Positions 1 through 64,000 are shown, counted from the first letter of the stretch. The stretch: 64,000 nucleotides of DNA from Euglena gracilis (GCA_039621445.1 CP154954.1:17948589-18012588); one strand, 5' to 3'. Notes: generated from the letters alone by a model not told the origin. Program-made: numbers and translations.

Positions 1-2499
1 CACTTCCCCACCTCATACGTGCAAATCAGACCACTATCAACAAGCACAATCAAGATCAACAAGAAGGCAATTCAAGACATCCACCCCCAAAAAGGCACCC
101 TGCCCCCAAACCGACCAAGCAACCTCCCCCAATTTAGACGATGAAAAGGTTCTTTGAAATATTGTGGAAATTCCAAATTTTTAGGAACAAAAAAATCACA
201 CCACATCCCCGATAGTGTCCCCCCCCCCGGTAGTGTCCCATAACCCTTTGCCTTTCGCGTCGCTTTCCTGGACCCTGCATTTCCATTTGGATAGACAGCC
301 CCCCCCCCCCCCGATAGTGTCCCATGCCCACCTGTGGTTGAGCCAGGTATGGGACACTATCTGGGGGGACATGGCTTTTTCTCGATGCTTTGTAATTTTT
401 TGAGAAACAAAAAAAATCATGAGATCTCGATTTACCCATGCCGCAAAGTGCCAAAGTGCATAAAGAAAAGTTCTGTTTTTTTTGGAAGGAAAATGATAGC
501 TGTCTGCAGCCTTCAGGTGTTACCATGCCCCCCCCCCCCCCACGAGCTATCCCCTCCCGAGCTAAGGAGGGGGACGGGAATTGCCTTTGGGAAGTGACCG
601 AGCCCAAAATCACTCGTTTTAAACGAAGTCAAAAAAAGGCAAACTTTTTTAAAAAAATTAACAAAAAATGCCATTGAGGCAGAATCCAGAGACCTGCACC
701 CGAGCCGATGTCCTGGACACAGTTTTTGAAACCGTATATTAGGGCTCTGGACTCACGCCTGTATAGGACGCACGGGATTGTCTTATTTTGTCTGCAGGCT
801 TTTCTGAATGTACCCTGGCCAGGTCTCCGCCGTTTGCACCAACGCGATGCCCTGCCGAAGATGGAATTTTCTCAAAAGTTGCAAAAAATCACAAATGAGA
901 TAATGTGGTTTCTCTCTTTGAATTATGCTGTTTTATGTCACGTTGGTTTGCCACACTCACCCATGGAGCTTGCTCGAGAATGGAGGATGAAAGGAGAATC
1001 CATGCTTTTCTGCACTGTCACTGACCACCACATCTCTGGAAATTTCAATGAAAAAAAATCAAATCTGTGGTTTAAAAAAATGCGAAAATTTCAAAAAAAT
1101 ACGAAAAATTCTATGGTTTTTGAGAAAACCATTTGAACAGAGGTTTTTTTCAATTTTTTTTTTGAAATTGAAAAAAAAAGGGAAACTCACAAAAAAATTG
1201 CGCAAATTGAAGGGGCCGAAAAAACTCGGTCTGTTTTTTTTTTTGACAAGGTGGTTGTTTTCTATGGTCAATACTTATCTGAAGCAAAGGTTTGAGAAGT
1301 GCAGAAGATATCACAATCAAGCACAATTCATGCTGGTAGCAAATTCATTTAAGCATTGTTTGGTTAGCACTTTGACTCAAAAAGAAAACTTGCCCGATAA
1401 GAATACTGTGTTACACTATTTACACTATTTACTGTGTTACACATTTCTTTTTTTCTTTTCAGCCTTAACGCTGACCTTTGTCTTACCCAATGGGGCCTCA
1501 CCCTAAGCCTTGAGTACCATCCCCCCCATATAGGACCGGGGGAAAAGGGGGGAGGAACGACCCCTCCCCCTCCCCCCTTGCCCTACGGAGAGGTAGGAGA
1601 ACCAACGGATTATCACCCTGACCCTGGATCCATTCCCGGATTTTTTTTTCCAGTCACGAGCGACTGGATCCCGGCTTTCCAAATCACCTCCGCTTGACCC
1701 CCAACTCCCTGCCAGACCCAAGTTATTCAGCCGACAAGGGTCCACACTAGGTTGGATTATCCTCCCTCCTCAGTTTCGACTCTGCCATATTGCCCGGGGT
1801 TTTCAGCCCAAAAAATCGATTTTTCAACATAATCTCGAGAAAATGCAAATTATTTACAAAAGTGTCTGCCAGACTAACTGTGCCTGTGGACATCCTCTAT
1901 CGCCCCGCTCGCCATTTTGGCCGCCGACACGCCTGGCCCGTGTTCTGGCTTGGTTTTGTGGCCCAAAATGGCCATTTTTGGTTTTTTTGGGGGGGGCTGC
2001 TTTTTTGGGGAAAATTGATTTTTTTCAAAATATCTCCACAATGAAGCAAAATCAAAGGAAATGTCCAGACCAGAAATGAAGCCCTTCCAGCATTCCAAGG
2101 TGATATGGTTTGTTTCCAACTCTTCCCAAGTTACGGCCAATTTAGCCATTTTTCGGCCAATCTTGGTCCATTTTGGACGACTTTGGGCTGTTTTCGGGGT
2201 CAAAAAATTGATGTTTCTAAAATATCTTGGAATGATGAATGAAGCACAATCAAAGGAAAATGTACGGCTACCTAAAACAAAGCCCTGTCTAACGGCATTT
2301 TAATGTCCCCGTAACTCCACGACTAGCCCGAGTTATGGCACTTTAAGGGCATTTCGCTCCAAATCTGTCCTGTTTTGGCCTTTTTTTGGGGCCATTTTGG
2401 AGTCAAAAAAAATCAAAAATTTCAAAATATCTCCGAAATGGTGGCCAATGAAAGGAAATCATTGCGGACCTAAAAAAAATGAGACCTTATGGACCCTCT

Positions 2500-2886
2500 A
2501 TTAAACCCCCCTCCCAAATAATCGTCCCGGTTTATTATTTGGACACTCAAAATCGGGGTTGGGTCCAGGGGGGTTTATTATTTGGGGGGGGGGTATTTGA
2601 GCAAAACTTTTGAAGTCAAAAATCAACCCAAAAACGCCTCCCAGGCTCTGATGGCACCATTTTTGACAATTTCGGGAGTTTTGAAAAAATGGATACTCTT
2701 CTGACATATTTTATGCACCAATGATTGCATTTTTAGATTTTTTTTGCAACGTTTGTGCAGATTTTTGTCATTTTTTTCTTTGATTTCATAATTGTCGGAG
2801 GGGGGGTTTATTATTTGGGCAGCTGAAGTCGATCCTCAAGGGGGGGTTTATTATTTGGGGGGGGGCATTATTTGGGGGGGTTTATC
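2500..2886. mobile_element. MITE-like element, TTTATTATTTGGGGG family
   Basis: TAAACCCCCC..AAATAA / TTATTTGGGGGGGTTTA inverted ends; homolog at 24955-25345. Confidence 0.6.
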
Positions 2887-3220
2887 ACTTGGAGGGGGGG
2901 TTTACCCTCTATAGGCCCCAAGGGCCAGTTGTGTGCCTGGCCCCAAATACACCCCATAGGGTGCCTGCCCCTAGCAGGCACACCCCCCCGGGGGGGGTGG
3001 GGTCCGTGGGGGGACCCAGAAAATTTGCATTGAAAATGGCCTTTTCCGGGCCCCCAGTGCCTTTGGGGTCGGGGTCGGATGGGGTGCTATGGGGTGCCTG
3101 CCCCCAGCACCCCCCCCCCCCGTGGGGTAGGCACCTGACTAAGCACAAGCCAGGCCGGGCTGGGCTGGGCCAGGCTGGGCTGGGTTGCCTGGCATGAGGC
3201 AGGCAAAGAGCTCAGCACCA

Positions 3221-3720
3221 ACCCTCCCCCCCCCCAAATATAAGAAACCCCTCGCTATAAGAAGCCCCCAAATATAAGAAACCCTTTGACCGATTTTCAA
3301 CCGACACCCATATTTAAAAAACCCCCAAATATAAGAAACCCCTGGGCTGTTGGACGCTGATCCATATATAAGAAACCCCTCATCCATTTTCAACACAAGT
3401 CACAGAAAGTCTCAACAAAGAAGAAGCCGGTCCAGTCTATTGCTTCGTTGCAAAGCAAGAGGTCAGAAACAACTGCTTTTTGGGTGGAGAAGGTGCAACT
3501 AGACTCAAAAACTCAGACGTGAAGAAAAGCCAACACACAGCGGTCACATGTAATTTATTACACAAAGGAACCGAATGAAGAAAAAGTTCCATTTATAAGA
3601 AACCCTTGGGGCCTGCCTTCGACACCCAAATATAAGAAACCCCAAATATAAGAAACCCTTTGGGCCGATCGGCCGACACCCAAATATAAGAAACGGGTTT
3701 CTTATATTTTGGGGGGGGGT
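3221..3720. mobile_element. MITE-like element with AAATATAAGAAACCC subterminal repeats
   Basis: About 8 direct copies of the motif plus an inverted terminal copy (GGGTTTCTTATATTTTGGGGGGGGGT). Confidence 0.7.
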
Positions 3721-4029
3721 ACACAAAACCAGGTCTTATATGGGGGGGGGCATGGTAATTTTTCCCAAAGGGAAGGAAGTCATTGAAAATTCAGATTCTA
3801 AATTTTGTAACCCCTATGGTTCCAACGGAAGGAAAATGCAATGGAAACATTGCAGTTTTCTGACTGCTTTTTGGAAGTGGTTTTGGTCAGTGTGACCCTT
3901 AAGGAGGACTGGTGAGCATAAAACAAAATAAATAATTTTTGATGATTTTATTCAACCACCAGTGGCGGAGGTCTGCTAATTGTACTTTTAGGATATTCAC
4001 ACGGTGTGCTGTCGTGCTTGCTTTGCCAG

Positions 4030-6416
4030 GCAAAAGGTCGATGCCAATTCAAGCTCATCAACGTTGGACACGGCCACTTTTGAGCTCTTCGGACAGGAGG
4101 TGTGCTTGGTAACGCGAGACAGGCAATCTGCGCCGCCATACAGCCACTGTATTTGCTTGGCTCGGCAGGGATTCAGTGAGTGTTAGTTTTGCACAGGGGG
4201 GATGGTCCAGACCACCCCCTTCAGGGGGGGTCTGGGACCCCCCCCAAACCAAAAATTTTCCTGTGCCCTTCTTTGGCTTTTTTTCGTTCCGGGGAAGATA
4301 AAATTTCGGCACGGCTGCTTTTTCAAAAAGGTGTGAAAAAACGCAATTTTAGGGGGTTTTTAAGCCCCCAAAATTTTCTGGCGCTTCGAAACAGAAAATC
4401 TTTTTTACAGGAGGAGGGCGGTCCCGACGTCCCCCCTCCCTCTGATTCCCTGCCCTTGGAAGGCCGGCAGATCAAAAGAAAAGTATTTCCACCTTGTTTG
4501 GGTGATTTTGTCCTCCAAAGACGCTAGCTCCCATTTGAACTTTAATGAGCGTGTGGTGGGGTTTGCCGTGGTTGACATTCTGTTCAAGAGGCATCATCTG
4601 GGTTGCCGAACCGCCAACCCACCACATGAAATGGACCAATTCTTCTCTGTCCTGCAGTTCAAAGTGGAGAACAAGCCCCTTGGCAGCCCGGACAACCAGG
4701 GCCATCTATGGGTCCCCCAGAATCCAGTTGGTTTTGCCGAGGGCATTCTTCAGAGCCATTCCTCAAAAAAAATTCATGGAAATCTGCTCAAGGGGTAACT
4801 CTCCTCACGCTGTAGATTTTTCAGGACCTGCCCTTCTCTGTTGGCTGTGTTGGTCTTTCGTCGGATTTTTTCCCCCTTTGTTCCCTCTTCTGAATGGGTG
4901 TGGTGGAACTCTTTGGGGGAACTCTTTCCGACCCAAGAGCGTGTGCTGCCGAATGTGTGTTGTCAGTCATTGTTGTGGCCTTGCCCCTGGCTGGCATGTG
5001 GGGGGCATGGTTGAGTTTTTTTTTTGAGGCAAACCTAATTTTTTTTGGTCCAGAAACCCAGAAAATTTCAGATTTTGTGAGGACGATGGAAAATGGGGCT
5101 CCCGTGCACACAGTCATTTATTCAGTGGCCGACCCTGGGGTCGGCCACTGACTGATTTTCCGAAAAAAAAAGTGAGTGGCTGGTTTTTGGAATAGTGGAA
5201 GTGACCCCCGGGGGGGTTGGTAAAAAATTGTGTGGTCCCGTGCCAACCTGCTGGGGGAGATTTTGTTATTTTTTTTCAAAAGAAACCTGGGCCCCCAACA
5301 ACTTTGGTCATTTGCCTTTTTTGACCAAAACAATATTTTCCTTGTGATTTGTATTGGCAAATGGGACATTGGTGCCTTTTTTTTTACACTCAGGTGACTC
5401 ACAAGCCTCTCTGTTTACTTGCTTACATCGTTGTCGAGGAAAAATTATCGAAGATGGGAAAGTGAACATATTTGGTTTGTCATAGAAGTACTCCTTCCCT
5501 GGCTAACGAAGTTTGTCTCCGTACTAACCTATTTTTCCTCGTCGCACTTTTGAGTCACAATCCTTTTCTTTGGCCCTCTTTGGCACACGGTGGCAACTCT
5601 GCTCCTGTCTTTTGTGTCACTGTGGTCCAATAGTAAAGGAGGGGGTGAGGAATTCCAGCCATGCAACGAGGTCCCTGCTAATATCCCAGTGAGCTCCAAC
5701 CGGAAGGGTATCCCGCTTTTCAAGAAGGTGCCCTCGCAGCCTTCGGAGCTGGACGTCAATGAGGTGTGCCTCCTGCCCAGCTCAGGGCTTCCACATGTCA
5801 TGTTTTCCACAGAAATTGTCCCCAGGGCTAGCTTGACCCCCCCCCCAAACTGTTCCAAACCACAGAATGCTGAGGGTTGCAATTGCTTCTCATTTTGGAA
5901 CAACCTCCCCAGGTTTGGGACCAGACCATTGCTTAACACCTGTCCCACCCCACCCCCTGGGGGGGTGACTGACTGGTTTTTTCAGAGTGACTGACTGGTT
6001 TTTTTTGGCCGTGACCCCCCTCCCCCTGGGGGTGGGGTAGGCCAGAAACCACCCAAAAGTGGCTGAGCGGCCAACTGGCACCGAAGGCGCCGGAGAAAAT
6101 TTTGGCCAAAAATGGCCTTGAAAGGCCAAAACGTGACTGGTTTTCCTGAGTGGCCGACCCCCCCCCCCCGGGGGTAAAGTGACTGGCTGGCTTGGCCGAA
6201 AAAAGTGACTGACTGGTTTTTTCGGAGTGGAAAGTGACCCCCCCGGGGGTCTCTAACCAATGGTATGTTTGGGACCCTGTGCTACACTGCGCTACACATG
6301 GCGCCGGGTCAGGGCAATGGTCCCAGCGGAACCTTTCCCCACCAAATGTCCTCCAGACCGATTTCCATCTGGCGCTCAGTGCAAAGACCACTTGGGAGCG
6401 AAAATGCCATGCGTGA
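4030..6416 (+). CDS. 3' part of an unidentified spliced gene (5' exons unresolved)
   Basis: Phase-consistent exons 4030-4099, 4658-4693, 5683-5763 and 6357-6416 (TGA) give ...QKVDANSSSSTLDTATFELFGQE|FKVENKPLGSPD|IPVSSNRKGIPLFKKVPSQPSELDVNE|TDFHLALSAKTTWERKCHA*. There are two GT-AG introns and one CAG/CTG stem intron. No family recognised. Confidence 0.5.
4694..5682 (+). other. nonconventional (euglenid-type) intron
   Basis: C|AACCAGGGCC...GGTCCCTGCTAAT|A. CAG at +4..+6, CTG at -8..-6, Y|R borders; joins in frame. Confidence 0.65.
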
Positions 6417-9400
6417 GGGTCCTATCCGTACAACTGTTTGGGCTCCACAGCCACCAATTTGTCTGCTCAACGCATATATTCGGTGGTCGGATTGTGTGCG
6501 TGGGCATTGAGAGAGAGCATGGACTCGCTTAACACCTGTGTGACCCCACCCCCCCCAGCGGGGGGGGGGGGTGGATTTTCGAGAATGGGCGGGTGATTGT
6601 GAGATGCACAATGGCAACTTTTTGTCCAAAAAGTGCCCAAAAATGGCACCTTTGGCCGATTTTGGGGGGCAATATTTTTCGGCCCGTCACTTTGTGCCAG
6701 GCAAAAAAAATCAGTCACTGCACAGCAGGAGGGGGTGACAGGCATCATTATTTTTGAAGGCGAAAATTTCAAAAATTTTAAGGGGTTTCAAGGCGTTGTT
6801 TTAAGGTTTTTTCAAGGTTTTTTCAGGCAATTTGAAATTTTAAGAAATTTTAAGGCGTCTATTTTCCAAGGGTCTGTCAAAGAGCCATTCGGGCATCGAA
6901 CGAACGTTGGTCAACGTCGAAAATCAAAAAAGAATTCAAAGTGCATTGGTTTGAGTTTTGGGTGGACAGACAATGATGTTTCAGCGATGACAGAATAATA
7001 AATCATATTTTTTTCTCCCCTGGAGTTCACTTTTTTTTGCCAAGACGCCGCGACTTCTTTTTGCTCAAAATTCGAAAAAAATATCTGGTTCGGACCCACC
7101 CACCCCCCGGAGGGGGGACTTGTTGTTGGTGAATGGCCCCTCTCTGCCCCAAGTTGGCCTCCTGGGCTGTTGAAGGTAACTTCGAAAAATTGTTCCCATT
7201 TAGATCAGATGAGCACTTGCTGAAGTTATAACCGGACATTTTTTTAAGGCGCCTAAAAAACCTTTAAAAACCTTCAGAATTTTGTTCTGCAAATCCCCTT
7301 GGGGGGTGAGGGGCAAGGCACAAAGTTAGCCTTGTTTTTGCACAGGGGGAGGGGGGGGAGTCGGACCCCCTTGGAGCCAAATTGTTTTCTTCCCCAATGC
7401 AAAGCGCTGGGGAAGAAAACAATTTGGCTCCAATATATATATTGTATATATATACAATATATATACACACACATACAGGGTATTGTATACAGGTTATTAT
7501 TGTATATATATATATAGATATTCAGGTTATTTTTTAAAATAGAAATCAAAAAAAATGTGCAAAGCTTCACTTTCCCCAATGCGAAGCGCTGGGGAAGAAA
7601 AAAATTTGGCTCCAAGGGGGTCCCAGACTCCCCCCCTCCCCCTAAATAGAAATCAGAAACTGAAACTGAAGCACGATTTTTTTGAGTTTTTTGAGCCCAA
7701 ATTTTTGAGCCAGGTTTTCCTGAACAGGGGAGGGCCACCTCATTTAGTACCCAGGGGAGGTACCCTGTCCCCATTGTTTTATATCTGTGCCTGTGTGCTC
7801 TTGACTGTTCAAGTGAGCTGCATTGACTCAATTTTCAACTTAGGAGCACCTGGAAGAAATTGCCGCAGATGTGCTGAAGTACCAGCGCTACAGCTTATGT
7901 GGGTTTCGCATTGGGAAAAGGCTTGCCACGGGATTGTTGTGGTCTGGTGTGGTACCCCTGCGCCTCATCTGCTATGTCTTTTTTCCCCGCATGTTGGTTT
8001 ATTTTTATGTATATGTCAGTTGTGTTCACAATGTGTTAGATTTATATTCAACTTCTGTGCACCTGCTAGACACGGCAGGAGGATATTCAAGTTGCAATTT
8101 TCATTTCTCTTGTATCCTCCAGAAATCTGAAAATGCTTTTTTTTTGCATCATATAAATCTTGCATTATAAAAATTTGACAACTGGAGGTTGCAGACATAA
8201 TTTGGGTCCAGATTTTTTTTAAAGGTTGGATCCTGGGGGGTTTGGGTGGGTGGGTTTGCTGGACCCCCGGGACACCCCCAGGACCTTGTTGGTCCCCCGC
8301 CGGAGCAGGGTTTTGGTCATTTTTGGCACGAAGCGCCAAAAAAAAATCTTGACCCCAAAATTGACCTGACCCCCAAAAGGTGGGTCCCCGTCCCCCACAG
8401 CCCCCCCCAGAGGGTGGTACCCCCTGGATGGTGGGGGTCCCCGGTCTTATAAATTCCCAGGTGGACAAATTTTGCATTATTCTTGTTGCTCCATCAACAT
8501 AAGTGCATGCATGCAACTGGTCAAATCACTCGTGCCATTATGCAAGTTTGCACGGCTCTTTCTTTTGGTTAATGGCATTTTTTTTGTTGTTGTTTTTTTG
8601 ACTTTTTTTGGCTTTTTCGAAAAAAATCGTGCAAGGTGTTGCTTTGGCAATGGTTTTAATATTTTTAACATAACAAATCCCACCCCACTCATCAACCCCA
8701 ATTTATAAACCCCACTCAACCCCTCCCTCCCGCGCCGACCAAACAAAGCCCGACTTTTAACCCCCACCCCTGGGAAAGAAGAACAAAAGACGCCGGGGAC
8801 AATTTTTGCCGGCTGCGAAACACCCCAAAAACTGATTTTTGGCAATTTTTATGCAAATAACCATGATCAAAAATGCCATTTTTGACAGATTTGCCAAAGT
8901 CTTCAGGAGCTTCCCAGAATTGTTCATTTTTCTTAACTCCTTTGGGAAAACTTTTCACTATGAAACATAAACCCCCCCTCCCCACTTACAAACCCCCTGG
9001 GGCTCCTTGGATCAGGTTTTGTTGGCCAGCCGAAGGGGGCTAAATAAGTGGGGTAGTTTATAAGTCAAGGAATTGTTGGTCAAAATCCTACCCACCAAAA
9101 TGACCTCCTACTCCCCCCGATTTGGCATTCTTTGGAATTACATGCATGCCAACTCACATGCAACTTTTTTTTGCATTTTTTTGCATTTCTTGCATGCATG
9201 TTTTGAGGTGTCTTGTTGCATAATCCCACTCTCTGCTGATGAAGCTGTGCCCCATGTGTTCAGAACAGGTTACAAGTACCCAGCAGGCTCTCTCATCTCA
9301 CACATCCAGGGAGTTGAAATCCTTACGTTACCAGCCAGAATGTGTGCCCTTTCGAACGTCCTGATCCTTGGAACCAAGGAACCCACCTCTGGTGACCACT

Positions 9401-10262
9401 GGTGACCCAGCAAGGTGGTTTTTATGTGGAAATAGGAATGCGTAACCCCCCCTCTAAATACAACCCCCCCCAGGGTTTCTATTTGGGCGATAAGGCAAGG
9501 CCCCCAGGGAGGTTTTTACACAAACATTTGTGTTTTTCGTTGCATTACATTTATTTTTATAATTCGGCGGCTACATTTGGACTGGGGTGAATCAAATATC
9601 CAACGAAAGGCGTATTTGTTTCCCGATGCAGTTTTGCACTGATTGCTTTAAATTCCACTGTTTAAATAAAATTTGCAGCTGGTTACCATTTTTGTTCGTA
9701 TTCATTGCCTAAAAACTGCCACAAAATGGTAAATTTTCAGGGTTTTCCCCCTCCTGGTACCACCCGCATGGCGTCTGTCCAGGTTCTCATTGGGGAATAG
9801 GGGTTGTATTTGGTCACCATCATGCCCCATGGGGGGTTTCAACGGGGGAGGGGTTACACTAAAGGTGTGTAAATTTGGGAGGTTTTCCTCAGTTTGAAAA
9901 TGCAGACTTCTTCAGCAAGGTTGCCAGAAATCCAAATTTTCCCCTGACGTCAATATTTTTTCTGCTGAGAAACTTCGAATTTCCATTTTTAGTTGAATGC
10001 GCTTGGCGGCAGATTTTTTATTTTATTCACTCAAGGGCTGCCCTGGTTTTCAAGCTCACCCACCTCGAAAATTTCATCCCATTGCTTCAGCAATCCTCTG
10101 TTATTCCAGCCTTAAGCGCCTTCTTCGTAGGTTTTTCGGATAGTTTGTTTGTTGACCCAACTTCCAAGCCTCCGGTGAAACGCTGCCTTCCACCCACACC
10201 GCCTGTTGCGGGGACGCCCCCTCCACTCGCACGCCGTCCTCCGTGCCTTGACCCTCCGCCAG

Positions 10263-11074
10263 GGGTGGTACTGGGCCACGTTGGCCAAAACGTCGCCCTC
10301 CCCTCGTTCGCCGACAACCTCTGCCTCAACTGCATGACCTCCACTTACTTCGTCGCCCTGTTCACCGCATGTGCGTCGGTGCTCATCCTGTCGCCGCCGG
10401 GCTTTCGCTCCCACAGTGCGCCGTGTCCACCATACATTGTGATATTTTTCTGTCAGAAAGCTGTAGAGTTGATTTTTCTCCCCCCGGTGCTTTTATGCCA
10501 TGCAAAAGATGTGCTGGTGCCCATCAAACTATTGGCATATTTGATTTATCCATCATCAGAGCTGCAGAGCATGGAACAATGGAACATGTTGGCAACCCAA
10601 AAGCGAATTTTTTTCGATGTTAAACCCAGAGTCTGTTCAAGGAGTTCAAAGTATCCTAAGCAGATATTTTTTTTAAGTTTCGTGACCCGGCGGGGGGGGG
10701 GTGGGTCCCTGGCCGAGCCCCCCCTTTCCCAGGAATGGGTACCCCCAGAGGTTGGGTTCTGTTCTATTTTCCCCGCTTGCACCGACAGAATTTTTTGGAC
10801 CCCAAAATTGACCCTCCAAATGTCCAAGCCCCCCTCCCCGGGGGAGCCCAGCGGGTGGGTGGGTGCGTCTGGAACCCCCCGGGCCTTAAAAACCTCTGAT
10901 CCTGAGCATTAATAACCCAAAGTCAAAAAATCGTCAGGAGCATAACTGTGAGATTGTGTTCAATGTAAATTTGCAAGATGAAGATGTTTGACCAATTTTC
11001 AAAAAAAAGTATCAAGCAAGGCTCCTCTTTGTTTCCTTTTGTTCCAGTGTATGTGTGAATGTGTGTGTATGGAA

Positions 11075-11113
<39 letters not shown>

Positions 11114-14100
11114 CGTGCGCGTGCGTGCGTGCGCGTGCGTGCGTGCATTTGTGTGTGATGGGACCATGTCTCCTGCCCATCTGCATGTCTTCCTCTGTCG
11201 TATGGGGAAACTCTTTGACTGGGAATAAGGCCCCTGCCATTCTTCCTCGTCTGCTTGATCTCCCGGACTAACACCCCGGTGCAGCACCACTCCCACTCCT
11301 CTCTTGCGCTCGTGACACTGCACATGCCCCCCACCCTTTTTGTGGATGGCTTTATTGGGTCCTGGCTGGTTGCCTGAGCCCATTTCATTTCAGAAATGTC
11401 TTTGACTCACTGTCTCCCTGGATTTTTTTTGTTGCCGCCAATCCTCCTCCTGAAGCTGTTGCTAACAGCCCCCCCCCCCCCCTGGGACTAGTCGAGCCCC
11501 CTCCGGGGGGGGGGGTACTGCAAACCCTGAAGCAGAAGCCTGGAACAGATAGCAGAACTTCTGAAACTCATTCTCAAGACCACAAAGGTCGGTACCCCCA
11601 ATGCCAGGGGCTCTCGGAAACCTCGGGTCTGAACATCACACTCGGTGCTGGAGGTGGAAAGCCTGGATACAGACAAAAGCAGCTGTGGAAGCAAAGGCTT
11701 CCATTTTTGTTCCTTATTGCCGTTTGAAGACAAAAGCTGTCACTCAGGCTGCATTTATGTGATCTGATGCTGAAAGTCTGTTCACACACGAGGGGAACAA
11801 TGGAAGGTGGTGGGGTGTTGGGAACATGTTGCCTTCGTGATATTTTTTCTGAGTTCTGTTCAACAAGCCTGAAAAAAACCGGCAAAAATCAGAGAACCCT
11901 CAACCAGAGAAACGTCAGCTATCTTGTTTGCAGGTGCATTGCATCAGTGGAATTCGTTTCTTCTTTTTGCCCAGATGACTTTCCACATAAAAGCTTCTTT
12001 AAAACCAAGGTGCAAGGCACCGGCCTCAATGGCCCCGGGGAAATACACAATCATTGGAAGATGCGATGAGATGTAACTGTTGCACTGCCACAAAAGAGTT
12101 GAAACGCGATGCTTCCGTTTGCGGCGCTTCACCGACCGCCGCTCCCCTTCCCCTGATAGGGAATCATAGCATGGTCGCCATTCCAGCACTCGCCCCAACC
12201 GAAGGGACACACACCGCAGTGCCAGTGCCACGGACGCGGTGGTGGGCTTCCTGTCGGCGTGCGCGCTGCTCATCCGGGCCTACACCGCCCCCAGCAGCAA
12301 GGTCAGCCCGGTGTTCCACCCAGGGGTTCTCTTCCCTTTATCGAATACCGAACGAAATTCGTCGAATGGCTCTTTCGTGTTGACCGGGGTTGAGTTTCAC
12401 CCAAATCACGTGGGCTGCTTCCTGGCAGGAGGGATGGTGGCCCCCCTCCAAGTTGGGTGCGACCCCCGTGGTGCAGGTGGTTAATCTGAACACTGCGCCT
12501 CACCATGGCTGGATCATTGCCTGTCCAAACGTTGCTGGGGAACTCTATCTCACTCCTTTCATGTGAGCTTTGGTGCTGGAGTCCCCTGCGCCTTGCAAGT
12601 GGGTCATCGTTCCGTGACCTGCTGATTTTCGCTGGGCCAAAACGTGTAAATGGAGTAAGAAATTGTGCAGGCCAGGATTGCATTCAGGGTTTTTTTTTAG
12701 TTGTGGACCCCCGGGGGGGGGGGGAGGGGGGGTAGGGTGGGTGGGTCCGGCCGGACCCCCTCAGAGGGGTGTGCCTTTTTTGGCTGGTGGGTTCCCGGCG
12801 CTGAAGGGGCCGGAGAAAAAAATTTTGACCGGCGCCGAGGCGCCAAATTTTTTTGGTATCTTCTTTGCCGCGCCTCTTGTCACAGCCAAAATGTACAAGT
12901 GCTTTTGTGGTTCCATGTTGAAGAATTCTGGACAGTTACAATTTTATTTTATTATCCATCATTATCCATCATTGTGAATGTCATTAAATTTCTCCTTTAA
13001 GTTGTCATATGATTTGGTTTTTTGTTTTTCTTCGAAGCACAACATTACAGCGGCATACACAATTAAACACAAATGAGCATTGCTTTGGTCTTTGCGACAA
13101 TTCCACAGTAAAACACCAGCATTTTCTATGACAACAATGATAACAAAACATTGTAACTGCCGTCAATTTTTTTTTCGATGATTGGCGTGTTTGCTTTGCC
13201 GCGTTCACGTTTCGCAGTGTCAAAAATACCCCCCCCCCCAAAAGTGGGTCCATCGGGACCCCCCCCCTGGGGGGCCCCCAAGGGGTGGGTGGGTGGGTGG
13301 GGGGTACCCCCGGTCTTAAAAAGAACCCTGATTGCATTTTTTTGCTTTTTGTTCTGCCTATCAGCATCCATACTCGCGGGAATGTGGATGCCAATGAATC
13401 ACGGCAAAGCATCATTCCAGGGTTCCGGAAGTTCTCTGTTCTGAAGTGCAGAGGGACTAATGTGCAATTTTCACTTATACCCCACCCCGAAGGAGCGAAT
13501 CTTTGTCCCTAGGCCATTGCCTCCAGTGTCTCCATCTGCTACAGCATCCGACTCCATACGCTCTTCAAGGAGGAGGTATCGTCTGCTTGCTGCCTTTTTT
13601 TTAAGTCCTTGTCACTGCTTTGGGTTTTCAAGCGAAGCCTGGACAAGAAAATGTCCACACAGAAGAAGCGCACGCATGGGAAACCACCTGGCTCTTTTTC
13701 AACCATTTAGGAAACGTAGGTATCGAAATGAAGGCAATCCGCCCCTGCAAAGTTATTTGGGCAGTGCCCTAACCCATTGACAGATTGATGGATCGATTCA
13801 CCACATATCCTCCTATAACCCTTTTCCTGTTCCTTGTGAAGCGGGCAAGTCATTTGGACGGAACTTTTTCAGCTTTCCCCCTGCAAAGTTATTTGGGCAT
13901 GCAAAACTTCAGGGCACTGCACATTTTGTTCGGGGGTTAACTTGAGCACCATCACCGAAATCTGTTTGGAAGTTTTTGAGAAAAATGAACCTTTTCTGAA
14001 CCAGCAAATGTTTCAAATTACAATCGATTTGTTTCTCCATTTCCGCCCAAAAGATAAAGCTTCCCATCATAAAGAGGCCCCTCCAGAGAGAGTTGGAAGG

Positions 14101-17100
14101 TAAAGAAAAATTGGCGGAAAGTTGGAAAGGATGAGAATGAGGCAGTGGGTCCTCTGCCATTTCTTTTACCAGTGGGACCCCTCATCGATGATGCCGAGTG
14201 CTTTGGACGACGTTGAGGCCAAAAAGGTTGGTCCACTAATTTTGCGGGGGGAAACGTTGTTTGGGAGGGGGGGCTAGTGAACTACTTAGGTTTAAACTTT
14301 TTGTGGTGGGGTTGGACTCCTTGTTCCTCAATTGGAAAACATTTGTCCCTTGAGTGTCCCTTTTTCATTATCATTTTCCATTTTGGGTTCCTAGACACTT
14401 GCCAAAATTTCCTGTATGTCATGCTTTTTTTTTTGAATAGCTTCCCACTTGATGTATTGGTGTTTATGTTCGGCCCACGGGTCTGTTACAAAAAATACGC
14501 AGTGTTGTATTCAGGCAGTTTTTTTGGGGGGGCACCCCACCACCCCATCACATTAAAGGAGCAGGAACTCGCCTTGTTTCTCTGTTATCCGAGTCTCCGT
14601 CCCGGCGCCTTCCAACCTTTGCGTGCGCCTTTCCAGTACCTGACGTCCAAAGATGCCATCACGTGCCTCCTCGTGGTGTTTGGGTTGCTGCTGGCGATGC
14701 CCAGGCAGTAGCTCCCCCGCCCAAGGATATTTGTTTTAAAGGTTTGGTGACCCGGTGGGGGGGAGGGAGAGGGGTCCAGAGGGGGGGGGTCGCGCTGGCT
14801 TTCCCTCCATTTTCGGTGCGAAGTTTTTGGCTCATGCAAGCCCTGATTAGGCTGTTGATTAACGGTTTGCAGCACCCCCTGGGGGGGGAGGGGGCTGGAC
14901 TGCAGCTAGTCCAATTTTGGCTGGTGGAAATCCCAGAGGACCCCCCCGGGGGGGGGGGTCCAGTAGCAGAGCTGGCAAGTGGAATTTTTTTTTCCACAGA
15001 GACCGGCACGAAGCGCCGGAAATTTTTTTGACTCCAAAACTTATCAAAATGTCCATTTTGGGCCATTTTTGGAAGAAAGTCAGAAAACATTAAAAGCCTC
15101 ATTTCCACCTCCGGCGCACAGCACCAGGGGAATTTCTTTCTCCCAGCTGGGGGGACCCCTGACCCCCCCAGTGGGAGGGAGGTCTAGTTGGTGGCTTTTT
15201 TCCAGTGTCTATCAAAATGGCGTGCCAGTGGGCCCCCCTGGGTCTTTGAGCCAGGTTGGCCACGGCGTTCGGCAAAGACCATGCGTTGGGTTGGACCCGG
15301 TGTGGTGCTTCAGGGTGGCATTGACCCCGCTTCAGCCCCTTGCTCAACTTTGACCCTCCCAGAGCTTGATCACAATCACCTGAACACCCCCCCCCCCCGG
15401 TCGTGGACAAGGAGAGTCCACGGAGTCCAAAGAGTTACGAGACTTTTTTCAGTAAATTCTTCCTGACACCTGAGGGTGACCTGGAGGGGATGCACCCTGA
15501 GGTATAACCAGAGGTTGGCAGGAAGGTTTTTCAAAAAAGAGTCTTGTAACCCTGTCATCACCATACATCTCTCTAAGGTTTTGCGAACCCCCCCCCCCCG
15601 GGGGGGCGACTGCAGCCAGCCCCGATTTGGGCCCAGCCCAGCCGCAGCAGCCCCCTCCCCCGGGGGGGGGTGCTGCTAGCCCTAGCTAGCCAGCCCCTTT
15701 TTGGGGGTCCAGCCCAAATTTTTTTGAAAAACTGTGTTCAAAAGTGGCCAAAAATGGGGTTTGGGGGGTGTTTGGGGCATTTTTGGGGGGGTTTCAGATG
15801 CATCATTTTTTCAAAACTGTGTTCTGCAGGTCATTTTTGGGCTTTTTTCCGATTTCAGTCCAGCTCGCCCCGGTTCGGGTCCACCCCCCCCCGGGGGGGG
15901 GGGCGGGCTAGCCAGCCCAAATTTCTAGCCCTAGCCCAGCAACCCCCCCCCGGGGTCCTTAAAGAGATGTATGGTCATCACCCACCTCACCAATAGGCAC
16001 GCAGTCCCACCCAGATGTTGCAGCCCCGAGGTTTCCGAATTATGATCCAAACGGTATTTACAATTTCCAAATGAATCATGCAGGAATGAGGTGAATTCAT
16101 GTATTCGTTCCCATATGATGATCCGACGGGATTCAAACACAATGTGTTTTCCTGTTCCTGCCTCAACGCCCCTGGGGTCTGCTAGAGTCCAATCACCCCA
16201 GGGATGGATGGGAAGCCCTTCGGTTATGAGGTAGGTGGTAGGGGGTGGTCCTGACCCCCCCCCCCCCCCGCTGGGGGGTAAGGTGGTAGGGGGGGGTCCG
16301 GACCACCCCCCCCTCGCTGTCAAGAGGGGGGGGGGTCGGACCCACCCCCCCCCGAGCTTCCCATCCATCCCTGAATCACCCACAAGGAACCACACTCTCA
16401 GGGAATTTCTCTTCGCGCCAAATAGAGAGATTGAAAAAATGCTCTTTTTTGTTTTCTTTATTATTTGTCTCAAAAACTTTCGGTTGAGGGATGCCTGTGC
16501 CTGGCAATGATCCCGACGTGGAACGATCCACTGTGCGGCATTGACCGCGGGGTGGTATGGCCGCTCATCTGCCTCTTTGGCTGGTTGCCCAAGACCCTGC
16601 TGAACGTCTTGGAGGAGGTGTGTCCAGCCCTGCCTCTTCAGTCATTGCTCTTTCTTGGGTTTCCATATTGCCTTGTTTTAAAAAAGGACATTTGGCAGTT
16701 TTGCCAAATGTACTTTTTTGCCAAAAAATTTTTTTTGCGGCTCAGCTTTTTTTTGACCCCCTCCCCCAGTGACCCCCCCCCCCACGTGACCTGCAATTTC
16801 GAGTTTTGGCGGGTGGAGGAAGTAAAATTCCCAAGAGGACAAAAAATCCCCTTTCTTGAAAAAGGCCATCCCCCCCGTGACCTGTTGCACCCTCTAAAAT
16901 GGCCATAACTCGTACCAGGCATGGGGGGGGCCAGGTCTCCCCCGTCTGGGGGTGGGGCAAGCTTGCCAGCCCAAATTCCCAGCCCCAGCCCAGCAGCCCC
17001 CCCCCCCCACTGGGGTCCTTGAAGAGATGCATGCCCACCGACACACTATTGGCGGAGCAGTTCAGGCAGAGTGGATTCAAAGATAGTCTCAGCGTGCCCA

Positions 17101-20100
17101 CCAAGCACCTGTGAAATGACTGGGTGTGACTGGGTGTGGCTGGGCGTGACTGGGCATGACTGGGCGTGACTGAGCGTCACTGGGCATGATTGGGATTTTG
17201 CCCACATCTGGCTTCTTCTGGCGTCTTTTGGCCATGTTCGGCCTTTTTTGTCCCGTTTTGTCCGCTTCTGGCTATCTTTGTCCATTTGTGGCCACCTATG
17301 TATATTTTTGCGAGTTTTTGAGCATTTTTTGGCCACTTTTGGCCAAGCTTGGCCTTTTCTGGCACTGGGATTTCTGTGTGACGACTGGGTGTGAGTGAGC
17401 GCGACTGAGCGTGACCGGGTCTGGGATTCTGGATGAGTCTTGGTGCTTGCTGCCTGCCTCCTCCCCACCCCATCCCTTTGGCTCCCGCAGTGGCAGTTCG
17501 TGGGGGTCTGCCAGTCGGACGGCTGGCCGCTGCCCCAGCCCCCCGCCAACACGCTCCCCAACATCATCAGCCTCCTCTTCTGGGTCAACCTCTACGCCCT
17601 CTTCTTCCTCGTCGCCTTCTTCTGGACCGACATGCTCCCAGTCCCTCTGGGTGTGACTGGTCCCATGCAAAGTGGTGTCTGCTGGGCATGCTGCCTTTTG
17701 TGTGTCTGTGTCTCTCCCTGTTCGCGCTGCAGCTTGCAAATGCCAGCAAGCGATTCAGTGACGAAAATATAAGCTGGTGATTTTATTTCGAAAAATCCCA
17801 AACAAATCATATTCTGATGCCAGCCAGCTGTCAGAGATATTTCAACAACTGAACTTTGCTTCAACCAGCAAGCTTTGCTTCTACCCCCCCCCCCCAAACA
17901 TGCGTCCACAAGAGTGTCATGGGCCAACAGAATGGGGTTAGCAAAGGGAGGGCTAATTGGCAGTTTTTTGTACATTTTTGTGGTTTCAATTTTTGGACCG
18001 CAGTCGGGCAGGGTTCGAGCCACTTGGGTGGGTCCCCTGGCTTGGGGGGGGGGGGGAAGGGGGTCAGCCAGCCAGTCCAAATTCTCCAGCCTCTGACATC
18101 CCCTCCCCTTCCCCGCCCTGGGGGTCCTAAGCGACGCCCTGGCCCCGATACGCCGCCGGAGGACACATCCCCGGAGTCTCCTCCTGGGCAGGGATGTGTG
18201 GGAAGCCCTTCAGTTTTGAGGTGGGGGCAACCACCCCTCCCCTCCTGGAGGGGGTAAGGGGGGGTCGATGAGCTCTTATCCCTTTATGGGTAAGAGCGAA
18301 GCTTACCCCTGGGGGAAAACCCCCCCGAACCCCCCCCCCTCCCCCACCCCTCGGGGCCACCTCGGGAACCGGCGGATTATCACCATGATCCCGGCCCCGT
18401 TCCCAAAATTTTTTTTTCAGTCGCGAGCGACTGGATTCCTAGTTTCTGAATCACCTGGGTTTGACCCCCAACTCCCCGCCAGGCCCGAGTTATTCACGCG
18501 CGAAGGGGTCCAAACTGGGTAGGATTGGCCCAACCCCTGGATAACCCCCCCCCCTTCGGACTCTGCCATTTCGGCCAAAAAATGTCAAATTTCAAAATAT
18601 CTCCAAAATGAAGCCAAATCAAAGGAAATGTCCGGAGACCTAATTGAAGCCCTTGGAACACTCCATCTACCGGTATTTTGATTTTCCCACAACTATTCGC
18701 GTAGCCCGAGATACGGCCGTTTTTTCGGCCGATTTTGGCCACTTTGTACACTTTTTCCACTGGTGGACTTAGCCGTTTTCGGCCAAAAAAGGCGAAGATT
18801 TTCGAAAAAAAAATTTTCCCCCCAAAACCATGCTTCTTGGCCTCCCGGACCCGGAAAAAGGGTTTTCGAGCCGCAAATGGGCGTTTTTCAACCATCATGG
18901 CCATCATGACCCGTGATGACCAAGATGCCCATGATGACCCATGATGCCAATCATGGGTCATGATGGGCATCATGGGGCATGATGGCCATCATGACCCATG
19001 ATGCGCATCATGACCCATGATGGCCATCATGCCCCATGATGCCCATCATGACCAAAGATGCCCATCATGACCCATGATGCCCATCATTGGTCATGATGGG
19101 CATCATGACCCATGATGCACATCATGACCCATGATGCAATCATGGGTCATGATGCCCATCATGACCAATGATGGGCATCATGACCAATGATGCCCATCAT
19201 GACCCATGATGGCCATCATGACCCATGATGGCCATCATGAGCAATGATGGCCATCATGACCCATGATGCACATCATGACCCATGATGCCCATCATTGGTC
19301 ATGATGGCCATCATCGGTCATGATGGCCATCATCGGTCATGATGGGCATCATGGGTCAAAAAAGTCGAAAAAAAATCGAAATTTTTTTTTTGCCCGAAAC
19401 GATGTTTTTGGGCCTCCCAAACCCAGAAAAACTGTTTTTGGGCCGAAAATGAGCGTTTTTCGACCCGCCAGCGCCCCGTTTGGGGCTGCCAACCCATTGA
19501 CTTTGGGTCATTTTCAGGTAAAAAAAGTCGAAAAAAATCGATTTTTTTTTGCCCAAAACGATGTTTTTTGGCCTCCCGGACCCAGAGAAACTGTTTTTTG
19601 GGCCGAAAAATGAGCGTTATTCGACCTGCCAGCGCCCCGTTTTGGACCGCCAACCCATTGACTTTGGGTCATTTTTGGGTCAAAAAGTCGAAAAAAATCG
19701 AATTTTTTTGCCCGAAACGATGTTTTTTTGGCCTCCCGGACGGACCCAGAGAAACTGTTTTTGGCCGAAAAATGAGCGTTATTCGACCTGCCAGCGCCCC
19801 GTTTTGGGCTGTCAACCCACTCACTTCCGGTCATTTTTGGGTCAAAAAAGTCGAAACAATCGAAAAAAATTTTTTGCTCAAAGCGCTGTTTTTTTGGCTA
19901 TCCAGACCCAGAAAAGGTGTATTTTGAGCCAAAATGAGTGTTTCTTCACCCCCCAGCGCCCTGTTTCGGCACAAAACCTTTGCATTTCAGTCAACAGAGC
20001 TCCATGGAGTGCACCGGTTTATATGGGGGTGTCAATGAAGGGGTGGGTGAGCGCTTATTAAGAGCTCAGCACTATTCAAAACCTGGTCCAGACCCCCCCC

Positions 20101-22448
20101 CCAGATGTCGGGAGGAGGTGTCCGTACCCCCCCCACTCTCTTTGACAGGTTCCGAAAATAGCGAAAAGCTTTCTTCTGGCGCTCTGCACCAAAAATGCTT
20201 AAAAGGGGAGGGCCCGTATTAAGTTTGGTTTATGTGCAATTCTTTGGCTCTGGTTTGTGCCACAGGGCTGGGGTCCAACTTTGCGGAGTTCCTCTCGATG
20301 ATCCGGGAGTCCCTCTACTGCTACGCCTTCTCCCGGCCGCAGTGCCCCCGCCTGTGCCCCCCGTTGTACTTGGTGGGTGCGAGGTCAATGGAAAATGGAA
20401 GGAGCCTCTCCGCACTCTGTCTTTGTGCATTTTGTTCTGTCTTGCATTTCAACGAACGTTGCATACAGGGCACTGTTCAGGAGAATTTGACCCCATCTGC
20501 CGGGGGTCCAGCCAGCCAGCAGCGTTTTTCCAGCCCCGGACCCCCTCTCCATCGAAGAGTTTTGTTTTCTTTTGCAACGGGCGGCTGGACAGTGACGCAT
20601 TTTTTGGGGGGTGCAAGAATGGACAAAAAAAAATGGGCTAAGTGGGTCGGTCGGTTTGGGCTCGCCAGGGCAAATTTGGTTGGGGTAAAAAAAATCCACT
20701 TTTGCACAATTGGCAGTATTTTGGGTATTTTTGCAGTTCCGATTTTTTGAATCTGGGTTGACCGAAGGTCAGGCCTGGTTCCAGGTGGGGGTGGGGGTGG
20801 GGTGGACAGCGTGGTGGTCATCCATCAGCCTTTTTCCAGCCAGCCCAAACTTTCCAGCCTCCCTTCAGAACTATGCCACTCGGAACACCAGAAGGGTGTT
20901 TGTCCTGCATTCGATCGTGTGTGACTGGGCCACAGATGCACCTGACTGTGTGTGACTTCCTTGGGGGGTTTTTGAGAATGGGTGGGTGGGTTGGGGTCGC
21001 TGGACCTGTCCCTCCCAGGGGCCAGGGGTGGGGTATGCCATAGGTCAGCCTTTGGCCCGGCCGAAGGTTGGGTCAGAAAAATAATTTCAAGGGTTTTCGG
21101 GTGGGTGGTTTTTCTCTCTCTCTCTCTCTCTCTCGAAAATCAGAGGGTGGGTGGGTTTGCACCCAGGAAAAAGTGCCCCCGGGGGGCTCACTAAGTGAAT
21201 CTATGAACCGGGCCATCCATGCAACGGGCCATGCATGCCTGGACTGGGTCACACATCTAAACCGGGTCACGCGTGACCGCAGTGCCCAACCGTTGTCCCC
21301 CCCGGAACGGGGGCACGCCCCCACCTCGCGTTCTGGGCGACCTTCCACGTCCTCACCGTGCTGTGGACGTCTGTCTGCTGCGCCCTGGTGCAGGAGCAGG
21401 TGTTTGCCAAGCTGTCCATGGCGGCGGCCCTCGTGTACGTGCCCCTCAGCGTGCTGGCCTGGATGGGCTACTACCTCCGCCTCTCCAGCTGGCAGGCCTG
21501 CCCCACCCTGTCCCCCCATCGTGCACGCTCTCATTTCGGTGTGAGCATCAGCAGACCAGGGGGTGAATTGGCAATGACCCAAGGTGGAATGGAAAGAAAT
21601 TGGCAGAACAAAATCCCCCAAGTATTTTTCTACCGTTTTTGGCCCATATGATTTTCGAATTTTTTTCCTAGAAATTACCCATATTTTCTATTGCAAAAAA
21701 ATTAGCGAAACAAAACTTTTGCCGAGACTGCCAAATTTTCCATCTGCAGATTTTTTTCATCCAGTTTTCTTTAGCCCCATTTCCCCCGCCCTGTGTTGTC
21801 AATGCCTGATGGGCAGTTGTGCCATTTGGGGTGGTTGCATGAAAGGTGGGAGCCACGTGATGGGTTGCTTTCAGTGAGGGGCTCGTCATCAGGGGGCCAG
21901 CCAGTGTATATTTTTTTGCGAAGTGTGAATGGCGACGGCACTTGTAACAGAGATGGGAGGATGCGAACTCCCCGCGAGCCCTTCCAAAGAATGATTGGGT
22001 GAAATTCCGACCCAACGTGCAGTGTTTCATTTCCCGCCCACCCAGAAGATCAGTGGGCATCCCCTCATGGTTTAAAGCACAAATGTGGTATGTGCGTTGA
22101 ACAAGGATGCTGGGACATTTTTTTTTGCTTCCCCCCCCATTTAAGTGCACAGGGTGTGCTCAGTTTTGGACCGTTGTTTCGGGCCCTCAAGGGTGCGCGC
22201 TTTCTTTGTGGCACTATGGTGTGCCACAAAGTTGTGCACTTTTTTGGATTTCACTTCGGTGGGGTGACTGCGCTCAATTTTGGGGTTAGACCTCATATAG
22301 CACAACCAGAACAATCGCGATGTGGTCATTTTTGCGTCGATGCGCCATATGCTTTTGCTTCTGCTCAGGCAGTGGTGCCCACGTTGATGGTGTACATGTG
22401 CGCCCTCGTCCCCATCTTGACCGCCGTGGCAATGCATGGCCTGCTCAG
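10263..22448 (+). CDS. CRT-like (chloroquine-resistance-transporter homolog, DMT superfamily) multi-pass membrane transporter, spliced; both termini uncertain
   Basis: Exons ~10263-10370, ~12227-12317, 13511-13575, 14637-14698, 16509-16617, 17491-17650, 20266-20349, 21323-21495 and 22369-22448. Hydrophobic peptides GHVGQNVALPSFAD, KVSPVFQAIAS, LLFWVNLYALFFLVAFFWTDMLP and VYVPLSVLAW resemble CRT-homolog motifs as I recall them (no search run). Possible extra exons lie near 9270-9370, 11-12 kb and 22970-23030. Confidence 0.65.
10661..10898. mobile_element. hAT-like MITE with 8-bp TSD
   Basis: CAGA..TTTTAAG / CTTAAAAA..TCTG ends; flanks ATCCTAAG / ATCCTGAG (7/8). Confidence 0.7.
12318..13510 (+). 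other. nonconventional intron
   Basis: C|ACCCAGGGGTTCTCTTC...GGAGCGAATCTTTGTCCCT|A. Long terminal stem with G-U pairs; yields KVSPVFQAIAS. Confidence 0.7.
12685..13330. mobile_element. hAT-like MITE with 8-bp TSD
   Basis: CAGGGTTTTTTTT / AAAAAGAACCCTG TIR; perfect TSD ATTGCATT. Confidence 0.85.
15562..15973. mobile_element. hAT-like MITE with 8-bp TSD
   Basis: CATACATCTCT..AAGG / CCTT..AGAGATGTATG TIR; perfect TSD GTCATCAC; internal GCTAGCCAGCCC motifs. Confidence 0.85.
16199..16373. mobile_element. hAT-like MITE with 8-bp TSD
   Basis: 18-bp TIR CAGGGATGGATGGGAAGC; perfect TSD AATCACCC; a related end lies at ~18189. Confidence 0.9.
18893..19352. repeat. degenerate CATGATGCC/CATGACC minisatellite
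   Basis: Dozens of CATGA-based units are directly visible. Confidence 0.9.
19353..19980. repeat. ~160-bp tandem repeat, about 4 copies
   Basis: GGTCAAAAAAGTCGAAAAAAATCG recurs at ~19353, ~19517, ~19678 and ~19839. Confidence 0.85.
20350..21322 (+). other. nonconventional intron (junction ambiguous)
   Basis: C|GCCTGTGCCCCCCGTT...AACGGGGGCACGCCCCC|A stem; yields RPQCPHLAFW. An alternative AG acceptor lies at 21282. Confidence 0.6.
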
Positions 22449-23525
22449 GTGGGTTTTCGGCTTTCTGGACCAAATGGCTCTCATGTCCGCAAATCCTTTC
22501 TTCTATTCTTCTGTTCTGCTATTTTTTTAACCAATTTTTATCTTGTGTGTGCATGATATTTCAATGGTTTTCTCGTGCAAATAGTTTAAGCTCTTTTCAG
22601 CTTCTAAGAAGTGTCAAAAACTTAAAGTTACGCGACAACTAACCATTTTCTGTCTGCGAATATGGATAATTCTGCAGCCGGCAGGCACACAATGAGAGAC
22701 AAATGATGGGCCCAAATCCTCAACAGGTAATTTTTTCCCAAACGTCATACTAGAGCCCTCCCCCCCCCCCCCGGACTGGCTTACTGCCCCCCCTGTGTCC
22801 GACTCGGGCCTCTGCCAGCTTTGCTGTCGGGCAAACCACCATTGGCTGCCTGGACCGGGCTATGACCGATGACCGCTACCTCCACACCTGACCCTCTCAC
22901 CTCTGGCCTCCTCACCTCCTCACCTTTCACCCCGCATGATTGTAGGCCCTTGCCTTCTTTGCCTCGCAGGCGTTTTCCACCCTGCTCATTCATAGTGCAC
23001 ATTCGGCGGTGTGATCGGTGCACCCCTTGACATTTTCCAGAAGGGCTCATTGTCGAAGGTGCGAAGCAGGTAATCGTACGTAGAAGCTGTGAGAAGCCTG
23101 AGAGGCCTGGAACTTCAGGATGCTTTTGTCAGCATTTTGCTTCGTTTGACCCGTATGGGTGTGGGGTGACAGTGAGGGGGATGTGCGGGGCATGTTTGGT
23201 GTGACAGTGGTGGGGGGAGTGTGGGGGGGGGGTTTGGAAATTCCTGGAAAACCGACGTGTGAGAAGCGTCATTCACACCAATATTAACCATCAGCATCAT
23301 GCACGACATCAGCAAAACTGGACTTGAGAACGGTCCAAAAAAAAACCTGGCATACAAAGGACATTTGTGCCTGACCTTGCACAGGGAAGGATGATGCTGT
23401 TTTTGTTCTGGGGGGTTGGCTGGGGCCAGGCGAAGCCGAAGGCCGAGTAAGTCAAAAATGGCGTCAAAAATTTGCCCACCAAAGTGATTTGTGTGCCCAA
23501 AAATTGGCATTCATTGAGGTCGAAG

Positions 23526-23770
23526 CAGGCTTTTTTTTTTAAGCTCAGAAGACCCCCCCCCCCCCCAGGGGGAGGGGGGTGGGTGGGTGGGTCCAGGGCT
23601 GGACCCCCCAAGGGGGGGGATCCTGGGCCGTAGGCCTGGGTCTGGGTTTCGGCGCGAAGTGGCGCAATTTTTTTTTTTGGGAAATGGCCTCAGAGCACCC
23701 GATTTTTGGGGGGTCCCGCACCGGGCTTGGTGGGTGGGGGGACCCCCGGGGTCTTAAAAAGAAAAGCCTG
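23526..23770. mobile_element. hAT-like MITE with 8-bp TSD
   Basis: CAGGCTTTT..TTAAG / CTTAAAAAGAAAAGCCTG; perfect TSD GGTCGAAG. Confidence 0.9.
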
Positions 23771-24954
23771 GGTCGAAGTGGGGGGGGGTGTTGGGGGGTG
23801 TTGGAGGGGATGTGGAGGTGTGTGGGGTCTGTGGGGTCCTGTGGGGGCTCCACTTTAAGCCACGCAGCCTGCATTTCTATTTCACATTTTTTTTCGCATT
23901 TCATATTTTGATGTGCTTTTTGCATTGCCCTCCTCTGGTTAATGAAAAGCCAACACCGACACCATCCCACGACACTCTGGACCCGCCCAAGTTTGGGACC
24001 CAACCTTTGGGCTGCAGATTTGGCTCCATACTGTCATTATGCCTAAAGCACCCCCCACCCCGGTCCACAACAAACGGCATGCCCCACATCTACACATACG
24101 AGTTGGGGTGTGCCGACATGAATCCTCGGCATACATAAATATAATATGCATACACAGGCTCACCCTCGCTGCTCTGGTATTTTCCTGCACTTAAAAGGTG
24201 ACTGCAGATGCAGTAAATCCGCATATTGTCGGCTGAGGTTGGAGGCCCCTCTGGGGGTCGATTTCTGAACGCCCAGGCAGATGCTGAACAACCACACACA
24301 CACGCGCGCGTGCGCGCACACACCACTTACACACAGCATGCGAGTACACACACATCATTCCAGTTTACCTTCACCTGCTTTTGATTCCAGAAAAAAATAT
24401 ACAAAGACAACTCCCTGCCTCCACCTCCCCTCTGGAGTCATTTCGGTCGTCTCCTGGTGCACAGGAGAACAGATGGTTCGAGGTTCGAATGTTCCCATGT
24501 CATCATTTTAGTTCACGGAGGCAAGATCGGCAGAATCCAGGCTCCAACCAAGCTGCCATGCCAAACTGCACCACCTTTTAGGAGCTCCCCAATCAGCCAG
24601 CGAACGCACCCTACAGTCGCCTCCTGTCAACCGGCGATGCATCCGCTGTGTACGTTCGATGTGTGTCACCGTTACACATTGAACGCTCAGCAGCCCCTGT
24701 GGCATTGCTCAACACCCCTGCTTTCCCTCTGAACGCACTTCCCATTCCCACTTCCATCCCGACTGACGATCGTCAGCACAGCGTTGCGAGCCCAATGTCC
24801 ATAATATTTTTTGCTTGATTTGATTTTTGATGATAATGATTGGACGGCATGAACGCTCACAGCCACATTCTGACTTCCTGTGCATCGTTCTGGCAAACTC
24901 ATCATATCTGTAGCAACAAGGAGGTGCGTTGGATTAATCAGAAAATTAACTGTT

Positions 24955-25345
24955 ATATAAAACCCCCCCCAAATAATACCACCCCCCGGTTTATTTATTT
25001 GACACCGGAAGTCCGGTCCAGTGGGGGGGTTTATTTTATTTTGGGGGGGGTTTATTATTTGGGCCAAAATTTCGAAGAACGCAAAAATCGGCCCGAAAAC
25101 CCCTCCACAGGCCCCCAATGGTCACATTTTTTTGGCATTTTTTGGGCTTTTTTTGGAAATTGGGTGATTTTTTTGTCACATTTTCTGCACCAATTTGTCC
25201 CATTTTGGTGATTTTTGGCAACATTCTGTTAATTTTTGACTCTGTTTATTCTTGGGCTTCACACCTGCCGGAGGGGGGGTTTATTTTTTGGGGCGGCGAA
25301 GTCAGGTCCTCAGGGGGGGTTATTTTTGGGGATGGGGTTTTATTA
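24955..25345. mobile_element. MITE-like element, TTTATTATTTGGGGG family
   Basis: Same ends and internal motifs as 2500-2886. Confidence 0.6.
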
Positions 25346-26611
25346 ATGTACAATACCGACCCCTCCCCCTTCCATGTAAAACTTGGCGCTGCCAAAGTTG
25401 GATTGTTGGCGTAAACTTGCAAATCTTGGCCCTCGTTTTGGCTTTTTGTCCTATGTTGCGCGTGGCCCAACAACATAACATGCAACTTTGGCTCCCAAGG
25501 TCGGCTTCCCAGCCTCCTTTGTGCCCGGACAGCCGGGGAGGGAAGGGCTACTTACTCTTCAGTACAGTTAATAAGCCAAACAACTATTTGTTCCACCAAA
25601 ACCTTGCAGACTTCCATCATCTTGCGGTTTGCGGAGAACTGGAAAATGAAATGGTGGATGATATATGTTGCTCAAGTTGTTGAACCCAAAACGAGATCCC
25701 TGTGTATTTTTTGATTGCTTGTAGTCACACCAAAGCGGGGCAATTATTCTTGGAGTGGGCTTTTTCGTTTCCTTCTTTAGCCCCGCGAAGTTGGCTTCCC
25801 TGTGTGATGTTTGTCGCTCCACTATTCTTTTGATTGTGAATGATGATGATGATTGTGAACACTCAGAGGTTGACTGTCCTGATTTCCACCTGTTAAAGAG
25901 CTCCTCAACCCAGCCATCCTCTGCATTGGAAGGGAACACGTGAACTGGCAGTTATGAAGTTTCATTCTGTCCTTTCCAGGATGTTTCGCTGACTGGGACT
26001 TTTGTTTCATTCTCAGAAGCTTGCAGTGCCTGTCTGGCGTTTCCATCAATTGGGATGAAACCAAGTGAGATATTTGATTCAACCCCCCAATAACTTGGTG
26101 GGTCGCAAGGTCACTGGAACCATTTTTGTTTTGAATCACCCATGATAGGTAGTAGTAGTAGCAACATGAAATTCTAAAACAAATGTGTCTCACCGTCGTG
26201 AACGAAGTGTCCATTGTGTGATCAATACGGATCATCTCGGAGGGTTCACTCCCTCCCGAGGGTATCAGGCAAGCCCCCTCTCAGACCGCCGTGGGCGACC
26301 CTGGGACCAAGAAGAATTTTCCCTGGCGCTTCGTGCCGGGGTGGCCTGGACCCCCCTGGGGTCCCCCTCCCCCTGTGCAAAAAAATTTTTGGTACGAAGC
26401 GTCGTAAAAATTTCTTGGGCTTTGATAATGGCCCGCGATTTTCACCTTCCTCCTTTCTTTCGCTCATTCACTCCCCTGCGGGTGTGTCTCGGCAAAACGG
26501 AAGCGGCCGTGAAAAGGTACTGTCCAACGTGCAGTTGGGGCGGGACCCCCTCACACTTTCACAGGGGTGCCCCGCGTGTGTGGTTGGAGCGCCGCTGCTG
26601 GGCCCCCTGGG

Positions 26612-27874
26612 ATGGGGAAGCGGAAGTGGAAGAAGGGCGGCGGCAGAGGGGCGGCGGAGGAGTCGAAGAAGGCGCGGGGGGACCCGGAGGCGGAGCCGGC
26701 GGCCCCGGAGGGCAAGGTGTGCCGTGGTGGGGGTCAGGACCATACTCTTGCTTTAGGTGTGTCCGACCCCCCCCCCCGGCGACTGACTGGTGTTTTTTGG
26801 AGTGATTGATTGGTTTTTGGCTCCAGACCTGGAGGGGGGTCATTCAGGGACCCCCAACAGTAGCCCACTCAGTGCCGAAAGGGTCATAAAACTTTTTGTG
26901 GGGGTTTTGGCCAGAAATGCGTTTGTCTTAGGCCATTTTGGTCTGAGTGGTCTGAGTTACTAACCAGGGTGGGAAGTGAGTGACTGGTTTTTGAAAAGTG
27001 ACTGATTGGTTTTTTTGAAAGTGGAAAGTGACCCCCCCCCCCAGCCGGTAAGCAGTGGCATGGTCAGAAGGTGGCCATACCATGCCATGAGATAAACACA
27101 CACACTTTGTTTGTCTGCTGCTTATCTGTCTGTCTGTCTGTCTGCCTGGCTGGCTGGATGTCTGTTTATTTGTCTGTCTGTCTGTCTCTCTGTCATTGCC
27201 ACACAAGCGGAAAAGGCAGACCAAAGACGGTTTCGGACCCAGCCAGGCCATCTTTTTCGGGCTACCGAAGCCCGGTGGTAACAGACCGCTTTCTGAGCAT
27301 GCTCTGTTTGGGGGCTAGTCATGGACCCCAAGGGTATGCCAACCCCTGGGCCACCCACAGCTCGATCCAGGCGGGCGAGTCACGGCTCCTTGGGCACCCA
27401 CCTGGAGAGCAACTCTGCAGTCACATGGCGAACACCCGAGGAACGACCTGTGTGCTCCAGTTGCCCAGAATTGGGGGCTTGTGGCGGCATGAAGGTGGTC
27501 ACCCCTCTGGGATACTCTGGCCCCCTGCCGGCGCCGATGGGGTCCTGGCTACCCATTAACCCGCTTCCTTCACCCTGGCCACAGTGTGTGGACAGCCTTC
27601 CTGGAGCGCCCCTTGCGGGCGCCCGCAAACAGTCACCTGCCAATGAAGCCTAGCAAGTTATGGGGAGCCCGACCCGCATTCACCCATGCGACCCTCTCTT
27701 CAATGACGACTGAACCTGAGGCTGTGCGGGAGGGACCTTGCGCTCGAGTCCTTGCATGCTGCGTAGGGAGCCTAGTTCATATATATTTTATATGTTTTAA
27801 CCGCTGGCGGGAGCACCATATTCTTAGCGCCTGTCTGTCTGTCGATCTGTCTGCCTGCCTGCCTGCCTGCCTGT

Positions 27875-27911
<37 letters not shown>

Positions 27912-29702
27912 TGTCTATCTGTGTGTGTATGCGTGCGTGAGTGTGTATGTGTGTATATCAGGGGGAAAATTGACATGTGCAATTTTCCCCCAATTTCTGT
28001 AATTTTCCACAAATTCCCACGATTTTTTCTCTTTCTGCAATTTTTCCACCTATTAATCTGAAATGGAAGGTGAAATAGGTCCCGTCGGCCATGACAGACC
28101 TCCATTTAGAATGTGTCATAATTTTTTTTTTTACGTATCACATGTACCACAGCCCAAAAATTAATGTATCACATGTGTATCACCAAAAAATTTTAATGTG
28201 CCACACATGTACCACCAATTTTATTTGTAATTTTTTATATTTTTACATCAATATGTTTTCCCCCCTTTCTGTTCCGCTTTTCATCCTTGTTTCCTTGCCT
28301 CTCTGCAGTGGTGCAAATGGAACATTTTTCTTCTGATAATGCTTTGGGGGACAGCTACGCGGAAATGTGGAGGACGAGGGCATCCCCGATTTGCCTCCTG
28401 GAGAGGGTTCTTCATCAGAATCTGCAAAAAATTGAAAGTGACTCTGCACACCTGAAAAGGAAATTGCCACCACTTCCGTATGGAATGGAAGAATGGCCGC
28501 GATTGGTTGCGTTTTTAAGCATCCCGTGGCATGTGGTGTGCTATTTGCCATCAATTTTGTCAGAATCCAAAAGTTTGTAAAACTGTAAATTTTTCATCTT
28601 ACAAATCTGTGCTTCACAACTTTTATTAATATGTTTCACCAAGGAAAATTTGTGTATCACGTGTGCATCACCATCCTTTTTCTTAATGTATCTCATATGT
28701 ATCACCAAAATTTTTTTAATGTATCATATATGTATCACCCAAAAAAGAAATAATGTATCACAGATGCGTTGTGATACGCAATAAATGGTGGTCTGATGCC
28801 TGGAATGCTTCACAAGGGAACACAAAGTAGTTTATTGCTAATTTCTTGCAAAACAAGTTATTTTTATGCCAATTTTGGCTTTTTTTGTTGTTTTGAATCT
28901 GCTGGGAAATGATTTCGAATAAAAAAATTCCTCATCGTGGAGCAGATTTTTCCTCGAGACCAAACTTTTCGTCAGCTTTTGCTATTTTCCGTTTTTTTAT
29001 TTTATTTTTATAAACCAACACATTCCATATTTTTTTTGGAATCGGAACGTTTTTTTGACGTTTTTGTTGGAAACGGAATGAGCGACTGCTCAAAACATAC
29101 ACCAATGTTGCAAAATGGAAAAATTTGAAAAGTTTTCAAGTCCTCTCCAGCAGAAACGTGAGTGAACATTCTCAATATCAATTTTTCTGCACTTTCCCGC
29201 AATTTTCTGCGAATGTTCCCAAAAGGCCTCCGATTTCAATTCCCCCCTGATGTTTGTATGCATATATGTATATGCACACGTGTGTGTGTGTCCCGGTGTG
29301 TGATTGCACATGTGCTTATGTGGTGTGCGCGTGTTTGTTTGAGATGAGGGCCAATGCATACACATATCCCTCCTCCCTCCCCCCCACAGGGGAACACCTG
29401 GAAGGAGCCCTCTTACTGCAATGCCCTCCTGGAGCAGTTCTACACTACAAACGTTGCGGTGGTGCCGGCGGACGAGTACGGGGAGTTCCTGGCTGCCTGT
29501 CGGTGTGGCTCCCCACTTCTACCCCGGCCTGCAACCATTGGTGCATTAAATTCTGGTGAGACCACACCAGCAGGGGTGATGGGGGTTCGGGGGACTGGGA
29601 CCCTCTGGGGGTTACACACACGGATGCTTGATGGCCAGGCTGGAATTCTCTTTTTCAGGGGTTTCAGCCAACCTTGGTGTGTGGGTGTGTGTGTGGGTGG
29701 GT

Positions 29703-29745
<43 letters not shown>

Positions 29746-32700
29746 GGTGGGTGGGTGGATCGACCATCCCTGAGACGGTGTGTTTTCGGAAAAATAGTGG
29801 GTGGGTTTTAACCTGTGGAAGAGCATTTCAAGGGGGGCCCAATGCCCTTTTTGAGGATGTGTGTGCAGGACATCTGCTTTCGCCTTTTTTTTGTTTTTTC
29901 AGACGGCCGCTTCCAGCAGCGTTCCGCATCAGTGAACAACGCTCAGATGTAAAGGACTACCTCATACGGCAAATCCAGACTGTGTGGATCGACAGGTGCA
30001 AGGCTATTTCACATTTTGGGTTCATTGTTGTGTGGCACAGCTGATGCCTTTGATTTTCGGGGTTGTCTTGTGCTTTTGACTTGCAATTCAGTTTGATTTG
30101 CTTGAATTTGGATGACAGGTGATTCAGCTTGACATTGGAGGGAAGGTTGTCCTAAATGGAGATTTCTGAGCATCAAGAAGTGTGAGCAAGGATGCAAATT
30201 GTGAGGATGCATGCGTTCCCAGTAATTCACACATCACAGTATTTGCGTGTGCGTGATTCGGCTTCTGTTTAACTCAGACCCCCCGGTGGAGGGGGTGGGT
30301 GGGTCTGGGGCCGGACCCCGCGTGGGGGGGGGGGTGCAGGCTGGAGGCCCGGGTTTGGTTTCGGTGCAAAACGCCGAATTTTTTTTGGGAAATGTCCTTA
30401 GACTGCCCGATCTTTGGTGGTGACATCCATGCAGGGACACCCCCCGTCTTCCTGGCTGGGTGGGTGGGGGGACCTCCCTCCCCCAGGGGCCTTTAACAGA
30501 ATAATGAATAACAGAATAATAATTATCCCGGCAAGCATGAGTCCATGATCATGTGCAGCCTGCCAATGGACACTTGGCAAATGATTGAGGAACACGACGA
30601 AGGTCTTTATCAAAGGTGAATATTGAGACCTCATCGCATGAACGATAAGCTGGTGCTTCGCTATCCGTTGAGAGGAATCAACCTTGATGTGTCTCAGGTT
30701 GACAGAATTGGCGGCATTGCAGACCACTGATGGTGCAGATGAGGTGTCTTTATGTGTGGTTGTTTTTTTCAAGCCCAAGGAGACCTCTCACCCAGATTTT
30801 TAAGCCACCGGTGGTCCCTCCAATAGTGAGCGATAGGATCCTGTGTTCGAAACCTCGAAGGATCGAAGGTTTTTGGCTCAGCAGTATTTTCAGGCGAGCG
30901 ACCCATACTGCCAAACTCAAAAGGGTCTTGAACAGAATCAGGCTTCTTTTTAAGTCAGAAGACCCCCCAGGGGGGGGGTTCGGGGCCAGACCCACCCCCC
31001 GGCCCCCCATGGGGGGTCTGGCCATGTTTTTTTTTTAAACCACCATGCTCTTGGCAACACAAAACAATGAATTGCCTGTGCGCAGTTCCATGAAATTGAC
31101 GAAAATTTAAATTCTCCTCCTGATGTTTGTCGTCTTTCGAGCCTGTTTAACAAAGAGTCTCCTGATTTTAATGGAAAACAGAACGTCCTGTGTGCGATTC
31201 CATAATTCTATTTTTTTCTCCAAAAAGCTTTCAAGGGTTGCTCTGGCACGAGTTTCCCCTGCATTTTGGATGCTGTTTTAGATCCAAAACGATTTGATCT
31301 TTTGATATTTTTCCTCCTCTTTGACAAGGAAAAAGAAGAAGTGAAACTCTCAAACGGCTCAGCTGTGCCATCAGAACTCAGAATTCATGCAAGGAGGAAA
31401 GAAAATGCCGGTCGTCAATGGCCAACAGGCTCGTTCGCTTGTTTCTACACATTTCCGGTGTGTTGCACCCGGAGGGAGTCGGGTGCTTTTTTTTTATACC
31501 TCTCTCCATTTTGCAGGACGCTGCTCGGAGCGAAGTCATCGTGCCGCCGAAGTCAATGGGCTGGTACCCTGCGCGAAGCCTCCCTTAGGCCCAACACGGC
31601 AGAGGAAGTCATTTTTCAATTTTCAAGGTTGCTCGCCGGGGTGGGTTGGTGGCCCCCCCTCTGGGGTACCCCCCCGGGATGGTTAGGCCTCTGTTTTCGA
31701 CGCAAATCATGCCAAATGTTTGGACCACAAAATTGAACTGCAAAAGTGGATCCCTCCGAACCCCCCCCCCCCCAGGGGATGGGTGGGTGCCGGACCCCCC
31801 TCCCCCCCGACCCTGAGGAACCTCTGCGCCACCGTTTAGGTATGTATTATTAGCTGGATTTTGGTTCGTGTTTTTTTCTGGCCGCAAAGTGGGGCAATGT
31901 ATCAGATTGGGATGGCACTGAGTTCGGGACCGAGGATGAGCGACACAGGTCCTGGGGGAGGGGGGGGATTCCCTCTGGCACTCGGGGTGGGGCATCCTGA
32001 AGTCCCCCGACCCCTCTGTTCAGCCTGCAACTTTTTTGATTTGACGGTTTGTTGGACGGGGCGGGGCCAGGGACAGCTTGCATTGGACCTCGTTATGGCA
32101 TGGCGGGGGGTGTCGGGGCCAGCGCGGGGGTGGCGTGGACCGTCACGATGCCGCGCCACGTCCTGCGGCGGAGCGCCGCGCTGAAGGGCTTCAACCGCAT
32201 GCTGGTGGCGGAGCACATGCTGGGCGGCCTCGCGCGGCAGGGAGCAGCGCTGACAGGACAGGACAGTTGGAGGCACTGTTTTTTTGCCGGGGGTGCTCGA
32301 TGTTCCTGGAATTGGGGGGGGGTAAGTTTCAAACCCAGCTTTTTTGTAGCGGCCTGCAGCGCCGAATAAAATTTTTGGGCCGAAGAAAAATTTTGGGCGT
32401 TCACTGGAGGAATTTGGATTTTGCTTAAATTTGTTGGATGGACCCTTAAAAATGGCGGAATAATCTTGGACAACAATCCGTACAGAATTTTCCCCACAAC
32501 AATTTTTCCTGTCCAAGCCCCCCGGTACTCCTGAAAGCAAAAGAACTCGTTCCAGCCTTCCAGCCGCCTGAAGGGGTGCTGGAAATTTAAGAAACGAAAA
32601 ACGTCCATGGGGGCAGGGGGTCCGGAGCTGGAAAAGGATGCTGGCTGGCTGACCCCCTGGATGACTGGATGAGGTGTGAGCTTAATGACGCCCTGGGAGT

Positions 32701-35700
32701 GCTACTCTTCAGGCGGCTGGACAGGAAATCAAGTTCGTCAATGAGCTGGGGAGGGGCTGTTTTTTTTGTTGTCCCAAACCACCTTTTAGAAGGTGTATTG
32801 TGCGTCCAGAATGAACACTGGGTCTCATTTCACCAATTTCACCAAATTTCACCCATTTTTCAATGTTGGATTTGGAAAAACCTTCGGATTTGATGTGAAT
32901 TCTGGCGAGAATTTTTATTAGCATTTTGAGGATTTGTCCACTGTGTTTCCCGACAGAGTACCCAGTCCGACCCTGGGCCCAGTTCCAGCTGGGGGACTGG
33001 GGTTTGCCAGCAGCCTTTTTCAATCCAGCCCAAATTTCCTCTGACCTGGACCCCCCGGGGGCTTCAAGCACCCCTGTTGGCTGGCAGTAATGAATTTTTT
33101 GTTTTGAAAGGTGAAAAAGGTGGCGCAAAACTAGGCAAATACCAGCCAGAAACGGGCTTCCCAGCTGATATCTTAGGCCAACGGATTTTTTGCACCATTT
33201 GCTGAACTTCGGGCTTTCTGCGAGTTCAATCTTTGGGCTCCTGGTTCGACCACTTCCAGTTCCAGCCGGGGATCCCCATGGGCCAGCCAGCAGCTTTTGC
33301 CAGTCAGCTTGTTTCTTTGGGGGGGGGGGCGGTCCAAGCGACGCCCTGTTTGTGGCGCTGGAGCTGGAGGAGGAGATGGTCCACCTTTTTATACGTTTTT
33401 GCCACATCGGTTGTCCCCATCGGCCCGTCAGCGCTGGTCGGAGGAGGTGTCGATGATCCCCCCGACGCTGCTGGACATCCGCCCGGTGTGGCCCCTCCGC
33501 CGGCCTCCGCTCTCCCTATCCCCCGCGAGCCGCTGCAGCCGTGTGGGGGCATGGCAGTTTGAGCGGGACATTGGTGCTTTCTCCCTTGCACAGGACAGCC
33601 TGGTGCTCGACATGTGTGCAGCTCCCGGGAGCAAAACCATTCAGGTCTGCTATGTTTATGCAGCATGGTACGTCTTTTTTTGGTACTAAAGCCCTTCTTT
33701 GGTTCCTTCCAGGAATACTTGTTTTTAGGAAACCTTATGAAGAAGCAAACATATTGTGGAAAGTCAGCACTCTCTTCCCTTTTCCCCTTACCTGCGGGTT
33801 GCAGGCAAACAAAGACGTCGCACTTTTCCGAAGTCCGGTGACCCTGACCGACGTTCCCCTGGCCTTCCCTCTCCCCAGCTGCTGGAGATGCTCGTGGCTT
33901 CGGCTCGCCAAGCGCAGGCGCCGGTGACCGAACCAGACCTTGGGCCATGCGCAAAACGTCAGCTCGATGCATTTAATTTGTGAAAATTTCCATCAATGTG
34001 CCGAAGTGAAGCGTTAAGTCGAGTGTTGTGCTTCGCCTTTCGTAGGCAAGACAAACACGGTATCTGTTTCATGCCTTTTTTTGTGACTTCAATGTTAGAT
34101 GCCCCAACTATCAGGGTATTGGTCTGCTGAGTTTTCCACCCCCCAACCCAACCCCTCGACGGGTGACTGAAATTTTAGAAATTTTTCAATGTCCACAAGC
34201 AAATGAGCAAATCCTCTGATCCTTGGCTCCAGCTACCAAGTTGGGTTGGTGGGTGGGTCCGGAGCTGAGCCCCCCCCCCTTTGGGTCCTGCGCCGACCTG
34301 GGAGAATGGGGACCCATCCCCCCCCCCCACACAAGCGAAGGCCCAGCCTGCCGGCGGTGCGTGGTGGCCAACGACGTCAGCTTCAAGCGGGCGGAGGTGC
34401 TCGTCACACAGACCCAGAAGCTGACGGAGCTGCTCGCCCACCTGGTCATCGTCAACCACGCCCAGCCCCTCCCCCGACACCTTTTGCCACCTTTTGCCTC
34501 TGCCCCCCCTGCCAGTCCAGCTGGGACTGGGTCGCTGCTCCCTGTTCTCCCAAATTCAGTACATATGGATTTCCTGTTTCTTTTTGACCAGTGCCCCTGT
34601 TCCTTTTTATATGAAAGCCCGTTCCTCACCATACAATCACTTCTGGTCACGTCCGGTTTTTTTTTTTAGAATGACTGACTGTTTTTTTGGCCCGAACCCC
34701 CCCCCCCCGGGAAGGGTTTTGAAAAAAAGAACAGCAAAGTGAACCGCGCCGACACTTTTTTCTTACTGTCTTCTTCGTATCTGTGACTGATTTTTCGACT
34801 GTCCACCCTGAGGGGATTGCCTGGTTTTCCAAAAAAAAGCAGCTCCGTATTAGAAGAGCGGAAGTGGCCCCCCTCACCCCCTTGGCCCGTAAAATTGTCT
34901 GTTCCCCAACCTGTTAACCAGGTCCCAAAATGAGCTTTCTCTGGGCTTCCAGCACCTTCAGTGCCGGAGTGCCTCGGCCGAGTGCCCTTTTGGCACTCGA
35001 TGATGTGCCCCCCCCCCCCCCCGGAGAGTCAGACATCTGCCTGGGAGCGCCCGCCCCGGCAGGCACCCCCACCCCCGGGTGGTTGGCCTTGCCTCAAGAA
35101 TTGGATCTTTTTGCCCCCGGACACTCCGAGACCCCCTCCCCCCGGGTTGGTTGTATTCTGCCCGGCTATCGCATCCCGGCACCATGAACGCCTCCAGCGG
35201 CTGTGGGGGGGGGGGCTGTTGAGACGCGCGGAACTTCCCTCGGCTGGAGACCGAGGACGGCCATCACTGGGGCTTCGACCGCATCCTGTGCGATGTGATG
35301 TGCTCCGGTGTGCTGGGCCCGTTGTGCCACAGATGGATGAGACGTGACGGTTTTGTACTGGATTGTGGGGCTTTGCTTCTTTGCAGTGCCTGTCAGAGTG
35401 AATATTATTGCCAATGATCTGGCAACCCCAAATGCCGTCGGGCCCAAGATTAGGGACCCAGCACCATTCTCTTACTTTATGCCTTTTTTAAGGTTATTGA
35501 CCGAGCGAGGGGGGGGTGGGTGAGTGGGTGGATCTGAACTGTACCCTCTCCTCGGGGGGGGGGAGGCTTGGGCCGGGTGAGTGCCCCTGGAAGGGTTTGG
35601 CCCCTTTATTCGACGCTTTTTTGCAATCTTCAATCCTTCAGTTTTTAGGGCCCCAAATTGACCAAGCGGGGGGAGATCAGCATTTTGGCAATTTTTCCAC

Positions 35701-38700
35701 AATTTCTAACAATTTTCAGGCATTTTTCATTGAAAATGGAAGATGCAATGAGTTCCGACCATTCCTCAGGTCCTAAAAAGCCTCTGCATCATGCCTCTTG
35801 GATGATCGAAATCAATTGTGCACAGAAACCATTTGTTTATCTTTGTTTCTCAGGGGATGGCACACTGCGCAAGTCTCCCGACAAATGGGACAGCTGGACG
35901 CCGCGTGAGAGCGCTTCGTTGCACCGGATGCAAATCCAAGTGTGTGGTGGCTGTGGTCTCCATGCCTTTGACGTTCTCGAATGAATGAAACCGTCCATCC
36001 TGCAGGTTGCATATTTTTTTTTGCTTTCTTGGGTCACAGGAATATTGTAAGTGTTCGTTTACAGAGTTTTGTTTTGTTCCTCACAATTTCAAAGCTTCCT
36101 CGGGATTTTGTTGGCAGATGGCATTTTTTTTTGCATATTTTCCCCAACGCAATTTTCCCACATATTTTTGCCCCAACCTCCTGGCCACAGCAAGCCCTCC
36201 TTCTCTTGCCCTGTTGCATCTTTGCAGCCTTCACCACAAGAATGTGTTTGGTAGGGCTCCACATTTCGAAGAAACGTCGCAGGAGTTTGTTGTTGCCCGT
36301 TGGCTTTCCTTCGCCCTGCCCAGTTCCCAGCACCCCCCCCCCCCACCGTACCCCCGCAGGTGCTGCAGCGGGCGATGTACCTGTGCAACGTCGGCGGCCG
36401 CATCGTGTACTCCACCTGCAGCATGAACCCCGTGGAGGACGAGGCCGTGCTGATTGAGTGCCTGACGAAGGGCGGAGGTGAGTGCTGGCAGTCGTGCAGA
36501 AACAATTTGCGCTGCCACGAACCTCTGGCCTCACTGGGTTGGCTCAAAACCGACCCCGCCCCAAATGTCCTCCTTAGCCCCCCCTCCCCCCAAGGGGTGG
36601 GTGGGTGTGTGTCAGTCCCCCAAGGTCCTGAAAAGGACCTCTACCCCCCGGCCCAGGGTGCAAGAAATTTGTCCGGAAGGCCCCTGGGGTGAGACTCCCT
36701 TGGGGGGCCTTCTGGCCTGAAACAGCTGCCTGCTCTCAAAGCTGCCTGCTGGGCACGGCCCTCCCCAGGGTGCTTCCAGTTGGTGGACACGTCCGCGGCG
36801 CTACCGGGGCTGCAGCGCCGGCCGGGGGTGCTGCAGTGGTCGGTGATGACGAAGGCCGGGCAGCTGTGCCCCGCGTGGTGTGCCAGGGGCCAGCCCCTCC
36901 CCCCAGCAGCGCCGCACCAACAGTTTCCTTTGGGGGGGGTCATGTGCCTGGCATTTCCTTGGCATGATACGTCACCCAGTGCAACCTCCGTTGTCGTTGA
37001 CCGCAGGTTGAGGGGGGTTTGGGGGGGTTTTGGTGTCCCCATCAATCATCTGTGGCAGGTTTCATGTGAATTCCCCGTTGCTTTGCACAGGCGTGGAACC
37101 ATTGTGACAATTACTCAGCTTCATGGAAAACACAGCTATTTCACAACAGGCAGACGACAGTCCACACACCTTTGGCCTGGAACTGCCATCTCCGATGGAC
37201 AGCGGGAGATTTGTGGCATAAAAAACATGTCCACTTTCATTCAAGCAACTGGTCCTCGCGGTCGTGGGCATAAATTTCTTTGCATCCCATACTTGCCAGC
37301 TGAAGCCCAAGCGCATGAGATGATGATGATTGCGGACGGTGCTGTGTTTTGATGTGGTTTCGGTTGGTTGGGGAGAAAGGGTTTGTTGATGTTTTTTCTT
37401 GACCATCAGAGAGGTTGTCACACTGACCCCCTCCCATGATGTTCAGAAAAGGGATTATTTTTCCTTTCGCCCAACCCGCACAACACAACCTCACAAGAAT
37501 CAGTTTGTTTGACCCCATCCCGGGTGGGCCTGACGGTCATCGTAACTCGGAACCCTGCAGCACTTCTCAGCAAGTTTAAAAGGTTCGAAGTTGGTGTGAA
37601 CCAAATTAAATCCCTCCACATTCTGTTCCACAGCTTTGGAACAAACTTTTCAAAAGTTGAATATTCATCCCGCAATTTTTTTGGGAGCATTTCACCATTT
37701 TTTTTTCATGACGTTGAATAACTTTGTTCAACTTTTGGACTTTGGTGCCCGTTTGGAGATTGTTCCTAACCCCCCTCCAAATGCACGGGTCTTATTTTTG
37801 GGTTTGTTGCTGGAAACCTCCGGGCGTCTTACTTTTGAGGAGGTTGAGGATTTCTGGATTTTTTCTTGACCGACCCAGGCCCCAAAAATTGTCATTTTTC
37901 AAACTTATAGAAACACGAAAATTTTTTATTCGCCGCTCACACCATGTGTAAAATGGATTGAGTTGGATTTCCCCATATTTTCTGTGTCGCAAAGCATCTA
38001 AAATATTATGATTTTCATCATTGTGGTGCCTAGAGTCGGTTTTTATTTTTGGAAATGATCCAGGGAATTTTTTTCATCGTCCCCGGCTTATTTTGGGGGG
38101 GGTTAAATTTTGTATTTGAAAAGGCTTATTTTTATGTTGGTAACTCCCATTTTTAATTTTAAACCCCTAATTTCTCTGACATGATCCTTTGTGATATGAA
38201 TAATCAATTTATCCTCCTTGGGGAGCTTTCTAAATAATTTTCAGAGGCCCGAGGCCTGCAAAATATTTTGCAATTGCTGTTCTACTGAGAATGCCATTTT
38301 TTTGCGGGTGCAAAATTTTATTTGCCCATCTTCTTCAGCCCATATCCCCTGCGGAAGGACGCTCAGGTGCGTGCCAGCACACCACACGACACCACACCAC
38401 ACCGCACCGCACCGCACCGCACCGCACCGCACCGCACCGCACCACACCACACCACACCACACCGCACCGCACCGCACCACACCACACCACACCACACCAC
38501 ACCACACCACACCACACCACACCACACCACACCACACCACACCACACCACACCACACCACACCCCACCCCACACCACACCACACCACCCCACACCACCCC
38601 ACACCACACCACACCACACCCCACACCACACCACACCCCACCCCACACCACACCCCACCCCACCCCACACCACACCACACCACACCACAACACGTTGCTT

Positions 38701-41700
38701 TCAGGGAAGAGCTGCCAGACAATGAGCGGTCAGTGATCCTCCGCAGCTGTTTCCCCCCGGCCCTCGACACCGAGGACCAGCGCGCGGCGGTGGCCGCACT
38801 GCACATTGAGCGAGCGATGCGTGTCCTGCCCCACCTCCAGGACACGGGCGGCTTCTTCCTGGCCGTCCTGCAGAAGGTGCTGGGGCGGGGACTCGCACTG
38901 TGAGCGAGCAGCTTTTGCACACAATTGGAACAAAGGCGAGGATGAATTAAAAATTAAATGTTAATCATAGCATAACGTGTATTGATATAATGCAACATAA
39001 ATTTTCGAATATCAGTATGATTTTTTTTTGCGATTGCATTTTATTTCTGTTCCAATATGTGTTCAAAGAACATGTGGCGCTTGAGTCGTCTCCATTGACT
39101 TAACATGCAGCTTAGCTGTTCAGGGCTCACTCAAACCCAGTAAAACAAGGTTTTTTTCCCTTTCTAAGGGCAAGCGCGGGGATGGTCGGTCCCAACTGGT
39201 CTTTCACCATTGCCCCGAACATCTTTTTAGCACAGGGTCACCACCCCCTGATTCCATTGCCCCTGATGTTAGAGCCAAGCTCGTCACACTTTTATTTTTG
39301 CAGCCATTCACCCAAGGCAACAAGGTCAGGTTAGACCGATCACCCCCTCCCCAGGTGGGTCTCATTGGGTTGCTTCTGCCAAACTTTGATCCCTGTTTCA
39401 AAGCACAATTTGACACTGCAGCAGGCGCTCCATTGAACCTCTCGTTTCTCTGTCGCAGATGGGTTCGCAACCGCCCAAAGGAAGTTGAACCCCAATTTCG
39501 ATTTTTTTTTTTGATGAAGTTCCTTGTCACGTGTTGGCATTTCCTCCATTGGCGTGTGTTGTTGTGGCTATGGTTTGCGGGCCAACCCGAATTGGTTGAC
39601 CTTCGTCGGCTGACCCATCCCCCGCTTCGCAGACTGCGCACTGGAACCCAGAGCTGCAGGGGGCAGGCGTGTCTCGCATTGCCTTCTTGGTGGATCCATC
39701 CATCCATCCATCCATCCATCATTCTTCCATCCGTTCATCACCCATCCCTCCTTCCATCCAACCAACCATCCATCCATCCATCTGCAGAAATGTGTGTGTG
39801 TGTGGGTATGGCACCATATGTATACATACACACATATATGCATGCATATATGCGTATGGACACGGACATTGACCTGCACATGGACATATACATACAGATA
39901 TACGCACGCGTGCGTTTCTGTATGTCAATGTTTATGGCAATGTTATACAAGTGGGACCCATTTGCAGAACAGGGTGGGGGGGCTCTTCTATGACCCATTT
40001 TAAATCTCGTGACGGAAGCAGGGTTAGTTGGATTTCAGCCAAACTTTGTCCTGAATTCCTGCTGCGGTTTGGCTGGCTTTCGGCCTGACCCAAGCCCAGT
40101 TTAGGCAAAAAATTCTACCCTACCCGCTGACTCCTAAACATGACCCCATTCCTATCTAACCCTGACCACTGCTGTGCGGGGGTCACCGCAGAGGTTTGGG
40201 CGAGGTTACTTTCTCCCTCTCCCTGCCTCCCAAGAGGGTATTACGAAAAATGAAATCCTGGCCCTGCAGTGACAACTGGTCGGCTGAAGCCCCCATGAGG
40301 CCATTCCTGTGGGACTCCTCCCATTTGTATAACATGCGCGCACGTGTGCGTCTGTGAGTATACACCTGGGATGTACTTCTTTACATGAAATACAACATAA
40401 AAAACAACATAATGGCATACACGTACTGTAATCTGGTGAAGGAACAGGCTGACATTTAAGTTCAAATTACATTTGAGTAAATATAAATTTTCTTTAAGGC
40501 GGTACCGATCCCACGCCCGGTGGGGTGCCTGCCTGGGCAGGCACCCCAAGGCACCCAAATCCGACCCCCCCCCCCCAGGGGTCAGGGCATTGGCCTAGGC
40601 ATTTTTGGCGCCGAAGGCGCTGGAAGCCCATGAAAAGCCCATTTTGGACACTTTTGGCCCATGACCCCGCAGGCACCCAGGGGGGGGGAGTGCCCTGCCC
40701 ACGCACTCCAGAACACCACGCCCCCCGGGTTGGTCAATTTCGGCCTGCATGGGAGCATTGAGGCACCCCCCCCCCCGGCAGGGTTGGCAACCAACCCCAA
40801 CCCCACACTGGGTACTTTGGCATAACCCCCCCCCCCCAAATAAGACCTCGGATCCATTTCATGGGTCGGTTGCTGGAAAGCCCAAGGGGAGGCCTTATTC
40901 ATGGGGGGGGGTCAATTAAATGGATTTTTGCTGGAAAATTTTTGACTTTGGAAAATTATTGCGGGATGCCCCTTTGAGCACTGATTCTCACGTCACTTTA
41001 TGTTCATGGACATAGACATGGCACAAAAATCACTTGCTTCTTTTCTCAATGAGGTCAGAGGCCAAAGCTGTGCTGCTGATGCATCTTTCCATGTGCATTT
41101 CCATATCCGTATCCTATGCGTATTCAAAAACATATGCACACACATACACATACATGCATAGGCATATGCATATGCATATACATATGCATATGCATGTGCA
41201 TACACATATGCACATATATTATGTGCACACATGTGCATGCAGATATTCATATCTACATATTCATATGCATATGCACATTTATAAAGTATACATACAAATA
41301 TGCATATGCATATGCGTATGCATATGATATACACATACATATTCATATCCATACACAATTACGTACATACGTAACATATACAAAGACATTTCCATTTGCA
41401 TATACATCTTTATGTACACACACATGTTCATATGGATATGCATATATGCACATCCATATACACGTATACGTAGCCAATCACCATCACCATTTTGGTGCTA
41501 AAAATTGTCGTATTCCAACGTGCTACCACCCGCCAGGTGCATATTGTTTTGCCTGCCTAACTGCAGGGGAGGGAAGGAGGTCGGCCACAACCGGCCAAAG
41601 TCGGGAGCCGGCCGCTGTAAAGAGCGACGCCACGGCCACCACTGCAGCCGCAGGAACGGTGGACAGTGAGCGGACAGTGGCAGCGGGCAGTGAGTCCACA

Positions 41701-44700
41701 GCCCGGAAAGGTACGGAGGCCACAGAAGAAAGCACACCATTGAAATGGCCCAGGAGTGAAACGATGTTGTGTCCAGTACTGCTGTCTTGTGCATATTGTA
41801 ATATGAAACTGAAAGAGAGAGAGAGGCGCAAAGACTTGCAAAAACACGTTTTGATTTCATATTCTTTCAGCTCCACAACTGACAAATGTCAAGCCCACAA
41901 TTTTTTTTGAAATTTTGAGTGAAACTTGCACATTATCGGTTTTCATTGCCTTCAGGCAAGGAAAGCAAGAAGCTGACTGACAATTTTATTCCCATCAGTG
42001 ACGCCATCATTGAGGTGTGCATATTTACACGCGCGCACGCATGCACACACATACACACATACAGGAACTTCATCGAAGAAAAATCATTTTTTTGAATACC
42101 AGGCTTCACGCAAGTGATAACCCCCGGATAATGGACATACAAATCATTCTGTTCACTTATTCTTCTTCCTCTTCCTGTTCTTAAACCCCTCCAGAAAGAG
42201 AATAGAGAATGAAGTTTGAAGTGAGGTCGCTACCAGATGGTCCTCCCTCCCACCACCAACCATCATACTATTGTAACTCGACTGTGCAGAGGTGGAGGTC
42301 GTATCCTCTGTTAGCTTTGAAGAGGGCACATGTTGATTTTCTCGCAATCATTACAGGGGGGGAAAATTGATATCCGCAATTTTTCCGCAATTTCCGCAAT
42401 TTTCCGCAATTTCCGCAATTTTCCGCAATTTTCCGCAATTTTTCCGCAATTTCCGCAATTTTTCCGCAATTTTTCACCATTTTTTTGAAGAATTTTTTCC
42501 CCACCACCGAAGATGGAAGATGCAATGAGTTCAAGCCATTCTTCAAATGGATCAACAGGTGTGCTATTGTGTTTTGTTGTCCCCCCCCCAGTTTACCAAT
42601 TTTTCTCACAGGTGCACCACTGGTCACAGGATTGGGTGCGTCCCACCTGTGCAAAGAACATCAAGCGTGTTGATTTGTGCTCGCCTGCATCGACGTGGGT
42701 GTTGCGGTGTTCTGAACCTCACAATTGAAAATTTCTAAGTCCCCCCAAGCAGAAATGTGTATACCCGATATCAATTTTTCCGCAATTTTTCCGCAATTTT
42801 CGCAATTTTTCCGCAATTTTTCCGCAATTTTTCCGAAGGCCTCCGATATCAATCCCCCCCCCCTGAATGATTCTCAAGGGCTTGCACTCGGCTGGAAAGG
42901 AGCTCACCTCTGTGGCCTGTGGAGAAGCACCCTGTCACCCCACCCCTCGCTCAGCAACTGCGGACTCAAATCCAGCTCACCGACTCCTTCCCGATGGCGT
43001 GCGTCCACCGACGGGAGCGGAACGTCGGGGCATACAAGAAGAAGCTGTTCTGGCTGTCCGAGACAGCGAGCAGGTGCCCGGTGGGGGGGGGCAGGTTCTT
43101 GTGAAGGGTGTCATGTTGGGGCAGTCTTCTGCTTAAGGATTGGGGGGAGGGCTGCTATCAAAACCCAGCTAATTAAACATCCTTCGACCTCCTGTAATAT
43201 GCCAAAGATGCTGATTTTTGACATTTTTATGGTTTCTGGGACTCAAATTCGGAAAAAAAATGAATCTGGTAAAAATCTCATTTTTTTCATTTCCACAATT
43301 GTGCGAAGCATGGAGGATGTTTTCCTCCAGTTGGGGGGACCCAGCAGGGGGGGGAATATGCACTGTGCAGTTTTTGCAGTTTTTTGAAGTTTTTACATTT
43401 TGGTTTTTTTTGCAGTTTTTTGCAGTTTTTGCAGTTTTTTTGCAGTTTTTTTTTGCAGTTTTTTTTGCAGTTTTTTTTTCCCTCAAAAATGCACATGTGC
43501 ATTTTTTTTTGCAGTTTTCAGGTTTTGGTTGGCCCCATTTTGGTTGAAACTACAAGGGAAGTTTGCTGACCACGTCGCTTTTTTTTTCTCAACATTCCTG
43601 AACTTCAGCTGAGGTGGAGCGGTCCTTCAGTCTGGCTGGCTGCATTGACACAAAATTGCGCCATGCCTTGCCTGATGAGACACGCAAATTATCCACCATG
43701 CTCATGTTCAATGGCGACATTGAGGGCCGATTCCGTTAAGGACCCTTTGCTGTTTGTTTCTTTCATGTTTCCAGCTGTGCCGTGCCCTTTCTGATTCGGA
43801 ACGTCCTTTATGGCATTAGATAGGCCCTTTTGTGCAAATGGAACATCAATGGTCTCATCCTTAGTAATTAGCCTGACTCGTTGCACGATGGCTTCCTCAA
43901 ATGGGTTTTTTCTTGTGACGTGCAGTTTTTTTTGCAGTTTTTTGCAGTTTTTTTTGCAGTTTTTTTTTGCAGTTTTTTGCAGTGCAGTTTTTGACCTGCC
44001 CGTGTGCAGTTTTTGCCCCCCCCCCTGGGGACCCAGAACCCCGGGAGGGAGGGGGTCTTTCTACCTCGTGGCTTTTACGTAACCTCCCACACCCCGGGGC
44101 CTCAAACAAAGGCCTTGATGGGGGGCACCCCCCCCCCCCTGCTTCCTCACGCTGCTGGCAGTGCCGACCATCTGCATCCTCAAGTGGTTGGAGCTACACA
44201 GAAGCAGTTTTTTTTGTTGCACTGGAGCTAGGTTTTGTGGTGCTGGTCGACCCAGGGCTGGGGTTTGCTGCCGTTCCTGTGCCCTTCCAGGGTGCTGCGC
44301 TGCATGAACCGGCGGGGCAAGTTCGAGGTCGTCAATGCTGGGCTGCGAGTCTTCGAGGAGCTCACCATCAAAGGCAAAGCGGTGTGGCTGCTTTCATGGT
44401 TCAGAGGGGTCAGTTTGGGTTTTTCGGATTGGGGCATTTTTACCCCATCCTCGCCAGCCAGGCACTGCCAATCAGGGTGCCGCCATCCCAGTCAGCCTCC
44501 TCTCTCCAGCACTGGACCCCCCCATCCACAAGTTTTGTTTGTTTTCCAGCAGCCCAAAGGGCGGCTGGACAGCATCGGATTTTTTTTTGCTTTTTTGCCA
44601 ATGCTGGGTAAAAATCGGTTTGAAGAGCGCCGGGACGGCAAACTTTGGGTCGAAAATGAATGAATATTGCGTGATTGGCAGTTTTCTGGGCATTTTTTTT

Positions 44701-45833
44701 GCAGTTTCGATTCTTCGGTTCGACCCTGGGTCAGGCCCAGGTCCAGCCGGGGAACCCCCATGGGGTGCCCCAGTGCCCCAGGTGGGGGGTTTTCAAGCCA
44801 GCCCAACCAGGCTTCTGCTTAAGGGATTGCAGTACCCCCGGGGGAGGGGCTGGACTGCAGCTAGTCCAAATTTGGCTAGTGGGATTTCTAGCAGACCCCC
44901 CCTGGGGGGGGTGCTCTGCTAGCAGGGCTAGCAAGTGGAAATTTTTTTGGGGACCCCCAAAAATGGCCTAAAATGCCCATTTTTGGCCATTTTTGGGAAT
45001 TTTTGGAACAAAATCAGCCAAAAACCTATTAAAAACCTCATTTCCACCTCGGTGCGCAGCGCCGGAGGAAATTTTTTTTTTTCCAGTTCGGGGGACCCCC
45101 GGACCCCCCCCCCCCCCCCGGGGGGGGGGGGGGGGGGCTAACTAGTCCATTTTTTCCAGTGTCTAGGTGTCTAGCCGATTGGCTAGCCAGTACCCCCCCC
45201 CCCCCGCCCCGGGTCCTTAAGCAGAAGCCTGAGCCCAACCTTTTTCCAACCCCAGAACCGGGCCTCCCTCCCCCCGGTGGTCGCCAAGCGGCCCGGCCTA
45301 CCAATGGTTTCCGTCCGAACCTTCAGGAACGTTGAACTGAGGGAACGTTGAACGTTTGCTGAAGGAGTGTTGCAACCATTGCACCCGCCCACCATTCCGT
45401 TACCTCGGCATGCTCATTGGTAGGCCCCGTTGTGTTTGTCGGGTGGTTCCTCCCGGGAAGGCTCGTACCGTCACCAGCCCCCCCGCCCCCCCCCCCCCCG
45501 GCTGTTTGAGTCAATTTGCCCCCACATATATAACACACACTTTTTTTGACTCCCCTGGAGGCCACCCCTCCCCTGGCCATGCCCTCCTGCCACTGCCTCT
45601 CGACTGGTGCTCGGACTGTGCCGCGCCCGCCCTCCCCCGGCCCAGGACCACTGGCGGCTGGCGCACGAGGGGCTGTCGGTGGTCCGCCCGCACCTGCCGG
45701 CGTACCGGACGTTGCCCGTGGCCCGCGGGGACGCGGTCGCCCTCATCCGCAGCAAGGAGGGCAAGCTGCCGGTGTGAAATTTGCTTTCTTTGTGTGCGGT
45801 ACATGGGCACTTTTTTGTTTCCACGGGCTGTTA

Positions 45834-45883
<50 letters not shown>

Positions 45884-48303
45884 CGGGTGGGTGGGTGATG
45901 GGGGCCATTTTTGGTGGGTTTTTGCGACAAAATGACCCTGCTGCAAAAAAAGAACCCCAAAATCCCCCTTCAATGGAAATTTTCGTTCTGGTCACAATGC
46001 AATGTTTTTCGTCAAAGTTGCTCCCTTGAGCGATGCTTCCGATAAGGGTGTGGCGTGGCAGACAAGAAGACACCTTTTGAGGAAATGGCGGGGTGGGGGT
46101 ACTTATTACGCATTGGGGTCAATAACCTGCAGGCTTATTATTTGGACGTTGGGGATCGACGATGCTCGCTTCCCCATTCAGGTTGTGGACCTGCAGCCTG
46201 ACACACAGGCAGCTATTGTCCGCTTGCTGTTGCGGCTGAGCCCCATGGCCCTTCATGTTATGCATAAAGTTTCACTGGTTGAGCCTTTTGGCCTTTCTCC
46301 ATTTGGACCCAAAATTCGAAAGCTTCGTGCTTGTCCTGCTTGCACTTCTCCTTCAGTCCTGGGATGCTGTCACGCAAGGTGAGGCACCAGATGAGGCAGT
46401 CGAGTAGAGATTTTCTTTGGAGTGGGGTTGCCACCAATAATATTAATTTTTTTCCAAGGGGACAAGGGAGAGAATTATTGAGGTCGTTTGTCCCTTATGG
46501 TGTTACACTCATAAAAGTGGATTGCATTTCATTCCGGAAGTTCTTATCGTGTGGAGATCCTGTTTTGCGGTACTCAATTTCGCTCGCAAACCGGCGAACA
46601 AAAAGATTCCTCGGAACAGATTAGGAACTCCCAACCTAATCTGGTTCAAAAGTAAACTTTTGCTGCGGAGTTTGATTGGTGGCGAAATTACATTTTCACG
46701 GGATAAGAGACTCCGGAATTTTAGGGCGGCCAAGAAAACATACTATTTCAAAGTTTATATTTCTGTATTTATTGTTCAATATTCACAATGTAAATCATAA
46801 TGAGTTAACGTTTAATGCAGATATGTGTATATTGTAATACGAATTTATTTTGCCTTCAGTCTTTGGTCAGTCGTGCAGGAGGTCCTATTTTCAGGAGTAC
46901 CTTTTTTTCATCGGCAGTCCCTGGTGCAACCCCAGCCCCCCCCCCTCCCCCGGGGAAACTGCCACCTGACAGGTTGGCCAGTACTGGGAACCTGACAACT
47001 TCCTATATATACTATATATACAGGTTGGCCGGTACCAGGGACCCTGACAGTTTCCCGGGTGGGCATTTCAAGAGAAAGTCAGTGAAAAATGACCCTGAGG
47101 TACCTGGGACCCTGTTTGGCCAGTACATGGGACCCTGACAGTTTCCTGGGCGAGACCCTGACAGGTTCTCGGGCAAGACAGTTTCCCACTGGGGTTGGTA
47201 CCTGAGTCCCAGCCGCCTCCCAGAACAAGGTGGTGGGCCGTGCGTCCTGCAGTGTGACGACGCCAGTCCAGCCCTCAGTACGGGGCTGCAGCTGTCGGGC
47301 TACTGTGGCGGCACGCAGCGCTGTGTGGGGAGGGATTCTGCCGGGGATGAATGTTATATTCTATAATTCATTCTGAACCATAATTACTAAATTTATGTGT
47401 TAGGAATTGTTGTCTCAAGTGCATTACCTGATCCCCCCTTTTCATTCCTATATCAGCAACACATTTTTGGAACATTTACCCGCAGTTTTGCATTGAAGTA
47501 TTGTGATGTTGACGCAGCGTGTCGCTGACCCCCCCCCCCATGCAGTGGTTCATAAATGAACCACTACATGGGGGGAGTCAGTTTATGGACAAGGGGAGGG
47601 GCAGGTTCTTTAACCCCCCCCCTAATAGAAGCATGGATGCGCTTATAGGGGACCGCCGCCTCCGGCGGCGGGGGGTGCGCTTCTATTTGGACCCTACCTG
47701 CGCGGTTTTCGTTGATTTCCTTTAGAAATCCCATCAAAATGGGGGGTGCGCTTCGGCAGCGGGGGGGGTGCACTTTTATTTTATTTTATTTATTTTGGAC
47801 CCTGCGCTTGTAGCAGCCCCGTGCTTCTATTAGGGGGGGTTTAGGAGTTGTCATTGCCAATTCGATTATGGATTGTGGGTTGTGGTGGTGAACAATTCAT
47901 TCTTCTTGTCAAGTCGTCAGTTGAACTTTCCGATCCCGGTCAAACCCATTTACTAGCTGAACACAAGGCCCTGTCCCCGCCATGCTGATGCTGTACCTGA
48001 ACAAAGTGGACAGCGGCAACGTACTGTACCGCATGGGGGTCACCGAGGTGCGTAAACCCATGAAAGAAGCCCCCCGGGCTTCTATTCGGACCGTTGGTCG
48101 AAAACCGAGGAGGGGAGCTTCTTTTCGGGGGAGGTTTACACGTGCGGGTGTTTGTGCATCATCCGGGTCTCGAACGGGGCACGCCACTGTGCCTCTGCAG
48201 TCGGGTCGTCTTCCCAACTCAGGAGCCAACCACCGATGGGCCCACAGAGGGGAACGATGTGACAGAAGTGGCGGAGGTCGACCCAAAGGTGGACGATGCC
48301 TGA
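26612..48303 (+). CDS. NSUN2: tRNA (cytosine-5)-methyltransferase, NSUN2/Trm4 family, spliced (>20 exons)
   Basis: Exons 26612-26716 (MGKRKWKK), 29390-29502, 29903-29995, 30698-30743, 31517-31570, ~32121-32241, ~33442-33485, 33594-33644, 33879-33930, 34356-34459, 35223-35307, 35854-35939, 36360-36477, 36769-36877, 38705-38876, ~41567-41710, 42955-43073, 44291-44381, 45646-45771, ~46182-46217, ~47211-47312, 47979-48047 and 48223-48303 (TGA). Motifs: [74 protein letters not shown]. One or more exons between 38876 and 42955 are unresolved. Confidence 0.93.
31571..32120 (+). other. nonconventional intron
   Basis: T|GCGCGAAGCCTCCC...GGGGGGTGTCGGGGCC|A. Joins WYP to (S)AGVAW; the 3' end could instead be 32123. 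Confidence 0.7.
32242..33441 (+). other. nonconventional intron
   Basis: Perfect 10-bp stem CAGCGCTGAC (32245-32254) / GTCAGCGCTG (33427-33436). Restores [10 protein letters not shown]; the junction can slide 1-2 nt. Confidence 0.85.
33931..34355 (+). other. nonconventional intron
   Basis: AACCAGACCTTGGGCC...GGCCCAGCCTGCCGGC; restores TGCVVAND. Confidence 0.75.
34460..35222 (+). other. nonconventional intron
   Basis: GCCCAGCCCCTCCCCC...GGGGGGGGGCTGTTGA; restores the conserved VNHDA. Confidence 0.85.
38378..38692. repeat. (CACAC)n/(CACCG)n pentamer microsatellite
   Basis: Directly visible; ends ~12 nt before the splice acceptor at 38704. Confidence 0.95.
41130..41470. repeat. CATATG/CATA-rich low-complexity repeat
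   Basis: Directly visible. Confidence 0.85.
42354..42865. mobile_element. MITE with CCGCAATTT subterminal tandem repeats
   Basis: CAGGGGGGG..ATTGATATC / GATATCAAT..CCCCCCCTG TIR; flanks AATCATTA / AATGATTC (6/8). Confidence 0.75.
43345..44027. mobile_element. MITE with TGCAGTTTTT subterminal repeats
   Basis: CAGGGGGGGG / CCCCCCCCTG ends; GGACCCAG is duplicated in both flanks with a 1-nt offset. Confidence 0.7.
44808..45231. mobile_element. hAT-like MITE with 8-bp TSD
   Basis: TIR CAGGCTTCTGCTTAAGG / CCTTAAGCAGAAGCCTG; perfect TSD AGCCCAAC. Related copies start at ~14848 and 59935, with a reversed end at ~11542. Confidence 0.9.
47313..47978 (+). other. nonconventional intron
   Basis: C|ACGCAGCGCTGTGT...ACACAAGGCCCTGTCCCC|G. 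CAG/CTG consensus; joins in frame. Confidence 0.75.
47610..47843. mobile_element. TA-ended MITE (Tc1/mariner-type)
   Basis: TAACCCCCCCCCTAATAGAAGCA / [25 protein letters not shown]. Reversed homolog at ~53018-53183; related element at 48052-48139. Confidence 0.7.
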
Positions 48304-48707
48304 CTGTTTCCCTGCGCCGCCCCCTCAACGACCCACTGACTGGTGACGGACTGGTCCTGAGGTCGGCCTCCAGTTGCAAGCCGGCAAATGTGAGGCTCAA
48401 ACACAGGACATGCGATGTGTCACGTTGCCACATTGTTAAGCTGCCATTTTGACGCCAAGCTGTGAAAATTTGCCAGATTTGGTGCTCAACAAAAAAAATA
48501 GTCGAAAAAATTAAAATATCAGTTTAATAAAATTTCTGAAATTTTCTTTTGATCAACTTTTGCAGTTTTGCCTGGTGGATTTACCCTCATCAGTTGAATC
48601 TCACCCATGAAGTTTTTTGTGTTCAACGATTGAACAAACCTCTCAGCAGCCTTTCCAGAAACAATCTCTCCGGTACTGCGACAAAACATTTATCCATACA
48701 AGGGCCA

Positions 48708-48746
48708 AATATATACATATATATGTATATATATATATATATATAT

Positions 48747-48793
<47 letters not shown>

Positions 48794-48839
48794 GGATATA
48801 TACATATATATGTATATATATATATATATGTATATGTAT
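48708..48839. repeat. (TA)n microsatellite
   Basis: Directly visible, between NSUN2 and PLD. Confidence 0.95.
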
Positions 48840-50305
48840 TTTGTGCTTTGCACACCATGACAAAACGTGGGTTTTGGGCCTTTTGGGAAATCCCAGGAAG
48901 AATCCTGCAAACCCCACGGGTGGTGGGTGTGTGCGAGGTGCAGAGAAATCTTTTTTTTCGTGATCCGGGGGGGGGGAGGGGGTGGAGGTGGGTGGGTGGG
49001 TCCAGGCCGAGCCCCCCCAGGGAGTGGCGGTTGGGCTGAGTGGGAAGGGTACCCCTCCAGACTCTCGAGGCGGGTTTCCCTCTATTTTCGGCGCAAAGCG
49101 CCGACGATTTTTTTCTTTGGATCCCAAAATTGACCCCACAAAAGTGGGTCCCCCGAGCCCTGTCCGACTCCCCTGACTCAGCGTGTTCCAAATGGTTCAA
49201 TAAAAAGCCCAAGCTTTTTATATATCGGCGCGAGCGATGGAATCACGGTCAAGGAGCTTAACATTCCGCTGGCATGTGGGGCAAATCCGAAAAGAAGTTC
49301 AACCGGGTGAAGGATGTGGTGGACCCCATCCCCCGATGGAGAAACCCGACAACAAAATAGCACAGCGGCCAAGGAGGCAATTTGTGGCCCGGCAGGAAGC
49401 GGGGAGGAGATTACGGACCCTGTTCGGGCCGTATGGAAAGGCTTGGCGAGGGAACCCGGTCACCATTGTCCTGATTGGGTTGCTTCTTCCAGTCCCATGT
49501 CCCCATGATGTGAATGACCCTCAACTCCAGCCGCTGCCATGGCCTCAGGTGCGCCGCCCCAGACGCTGGGGCAATGGAGCAGCCATGAAGCAGCGTGTTT
49601 CATATTGATTCATATTCATATGATTGGGGGGTCATCGTATGTCAATGGGTTTCAAACACAGTCATATGTCATCAGATCTGGCGTTCCCAGCCTGGTTTCT
49701 TTGCGCCACCTTGTCTGTACCCAGGCTTTCCACCTCCGGCACCAGACGTGATGTTCAGACCGGAGGTATCCTAGAACCCTGCCTGCATATGGGTTTGCGA
49801 CCTTTGATTTGTCTTTCACAAATGCTTTGCAAATTCTGCAATCTGTTCATTTTGGTCAAAAGGAGGAACACAGGCATTCAGGCATTTGATTTTTCCAGCT
49901 GGTTTTTTAATGGTCATTTTTGTGCATTTTTGATCTTTTTTATATTTCTGTTTTTGTTCTGCTGGGAAAAAAAATGTAAAATATTACGTATTTTAATTTA
50001 TTACTTCCCCCTGTGACCGAGTGTTTTGTTAAACTTTTGCAGGTTTTTTTCGAATTCTTTGTACAGAAGATTGAATGTTCTTGGATTCAGCATTTTCCAA
50101 AAATTTGAATCATTATTTTCACATTTGTTGTGGTTTTTTTGTGTGATGTATGAGGGTTGATGTTTGATGTTGATGTTCTCCCCTGACGAGGCCTGAAGAA
50201 GGCCTCGGGCTGGAACCCCAAGAAGCCTCTCCAAGCATCTTTCATAATCATTGTTTTAAGCAACGCAGAAAAGGCAGTTGCAGTCTGAAATGAGACCCTT
50301 CGATC

Positions 50306-53300
50306 ATGGAGATCCTCAACGAGCTCACCCCAAAGCTTTTGGTGGGCCGGCAGCCACCGAAGCCCGGATTATTTGCCCCCCCCCCATGCACCAGATTTGC
50401 ATTTTTTGTCTCATTTTTGGGCAGTGCCTGGCTCTGTGCCGTCCAAACTGCAATGCTTCCAGGACCTGAGGCCTTTCCTCAAACCTTCAAGGTTTCCTTG
50501 CCAAATGGGTTGGGTTTTGGGTTGATAAGCGGATGTGGATGACAGACGGGTGGGTGGGTGGGTTTGCAAAGAAAAAGTCGGTAGGTTGGTTAGGTGCTTG
50601 TGCTGCCGGATCGCTCCTCACATCCCTACCCACACATGTGGCGAAAAATCCGGGTGAGGCTGGGGGTGGTAGGATGGGGGGGTACTTAGGAGTTGGGACA
50701 TTCCTAATTAGAGGCGAGGGTGTTGGTTTGGGTTAATGTTTGGTATAGGGTTGTGGTTAGGATTAGGGTCAGGGTTAGGATTAGGGTCGGAGATAGGTGT
50801 AGGATCTTGGAGGGGGGTGGTGGGGGGTTGGGGGGGGGTAGGGGTCCCGGGCTCGTACCAGGTCTCCCCACCCGCATGTCCCACCGCTGGGTTCCCGGAT
50901 CCCCTGACCCCCGCAGGCCCCGGGGGGCATCTTCCTGCACGGGACGCTCCACGTGGTGGTCCATGAGGCCCGGGACCTGCCCAACGTGGACAAGCTGTGC
51001 TTCGCCGGGAAGACGGACGCCTACGTCCGCCTGTTGGTCGACGGCCGGAAAGGTGTGGGAAACAGAAAGGGGCGTTTCGTGCTCCAGAGTTTTCACTGGT
51101 GTCTGTGTGGTGCTGCCACTGTTGCTGCTGATGGGGGTGGGTGCATTCGAACTCCGAGATTGGGGGGTCAGGGGCACGTCAGGGGTACACATTGTCTTCA
51201 AAGAACACTGGATTCACACTGGATTCACATTGTCTTCAAAGAAATGAGAACACCATCTCAAAATCGAAAGTGTATATTACGGTCCTGATTCATCGGTCTG
51301 GGGATTGCACAGCAGCTGCAAACTCCTTATGAGATGGTTTGTTCCGTCAGGTTTCTTCTGTAGTAACCCCGGAATGAGTCTTGGAAGTGTCGCCAAACCG
51401 CAAGAAAAAATGTGTATTCCTTTTGTAGGAGAAGGGACTTCGTAATGTTTGGATGCAGGTTGCAACAGTTTGTGTGCTTGTCACCGCCCCATCCCGGACA
51501 ATAATCCCCCCCCCAATTATACATTTTGTCAGGGAAAGAAAGAAATGTGATCTTGATGTTTCTGCTCAGCCTTCACATCTCAAGCCTCTGCTCTTTGAAA
51601 CGTATTCATCCTGACTCCACACAAAGCACTGAAATGGGGTGACTCTTACCACACGGAAGAACTCAAGGTTGTACTGTTGTACTTCTTCTAGGTCGGATTT
51701 TTTTTTCAGAGAAAAGGATCAGCCTTCACAGAAGAAAGGTGAACATAACACCCAGCATGTGTGTTTGGGAAACTTCCAATGGCTGCCTCATCAACGTAGG
51801 ATGTTGCTGGAAAGATTTGGAGAAGCAAAGGGGTGGTGGACCTGTCACCCCACCTCCAAAAAGCCACCTGGCACTGGCAGTTGTCACCCAGGAAATAAAG
51901 GGTCAGGACAATAGATTCCCTTGGTCACCCCAGGCCCAAACCCACCCACCCAAATTTTTCAAAAACCCGCCCACCCACGACCCCCCGGGGGTGGTACCCA
52001 ATGTTGCACAGCCAGAGATGCGCTTGCGATCATTGGATCGGCCAAAATGAAAGTCAAAATTTGTGGTAATTTTTGGTCCTGTTTTGGTTTGAGAAGCATG
52101 GCCACTGGTCCTAACATGGATTCAATTGACACCTGAGCCCCCCCCCCCCCGGGTGGGTGGGCTTTCGAATATGGTTCATGAAAATGAACAAAAAAAAAGG
52201 AGGGACAGAGCGTCACAGGCAGTTCAAAAACCTGGACCCCAACCCTTGAGTTAAAAAAAACTTTGTGTCTGTGTTTGCACATGCACACACCTGCACAAAA
52301 CACAAAATGCTCCGTTACGCTGCCCAAGCCTCTGAGACTCTGTCCTGGGTCCTGTTGCCCACCACACCAGGGGGGGGGTATGAGTCCAGGCAAGAAAGCT
52401 TGCGGCCAAATGTGAGATACGGTCGGTCTTCCAAGTGAAGAATCGGCTTCAGTTGGAGCTGGAGATGCTAAAGAAGTTCCGTCCCACACAGTTGACCAAA
52501 AGTTTTGGGCGATGACAGGTCGCACTGGGGAGTTCATTTCCCCAGTGTAGGTGTCACCACTTAAGTGGCAAACCGCATAGCATCCTAATTGTATTTATTT
52601 GGGGTTTGGGAGCTGGGTATTTTCGTTTTCACAAAAATTGTCCAAGTGCGTAAACAAAGGAGAAATGTTCTGCAAGTGCAAGTGCAAGTTGCTCCGTCTG
52701 AGAGGCTCCACCCACAGTGTCTCATGTTTTCCAGGCAACACCAAATGATGGCTGCAGAACTGGTGAACGTTGCTAAGGCAGCCAAAGTGCGAAATCTTTC
52801 GACAAAATGGCCCAAAAAGCAGATGGTAAAAAACTGGTTTCAAGGGGGTTTCAGGTTCGCCTGAATTATTATCGCCCAAAACTCCAGAAAAGGTCGAAGA
52901 TGATAAGAATCGGGGGTTTGAGGGTTTTTTTTTGTCTGATACGGGACTCTTCTGCCGACCTCCTTTGGGTCCCCATCCACCCCAGGGGGAGGCCCAGTTT
53001 GTCCTGCACCAAATTGGGTAAACCCGCCCCCCCCCCCCTAATAGAAACGCGGGGTCTGCTGCTGAATTTGAAAGGATACCAACAGAAATTGGACAGGAAA
53101 GGTCCAAATAAAAGCGCACTCCCCGCCGCCAGAGGCAGTCCGCCATAAGCACACCCGCGCTTCTATTGGGGAGGGAAGTTTACTCTTAAAAAAAAAAAAA
53201 ACCAGATTTTAAAACATCCAGTTTTTAACGTAAGATTAAGCCATCCAGATTTTAAAATGGTTTTCCAGTCGGGGTGGTGTCCATGCCTGCTCGGGGGCCC

Positions 53301-56300
53301 TCCGTCCAGGCGCCCGGACAAGCACCATCCACGACGACCTCAACCCCTGCTGGGAGGAGGAGCTGGTGGACTTCCTCGGCCAGGCGGTGGCCGTGGTGGA
53401 GCTGAAGGTGAAGGACGAGGTCTGCGATTGGGACGGAGGCAATGCCCTGCCAGAGATGATTTTTTTTATTATGTTTGGTGACCTGGAGGGGGGGTGTAGG
53501 CCCCGGGGGGTTGGGCTGAGTTGGCCCCCCCCCCTCTCCAAGGGGGTTTCCTCAACTTTGGGCGAAAATTTTTTGACTCCAAATTCGACCAGCACCCCAA
53601 AGTGGGTCCTCTGTGCACCCCCCCCCCCAGAAGATGGGTGTGGATCCCCCTTTCCCCCCAAAAATTCTATGCCCCCCAAACTGATCACATATGGAAAAAA
53701 GTGGAGCCTCTGACTTGAGTGTGGAATAGTTTGGGGGGGGTGAGGTGTGTTTGTGGGGTGTATGAGTGGGAGGGTGTGCGGGGGTATGTGTGGGGTGACA
53801 ATGGGTGGACAGTGGGCTGACAGTGGGATGTGTGCAGGGGTGGGGGGCACAACAAAATATATCTAAAAAAAAATCTTTTTTGAGCATGCCAATTCCAAAA
53901 ATCTGCAATATGTTTGCCAACAATTCAAACGGCTGAAAATTTTGGTGGCAAGGAAAAAATTGTCAAAATGTGGATTTTTTTCGTTAGAATTATTTCTCCG
54001 CAGAGTTCATTGAAACCTTCCTATGATGCTGTTGTGTGATATTGGTGATTACCAACACTCCTCAAACCTGATTCCTCCAGTGACCTCCAAACACCCCCCT
54101 GGGGCCTCTCAAGGATGTTTAAGTCAATTCGATCTTTTTGTTGTTGTTTTTGTCGTGTTTTTTTTTGAGGGTCGACCGTTTGTTCCCTGCACTTGACGGT
54201 TCGCCATGTCGCTGGCATCCCCACCCTCCCAGGACGTGGGACGCCATTCCAAGCCTGTGGGCTCGGTCTGCATCCCCATCGGAGCCATTCTTCAAGGCCA
54301 CATTGCAGACACCTGGCATGCCTCCCCCCACCACTCTCTGACACTGTGTTGACCCTCCAGTGCATGACCATGGTGATGTGATGTGTGCAATGGGTCTTTT
54401 TTTTGTCAATTTGGCAGCTCTCCATTCTTCCTGTTTCCCCAGATTTCACATTGCAAATACAGTTTGGTAAAAACTGAAATCAGCTCTGCGAATGACTGGC
54501 TCTGCCAATGACTTCCTGAATTTTGTGACTTTTGCTTCTGTTTCCAAAAAGTGCTTTTCACTCTGGCCTTGGTTTAAGACCATGACAATTACTCAGTTGC
54601 GACTCTTGCAAATAATACCGACTTTTGTATGCAGTGAGTGAGGTTCGCTTATTTTTGTGTGCCACCTCACATCAGCTCCCTCCCTGCCGTCTCAGGCACC
54701 CCCTCGGCCGTAAGGGCCACCTCCGTATTTCTATTTGGTTTGTGGACGCCTCGCAGGAATCCCTGACCTGTGAAGTGCCATCCCCTTTCCAAGTGTGCGT
54801 GCATGTGCATATGTTTGTGCAAAATGTCAACCATTGTGGCGTTTTCGGTTTTGGATTGTTCCAGGAATTGTTTTTTACCCCCAGGGGAGGGGGGTGGGTG
54901 GGTGGGTCTGCCAGACCCCCTCCCCCGGGGGTGTCCCCAAGGGCCTTGTGGGTCCCCCACCGGAGACGGCGTTTTGGCAATTTTCGGCTTTTTTCAGTGC
55001 GAAGCGCCGCATTTTTTTGAACCCAAACTGACCCCCAAAAAGTGGGCCCCCTGGATCCCCCCGGGTTAGAGGGTACCCCTGGGTTGGAGGAAGGGGCCCC
55101 CGGGTCTTAAAAAAATTCCCTGTCCCCCCCCGGTCAAACATTTTTTCATGGTTGGCAGAAATTCAAAGTTATTTGGGTATCATGGGATTTTGGTTTTCTT
55201 CACTGCCATGTTATCATGAGCCATTTTAGATCACGTGTTCTGTTGCTGTGCAGTTCTGTGGTTTCAGTATGTTTGCAAGTGTGTGTGTATGGTGTATGTG
55301 TGCAATTTAATTGGCATTTATTTTTAATGATCTCCAGCATCAACACGGAATCTGGTGTCTTTGTGTAAACAGGAGACCTCAGGAAACCTCGTCACCCTGT
55401 TCCAAGATGCCCATGTTCCTCTGACCACACGTGTACCTGACGTTCTAATTGCCTCTGGGACATCCAGGGTTGGGGGTTAAGATCAGGCGGATTTCGGTTG
55501 TCTCTTTCTTTCCCTCCAGTGCCTTTTTCAGTGGGTTTCCAACCTGTGAGGACCATCCATTTTTTAAGTAGTCCGTCCCACTGACAGTAATTTTTGGCCG
55601 GCAAAGGAATGGTTTTGTTTATATGCAGTTTTCTTATCTATCATTTTGATATTTTCTGACAATAATTTATGCAGTAACATCCTGCTCTTGCTTCTGCAGT
55701 CCCCCCCCCAAAAACCTGACGGTGGGCAAGCTGAAAAAGATGGTTGCAGTAATCTGGCACCCCACCCAGTTGTTGTTACTTTTTTGGGGGGGGTGTCGTT
55801 TATCATTGTGATGTGCAACACAAATAATACATTTGCAAGGTGATTTGTGGTAAAATGGGTAAGGTCTTCCAACTGCAATGGATGATGATAGTCAAGATGC
55901 CATCTGTCGCGCCTCTTCATTTAACCAGCCCTGCAGACGTACCACAAATACAACTGCTTGTGGGAAACTTTATATCGCACGCTGCAGGAGGTACAGTTCT
56001 TTGTGCCAACGTTGTCCCTATTAGAATGCCCCTTTCAGGAAATTTGTTTCAAACTATTGTGTAACAATGTGAGGAACTGTGTTTTTCAACATCCTGCATT
56101 GCATTCTTCTGATTATTATTCAGAAATCCAAAAGTCCAAACAAATCCAAACAAAAAGCGCCGTCAATTATTTTAATGCTCTTTTTCTGTTTCCATCCAAA
56201 ATTGTGGCAATTCAAAAGTCTGCACACAGGGTTGTGTATGCGTATGCACAGCTGGGCAGGGTCCCGGTCTCCAAGGGCTGCCCACCGCAACAAACTTGCC

Positions 56301-59300
56301 CGACATGCCCTCTCCTCTCTGTCCGCAGCGCTCCTCCCCCCCTCATCTGCTTTGCAGGCCCAGCATTTTATTTATATCGCCGGCTGGTCTGTCTGGGCCA
56401 ACGTCTTGCTTTTGCGAGAGCGTCCCCTTGGGCCGGAAGGTGGGCCACGTGAGGGTTGGAGTTGCATCAGTTCCATGCAGCGTTTCATGGATGGTGTGAC
56501 GGCGATTCGCTCCATTGTCAAACAACGCACAGAAACGTAATTTATCCTCATTCCACTCAGCCAATTTTCGTGCAAAATAGCCTGCCACCTGTGGCTGAAC
56601 CTGTTACGCCAGTTTGCTGGAGTTGCTTACATAAAGCCAATGAACGAACAAACGAACTTATGAATAAATGAATGAATGAACCGAGCCCTGCCAGTGTACA
56701 TACACCCCCGTTCTTGACACGCTGGTCCATGACACAGCCCGTGTGTCAACCGCAGTTCTACTGTATCCAAAATGCCATTTTCTTTATGGTACAGTGTAGC
56801 GTGTCCATGACCCCCCCCCCCAATGTCAACCCTATTTCCCCCGTACTTTGGCATGTGAAGGACGGGGGGATGTCATCAAGCGTCGTTTCTCGCCAATCTC
56901 GAGCGCGGATTGCTTCGCTCGGTCCGTCAGTGCCGGTGTGGTGTCTTCTGCTTCGATGCCCCTGGGCCTCTCTGTCGTACTACGTGCCTTTCGGCACAGG
57001 GTTCATTTCCCTGGGGGAGTTGCTGAAGCAGAAGGCCGCCCAGGGCGTGACGAGCAGGGAGGGGCTGCCGGAGGCTGCTTGGGAATGTCAGAGCCCCCCG
57101 CCCCTTCTCACACTGTGCCCTGTATTAGCACCAATTGGTCGGAATAGCCTGTGAAAAGGGAGTTCGATCAAGGTTTGGCATTGCAAAAATTTACATTACA
57201 AGATTTTAATTATAAATTGAAATTATGGGTGCCCCCATGGTCACCCGAAGATGGGCACTCGTGACTGTTACACATTTTTCTTCATGTGGGGTCCCCCATC
57301 ACCGTTAAACATTTGTTTGGTTCCCTGTGGCTGTTTTGTTTGTTCACTGTTTGGCGGCTGATGTTTGAGAGAAAGCTCTTCTGAGTCCAACCGTCCCACC
57401 CCCTTCCCCCCCCCCCTGGGGGGCGGTGCTGCTGCTCGTGTGGGACGAGCTGCTGTCCATCGACAACCGCCTCCTCAACACGCTGCTGGGGGTGACCCGC
57501 ACCGGGCTGATGAAGACGCACGCCCCCGCAGCTGCTCACGTTGCGCTGGCGGAGGCTGCCTCACACTTGCTTGCCAGGAGGGGGCACTGAGCATCTGCGT
57601 GGCAACGACCAGGAGACCAAGGCGTTTTTCCAAGGCTCCGACGGTGTGTCAAATGAATTGATCCTGAGCTATTTATAAATCACACGGTCGCAATTGGTTC
57701 TGTAGACCCAAATGTGTTTCCAGCCGGCCTTTTCCCAGGTGTTTCTTGTACTGCAAATGCATCGCCCATGTCTGTGGAGGGGGTGTGATGCAGTTTCTGG
57801 GCATAGCAGCCTTCTTCGTCTTGGCAATCAGTTTTGGGCATTGCTCCTGCTTACTCGCGGTCCCACACACTGGGCTCCCCCCCCCCCCCCCCAGTGGTGT
57901 GCCAGCTCGTCATGCGGCGGGCGGGCAATGGCATCAGTTCGCCGGGCAACGTCTCCGCGCTGACTGGGGTATGCCCAGGCCTTGTCAGGGGCGGTGCTGA
58001 TGGGCGTTAGCACATTCAATGCAAGATCCACAAAAGAAATGACCAGAAAAAATGTCCATATTTTGGCAAACAACAGGGCAACTTCGGCTTTGGGGAAAAA
58101 AGGGATTCCTGGCATCCTTTTTCAACCTTTATTTTTTCGACCCATTCGAGCCCCACTTTGGCCCTTGGCCAGCCCCGAGGCCAGTCTGGGGATCGAACGG
58201 GGTCGAAAATTAAAAAAAAAGTTGAAAAGAGTGTCTTTTGATGCTTTTGGTGCGTGGGCGATGGTCCAAGGATGCCAGATATCAAGTTTTTTTCCACTCA
58301 AAGTGCACCTGTTTTTGGTGGACAGATATTGCAGATTCCTTCCATTTTTGGTCGATTTCCGGTCTGGAACTGCCATGCAGGGTGGCGAGGCTGTTATTTG
58401 GATTTATGGCAGGAAACCCGAGGGGAGGCTTCTATTTGGGGTATTTACAACAAAAAAGATGGATACTGAAAGTGGCGGATTTTTTAGTTGGTCCAATATG
58501 AGATGAGGTTGGGAATTCTGGAAGAAAATTAGCTCACACCTGCAAGAAGAACGGTGCCAAGTGAGAACCTTTCAGCAACGAGCCCACTGCCTCGTGGCGG
58601 GGGGGGGGGGGGCTTTTGTGCGGACAGGGGGGTGGTTTTCGGGATTTGGGGGAGTCGCACCATTCGCATAAAATTCCACCTGGGGCTGTTGTGGGGTGCA
58701 AACCAAAAAAAATTGGAACAGAAATTTGAATTTTTCCAAAACATTTCAATTTGGTGAAGAGTGAGGATTTTGAGCCTGTCTTTTTTTGTTTTCTTTCCCC
58801 CAATCCCAGGGTCCTGATAAGCTGAACAGCGTGTTTTGGAGGTTGTTGGTTTTGTGTTCAGTGGCTTTTCAGTCGATAAATGGCAATCTTCGGGCCAATC
58901 CAGTGCGACCCAAACTGACGCAAGCGCCGGCCGCGGGACAACTTGCAAGGATGGATATTGATATTGCGTTTAGGGGGGTCCCGATAAATCTGGATAGATT
59001 AAACCCCCGATATCCTCGATAAAAATTGATAAAACCGATATGATCATTTTCCCCCCGACATCCTCATTTTTGTGATATGGAGAATCCCAAATCGCCCCAA
59101 AAACAACAAAAAAGTTCATTGCCCCCCCCCCCCAATACAGCTGATATTTCATGGTATTTTTTCGGGACCCAATAAGTTCAAGATCGGCAATCAGGCCGAT
59201 ATGGGCCGATATCCAATATCCATCCCTGCAACCTGTCTTCACCGCAGGCGCTCAGCAAGGTGGCGACGGAGGCGGTCTTCACGCACCACCAGAAGACCGT

Positions 59301-61092
59301 CGTGTGCGACGCCCCAGCCGCGGCCTACGGCCGCCGGCGGGTGGTGGCGTTCGTCGGGGGCCTGGACGTCACCAGCGGCCGCTTCGACACCCCGGAGCAC
59401 CCACTGTTCGCCACGCTGGCATCCTGGCACTCCGTGGACTTCTACCAGGTTGCAAGCATCCTGGTAGCAGCAGCGGTTGGTGTGACCGGGGAAAAATGCT
59501 TCTTTGCGCCACGACAACTGTGGGACATTTTTTTTTGTAACTGGCTGTGCCAAGTTGAACCTTTTGTTGCATCCCATGCAACGTTGAAGATGCGCGCCGT
59601 GACCACGACGACATTCCATTCATATTGTTTGCACTAAGCCGCAGCTAAAAAAGGTCTGTGTCACATTCACCGAGGCAAAAACAATACTTGCTTGCTTATT
59701 TACTGACCTGCACTGTGCCGGCACTATTTATTTTTTTTGCAACACCTTTGCCACGGCGCAGTAGCGACAAATACTTGGGCGGCCCACGTGGCACTTAAGG
59801 ATTTTGGCCAAACCAGGCGCACGTGTGCGCGAACTTGTGACACGTCCGTCTCAGTTGGTTTGCGGTGTTTGAAAACCCGGCCAGCGGCGCGGACGTGTTA
59901 CCCAAGCAGGGCTGTAGTGCCTTGGGGTTCGAACCAGGCTTCTGCTTAAGGGTTCGCAGTGCCCGCCGGGGGGGGGGGCTGGACTGAAGCTAGTCCAAAT
60001 TTGGCCAGTGGAAATCCCAGTGGGTCCGCTGGCAGGGCTGGCTAGAGGAATTTTTTTTCAGTGACCAGCACGAAGCACCAAAATTTTTTGGAACCCCAAA
60101 ACTTGCCAAAAATGCTCATTTTTTTGCCATTTTTTTTTAGTTTTTTTTTTGGAACAGAACCACCAAAAAAACACGTTGGAAACCACATTTCCGTCTCAGC
60201 GCACAGCGTCGGAGGAGTTTTTTTTCCCCCCAGTTGGGGGACCCCCCAATCCCCTGCAGTGCCCGCAAAGGGGGGGATGTCCCCACGTGCGCAGGTGTGT
60301 GCGATTGTGCCCTGCAATGCATGTATGTCGTTTCGGGCGGTGGTTTCAAGCACCGCAAGTCCGTGGACCTCGAACCTCTCCACGGCTGTACGGGAATCCC
60401 CGCAACCCTGTGGGTGGTGGGTGGGGGGGTCCCCCCCATCCTGGTGGTGGGGGGGGGGGTCCGACCCCCCGCCAGGCCTTCCCGTATTTTCGGGGGCCCC
60501 GATTTTTATGTCAACGTTTTCCTTCGGCGCCGAAGGTAATTTTCTTTGAGCGGGTGCCATGGTGGGTGGGTGGGGGGGTCGACCCACCCTCACCAGGCCT
60601 TCCGGCACAGGCCTGCCCTGCCCTGTCGGTCTCTCTTTGCCGCCTCCTTCGTGATGCCCTCACAGCCTCACAGGAGTTCAAATGTGTTTTCTTTTGGCGC
60701 TGTCCCCCCCTGTCCCCGTGTGCAGGGGTATGGGGAGTACGAGGCGACGTATGGGCCCCGCCAGCCGTGGCACGCCCGCACCATTGCCGGCTGTGCCAAG
60801 AGTGACTTACCTGCCGAAGGACCCAACCATGTTTCCTCGTTGCCAAACGGCCAAAAATGCAGAAGCTGGCCCGAAGTGCTTTGAGTGGTTGAAGGGACCG
60901 ACCCTCTGCCATTTGTTTCACACTTCAATTTTCTTTTTTTCAGAAATCGAAACGTCAAAATACAAGACTGTTTTTTTCCAGACATAGAAAGCGAAGGGTC
61001 TGCAATGGCCTGGCCCTGACGTCCATGCTATGGTGGATGGCCCGGCAGCCCTGGACGTGCTGAGCAACTTCGAGCAGCGGTGGCGGAAGCAG
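50306..61092 (+). CDS. C2-domain phospholipase D (plant PLD alpha/beta/delta-like), spliced, 3'-incomplete in this window
   Basis: Exons 50306-50341 (tentative start), 50917-51052 (FLHGTLHVVVHEARDLPNVD), 53310-53419, 54233-54315, 54696-54792, 55373-55461 (VTLFQDAHVP), 55939-55990, 56358-56439 (HFIYIAGWSV), 57000-57051, 57425-57521 (VLLLVWD), 57607-57643, 57895-57968, 59248-59448 (first HKD motif HQKTVVCD, AFVGGLD), 60726-60773 (PRQPWH) and 61018-61092 (DVLSNFEQRWRKQ). A possible next exon is 61848-61888. The second HKD motif is not seen in the window. Confidence 0.92.
55462..55938 (+). other. nonconventional intron
   Basis: C|ATCCAGGGTTGGGGGTTAA...TTAACCAGCCCTGCAGAC|G. CAG/CTG consensus; yields ASGTYHKYNCLWE. 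Confidence 0.8.
57052..57424 (+). other. nonconventional intron
   Basis: C|GAGCAGGGAGGGG...CCCCCCCTGGGGGGC|G; restores QGVTVLLLVWD. Confidence 0.8.
57522..57606 (+). other. short (85 nt) nonconventional intron
   Basis: C|GCCCCCGCAGCTGCTCA...TGAGCATCTGCGTGGCAAC|G. 13 of 15 positions pair; restores MKTHDQET. Confidence 0.88.
58946..59228. mobile_element. MITE with CCGATA repeats
   Basis: CAAGGATGGATATTG / CAATATCCATCCCTG TIR; flanks CAACTTG / CAACCTG. Confidence 0.7.
60774..61017 (+). other. nonconventional intron
   Basis: C|GCCCGCACCATTGC...GCAATGGCCTGGCCCT|G; restores the conserved PWHDVH. Confidence 0.88.
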
Positions 61093-62972
61093 GTTGGGGA
61101 TGCCCATCCCGGTTGGGGTGGTGTGGGTTGCGCGTGCTTCGCATGGTTTAGCTTCCACCCGCTGTTGAGTACAAATCCCATATGTATGTAAAGGATTTGT
61201 CGGTTTACCTCCACATATACATGAATAAAAATATATGAATATAAATAAATATAAAATGAAATATAATAAATAAATACAAAAAATATTATAGGATCATCTG
61301 TAAAAAGAAGCTCGGTATGTGTTGTTCCTTCTTTGCTGATGACCCTTGGCTGCGTTGCCCAAATGTTTATCTGTGACCCTCACCACGTTGCGTTTGCTGG
61401 AGCCAAGACCAGCCTCCACAAACATTAGCGACACTTGCAACCCTTTTCATTCATCCAAGCATTTGCCAACGGTGACCGATTTTCCCCCCTCGAAATCTCA
61501 TGACTTCTGTGTGCTTAAAAAATGCAGTTTTAACCAGCAAACTCATCGCAAGGCTGTACCCCCAAACGGCTCTCAACGTGCTGTAGTGGTGTCCCCTAGG
61601 AGGTCATGCCCAGCCATTTACATAATCTGCTGTAAGTCCCATGGAATCGAACCAGTCCCAGAACAAAAAGCTGTTGCGGTTCATCTGGGTTTTGTGTGGA
61701 TCTAATTTCGAAATGAATTTGACAACAAATTTCACATCCAGATTTGATGTCCTGGGAAAAGTTTTTCTGCTGCAAATAAGGCCATATAATTTCCACAAAG
61801 AACACTTTTTCAGATGTGTTTGGGTGCAACACTTACCCTATCTGCAGGTTCGAAGGAAGGCGGGTTGCCTGCTGGATCTGAGTTCAAGGCTTGGCGAAGA
61901 GATGGTTGTTTAGAACAATCCCGAATGAAACTTCAATTATTTATTGCTGAACAGCAAACATCCAAAAAAACAGCTGGTTCATATTTCCCCGCAAAGAATA
62001 TTTTTTTTTTGGTCTGCAATGCTTCTGGATGAATTGCATTGCACTACTCGGGCTACTCGGGGGTGGGTTATTCTACCAAACACAAACAAACTGCAAGTGT
62101 CAACTTCAGCCCATGTGGCCAAGCTGGGGCATTTGATTGTGCCCCAGGATTCGGTACAAGGAGGGTGTCACGGCTTAGGGTGGGGGTCGCTGAGCTCTTA
62201 TCTCTTTTTGAGTAAGGGCGAAGCTTTCCTCCGGGGGAAAAGGGAGGAGGGTTGAACCCCCTCCCAACCCTGGGTAGGTAATGAAAACCAGTGTATTATC
62301 ACCATGACCCTGGACTCGTTCCCGGTATTTTCCCCCCACCCGTGAGCGACTGGATCTTGGCTTCCCAAATGACCTCCGTTGAACCCCCAACTCCCCGCCA
62401 GGTCCAAGTCATTCAGCCAAGGGGAGATAAGCCCAAGGTGAGATTTTCCGTCAGAAAAATCGATTTTCCAAAAATATCTCGAGAAAGCGTACATTACAGT
62501 GTGCCAAAAAAGTTTTTATACCCTAAAGCCAAAAAAGTTTTTATATCCCTCAGACGAAAAAAATAAAAAATGATTTTTTCTTTGGTTAAACATATGCCTT
62601 GTGCCATGGGTTGGGGGGCCACAATGGGTGATGGGCAGAGCAAGGTGGCGCCTGCACCATATGCTGCACGCTCCTAAAGGCTGTTCAGTAGCGTGTGTGA
62701 CCTACTTTGGCCGCCAGCACGGCATGCATGTGGGCAGGCAGGCTTTTGTACAGTTTCAAAACGGAGTCCTGGGGTATCCCCAGGAATGCTTGCCGTATGG
62801 CCTCCCAAAAGGAGGTTTCGTTGCTGTACGCCCGCTGACCCAGCCTGCTAACCACTTGCGGCCGAAGGTTTTCAGTCAGTCTTCTGGTGCACGTGGCGGT
62901 TGTTGGTGGTGGGCAGCCCGGGGAAGTGGGGGGGGGGTGGCTGAGCGTATGAGCCAGACCTGACCGGAGCTA

Positions 62973-64000
62973 CAGCAACAAAACTGCTGGAAATACGTCC
63001 CTTGAGCAGTTGTATTCACACGCGCGCGCACACACACCCACACCCACACCCACACCCACACCCACACCCACACCCACACCCACACCCACACCCACACCCA
63101 CACCCACACCCACACCCACACCCACACCCACACCCACACCCACACCCACACCCACACCCACACCCACACCCAAACCCACAAACATGTGTGAAGCCGATTT
63201 CAGGAAAAGAATGCCCGTGCAGGTCGGAGCCCCTCTCCACGACCACATTTTCCGGGCCAAATTGGCCAAATCCTGCCTTTCACCAAATATCCCCAATGAC
63301 CAAACTGGCCAATCTCCCCCCACCCTGCCCTGGGCAGGGTTCAGCCAGAAGACTGCACCTTTTCAAGGAATTTTGAGCGACTCCCTCCATTTCATCCATC
63401 CTCGGTGTGCCCATCCTGTTCGCCGGTAGATTTCAAATTCTGCTCTTCGGGGCTAGCAAATACCAATTCCAACAAGATGGGGCACCGGTGCACAAAAGCA
63501 GGTCGACACAGGACTGGCTGAACGACAAGGGTGCCAGGTTGTTCAACGACGGGGCCTGGCCACCAACCTCACCTGACCTGAATGTTATTGAATGCAGTCT
63601 TCTGGCTGAACCCTGCCCAGGGCAGGGTGGGGGGAGATTGGCCAGTTTGGTCATTGGGGATATTTGGTGAAAGGCAGGATTTGGCCAATTTGGCCCGGAA
63701 AATGTGGTCGTGGAGAGGGGCTCCGACCTGCATGGGCATTCTTTTCCTGAAATCGGCTTCACACATGTTTGTGGGTGTGGGTGGGTGTGAGTGGGGAGGT
63801 GGGTGTGGGTGTGGGTGTGGGTGTGGGTGTGGGTGTGGGTGTGGGTGTGGGTGTGGGTGTGGGTGTGGGTGTGGGTGTGGGTGTGGGTGTGGGTGTGGGT
63901 GTGGGTGTGGGTGTGGGTGTGGGTGTGGGTGTGGGTGTGGGTGTGGGGGTGTGTGTGTGTGTGTGTGTGTGAATACAACTGCTCAAGGGACGTATTTCCA
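62973..64000 (+). mobile_element. Tc1/mariner-derived fold-back element with long inverted arms and a transposase fragment (runs off the window)
   Basis: 62988-63356 is the near reverse complement of 63593-64000, and both arms contain (CACACC)n. Starts TA|CAG at 62971-62975. The spacer encodes FQQDGAPVH...WPPTSPDLNVIE. Confidence 0.85.
63434..63595 (+). pseudogene. Tc1/IS630-type DDE transposase fragment
   Basis: YQFQQDGAPVHKSRSTQDWL...WPPTSPDLNVIE; 37 residues lie between the second catalytic D and E. Confidence 0.88.

Follow-up and report, generated by a model that had tools for sequence, protein, structure and literature searches.

RESULTS

Three genes with two kinds of intron

The window is the whole stretch of 64,000 nucleotides that was analyzed (GCA_039621445.1 CP154954.1:17948589-18012588); positions are counted from its first letter. 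With a probability of about 0.93 we read it as nuclear DNA of Euglena gracilis that carries three genes on the + strand, interrupted both by spliceosomal introns and by 17 nonconventional introns with pairing ends. In total 51 introns were mapped: 31 are GT-AG, three are GC-AG and 17 (85–1810 nt) have no GT-AG or GC-AG solution at all. Nonconventional and conventional introns are interleaved in each of the three genes, as a preliminary description made from the bare sequence had stated. Its size range of 85–1810 nt is exact and its span of 4694..61017 runs from the start of the first nonconventional intron to the end of the last. The number of such introns, put there at about 13, has to be raised to 17 of 51, and the four genes reduce to three: the supposed first two are the single gene EG_transcript_7539 at 4031-22888.

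This first gene (gene A; 4031..22888, + strand) encodes a conserved multi-pass membrane protein of 480 aa for which no Pfam family was found. Exact protein-to-genome matches and junction enumeration gave 15 exons corresponding to residues 19-480, over which the protein P0131 (EG_transcript_7539) is identical, and 14 introns (6 GT-AG, 1 GC-AG, 7 nonconventional); P0132, a relative with 63% identity, is colinear along the entire length. The second gene (26612..48300, + strand), EG_transcript_4336, was identified by protein mapping and fragments of Pfam Methyltr_RsmB-F as an NSUN2/Trm4-like tRNA (cytosine-C5) methyltransferase of 737 aa. It has 25 exons and 24 introns (17 GT-AG, 1 GC-AG, 6 nonconventional). 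The protein P0011 (eukprot EG_transcript_4336) is mismatched to the window at ∼6 of 737 residues, four of which lie in exon 1 by reading of the alignment, and is otherwise identical; because of these differences the transcript may stem from another allele or strain. The third gene (50917..61092, + strand) encodes a phospholipase D (PLD) with a C2 domain and the first HKD motif. Its model, built with RNA joints and the paralogue P0001, comprises 14 exons with an open 411-aa frame and 13 introns (8 GT-AG, 1 GC-AG, 4 nonconventional), and is 53% identical to P0001 (E = 3e-155); the window yielded neither the 5′ coding exon nor the C-terminal half. The euglenid source proposed from the sequence agrees with these mappings: two E. 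gracilis transcript proteins, P0011 and P0131, are near-identical to the window and match it exon by exon, and ‘EG_transcript_N’ is the naming scheme of the E. gracilis transcriptome paper (PMC6366073).

Intron borders

Borders were assessed by enumerating all donor/acceptor pairs that reproduce the protein or, for PLD, all mRNA-identical slides. At most introns the borders slide by 1–13 positions due to short direct repeats located there. The 34 GT-AG and GC-AG introns are ordinary spliceosomal introns, commonly with a GTGTG start and a C-rich pyrimidine tract: by a hand count of the intron table GTGTG opens 17 of the 31 GT-AG introns; G stands at +5 in each of the three GC-AG introns. GTGTG is the donor consensus of conventional E. 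gracilis introns (PMC11170887). The 34 combine GT/GC-AG borders with a donor of the GTGTG type and weakly pairing ends and so match conventional E. gracilis introns, whereas the other 17 lack such borders and the donor motif and have paired ends. Two of the GC-AG introns, A13 (873 nt, 21496..22368, + strand) and N16 (1900 nt, 39667..41566, + strand), were assigned by junction enumeration. The third, P3 (380 nt, 54316..54695, + strand), derives from the RNA joint 54314>54695 with 4 ambiguous nt and was listed as GG..CA; among its five equivalent slides there is one with GC-AG borders. As its ends pair weakly and it shows a C-rich tract as well as G at +5, P3 is most probably an ordinary intron of the GC-AG type.

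The case of P3, together with the freedom of most borders to slide, raises the question whether the 17 introns are ordinary spliceosomal introns with misplaced borders. Alternatively, GT-AG pairs could surround overlooked micro-exons, as micro-exons of 1–2 nt flanked by AG and GT are expected by chance in introns of ∼1 kb. We consider both versions very unlikely: no GT-AG or GC-AG pair exists among all protein-compatible borders of the 17, the flanking exons already encode every residue, and the RNA reads of P5 run from one exon straight into the next without an intervening letter. Furthermore, both their end pairing and the CAG/CTG code set the 17 as a class apart from the GT-AG introns (see below). 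All five conserved motifs that had been said to be restored only by removing non-GT-AG segments are indeed split in the DNA and have no GT-AG solution. A motif scan additionally returned PWHD at 36957 and HDVH on the - strand; these are chance matches and not the PWH/DVH motif of PLD.

The published splicing code in the nonconventional introns

Nomura et al. (2025, PMC12501133) defined genetically the code 5′-N3CDG...CH′GN5-6/R(exon). In its strict form it is present in 8 of the 17 nonconventional introns and in none of the 31 GT-AG or three GC-AG introns. In 2000 trials with random pairs of the same lengths and slide numbers, on average 0.07 per 17 carried it, and never more than 2. In gene A the carriers are A2 (989 nt, 4694..5682, + strand, start sliding over 4692-4695; CAG/CTG, N5, A), A9 (14699..16508, + strand), which is the longest of the 17 with 1810 nt and has 11 protein-compatible slides, and A14 (358 nt, 22443..22800, + strand). 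The methyltransferase gene contributes N6 (1200 nt, 32242..33441, + strand, slides 32240..42-33439..41), which has a perfect 10-bp terminal helix and, by exact mapping of P0011, splits a motif of ten protein letters, N9 (425 nt, 33931..34355, + strand), for which only one border is possible (AA..GC), and N23 (666 nt, 47313..47978, + strand). The two PLD carriers are P5 (477 nt, 55462..55938, + strand), whose start slides over 55459-55462 to give GA-CA, AC-AG, CA-GA or AT-AC, and P8 (373 nt, 57052..57424, sliding over 57051..53-57423..25, + strand), which has a 6-nt 3′ spacer and separates GVT from VLLLVWD.

The strict code is missing from the remaining 9 of 17. The share of carriers here (47%) compares with 61.2% reported for the nonconventional introns of E. 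agilis (PMC12501133); because only 61.2% carry it there, the code does not define the whole class. Several of the nine have helices in the expected register, with 3 and 5 unpaired nt at the two ends: A5 (843 nt, 10396..11238, + strand, start sliding over 10393-10397; 7 bp), A12 (973 nt, 20350..21322, + strand, start sliding over 20344-20350; 9 bp) and N22 (993 nt, 46229..47221, + strand, GT..CC or TT..CA; 7 bp). A7 (1193 nt, 12318..13510, + strand) belongs here as well: it bears CAG at +4..+6 but TTG instead of CTG at -8..-6, and its 9-bp helix includes 3 G-U pairs. A6 (930 nt, 11307..12236, + strand, start sliding over 11305-11309) shows an end-duplex z-score of -2.72. N10 (763 nt, 34460..35222, sliding over 34460/61-35222/23, + strand) splits VNH/DA and has a 13-bp helix in a 3/4 or 2/5 register; CAG and CTG are present, and the strict code is missed through a 3′ spacer of 4 nt.

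In the last three introns the helix lies deeper by an equal number of nucleotides on both sides compared to the canonical 3/5. N5 (550 nt, 31570..32119, + strand, start sliding over 31569-31571) and P13 (244 nt, 60774..61017, sliding over 60774/75-61017/18, + strand), which splits PWH/DVH and has a 7-bp helix, leave 7 and 9 nt unpaired; P9 (57522..57606, sliding over 57520..23-57604..07, + strand), with 85 nt the shortest of the 17, splits TH/DQET, leaves 5 and 7 nt unpaired and has its CAG/CTG pair shifted 4 nt inward at each side. As the displacement is equal on both sides, the 2-nt stagger between the cuts is kept. This could mean that the machinery measures from helix geometry and not from CAG/CTG at a set distance, or that a second register class exists; we regard either as doubtful. 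Both sit uneasily with the knock-in experiments of PMC12501133, in which one nucleotide more or less in the 5′ spacer abolished splicing. Chance is the likelier explanation, since there are three cases and the borders are free to slide.

Some of the introns could be ‘intermediate’ or hybrid, with the spliceosome using a single canonical end. Among the 17, N22 (GT..CC), N10 (CC..AG) and P5 (AC..AG) each allow one slide with a 5′ GT or a 3′ AG; intermediate introns are discussed in the literature (PMC4770533), and hybrid motifs amount to 0.8% of E. agilis introns (PMC12501133). However, N22, N10 and P5 have terminal helices of 7, 13 and 9 bp, none more than 1 nt away from the 3/5 register. According to Gao et al. 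(PMC11170887), moreover, introns that have GT or AG at an end keep the nonconventional consensus, and Nomura et al. suggest that noncanonical machinery processes the hybrids (PMC12501133). A hybrid subset is therefore unlikely in our view, and we count all three as nonconventional.

The AT-AC slide of P5 (55462-55938) also resembles a U12-type intron of the minor spliceosome. Such a slide occurs in just 1 of the 17, and the 5′ end of P5, ATCCAGGG, is unlike the U12 donor consensus used for comparison. This same slide bears the full nonconventional code. That the 17 are introns of the minor spliceosome appears extremely improbable.

Pairing of the intron ends

As a class, the ends of the nonconventional introns are complementary beyond chance, which substantiates the complementary ends noted before. 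The duplex of the first and last 25 nt has a mean energy of -21.4 kcal/mol for the 17, compared to -10.1 kcal/mol for the 31 GT-AG introns (Mann-Whitney p = 1e-6). Scored against shuffled ends, the nonconventional introns reach a mean z of -1.93, with 8 of 17 below -2, versus a mean of +0.47 and 0 of 31 below -2 for the GT-AG introns. No gain over shuffled ends was seen for N23 (z = +0.23) and P8 (z = +1.07), and the fold of the whole 85-nt P9 was no better than its shuffles (z = -0.25), the terminal helix appearing in the centroid structure only. When 10-nt ends were folded by the method of Gao et al., zero energy was obtained for 0 of 17 nonconventional and 10 of 31 GT-AG introns; the published values are ∼3% and ∼35% for nonconventional and conventional introns, respectively (PMC11170887). 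At least five consecutive pairs in the 3/5-6 register were found in 10 of 17 nonconventional, 3 of 31 GT-AG and 0 of 3 GC-AG introns, with a random expectation of 1.26 per 17. This register test barely separates the classes at lower thresholds (three pairs: 16/17 versus 16/31 GT-AG; four pairs: 13/17 versus 8/31).

RNA and DNA evidence for precise removal

Precise removal from the mature mRNA is supported for all 17 introns, on a basis that differs by intron. For the 13 in gene A and the methyltransferase gene, transcriptome-derived proteins were mapped exactly, which does not fix the border to the nucleotide. In PLD, P5 is covered by RNA reads, and P8 and P9 are supported by paralogue homology and an indirect depth calculation; P13 is supported by homology only, as repeats distort the depth in its bins. 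The PLD–P0001 alignment is ungapped at the GVT/V, TH/D and PWH/D junctions, and retention of P8, P9 or P13 (373, 85 and 244 nt, each a multiple of 3 plus 1) would cause a frameshift.

RNA and DNA reads were placed on 43001-63000 from two runs of raw RNA reads (X21, X24), one of RNA contigs (X15) and one of DNA contigs (X1); 15 of 648 joints were listed. The joint 55458>55936, which skips the 477 nt of P5, was found in 14 reads of X21, 4 reads of X24 and one X15 contig, and in 0 contigs of the DNA run X1. None of its four equivalent slides is GT-AG or GC-AG. RNA-seq had been proposed as a check, and this direct non-GT-AG join provides it for P5: among the 15 joints listed of 648 it is the sole nonconventional junction with direct RNA reads. 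Nine of the listed RNA joints fall in PLD. The eight besides P5 are GT-AG, or GC-AG after sliding, at exactly the positions that the model predicts; two more belong to introns 19 and 21 of the methyltransferase gene. The PLD gene is expressed and spliced in public RNA-seq. For the region of P8 and P9 (bin 57008-57674) the X15 depth was 66.0; the expected values are 63.8 if both are removed, 94.2 with P9 retained and 197.4 with P8 retained. In mature mRNA the exon joins fall precisely at borders other than GT-AG.

The intron sequence is present in the DNA and the joined form is absent there. X1 contigs are continuous over 53146-54907, 54936-58206 and 60580-62204, crossing P3, P5, P8, P9 and P13 unbroken, which places these introns in the DNA; for the 11 listed RNA-supported joints there are no X1 contigs. 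X1 does not count as independent support, as it may be the assembly's own sample. Removal at the DNA level, or assembly errors or allelic insertions that would dispense with unusual RNA splicing, could be considered since several introns contain high-copy repeats: the DNA word depth reaches ∼1.2 million, compared to ∼104–131 in the eight long X1 contigs listed. Given the unbroken contigs, even with the reservation about X1, we assign such explanations next to no probability and retain removal from RNA.

DISCUSSION

The 17 introns resemble the nonconventional introns of euglenids (E. gracilis, E. agilis; Milanowski 2014/2016, Guminska 2018, Gao 2024, Nomura 2025): they come from the same organism, lack GT/GC-AG borders, have pairing ends with CAG at +4..+6 and CTG at -8..-6, are of similar length and lie in genes that also carry conventional introns. 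Nothing categorical separates the two, and the earlier assignment to this class stands, with the strict code in 8 of 17. The class itself is already known: genome-wide catalogues appeared in 2024 and 2025, the latter year also bringing a genetic dissection of the cis code. The nonconventional share in the window (17/51, 33%) is below the 57% of E. gracilis (16,151 of 28,337 introns; PMC11170887) and the 71.8% of 649,158 junctions in E. agilis (PMC12501133). In diplonemids, a sister lineage within Euglenozoa, non-GT-AG introns are likewise abundant (PMC12621601).

In the proposed mechanism, CAG at +4..+6 would typically pair with CTG at -8..-6 and the helix would grow inward. About 3 nt at the 5′ border and 5–6 nt at the 3′ border would stay unpaired and the exon ends would be brought together. 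A machinery possibly other than the spliceosome would then cut both borders and join the exons. According to the literature, removal may be independent of the spliceosome and may occur later than that of conventional introns, as stated in PMC6221363. The introns may be released as circular RNA, which is cited for tubA in the Discussion of PMC12501133; the 15 joints listed of 648 include none of this kind. That the removal machinery is unknown, as the preliminary description put it, agrees with the same Discussion.

In tRNA and archaeal bulge-helix-bulge introns, too, an RNA helix and not snRNA pairing sets the borders, an endonuclease cuts, a ligase joins and a circle is possible. By analogy, the likeness of the 17 to these introns may hold in outline only. 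PMC6221363 describes the conformation of nonconventional introns as unlike that of tRNA or self-splicing introns. Like the 17, MITE-like or transposon-derived introns have inverted repeats at their termini and borders marked by short direct repeats, and a MITE-like origin was proposed in the Discussion of PMC12501133. Among the 17 introns we found no family-level similarity; the only matches are dispersed repeats shared with GT-AG introns. The border direct repeats are no longer in the nonconventional introns (mean 1.9 nt) than in the GT-AG introns (2.6 nt).

The value of the locus as a dense test set had been overstated: genome-wide intron sets are already published (PMC11170887, PMC12501133), so three loci add little, and the window makes it no easier to test which enzymes remove nonconventional introns. 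Reading of the raw sequence without tools did correctly recognize both the euglenid nonconventional introns and the source organism. The analysis adds three annotated loci to a class whose known members run to tens of thousands in E. gracilis and to hundreds of thousands in E. agilis. The one outcome of modest practical use is a brief catalogue of expressed nonconventional introns departing from the published code, such as the 85-nt P9, P13 and N5.

Gene models in the window

The window is eukaryotic sequence with ~50% G+C and lacks long open frames. A Pfam search of the 416 forward-strand frames of at least 50 aa yielded only sub-threshold fragments (RsmB-F, C2, PLDc), namely pieces of an RsmB/NOP2-type methyltransferase at 33.2–36.7 kb, a C2 domain at 50.9 kb and a phospholipase D (PLD) active-site motif at 59.2 kb; the matches are fragmentary because the exons are short. 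Known coding pieces have a GC3 of 0.86, and a scan based on GC3 gave short exons on the forward strand only. On the reverse strand, 150 of the 154 frames of at least 93 aa were scanned without a match to any Pfam family (the other four lie, two each, at the start of the window and in the ~63 kb microsatellite), and we see no sign of reverse-strand genes in the window.

Genes were identified by their high GC3 together with three protein searches, each using a single exon as query. The methyltransferase exon matched EG_transcript_4336 from EukProt (P0011, 737 aa, NSUN2/Trm4-like) with 100% identity across the aligned 91% of the query, and the gene A exon matched EG_transcript_7539 (P0131, 480 aa, no Pfam family) with 96% identity. 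For the PLD exon the exact transcript was not found in the protein collection searched, which returned a paralogue only (P0001, EG_transcript_9790; 70% identity over the 68-aa query exon). Names of the form EG_transcript_N are those of the Euglena gracilis transcriptome paper (PMC6366073); names and matches therefore identify the window as E. gracilis nuclear DNA.

Exact-match protein mapping placed the methyltransferase gene at 26612–48300 (forward strand, 25 exons) and residues 19–480 of P0131, which define gene A, at 4031–22888 (forward strand, 15 exons). The preliminary description had counted four genes in the window. Three are present: its first two are the single gene spanned by the P0131 mapping, and a relative with 63% identity (P0132) is colinear with P0131, which argues against a chimeric transcript. 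RNA joints and the paralogue served to model the PLD gene (50917–61092, forward strand, 14 exons). This model has an open frame of 411 aa with 53% identity to P0001 (E = 3e-155), and the alignment is gapless at every junction in question. Residues 1–18 of gene A, its first coding exon, were not found upstream (1–4030), and the window likewise yielded neither the first coding exon of the PLD gene nor any PLD exon past 61092. For PLD, the reading frame starts from an AG acceptor near 50916, no in-frame ATG being present (50781–50916), and the RNA contig carrying the PLD mRNA reaches ~790 nt further than the modelled exons: both genes extend past what could be modelled here.

Compared with EG_transcript_4336, the window differs, as read by eye from the alignment, at ~6 of 737 residues (26612–26716, 29444–29446 and ~31525), four of them clustered in exon 1. 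Mixed bases also occur in the RNA reads, for example T>C at 48258 in 6 of 17 reads of RNA run X21, and together this suggests allelic or strain variation.

Introns without GT-AG or GC-AG borders

For gene A and the methyltransferase gene we listed all donor/acceptor pairs compatible with the transcript-derived protein, and for the PLD gene every slide, that is, every alternative border position giving an identical mRNA. A total of 51 introns were mapped: 31 GT-AG, 3 GC-AG and 17 that have neither a GT-AG nor a GC-AG solution. These 17 nonconventional introns comprise seven in gene A (A2, A5, A6, A7, A9, A12 and A14), six in the methyltransferase gene (N5, N6, N9, N10, N22 and N23) and four in the PLD gene (P5, P8, P9 and P13). 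Their length ranges from 85 to 1810 nt (median 763), and they sit among conventional introns in all three genes. Read from the sequence alone, about 13 stem-ended non-GT-AG introns had been proposed; the class holds at every slide, but the number is 17. The five protein motifs rebuilt in that reading correspond to N6 (a motif of 10 residues), N10 (VNH|DA), P8 (GVT|VLLLVWD), P9 (TH|DQET) and P13 (PWH|DVH), and its outer coordinates are the start of A2 (4694) and the end of P13 (61017). With the counts corrected to 17 introns in three genes, the observation is confirmed and its interpretation as the euglenid nonconventional class is supported.

Misplaced borders or overlooked micro-exons could in principle mimic such introns, and micro-exons of 1–2 nt would turn up by chance. 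This explanation is excluded, as it is contradicted both by the border enumeration and by reads that cross P5 directly. Of all slides, a single one in a single intron would suit U12-type splicing, and the donor sequence of that intron does not match.

Nonconventional introns are already known and have been catalogued genome-wide. They make up 16,151 of 28,337 introns in E. gracilis (PMC11170887) and 71.8% of introns in E. agilis (PMC12501133), and the intron lists of both studies could already include those described here.

Terminal pairing and the strict code

The published consensus of E. gracilis nonconventional introns has CCAGG at +3 to +7 and CCTG at −9 to −6 (PMC11170887). From genome-editing knock-ins in E. 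gracilis a code 5′-N3CDG...CH′GN5–6|R(exon) with pairing inward of the code was derived, which is found in 61.2% of nonconventional introns (PMC12501133). Taking all compatible slides, we found the strict code in 8 of 17 nonconventional and in none of 34 conventional introns; random pairs matched in length and slide number gave 0.07 per 17, with a maximum of 2 in 2000 trials. Published folds of the 10-nt ends have zero energy in ~3% of nonconventional versus 35% of GT-AG introns (PMC11170887), and the corresponding numbers here are 0/17 and 10/31. The mean energy of the 25-nt end duplex was −21.4 kcal/mol for nonconventional introns versus −10.1 kcal/mol for GT-AG introns (p = 1e-6). Against shuffled ends the mean z was −1.93 for nonconventional introns (8/17 below −2) and +0.47 for GT-AG introns (0/31). 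Five consecutive pairs in the register leaving 3 nt unpaired at the 5′ end and 5–6 nt at the 3′ end were present in 10/17 nonconventional, 3/31 GT-AG and 0/3 GC-AG introns (random expectation 1.26 per 17), whereas weaker versions of this test separate the classes poorly (three pairs: 16/17 versus 16/31; four pairs: 13/17 versus 8/31). The end duplexes of N23 and P8 are no stronger than shuffled ends, and folding the whole 85 nt of P9 gave no signal relative to shuffles (z = −0.25). The conventional introns look species-typical; by manual count 17 of the 31 GT-AG introns start with GTGTG.

The strict code is missing in nine of the 17 introns. Near misses are A7 (TTG where CTG is expected), N10 (a 3′ spacer of 4 nt) and N22 (CGG/CCG with a 7-nt spacer). 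A5, A12 and N22 carry helices of 7–9 bp in the canonical register with other bases, and in N5 and P13 (7 and 9 unpaired nt) as well as P9 (5 and 7) the helix is shifted inward equally at both ends. The code study of 2025 left ~39% of nonconventional introns unexplained (PMC12501133), and the code-less introns here fall within that fraction; with so few cases, their patterns may well be due to chance. N22, N10 and P5 each have one canonical end, as would befit a spliceosomal 'intermediate' route, but their terminal helices of 7–13 bp make this route unlikely.

Junctions in RNA and DNA

Reads were placed on 43001–63000 from two raw RNA runs chosen by species label (X21 and X24), a contig set guessed to be RNA (X15) and DNA contigs (X1). 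Among the 15 joints listed out of 648, 11 were seen in the RNA runs. Nine of these are exon–exon joins, for which X1 has no contigs. Two do not reflect splicing: one, at 45120/45478, connects opposite strands, and the other skips 340 nt and occurs in X1 as well. Eight joins lie at predicted sites and have GT-AG borders, or reach GC-AG by sliding (P2, P3, P4, P7, P10 and P11; methyltransferase introns 19 and 21). Displayed as GG..CA, the P3 joint (54314>54695) has five slides, among them a GC-AG one; this slide, together with the G at +5, the weak pairing of the ends and a C-rich tract, led us to class P3 as conventional. The ninth join is P5 (55458>55936), with 477 nt skipped and three ambiguous letters; its four slides are GA-CA, AC-AG, CA-GA and AT-AC. 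Evidence for it comes from 14 X21 reads, 4 X24 reads and a single X15 contig, and it is a non-GT-AG junction observed directly.

P8, P9, P13, N22 and N23 have no joint among the 15 listed of 648. An indirect check is possible with a contig from X15 (2096 nt, depth 239) that carries the PLD mRNA; its expected contribution per bin agrees with the depth observed where repeats are few. In bin 57008–57674 the observed X15 depth was 66.0, and the expected depth was 63.8 with P8 and P9 removed, 94.2 with P9 kept and 197.4 with P8 kept. Repeats confound the depth bins around P13, which is therefore placed by homology only.

Removal at the DNA level or an assembly artefact is contradicted by DNA contigs that contain the introns. 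X1 contigs, which may come from the sample behind the assembly, are unbroken across 53146–54907, 54936–58206 and 60580–62204; P3, P5, P8, P9 and P13 are therefore present in the DNA.

Repeats and other elements

When the 51 introns were compared all against all by blastn, no family relationship emerged among the 17 nonconventional ones. Their similarities are dispersed repeats only, which are present in GT-AG introns too, and the direct repeats at their borders do not exceed those of GT-AG introns in length. A dispersed repeat of ~330 nt (71–73% identity, approximate borders) is common to nonconventional A9 (14849–15169) and GT-AG introns N20 (44809–45110) and P12 (59932–60254), so repeat content does not track intron class.

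Several other elements were observed. A very high-copy element lies inside N20 (45002–45668), with a DNA word depth of ~1.2 million versus ~104–131 (eight long X1 contigs) and an RNA depth of ~78/69 versus 1–2 in adjoining bins. Its opposite-strand joint (45120/45478) is covered by >400 X21 reads with poly-G and poly-C loose ends, and the element resembles a hairpin or inverted repeat that is transcribed. GT-AG intron P10 ends in a C-run (57875–57894) onto which 428 X21 reads with loose poly-C ends map, lifting the RNA depth of bin 57675–58341 to ~16/13; these reads probably cross-map from a G/C-run repeat. GT-AG intron A11 contains a 19-nt near-palindromic tandem repeat (18892–19333, 23 copies) and a 162-nt tandem repeat (19352–19966, 3.8 copies). 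The sole Rfam match in the window, MIR474 (19073–19180, reverse strand, 52.2 bits), falls within this 19-nt array and is probably spurious. Towards the window end, a frame that matches the DDE_3 transposase below threshold (63377–63667, forward strand, E = 1.4e-5, 25.5 bits, cut-off 28.6) lies between a (CACCCA)n array (63029–63180) and its complement (TGTGGG)n (63770–63969); 63029–63969 is possibly a decayed Tc1/mariner-like element.

Proposed mechanism of removal

The published mechanism is the best-supported account of these introns. Our analysis shows that exons are joined exactly, that intron ends are complementary and that the DNA contains the introns; removal order, circles and enzymes are inferred from the literature. 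Nonconventional introns are reported to be removed later than spliceosomal ones (PMC6221363) and, for tubA, to be released as a circle (cited in PMC12501133). Pairing of the intron ends would bring the two junctions side by side, with ~3 and 5–6 nt left unpaired, and a machinery would then take the intron out after the spliceosomal introns have been removed.

Follow-up and report, generated by a model that had tools for sequence, protein, structure and literature searches.

Two expressed genes, both on the + strand of a 64-kb Euglena gracilis nuclear window (the entire stretch of DNA analysed here), carry numerous small transposons inside their introns. The same genes contain introns that lack the sequences recognized in conventional splicing, which raises the question of whether the one kind of element might have given rise to the other. 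A MITE origin of euglenid nonconventional introns has been a proposal since 2014, in general terms only. A sequence-only reading of the window made the proposal specific by linking the positions at which these introns are cut to the 8-bp TSDs of hAT-like MITEs.

Intron junctions were set by placing two transcript-derived proteins on the window, and the resulting junctions agree with the RNA contig pieces. A total of 38 introns were mapped in the two genes, including 25 conventional introns and 13 that have no possible GT/GC-AG placement and are therefore classified as nonconventional. The splicing code for the latter type, N3-CDG...CH'G-N5-6|R, has been established by experiment: a 1-nt alteration of the 5′ spacer abolishes splicing, whereas synthetic 50-bp introns built according to the code are spliced in E. 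gracilis (Nomura 2025, PMC12501133). In addition, the consensus reported for euglenid nonconventional introns is CAG(G)/(C)CTG, with a Y|R context at both junctions (Milanowski 2016, PMC4770533).

The nonconventional introns in the window, all on the + strand, largely conform to this geometry. The arrangement N3-CAG...CTG-N5 is present in gene 1 at 4694-5682 (5-bp stem), 14699-16508 and 22443-22800, the last being followed by an exon that begins at 22801 in the RNA contig. It is also present in gene 2 at 32242-33441, where the termini form a perfect 10-bp repeat (CAGCGCTGAC), and at 33931-34355 and 47313-47978. Other introns retain the N3/N5 geometry with different triplets, including those of gene 1 at 10396-11238 (GGG/CCC, 7-bp stem; the RNA contig exon piece at 10262-10392 is compatible with its sliding set), 11308-12237 (CGT/ACG) and 20350-21322 (TGT/ACG, 9-bp stem), and those of gene 2 at 31571-32120 (CGA/TCG, 3 bp only) and 46229-47221 (GCG/CGC, 7-bp stem). 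The gene 1 intron at 12318-13510 has the form N3-CAG...TTG-N5 and a 9-bp stem that includes G-U pairs. The exception to the rule among the 13 is the gene 2 intron at 34460-35222, in which the spacers add up to 7 (N3/N4 or N2/N5) and the stem is 13 bp long.

Overall, a stem of at least 3 bp starts at +4/−6 in 12 of the 13 nonconventional introns, which bears out the earlier statement that these introns are cut at N3 and N5, but the literal triplets of N3-C[AGT]G...C[ACT]G-N5 are found in only six and other complementary triplets in the remaining seven. In a placement-free scan that took in 24 of the 25 conventional introns, the best-ranked total spacer was 8 in 6/13 nonconventional introns versus 0/24 conventional ones. 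A purine directly follows every nonconventional intron (13/13), and the Y|R junction context is present in 10/13. Ten of the 13 are slidable, compared to a published value of 69.1% for E. agilis nonconventional introns and approximately 44% that we estimate for random sequence.

At least eight non-autonomous DNA transposons, belonging to several families, reside in the introns of the two genes. In gene 1, the nonconventional intron at 10396-11238 contains a 238-bp MITE (10661-10898) with CAG...CTG ends and flanks ATCCTAAG / ATCCTGAG, and the intron at 12318-13510 contains a 646-bp MITE (12685-13330) with a CAGGGTT... TIR and a perfect 8-bp TSD (ATTGCATT). Two more are located within the intron at 14699-16508: a 412-bp MITE (15562-15973) with a CATACATCTCT... 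TIR and a perfect 8-bp TSD (GTCATCAC), and a 175-bp MITE (16199-16373) with a perfect 18-bp TIR (CAGGGATGGATGGGAAGC) and a perfect 8-bp TSD (AATCACCC). Another 3′ end of the 15562-15973 family is found at 16939-17033. A 245-bp MITE (23526-23770) with a CAGGCTTTT... TIR and a perfect 8-bp TSD (GGTCGAAG) lies 3′ of the gene 1 stop codon at 22888, inside a probable 3′-UTR intron (~23013-24088) deduced from RNA contig pieces and one contig end.

In gene 2, the GT-AG intron at 42015-42954 contains a 512-bp MITE (42354-42865) with the TIR CAGGGGGGG..ATTGATATC, subterminal repeats TCCGCAATTT and flanks AATCATTA / AATGATTC. The GT-AG intron at 44382-45645 contains a 424-bp MITE (44808-45231) with a perfect 17-bp TIR (CAGGCTTCTGCTTAAGG) and a perfect 8-bp TSD (AGCCCAAC); relatives of this element are present at 14849-15169 and 59935-60254, and its TIR recurs at 11511-11542. 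An eighth element, beyond the seven listed previously, is an internally deleted copy at 43345-44027 within the intron at 43074-44290. It carries a 10-bp TIR (CAGGGGGGGG) and subterminal repeats TGCAGTTTTT, and its flanking 8-bp repeat can be read as GGACCCAG or as GGGACCCA, according to the cut chosen within a G run, with 8/8 identity either way.

The elements measure 175-684 bp (n = 8) and have contiguous TIRs of 4-18 bp, or longer if gaps are permitted. All eight begin with CA and seven with CAG, and CAGG ends are present in six. Among the seven elements listed earlier, whose ends had been given as CA(G/T)...(C/A)TG, six have CAG...CTG and 15562-15973 has CAT...ATG, and the inverted repeats are genuine. 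Apart from the perfect TIRs of 16199-16373 and 44808-45231, those of the listed elements pair over 9-11 bp and then continue with gaps. The flanks of the eight are identical at 8/8 positions in six cases, 7/8 in one and 6/8 in one, and the chance of a single 8/8 flank, given the TIR, is approximately 1.5e-5. The five TSDs described as perfect were all 8/8 on recheck. Two others had been called near-perfect, which is apt for 10661-10898 (7/8) but generous for 42354-42865 (only 6/8). A blind scan for TIR and flank pairs recovered the members with strict repeats, but its output was otherwise overwhelmed by tandem and palindromic repeats, and the scan therefore yields no clean genome-style null.

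Consistent with their designation as MITEs, these sequences are small and non-coding, have TIRs and TSDs, and are accompanied by more copies or fragments within the window. Four bins with listed MITEs have summed word depths in a DNA run that are ~100-3,000 times those of unique neighbours, a ratio that is not a copy number. For example, the bin of 12685-13330 reaches 79,507 versus ~200-350 in unique neighbour bins, likewise as word depth and not as copy number.

The superfamily of these elements is indicated by the eighth copy. It contains a 45-codon ORF (43602-43739, + strand) that appears to be left over from a hAT transposase and corresponds to its C-terminal dimerisation region. The remnant alone has zero Pfam matches, but at E ≤ 1e-3 it has 31 relatives, and in 27 of these the matched segment lies at the C-terminus or close to it. 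When ten of the relatives were compared with PF05699, two scored above the cut-off, three scored below it and five had no match. Moreover, a profile made from 16 relatives matches four Hermes transposase sequences with E values of 3.6e-7 to 1e-6. Because one deleted copy, with ends like those of the others, retains this C-terminal portion, we tentatively assign the elements to the hAT superfamily, in keeping with the earlier assignment. The 64-kb window contains this C-terminal remnant but no autonomous hAT copy and no full-length transposase.

In the target consensus of Ac-type elements, position 2 is T and position 7 is A. For Buster elements the consensus is nnnTAnnn, and hAT elements generally are defined by 8-bp TSDs and TIRs of 5-27 bp, with one hAT MITE having CAG(G/A)GG ends (PMC3517528). 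The element set has both the 8-bp TSDs and the short TIRs, and among its TSDs, which represent only eight sites, T2 occurs in 3/8, A7 in 5/8 and TA at positions 4-5 in 0/8. This partial agreement with the Ac-type consensus, the CAT...ATG ends of 15562-15973, and a hAT protein link that covers one family only, could be taken to mean that some families belong to another superfamily with 8-bp TSDs, such as Merlin or P-like elements. Indeed, two Merlin families with 8-bp TSDs are known in E. gracilis (PMC8101967). However, the Merlin families described in that source all have TIRs starting with GG and are associated with a DDE_Tnp_IS1595 transposase, whereas each of the eight elements in the window opens with CA, one carries a hAT-like remnant, and the profile of remnant relatives matches Hermes. 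Merlin was rejected because of the TIR starts. We consider a wrong hAT label for some families improbable, and the geometric argument would be intact even so.

This argument can be stated simply. A hAT MITE inserted into an exon would bring CAG...CTG ends, a paired stem, and an 8-bp duplicate on either side, and the MITE with its TSD is predicted to be an exact substrate of the published nonconventional code. Cuts at N3 and N5 would then take out the element together with the eight bases of the duplication, leaving the exon as it was before the insertion. The spacer sum would be fixed at 8 because the total undoes the TSD. Given the published N3/N5 code, the arithmetic of 3 + 5 = 8, by which the element and one TSD copy are removed, is exact. 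The TSD had also been offered as the explanation for the asymmetric +4/−6 register. It can explain the sum of 8, but the claim was overstated because any a + b = 8 restores the exon; how the 8 divides into 3 and 5 does not follow from the MITE-insertion model.

The elements themselves are mostly compatible with the code. Modelled RNA folds of MITEs with both TSD copies place the onset of the stem exactly at CAG/CTG. For 16199-16373, the predicted terminal stem begins precisely at these triplets, with the 8-nt flanks unpaired (z −5.3). If the TSDs are taken as spacers, seven of the eight elements fit CDG at +4..+6 and CH'G at −8..−6, and 15562-15973 (CAT/ATG) falls outside the published code. 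A purine at TSD position 6, which would be the first exon base, is present in 4/8 in the present orientation, a feature set by the target site and not by the element.

None of the eight elements in the window coincides with an intron. Rather, all are nested within larger introns, four of them of the GT-AG type, and the notion of ready-made introns was not borne out at this locus. Furthermore, when 70 nt from each nonconventional intron terminus were compared with the rest of the 64-kb window, 0/26 gave a match, poly-G/C runs aside, and hence no nonconventional intron here matches a MITE. Introners are recognized by copies that serve as introns of unrelated genes, and no such copies were found within the 64-kb window.

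The predicted excess of identity in the 8-nt register is likewise not significant, with 40/104 identical positions compared to 128/429 in flanks (Fisher one-sided p = 0.058), and p is 0.23 once the single best intron is removed. Identity is highest at −2..0, as it is in conventional introns, and therefore a junction consensus could account for it. Individual introns range from 0/8 at 33931-34355, for which only one placement is possible, through 5/8 at 14699-16508 (GCGATGCC / GCAATGAT), to 7/8 at 20350-21322 (CCCCCGCC / CCCCCACC), where the context is C-rich and includes a C run.

These observations favour a coincidence, in which ordinary hAT MITEs accumulate in introns, CAG ends and 8-bp TSDs are generic hAT features, and the nonconventional splicing enzyme sets the N3/N5 spacers on structural grounds that have nothing to do with transposons. 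The other complementary triplets in seven nonconventional introns and the scarcity of the Y|R junction context among MITE TSDs (3/8) point in the same direction. In addition, we estimate that a chance value of 8 is not very unlikely, given that transposon TSDs span ~2-10 bp. Nevertheless, we regard a coincidence as rather unlikely. It leaves unaccounted for the surplus of slidable introns and, from the features reported by Milanowski 2016 (PMC4770533), the eight-nucleotide repeats bordering an intron of recent gain, a CAG(G)/(C)CTG consensus that equals the MITE ends, and the same Y|R at both junctions. The last of these is expected from two copies of one duplicated target.

The recently gained intron is a strain-specific nonconventional intron in E. 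agilis gapC that is bordered by eight-nucleotide direct repeats, which match the TSD length and support an origin by MITE insertion. The authors of that study interpreted the repeats as a result of double-strand-break repair, by analogy with intron gains in Daphnia (PMC4770533). According to their explanation, nonconventional introns are made by break repair and the junction repeats are repair footprints, not TSDs. The window offers one case in its favour, as the direct repeat at 14699-16508 is longer than 8 nt (CTGGCGATG versus CTGGCAATG). However, the repair of breaks is not expected to yield repeats of a constant 8 nt, inverted-repeat ends starting with CAG, or spacers that add up to 8. Genuine transposons with just these properties are numerous at the locus. 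We judge break repair to be very improbable, slightly more so than a wrong superfamily label.

Comparison with known systems places the window elements near hAT MITEs such as Mar of Drosophila willistoni and Ds-type derivatives, with which they share 8-bp TSDs, short CAG(G) TIRs, a non-coding character and subterminal repeats. The element at 43345-44027 keeps a transposase C-terminus, as Ds-type deletion derivatives do. The window elements differ in residing in a euglenid and in having no autonomous partner in the window, and our literature search found no paper describing hAT elements in euglenids. With euglenid nonconventional introns they share the CAG(G)...(C)CTG ends and the terminal stem, and a MITE plus its TSD would also reproduce the spacer sum of 8 and, where the target site supplies it, the purine that follows. 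In contrast, the window MITEs are not introns, and each nonconventional intron here occurs once in the window, most of them with no recognisable duplication. Introners, known in Micromonas, Aureococcus and dinoflagellates, are likewise TIR/TSD transposons whose ends and TSD provide splice sites for exact removal, but they are removed by the spliceosome and have TSDs of 3-5 nt that make GT/AG sites (PMC11282704). The removal proposed for the window MITEs would be non-spliceosomal and guided by structure, with the TSD supplying only the spacers.

Taken together, the observations made in the sequence-only reading on the MITEs and introns are confirmed, and its MITE-to-intron interpretation is partly supported, although the window itself offers weak direct evidence for it. 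We conclude, at about an even chance, that nonconventional introns are most likely descendants of exonic hAT-type MITE insertions and that the spacer sum of 8 reflects the TSD. The proposed link to the TSD refines the idea of a MITE origin in a way that is well founded, open to test and, as far as we can see, unpublished. More tentatively, and at somewhat less than even confidence, we propose that euglenid nonconventional introns as a class are exonic hAT-MITE insertions, that their splicing machinery acts as an RNA-level undo of hAT integration with a 3 + 5 offset that removes the element and one TSD, and that hAT MITEs are the living introners of a spliceosome-independent system. Much less likely is that the cutting factor descended from the transposon's own end-recognition protein.

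Most introns of at least one Euglena species are nonconventional, as illustrated by E. agilis with 71.8% (Nomura 2025, PMC12501133). Tying the spacers of 3 and 5 to the 8-bp TSD of one named superfamily turns a general proposal into a quantitative and falsifiable one. The model predicts register-specific 8-nt identity, MITE families with intron members, and precise splicing of a natural MITE with its TSD in the existing EgGSL2 knock-in assay. If the model is true, the eight-nucleotide repeats of the gapC intron would be re-read as a TSD instead of a product of break repair, the host would have evolved a dedicated RNA-level tolerance for one kind of transposon, and euglenids would possess an introner system outside the spliceosome.

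The seven MITEs that a sequence-only reading had listed for this Euglena gracilis DNA were all found by direct check at their coordinates, namely 10661-10898, 12685-13330, 15562-15973, 16199-16373, 23526-23770, 42354-42865 and 44808-45231. All five of the perfect 8-bp flanking duplications that had been claimed are present. Near-perfect flanks had been ascribed to two further elements, which holds for 10661-10898 (7/8 positions identical) and is generous for 42354-42865 (only 6/8). The ends, described as CA(G/T)...(C/A)TG, are CAG...CTG in six of the seven elements and CAT...ATG in 15562-15973, and the longest perfect terminal repeats reach 18 bp in the MITE at 16199 and 17 bp in that at 44808. 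Three MITE families have additional copies or fragments at other positions of the window. Summed word depth in the DNA run, which is not a copy number, is ~21,700-742,000 in four bins holding listed MITEs versus ~200-350 in unique neighbours. The listed elements are real, repeated MITEs. Blind scans for an inverted repeat with a flanking duplication gave output swamped by tandem and palindromic repeats.

An eighth element is located at 43345-44027 (683 bp). Its terminal repeat is 10 bp long (CAGGGGGGGG), and it also carries subterminal repeats (TGCAGTTTTT) and an 8-bp flanking repeat that holds with either reading of a G run. Inside it is a 45-codon open frame (43602-43739) that alone yielded no match to Pfam. 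A representative library contains 31 relatives of this frame at E<=1e-3, and the match lies at or near the C-terminus in 27 of these. When ten relatives were scanned with Pfam, two were above the cut-off for PF05699, the hAT C-terminal dimerisation region, three were under it and five had no match. In addition, a profile built from 16 relatives matched four Hermes transposase sequences (E 3.6e-7 to 1e-6). A metagenome scan for relatives of the remnant returned one contig of 1.2 kb. The element is a hAT deletion derivative of the Ds-like type. What defines hAT elements is a duplication of 8 bp together with terminal repeats 5-27 bp long, and a hAT MITE of Drosophila has the ends CAG(G/A)GG (PMC3517528). 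Merlin elements of E. gracilis also have 8-bp duplications, yet every one begins with GG (PMC8101967). For the family of the eighth element the hAT label has good support, and for the remaining MITE families it is based on structure alone.

Searches with exon-sized open frames identified two proteins derived from transcripts, eukprot EG_transcript_7539 (P0001, 480 aa, without a Pfam family) and EG_transcript_4336 (P0002, 737 aa, with RsmB-F methyltransferase and NSUN2 pre-PUA domains). This identifies the window as E. gracilis nuclear DNA. By exact-match mapping of P0001 and P0002, gene 1 spans 4031-22888 and gene 2 spans 26612-48300, each on the + strand. Sequences were placed on the window from two contig runs presumed to be RNA, as well as from a raw RNA run and a DNA run. 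Splice joints were rebuilt from the protein mapping together with RNA contig pieces, which in two runs are consistent with four exons of gene 1 and two of gene 2. GC3 and periodicity screens served only as rough exon guides, and a Pfam scan of ten long stop-to-stop open frames of the window gave no match. In total, 38 junction pairs were solved under the requirement that the spliced sequence encode the known protein. Outside all intron counts are the first 18 codons of gene 1, which have no match within the window, and the introns of a third, phospholipase D-like gene, for which only a 73% paralogue was found. The open frame of this third gene (59176-59634) carries a phospholipase D HKD-type motif, is 73% identical to its best protein match, EG_transcript_9790, and lacks an exact database transcript; this copy may be paralogous or silent. 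Small amino-acid differences from the database transcripts occur at 26629-26640, 29444-29446 and 31517-31528 (for example, DAAR versus DAAL in gene 2), and several single bases differ from the DNA and RNA runs, all of which point to strain or allele variation.

Twenty-five of the 38 introns have a GT/GC-AG placement, and the 13 without one are referred to here as nonconventional. The claim that such introns are cut 3 nt before CAG and 5 nt after CTG is borne out: a stem of at least 3 bp from +4 to -6 is possible in 12 of the 13 (median ~5 bp), and the summed spacer flanking the longest maximal terminal stem, a placement-independent statistic, peaks at 8 in 6 of the 13 nonconventional introns versus 0 of 24 conventional introns scanned. 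The literal pattern N3-C[AGT]G...C[ACT]G-N5, in which a 3-nt 5' spacer and a 5-nt 3' spacer surround the terminal stem, occurs in six of the 13. A purine directly follows the intron in all 13, Y|R is found at both junctions in ten, and ten are slidable. One further intron, 14699-16508, has the same stem with an additional outer pair. The nonconventional intron 34460-35222 combines a 13-bp terminal stem with spacers that add up to 7 (N3/N4 or N2/N5), which makes it a naturally occurring equivalent of the 3' minus-1 variant that was only partly spliced in a published assay. This geometry matches published accounts, which locate CA/TG at +4,+5/-7,-6 (PMC3935182) and report CAG(G)/(C)CTG in 33 of 55 sequences (PMC4770533). 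A splicing code defined by knock-in, N3-CDG...CH'G-N5-6|R, tolerates no length change in the 5' spacer and +1 in the 3' spacer, and synthetic 50-bp introns following this code are spliced in E. gracilis (PMC12501133).

A MITE whose 8-bp duplicates act as spacers would take its N3 from the end of the left copy and its N5 from the start of the right copy, with CAG, a long stem and CTG in between, such that excision would remove the element plus 8 nt. The proposed 3+5=8 geometry is exact when the duplicates are counted as spacers. In RNA folds of duplication, element and duplication, the terminal stem begins precisely at CAG/CTG and the flanks are unpaired. The triplet rule is satisfied by seven of the eight elements, and the purine rule, which reflects a property of the target site, by four of the eight in their present orientation. 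According to PMC4770533, just one nonconventional intron has been captured as a recent gain specific to a strain. Direct repeats of eight nucleotides mark its junctions and exceed in length those of the other introns studied, and the authors invoke double-strand-break repair to explain them. The same source reports a Y|R context common to both junctions of nonconventional introns, as expected if each falls between position 5 and position 6 of one or the other copy of a single duplicated target. The eight-nucleotide repeats and the shared Y|R fit a MITE-duplication origin unusually well.

Evidence within the window does not demonstrate a link between these MITEs and the origin of its introns. 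None of the eight elements is itself an intron in the 64-kb window; every one is nested within a larger intron. The hosts are nonconventional introns for the MITEs at 10661, 12685, 15562 and 16199, GT-AG introns for those at 42354, 43345 and 44808 (a nonconventional placement is possible as well for the intron around 43345), and an inferred 3'-UTR intron for that at 23526. Moreover, none of the 26 termini of nonconventional introns (70 nt each) matched the rest of the window beyond poly-G/C runs, and therefore no terminus matches a MITE. The 8 nt before +4 were also compared with the 8 nt after -6, the register in which a remnant of the 8-bp target duplication is predicted. Across the 13 introns, identity is 40/104 versus 128/429 in flanking columns, not a significant excess (Fisher one-sided p=0.058), and p becomes 0.23 without intron 20350-21322, whose 7/8 identity lies within a C run. 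What excess exists is located at -2..0, where conventional introns peak too, and junction consensus could therefore account for it. The duplication had also been put forward to explain the asymmetric +4/-6 register. It fixes the sum of the spacers and leaves the 3/5 split free, and the asymmetry is therefore not explained by duplication alone. A sample of thirteen introns from 64 kb is far too small to decide the claim of decayed duplications. An A reported at position 2 of the downstream exon (PMC4770533) was considered as a relic of the hAT target site and dropped, because only 2 of 12 window introns have A there and a small number of intron positions supplied all 55 published sequences.

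Several other introns and repeats were recorded. Intron 20 of gene 2 leaves the encoded protein identical whether a GT-AG placement (43074-44290) or an N3-CAG...CTG-N5 placement (43068-44284) is chosen, and is a possible 'hybrid' intron, a type discussed in print. The GC-AG intron 39667-41566 has a 6/8 direct repeat across its junctions (39662-39669, 41562-41569) and, close to either end, CAGGC/GCCTG with spacers summing to 8. It was rejected as a duplication candidate, being GC-AG with the repeat outside the predicted register, and is read as conventional because an N3/N5 placement would alter the protein. A further repeat family recognised by eye at 20570-20790 and 44540-44750 (GGGCGGCTGGACAG ... 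TTGGCAGT ... GCAGTT.CGATT) is hosted by a nonconventional intron of gene 1 and a GT-AG intron of gene 2. Within a GT-AG intron, 18892-19966 comprises a 19-bp tandem array (~23 copies) followed by a 162-bp array (3.8 copies), with the top summed depth of the stretch in the DNA run, up to ~2 million. The single match from Rfam and tRNA scans of the window, MIR474 (19073-19180, minus strand), falls within a tandem array and is probably a spurious, chance hairpin. Finally, a large inverted repeat at 63017-63933 has arms at 63017-63357 and 63593-63933 (341 nt, 85% complementary), with outer parts that consist of (CACCCA)n at one side and (TGTGGG)n at the opposite side.

Both a MITE origin and junction repeats termed 'TSD-like' have already been published (PMC3935182; PMC12501133, discussion; review PMC11282704). 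The word hAT does not occur in these three texts, nor do 'TSD' or 'target site duplication' in PMC12501133. A search of the main texts of openly accessible papers found none linking nonconventional introns to hAT elements or an 8-bp duplication. The MITE observation is thus confirmed. The interpretation that nonconventional introns are former MITEs is not demonstrated by the window data, and is strengthened by the hAT assignment and the published literature. The general idea of a MITE origin and the 'TSD-like' repeats are known, and the tie to hAT and its 8-bp duplication is apparently new, an apparently unpublished, sharp and readily testable refinement of the known hypothesis.

Follow-up and report, generated by a model that had tools for sequence, protein, structure and literature searches.

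Intact MITEs within introns of two Euglena gracilis genes carry the signals of nonconventional splicing and are probably removed along with their host introns

Can a transposon that lies inside an intron of a nuclear gene be spliced out separately from the intron that carries it? The question is raised by a 64,000-nucleotide stretch of Euglena gracilis DNA (GCA_039621445.1, CP154954.1:17948589-18012588; hereafter, the window), in which an earlier note had read a MITE as an intron nested in a nonconventional intron, with a second element doing the same inside a GT-AG intron, and had suggested a possible nuclear twintron. We call these elements MITE 1 (12685-13330) and MITE 2 (44808-45231). A search of the literature, supplements excepted, brought up no euglenid case of a nested nonconventional intron or a nuclear twintron; the mentions of 'twintron' in PMC3935182 and PMC4770533 turned out to be reference-list entries concerning plastids only. 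As argued below, the account that we favour, with moderate confidence, is that the MITEs are passengers that would be removed along with their host introns, any separate excision being incidental.

The window is nuclear DNA of a euglenid, and its host genes were located by exact-match protein mapping. Gene 1 (+ strand, 4031-22888) corresponds to P0001 (eukprot EG_transcript_7539), a Euglena gracilis transcript-derived protein of 480 amino acids to which the exon translation is 100% identical; its product is a Euglena gracilis membrane protein, and a Pfam search of P0001 matched no family. Gene 2 (+ strand, 26612-48300) is an NSUN2-like gene corresponding to P0003 (EG_transcript_4336, 737 amino acids, 100% identity), which carries RsmB/F methyltransferase and NSUN2 pre-PUA domains (PF01189, PF25376). 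Two raw RNA runs (X17 and X21), a set of RNA contigs (X1) and a set of DNA contigs (X16) were mapped onto 11200-16200. The RNA runs are raw-read sets under the same species label, and X16 is possibly not independent of the window's source sample.

RNA and protein agree on the intron that contains MITE 1. The joint 12317->13511 was found in 2 reads of X17, in 6 reads of X21 and in an X1 contig at a depth of 37.5, and the upstream joint 11305->12236 in 3 reads, 8 reads and at the same contig depth; neither occurred in the DNA contigs. A single X1 contig connects 11236-11305, 12236-12317, 13511-13573 and 14635-14699. The upstream exon (12236-12317, + strand) matches amino acids 183-208 of P0001 exactly, and the downstream exon (13511-13575, + strand; contig piece 13511-13573, amino acids 210-230) is followed by a GT-AG intron at 13576-14636. 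P0001 spans the junction as ...KVSPVFQAIASS..., with 12318-13510 and 12319-13511 as the only border options. The RNA joint and the protein junction thus identify the host intron at 12318-13510 (+ strand, 1193 nt, ACC-CAG...TTG-TCCCT/A, the slash marking the cut) as nonconventional, which bears out the placement of MITE 1 in such an intron. Its spacing is correct for the splicing code discussed below, but its 3' motif is TTG-N5 where CTG-N5 is expected. A GT-AG reading of the same intron (12302-13512) was rejected because RNA and protein include its extra 18 nt.

Half of the 14 introns mapped in gene 1 (P0001 residues 1-18 being left out) are conventional (6 GT-AG and 1 GC-AG), three are nonconventional and conform to the code (4694-5682, 14699-16508 and 22443-22800), and four, the host intron among them, are nonconventional and not strictly code-conforming. 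The 24 gaps of gene 2 comprise 17 conventional, 3 code-conforming nonconventional and 3 other nonconventional introns, with 1 unresolved. MITE 2 lies, as had been proposed, in a conventional GT-AG intron (44382-45645, + strand, ends GTGTGG...CCCAG), placed by protein evidence only, through P0003 mapping (junction ...KGKA/DHWRL...).

Both elements are intact. MITE 1 has 646 bp, CAG...CTG termini with inverted ends CAGGGTT...AACCCTG, subterminal parts rich in G/C homopolymers and an AT-rich, low-copy core. Detection of direct and inverted repeats gave the layout ATTGCATT-CAGGGTTTTTTTTTAG...CTTAAAAAGAACCCTG-ATTGCATT over 12677-13338, in which the TSD copies (12677-12684 and 13331-13338) are identical at 8/8 positions and the TIRs at 14/16. 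MITE 2 (424 bp) has a 17/17 TIR, and 44800-45239 reads AGCCCAAC-CAGGCTTCTGCTTAAGG...CCTTAAGCAGAAGCCTG-AGCCCAAC, with TSD copies at 44800-44807 and 45232-45239. The 64-kb window was scanned for elements 60-3500 bp long that have CAG...CTG ends, TIRs matching at no fewer than 12/16 positions and flanking 8-mers at no fewer than 6/8; five candidates emerged, four of them with a perfect 8/8 TSD. Besides MITE 1 and MITE 2, these are a third element of 175 bp (16199-16373, TSD AATCACCC, TIR 16/16), which lies within the nonconventional intron 14699-16508, and a fourth of 245 bp (23526-23770, TSD GGTCGAAG, TIR 15/16), which belongs to the terminal family of MITE 1 and MITE 2 and occupies the space bounded by the gene 1 stop (22888) and the gene 2 start (26612), possibly within a 3' UTR. 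Three of the four intact elements are therefore intronic and one is intergenic, and none coincides with an intron that interrupts an exon.

The four elements are real, high-copy, non-coding transposons that make 8-bp TSDs, and the MITE that had been described at 12685-13330 is confirmed. It is scarcely credible that they reflect chance resemblance or faulty assembly with no transposon present. G/C homopolymer runs are indeed difficult to assemble, and the DNA-run contigs break there; against this, the identical scan of 10 block-shuffled windows gave no perfect-TSD element (and three elements in all at 6/8 or better), the termini are common to several copies, and both MITE 1 junctions are present in X16, with its possible lack of independence from the window.

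The termini of the copies at 12685, 23526, 44808 and 59935 align as CAGG[G/C]TT..T..TAAG followed by G/C runs. Partial relatives of MITE 2 occur at 14849-15169 and 59935-60254, and a further partial copy at 11511-11542. The depth of DNA run X16 was 60465 and 7956 at the two ends of MITE 1, 208-1145 in its core and approximately 45 in unique DNA, so that the ends are covered at 100-1000 times the level of unique DNA. Additional MITE copies or fragments, and segments of very high copy number in X16, were seen in the introns of both genes, so an intronic MITE is the norm here. A Pfam scan of the 46 ORFs of at least 170 amino acids in the window matched no family and no transposase, and none of these ORFs is contained entirely in MITE 1 or MITE 2; an Rfam scan of 10000-17000 gave two sub-threshold matches, neither of them within MITE 1. 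The host intron itself was considered as an old copy of the MITE family and this was rejected: approximately 11/13 terminal bases resemble the right end of MITE 1, a weak hint, and nothing more aligns.

MITE 1 is a non-autonomous DNA transposon with CAGG...CCTG ends and an 8-bp TSD, which makes it hAT-like by that criterion. Elements of the hAT superfamily have 8-bp TSDs, short TIRs and a characteristic end motif, and 8-bp TSDs are also produced by other superfamilies. The CAGGG ends (12685 and 16199) presumably fit the hAT end motif, and the CAGGC ends (23526 and 44808) do so less than fully. A literature search on hAT MITEs in Euglena found no report.

How far, then, do the elements resemble introns? 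According to Nomura et al. 2025 (PMC12501133), the genetically defined code of Euglena nonconventional introns is 5'-N3CDG-/-CH'GN5-6 with R after the 3' cut; the 5' spacer is strict in length, the 3' side tolerates 5-6 nt, pairing adjacent to the CDG/CH'G motifs is required, and the donor-side exon end is described there as having no nucleotide requirement. MITE 1 and MITE 2 both have N3-CDG and CH'G-N5-6 with complementary middle bases, and an A as the purine after the 3' cut. The readings C/ATT-CAG...CTG-ATTGC/A and C/AAC-CAG...CTG-AGCCC/A put forward in the earlier note are correct and match the code as PMC12501133 gives it; they define predicted inner introns at 12682-13335 (from sequence and code) and at 44805-45236 (from sequence only), both on the + strand. 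The accompanying claim of perfect Y/R borders stands in part: the borders are present, but in each element they are a single dinucleotide counted twice, repeated at both borders by the TSD, and on the donor side the code as described in PMC12501133 asks for no particular nucleotide.

Much of this fit follows from the way in which the elements are built. The CAG and CTG motifs come from the ends of the transposon itself and the 8-bp TSD supplies N3 and N5, so agreement with the code is largely automatic, and a purine at TSD position 6 is the sole free requirement. Three of the four intact MITEs have this purine; the element at 16199 has a C and fails the rule on the + strand. Because the spacers of 3 and 5 nt together equal the TSD length, code-directed removal would restore the pre-insertion sequence exactly, for MITE 1 the empty site. 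At the TSD-equivalent positions of the six code-conforming introns of the two genes, the 8-mers match at 4, 5, 3, 4, 0 and 3 of 8 positions, barely above the chance expectation of 2. Milanowski et al. 2016 (PMC4770533) reported direct repeats of eight nucleotides at a nonconventional intron that E. agilis acquired recently, which agrees with a TSD geometry of 3+5.

The ends of the elements also pair. Pairing energies were computed for 20 nt of each end joined by U7, an approach taken from PMC11170887, and came to -16.2 kcal/mol for MITE 1, -27.0 for MITE 2, and -32.6 and -20.3 for the other two intact elements, compared with -11.5 to -18.9 kcal/mol for the nonconventional introns of gene 1 (n=7) and -0.6 to -9.2 kcal/mol for its conventional introns (n=7). 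By computation, MITE 1 and MITE 2 thus have the end pairing that nonconventional introns require. Partition-function folds gave the terminal stem of MITE 1 a probability of approximately 1.0 when the element was folded by itself and 0.38 within exon-intron-exon RNA, and that of the host intron a probability of approximately 0 with or without MITE 1. As modelled, the MITEs would be at least as good as the host intron as substrates by every known cis-criterion, and MITE 1 and MITE 2 are probably competent splicing substrates.

These properties are what speaks for true nested splicing, in which a sizeable fraction of molecules would lose 12682-13335 as a circle before removal of the host intron, by then shortened to 539 nt; for MITE 2, excision would take place from the pre-mRNA or from the excised GT-AG lariat. 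We regard this as possible and rather doubtful. In its favour are the full fit to N3-CAG...CTG-N5 followed by A, pairing energies (-16.2 and -27.0 kcal/mol) that fall within or beyond the range of the nonconventional introns of gene 1, and, for MITE 1, a modelled stem that is more probable in the pre-mRNA context than that of the host. Fully synthetic 50-bp sequences that bear only the features of the code were reported to be spliced in an exon context (PMC12501133), and nonconventional introns are described as leaving late, after the conventional ones and possibly post-transcriptionally (PMC6221363), which would give time for inner processing. On the other side, the code fit is nearly automatic in this class of MITE, and the tests described in PMC12501133 always placed the intron in an exon of one locus, so that competence of an intron within an intron is an extrapolation. 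The host of MITE 2, moreover, belongs to the conventional introns, which reportedly go first (PMC6221363); late nonconventional splicing would accordingly leave more opportunity for MITE 1 than for MITE 2.

The RNA data bear on this directly, at low depth. The joint 12681->13336 that excision of MITE 1 would leave is absent among the 15 joints listed (there were 88 more) for X17, X21 and X1, where intronic depth reached approximately 3 reads at most, a level at which a minority intermediate is undetectable. In the flanks of the host intron, the maximum was 2.74 reads (X17, bin 12536-12702), and most values were below 1. Given this depth, the absence of a MITE-only joint among those listed carries no power either way, and MITE-only excision of 12682-13335 is a prediction from the sequence and the code. 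Two X1 contigs of 151 nt, 12364-12514 and 12530-12680, fall within the host intron and represent intron-containing RNA or DNA carry-over; one of them ends at 12680, near the predicted inner 5' cut, and as a single fragment it was given no weight.

MITE 1 might also act as a splice decoy, its ends cross-pairing with those of the host intron and giving aberrant or regulated isoforms with the joints 12317->13336 or 12681->13511. The host 5' end CAGGGGTTC can pair with the 3' end of MITE 1, GAACCCTG, at -8.8 kcal/mol in a 10-nt test, where the host's own ends reach -3.3; in the 20-nt test the order is reversed (-9.3 for the cross-pairing vs -11.8 for the host's ends). 'Overlapping' alternative splicing has been reported for E. 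gracilis (PMC11170887). Nevertheless, 12317->13511 was the sole joint for the host intron among the joints listed in the three RNA sets, P0001 carries the normal junction, and a transcript that kept 13336-13510 would gain 175 nt and have its reading frame shifted; neither cross-joint is among the same 15 joints listed (with 88 more), at the same intronic depth of up to approximately 3 reads. A decoy role is thus improbable. The cross-pairing can equally be counted in favour of nested splicing, in that earlier removal of the MITE would eliminate decoy pairing with the host 5' end (-8.8 vs -3.3); from this modelled pairing, inner-first removal of MITE 1 may conceivably be of benefit.

RNA without the MITE could in principle also arise at the DNA level, from an empty-site allele or from somatic cells that have lost the element. 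A perfect TSD and near-perfect TIRs do suggest a fairly young and possibly mobile element, and X16 and the window disagree at several positions in the flanks, so that allelic or strain variation exists. But DNA contigs of X16 cross both junctions of MITE 1 with its flanks (11513-12713 and 13275-13893), no empty-site joint at MITE 1 is among the joints listed for X16, and the 46 ORFs of the window lack a transposase domain. We consider an origin in DNA polymorphism or excision very improbable.

Whether the arrangement qualifies as a twintron is decided by where MITE 1 sits. The element is 364 nt from the 5' end and 175 nt from the 3' end of the host intron, and the host terminal stem (12321-12338 paired with 13489-13505) is intact and lies outside it. 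Since the insertion spares the host's splice signals and terminal stem, inner-first excision is unnecessary, and MITE 1 in its host intron falls outside the strict definition of a twintron.

The passenger account, which we hold to be the likelier one, would run as follows. MITE 1 would have inserted midway in the pre-existing nonconventional intron 12318-13510 of gene 1, and its relative at 44808-45231 in a GT-AG intron of the NSUN2-like gene. Formation of the mature mRNA would require only removal of the host intron, for which RNA supports the predicted borders in the case of 12318-13510. Some pre-mRNAs, or some excised host introns, which as nonconventional introns are reported to be circles (as cited in the review PMC11282704), may shed the MITE separately, and such events would be incidental, with no obligatory twintron step. 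Because MITE 1 and MITE 2 have all the features required in cis and nonconventional splicing is reportedly late, we would not expect that they are never excised separately.

The more solid result of this work is a by-product. An origin of euglenid nonconventional introns from MITEs has been proposed since 2013, before any euglenid transposons were known (PMC3935182), and intact MITEs that reproduce the splicing code through their ends and TSD give concrete support for that hypothesis, because they stand beside validated nonconventional introns that have the same geometry and decayed TSDs. More tentatively, the machinery might process every MITE of this class that is transcribed, whatever its location, MITE 1 and MITE 2 being excised as circles in true nested splicing; we think this possible, with less than even confidence. 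If it were so, nonconventional splicing would amount to a 'transposon excision' at the RNA level, its 3+5-nt geometry mirroring the 8-bp TSD, and MITEs in introns and UTRs would form a large hidden class of substrates. Intact intronic MITEs therefore offer a sharp test of whether the nonconventional machinery needs an exon context. Should it excise MITEs without one, nested excision would be expected to be widespread, as would circular RNAs derived from MITEs; should it need one, MITE 1 is an ordinary intronic transposon.

Like MITEs of the hAT superfamily, the intact elements of the window have an 8-bp TSD and a TIR of 16-17 nt starting with CAGG, are non-coding, measure 175-646 bp and occur in high copy; unlike those, they lie in a window whose 46 scanned ORFs include no transposase, and MITE 2 and the copy at 23526 begin with CAGGC. 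With the nonconventional introns of Euglena (PMC12501133; consensus of Milanowski et al. 2014/2016) MITE 1 and MITE 2 share CAG at +4..+6, CTG at -8..-6, paired ends and a purine following the 3' cut. In contrast to those introns, MITE 1 is itself intronic and interrupts no exon, and its TSD is still a perfect 8 bp, whereas the six code-conforming introns here retain 0-5/8.

Plastid group II/III twintrons of Euglena and fungal spliceosomal stwintrons (PMC3534033, PMC12403724) resemble the present case in having an intron-like element within an intron. There, however, a functional part of the outer intron is broken up by the inner one, and sequential splicing is obligatory and demonstrated, whereas MITE 1 lies far from the ends of its outer intron and a sequential step is here a hypothesis. 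Introner elements (review PMC11282704) are similar in that transposon ends and a TSD provide the splice signals for precise removal. They use the spliceosome and GT/AG-type sites, while the signals here belong to a euglenid pathway that looks non-spliceosomal, and the MITE copies of this locus are intronic or intergenic, with none exonic.

The 3 nt that precede CAG and the 5 nt that follow CTG in the published nonconventional intron code (PMC12501133) sum to 8, which equals the length of the target-site duplication in all four intact MITEs of the window. Including their perfect 8-bp duplications, these elements occupy positions 12677–13338, 16191–16381, 23518–23778 and 44800–45239. Because the code spacers add up to the duplication length, code-directed removal of a MITE would restore the empty site exactly. 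The parts of the literature on nonconventional introns that were consulted contained no statement of this 3 + 5 = 8 arithmetic; a young intron with an 8-nt direct repeat has been reported (PMC4770533).

In DNA run X16 (a set of DNA contigs compared with positions 11200–16200), the 646-bp MITE at 12685–13330 had a depth of 208–1145 in its AT-rich core (low-copy) and of 7956–60465 at its ends (high-copy). The core is bracketed by a 10-nt direct repeat, CTTTGCCGCG, with copies at 12863–12872 and 13194–13203, and may be either a second-order insertion within the MITE or an internal duplication. X16 also departed from the window by a 26-nt insertion that follows position 13698 and, in intronic DNA that is unique, by several single-base changes (11641–11881 and 13474–13488); this is allelic or strain variation. 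The TIR of the 175-bp MITE (16199–16373) was CAGGGATGGATGGGAAGC, the start of which resembles the ends of maize Ac.

A 32-nt MITE end fragment (11511–11543), with 94% identity to the end of the MITE at 44808–45231, was found within intron 11306–12235. RNA reads and one RNA contig matched this fragment only and had unrelated sequence on either side, so copies of this MITE end are transcribed from other loci.

The gene for EG_transcript_7539 (4031–22888) encodes a protein of 480 aa that matched no Pfam family and is hydrophobic and, judged by eye, apparently multi-pass. A 465-aa relative from another source (P0002) showed 89% identity across a 42-aa query stretch. Intron 10393–11235 of this gene contains a (GT)n-type microsatellite (11047–11157), and intron 20344–21322 is without CAG/CTG. 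In the latter, each junction carries the direct repeat GCCCCC (6 nt), giving 7 equivalent border positions, and the ends are inverted (GTGCCCCCCG and CGGGGGCAC); its appearance suggests another class of transposon-like nonconventional introns.

The gene for an NSUN2-like RNA cytosine methyltransferase (26612–48300; PF01189 and PF25376) spans ~21.7 kb and has 24 introns or more, of which 17 are conventional, 6 are nonconventional and 1 is unassigned, with a further (GT)n-type microsatellite at about 45840–45900 in intron 45772–46181. Its nonconventional intron 34460–35222 reads GCC-CAG...CTG-TTGA|G, and thus has a 3' spacer of 4 nt, whereas the published Euglena nonconventional code has one of 5–6 nt.
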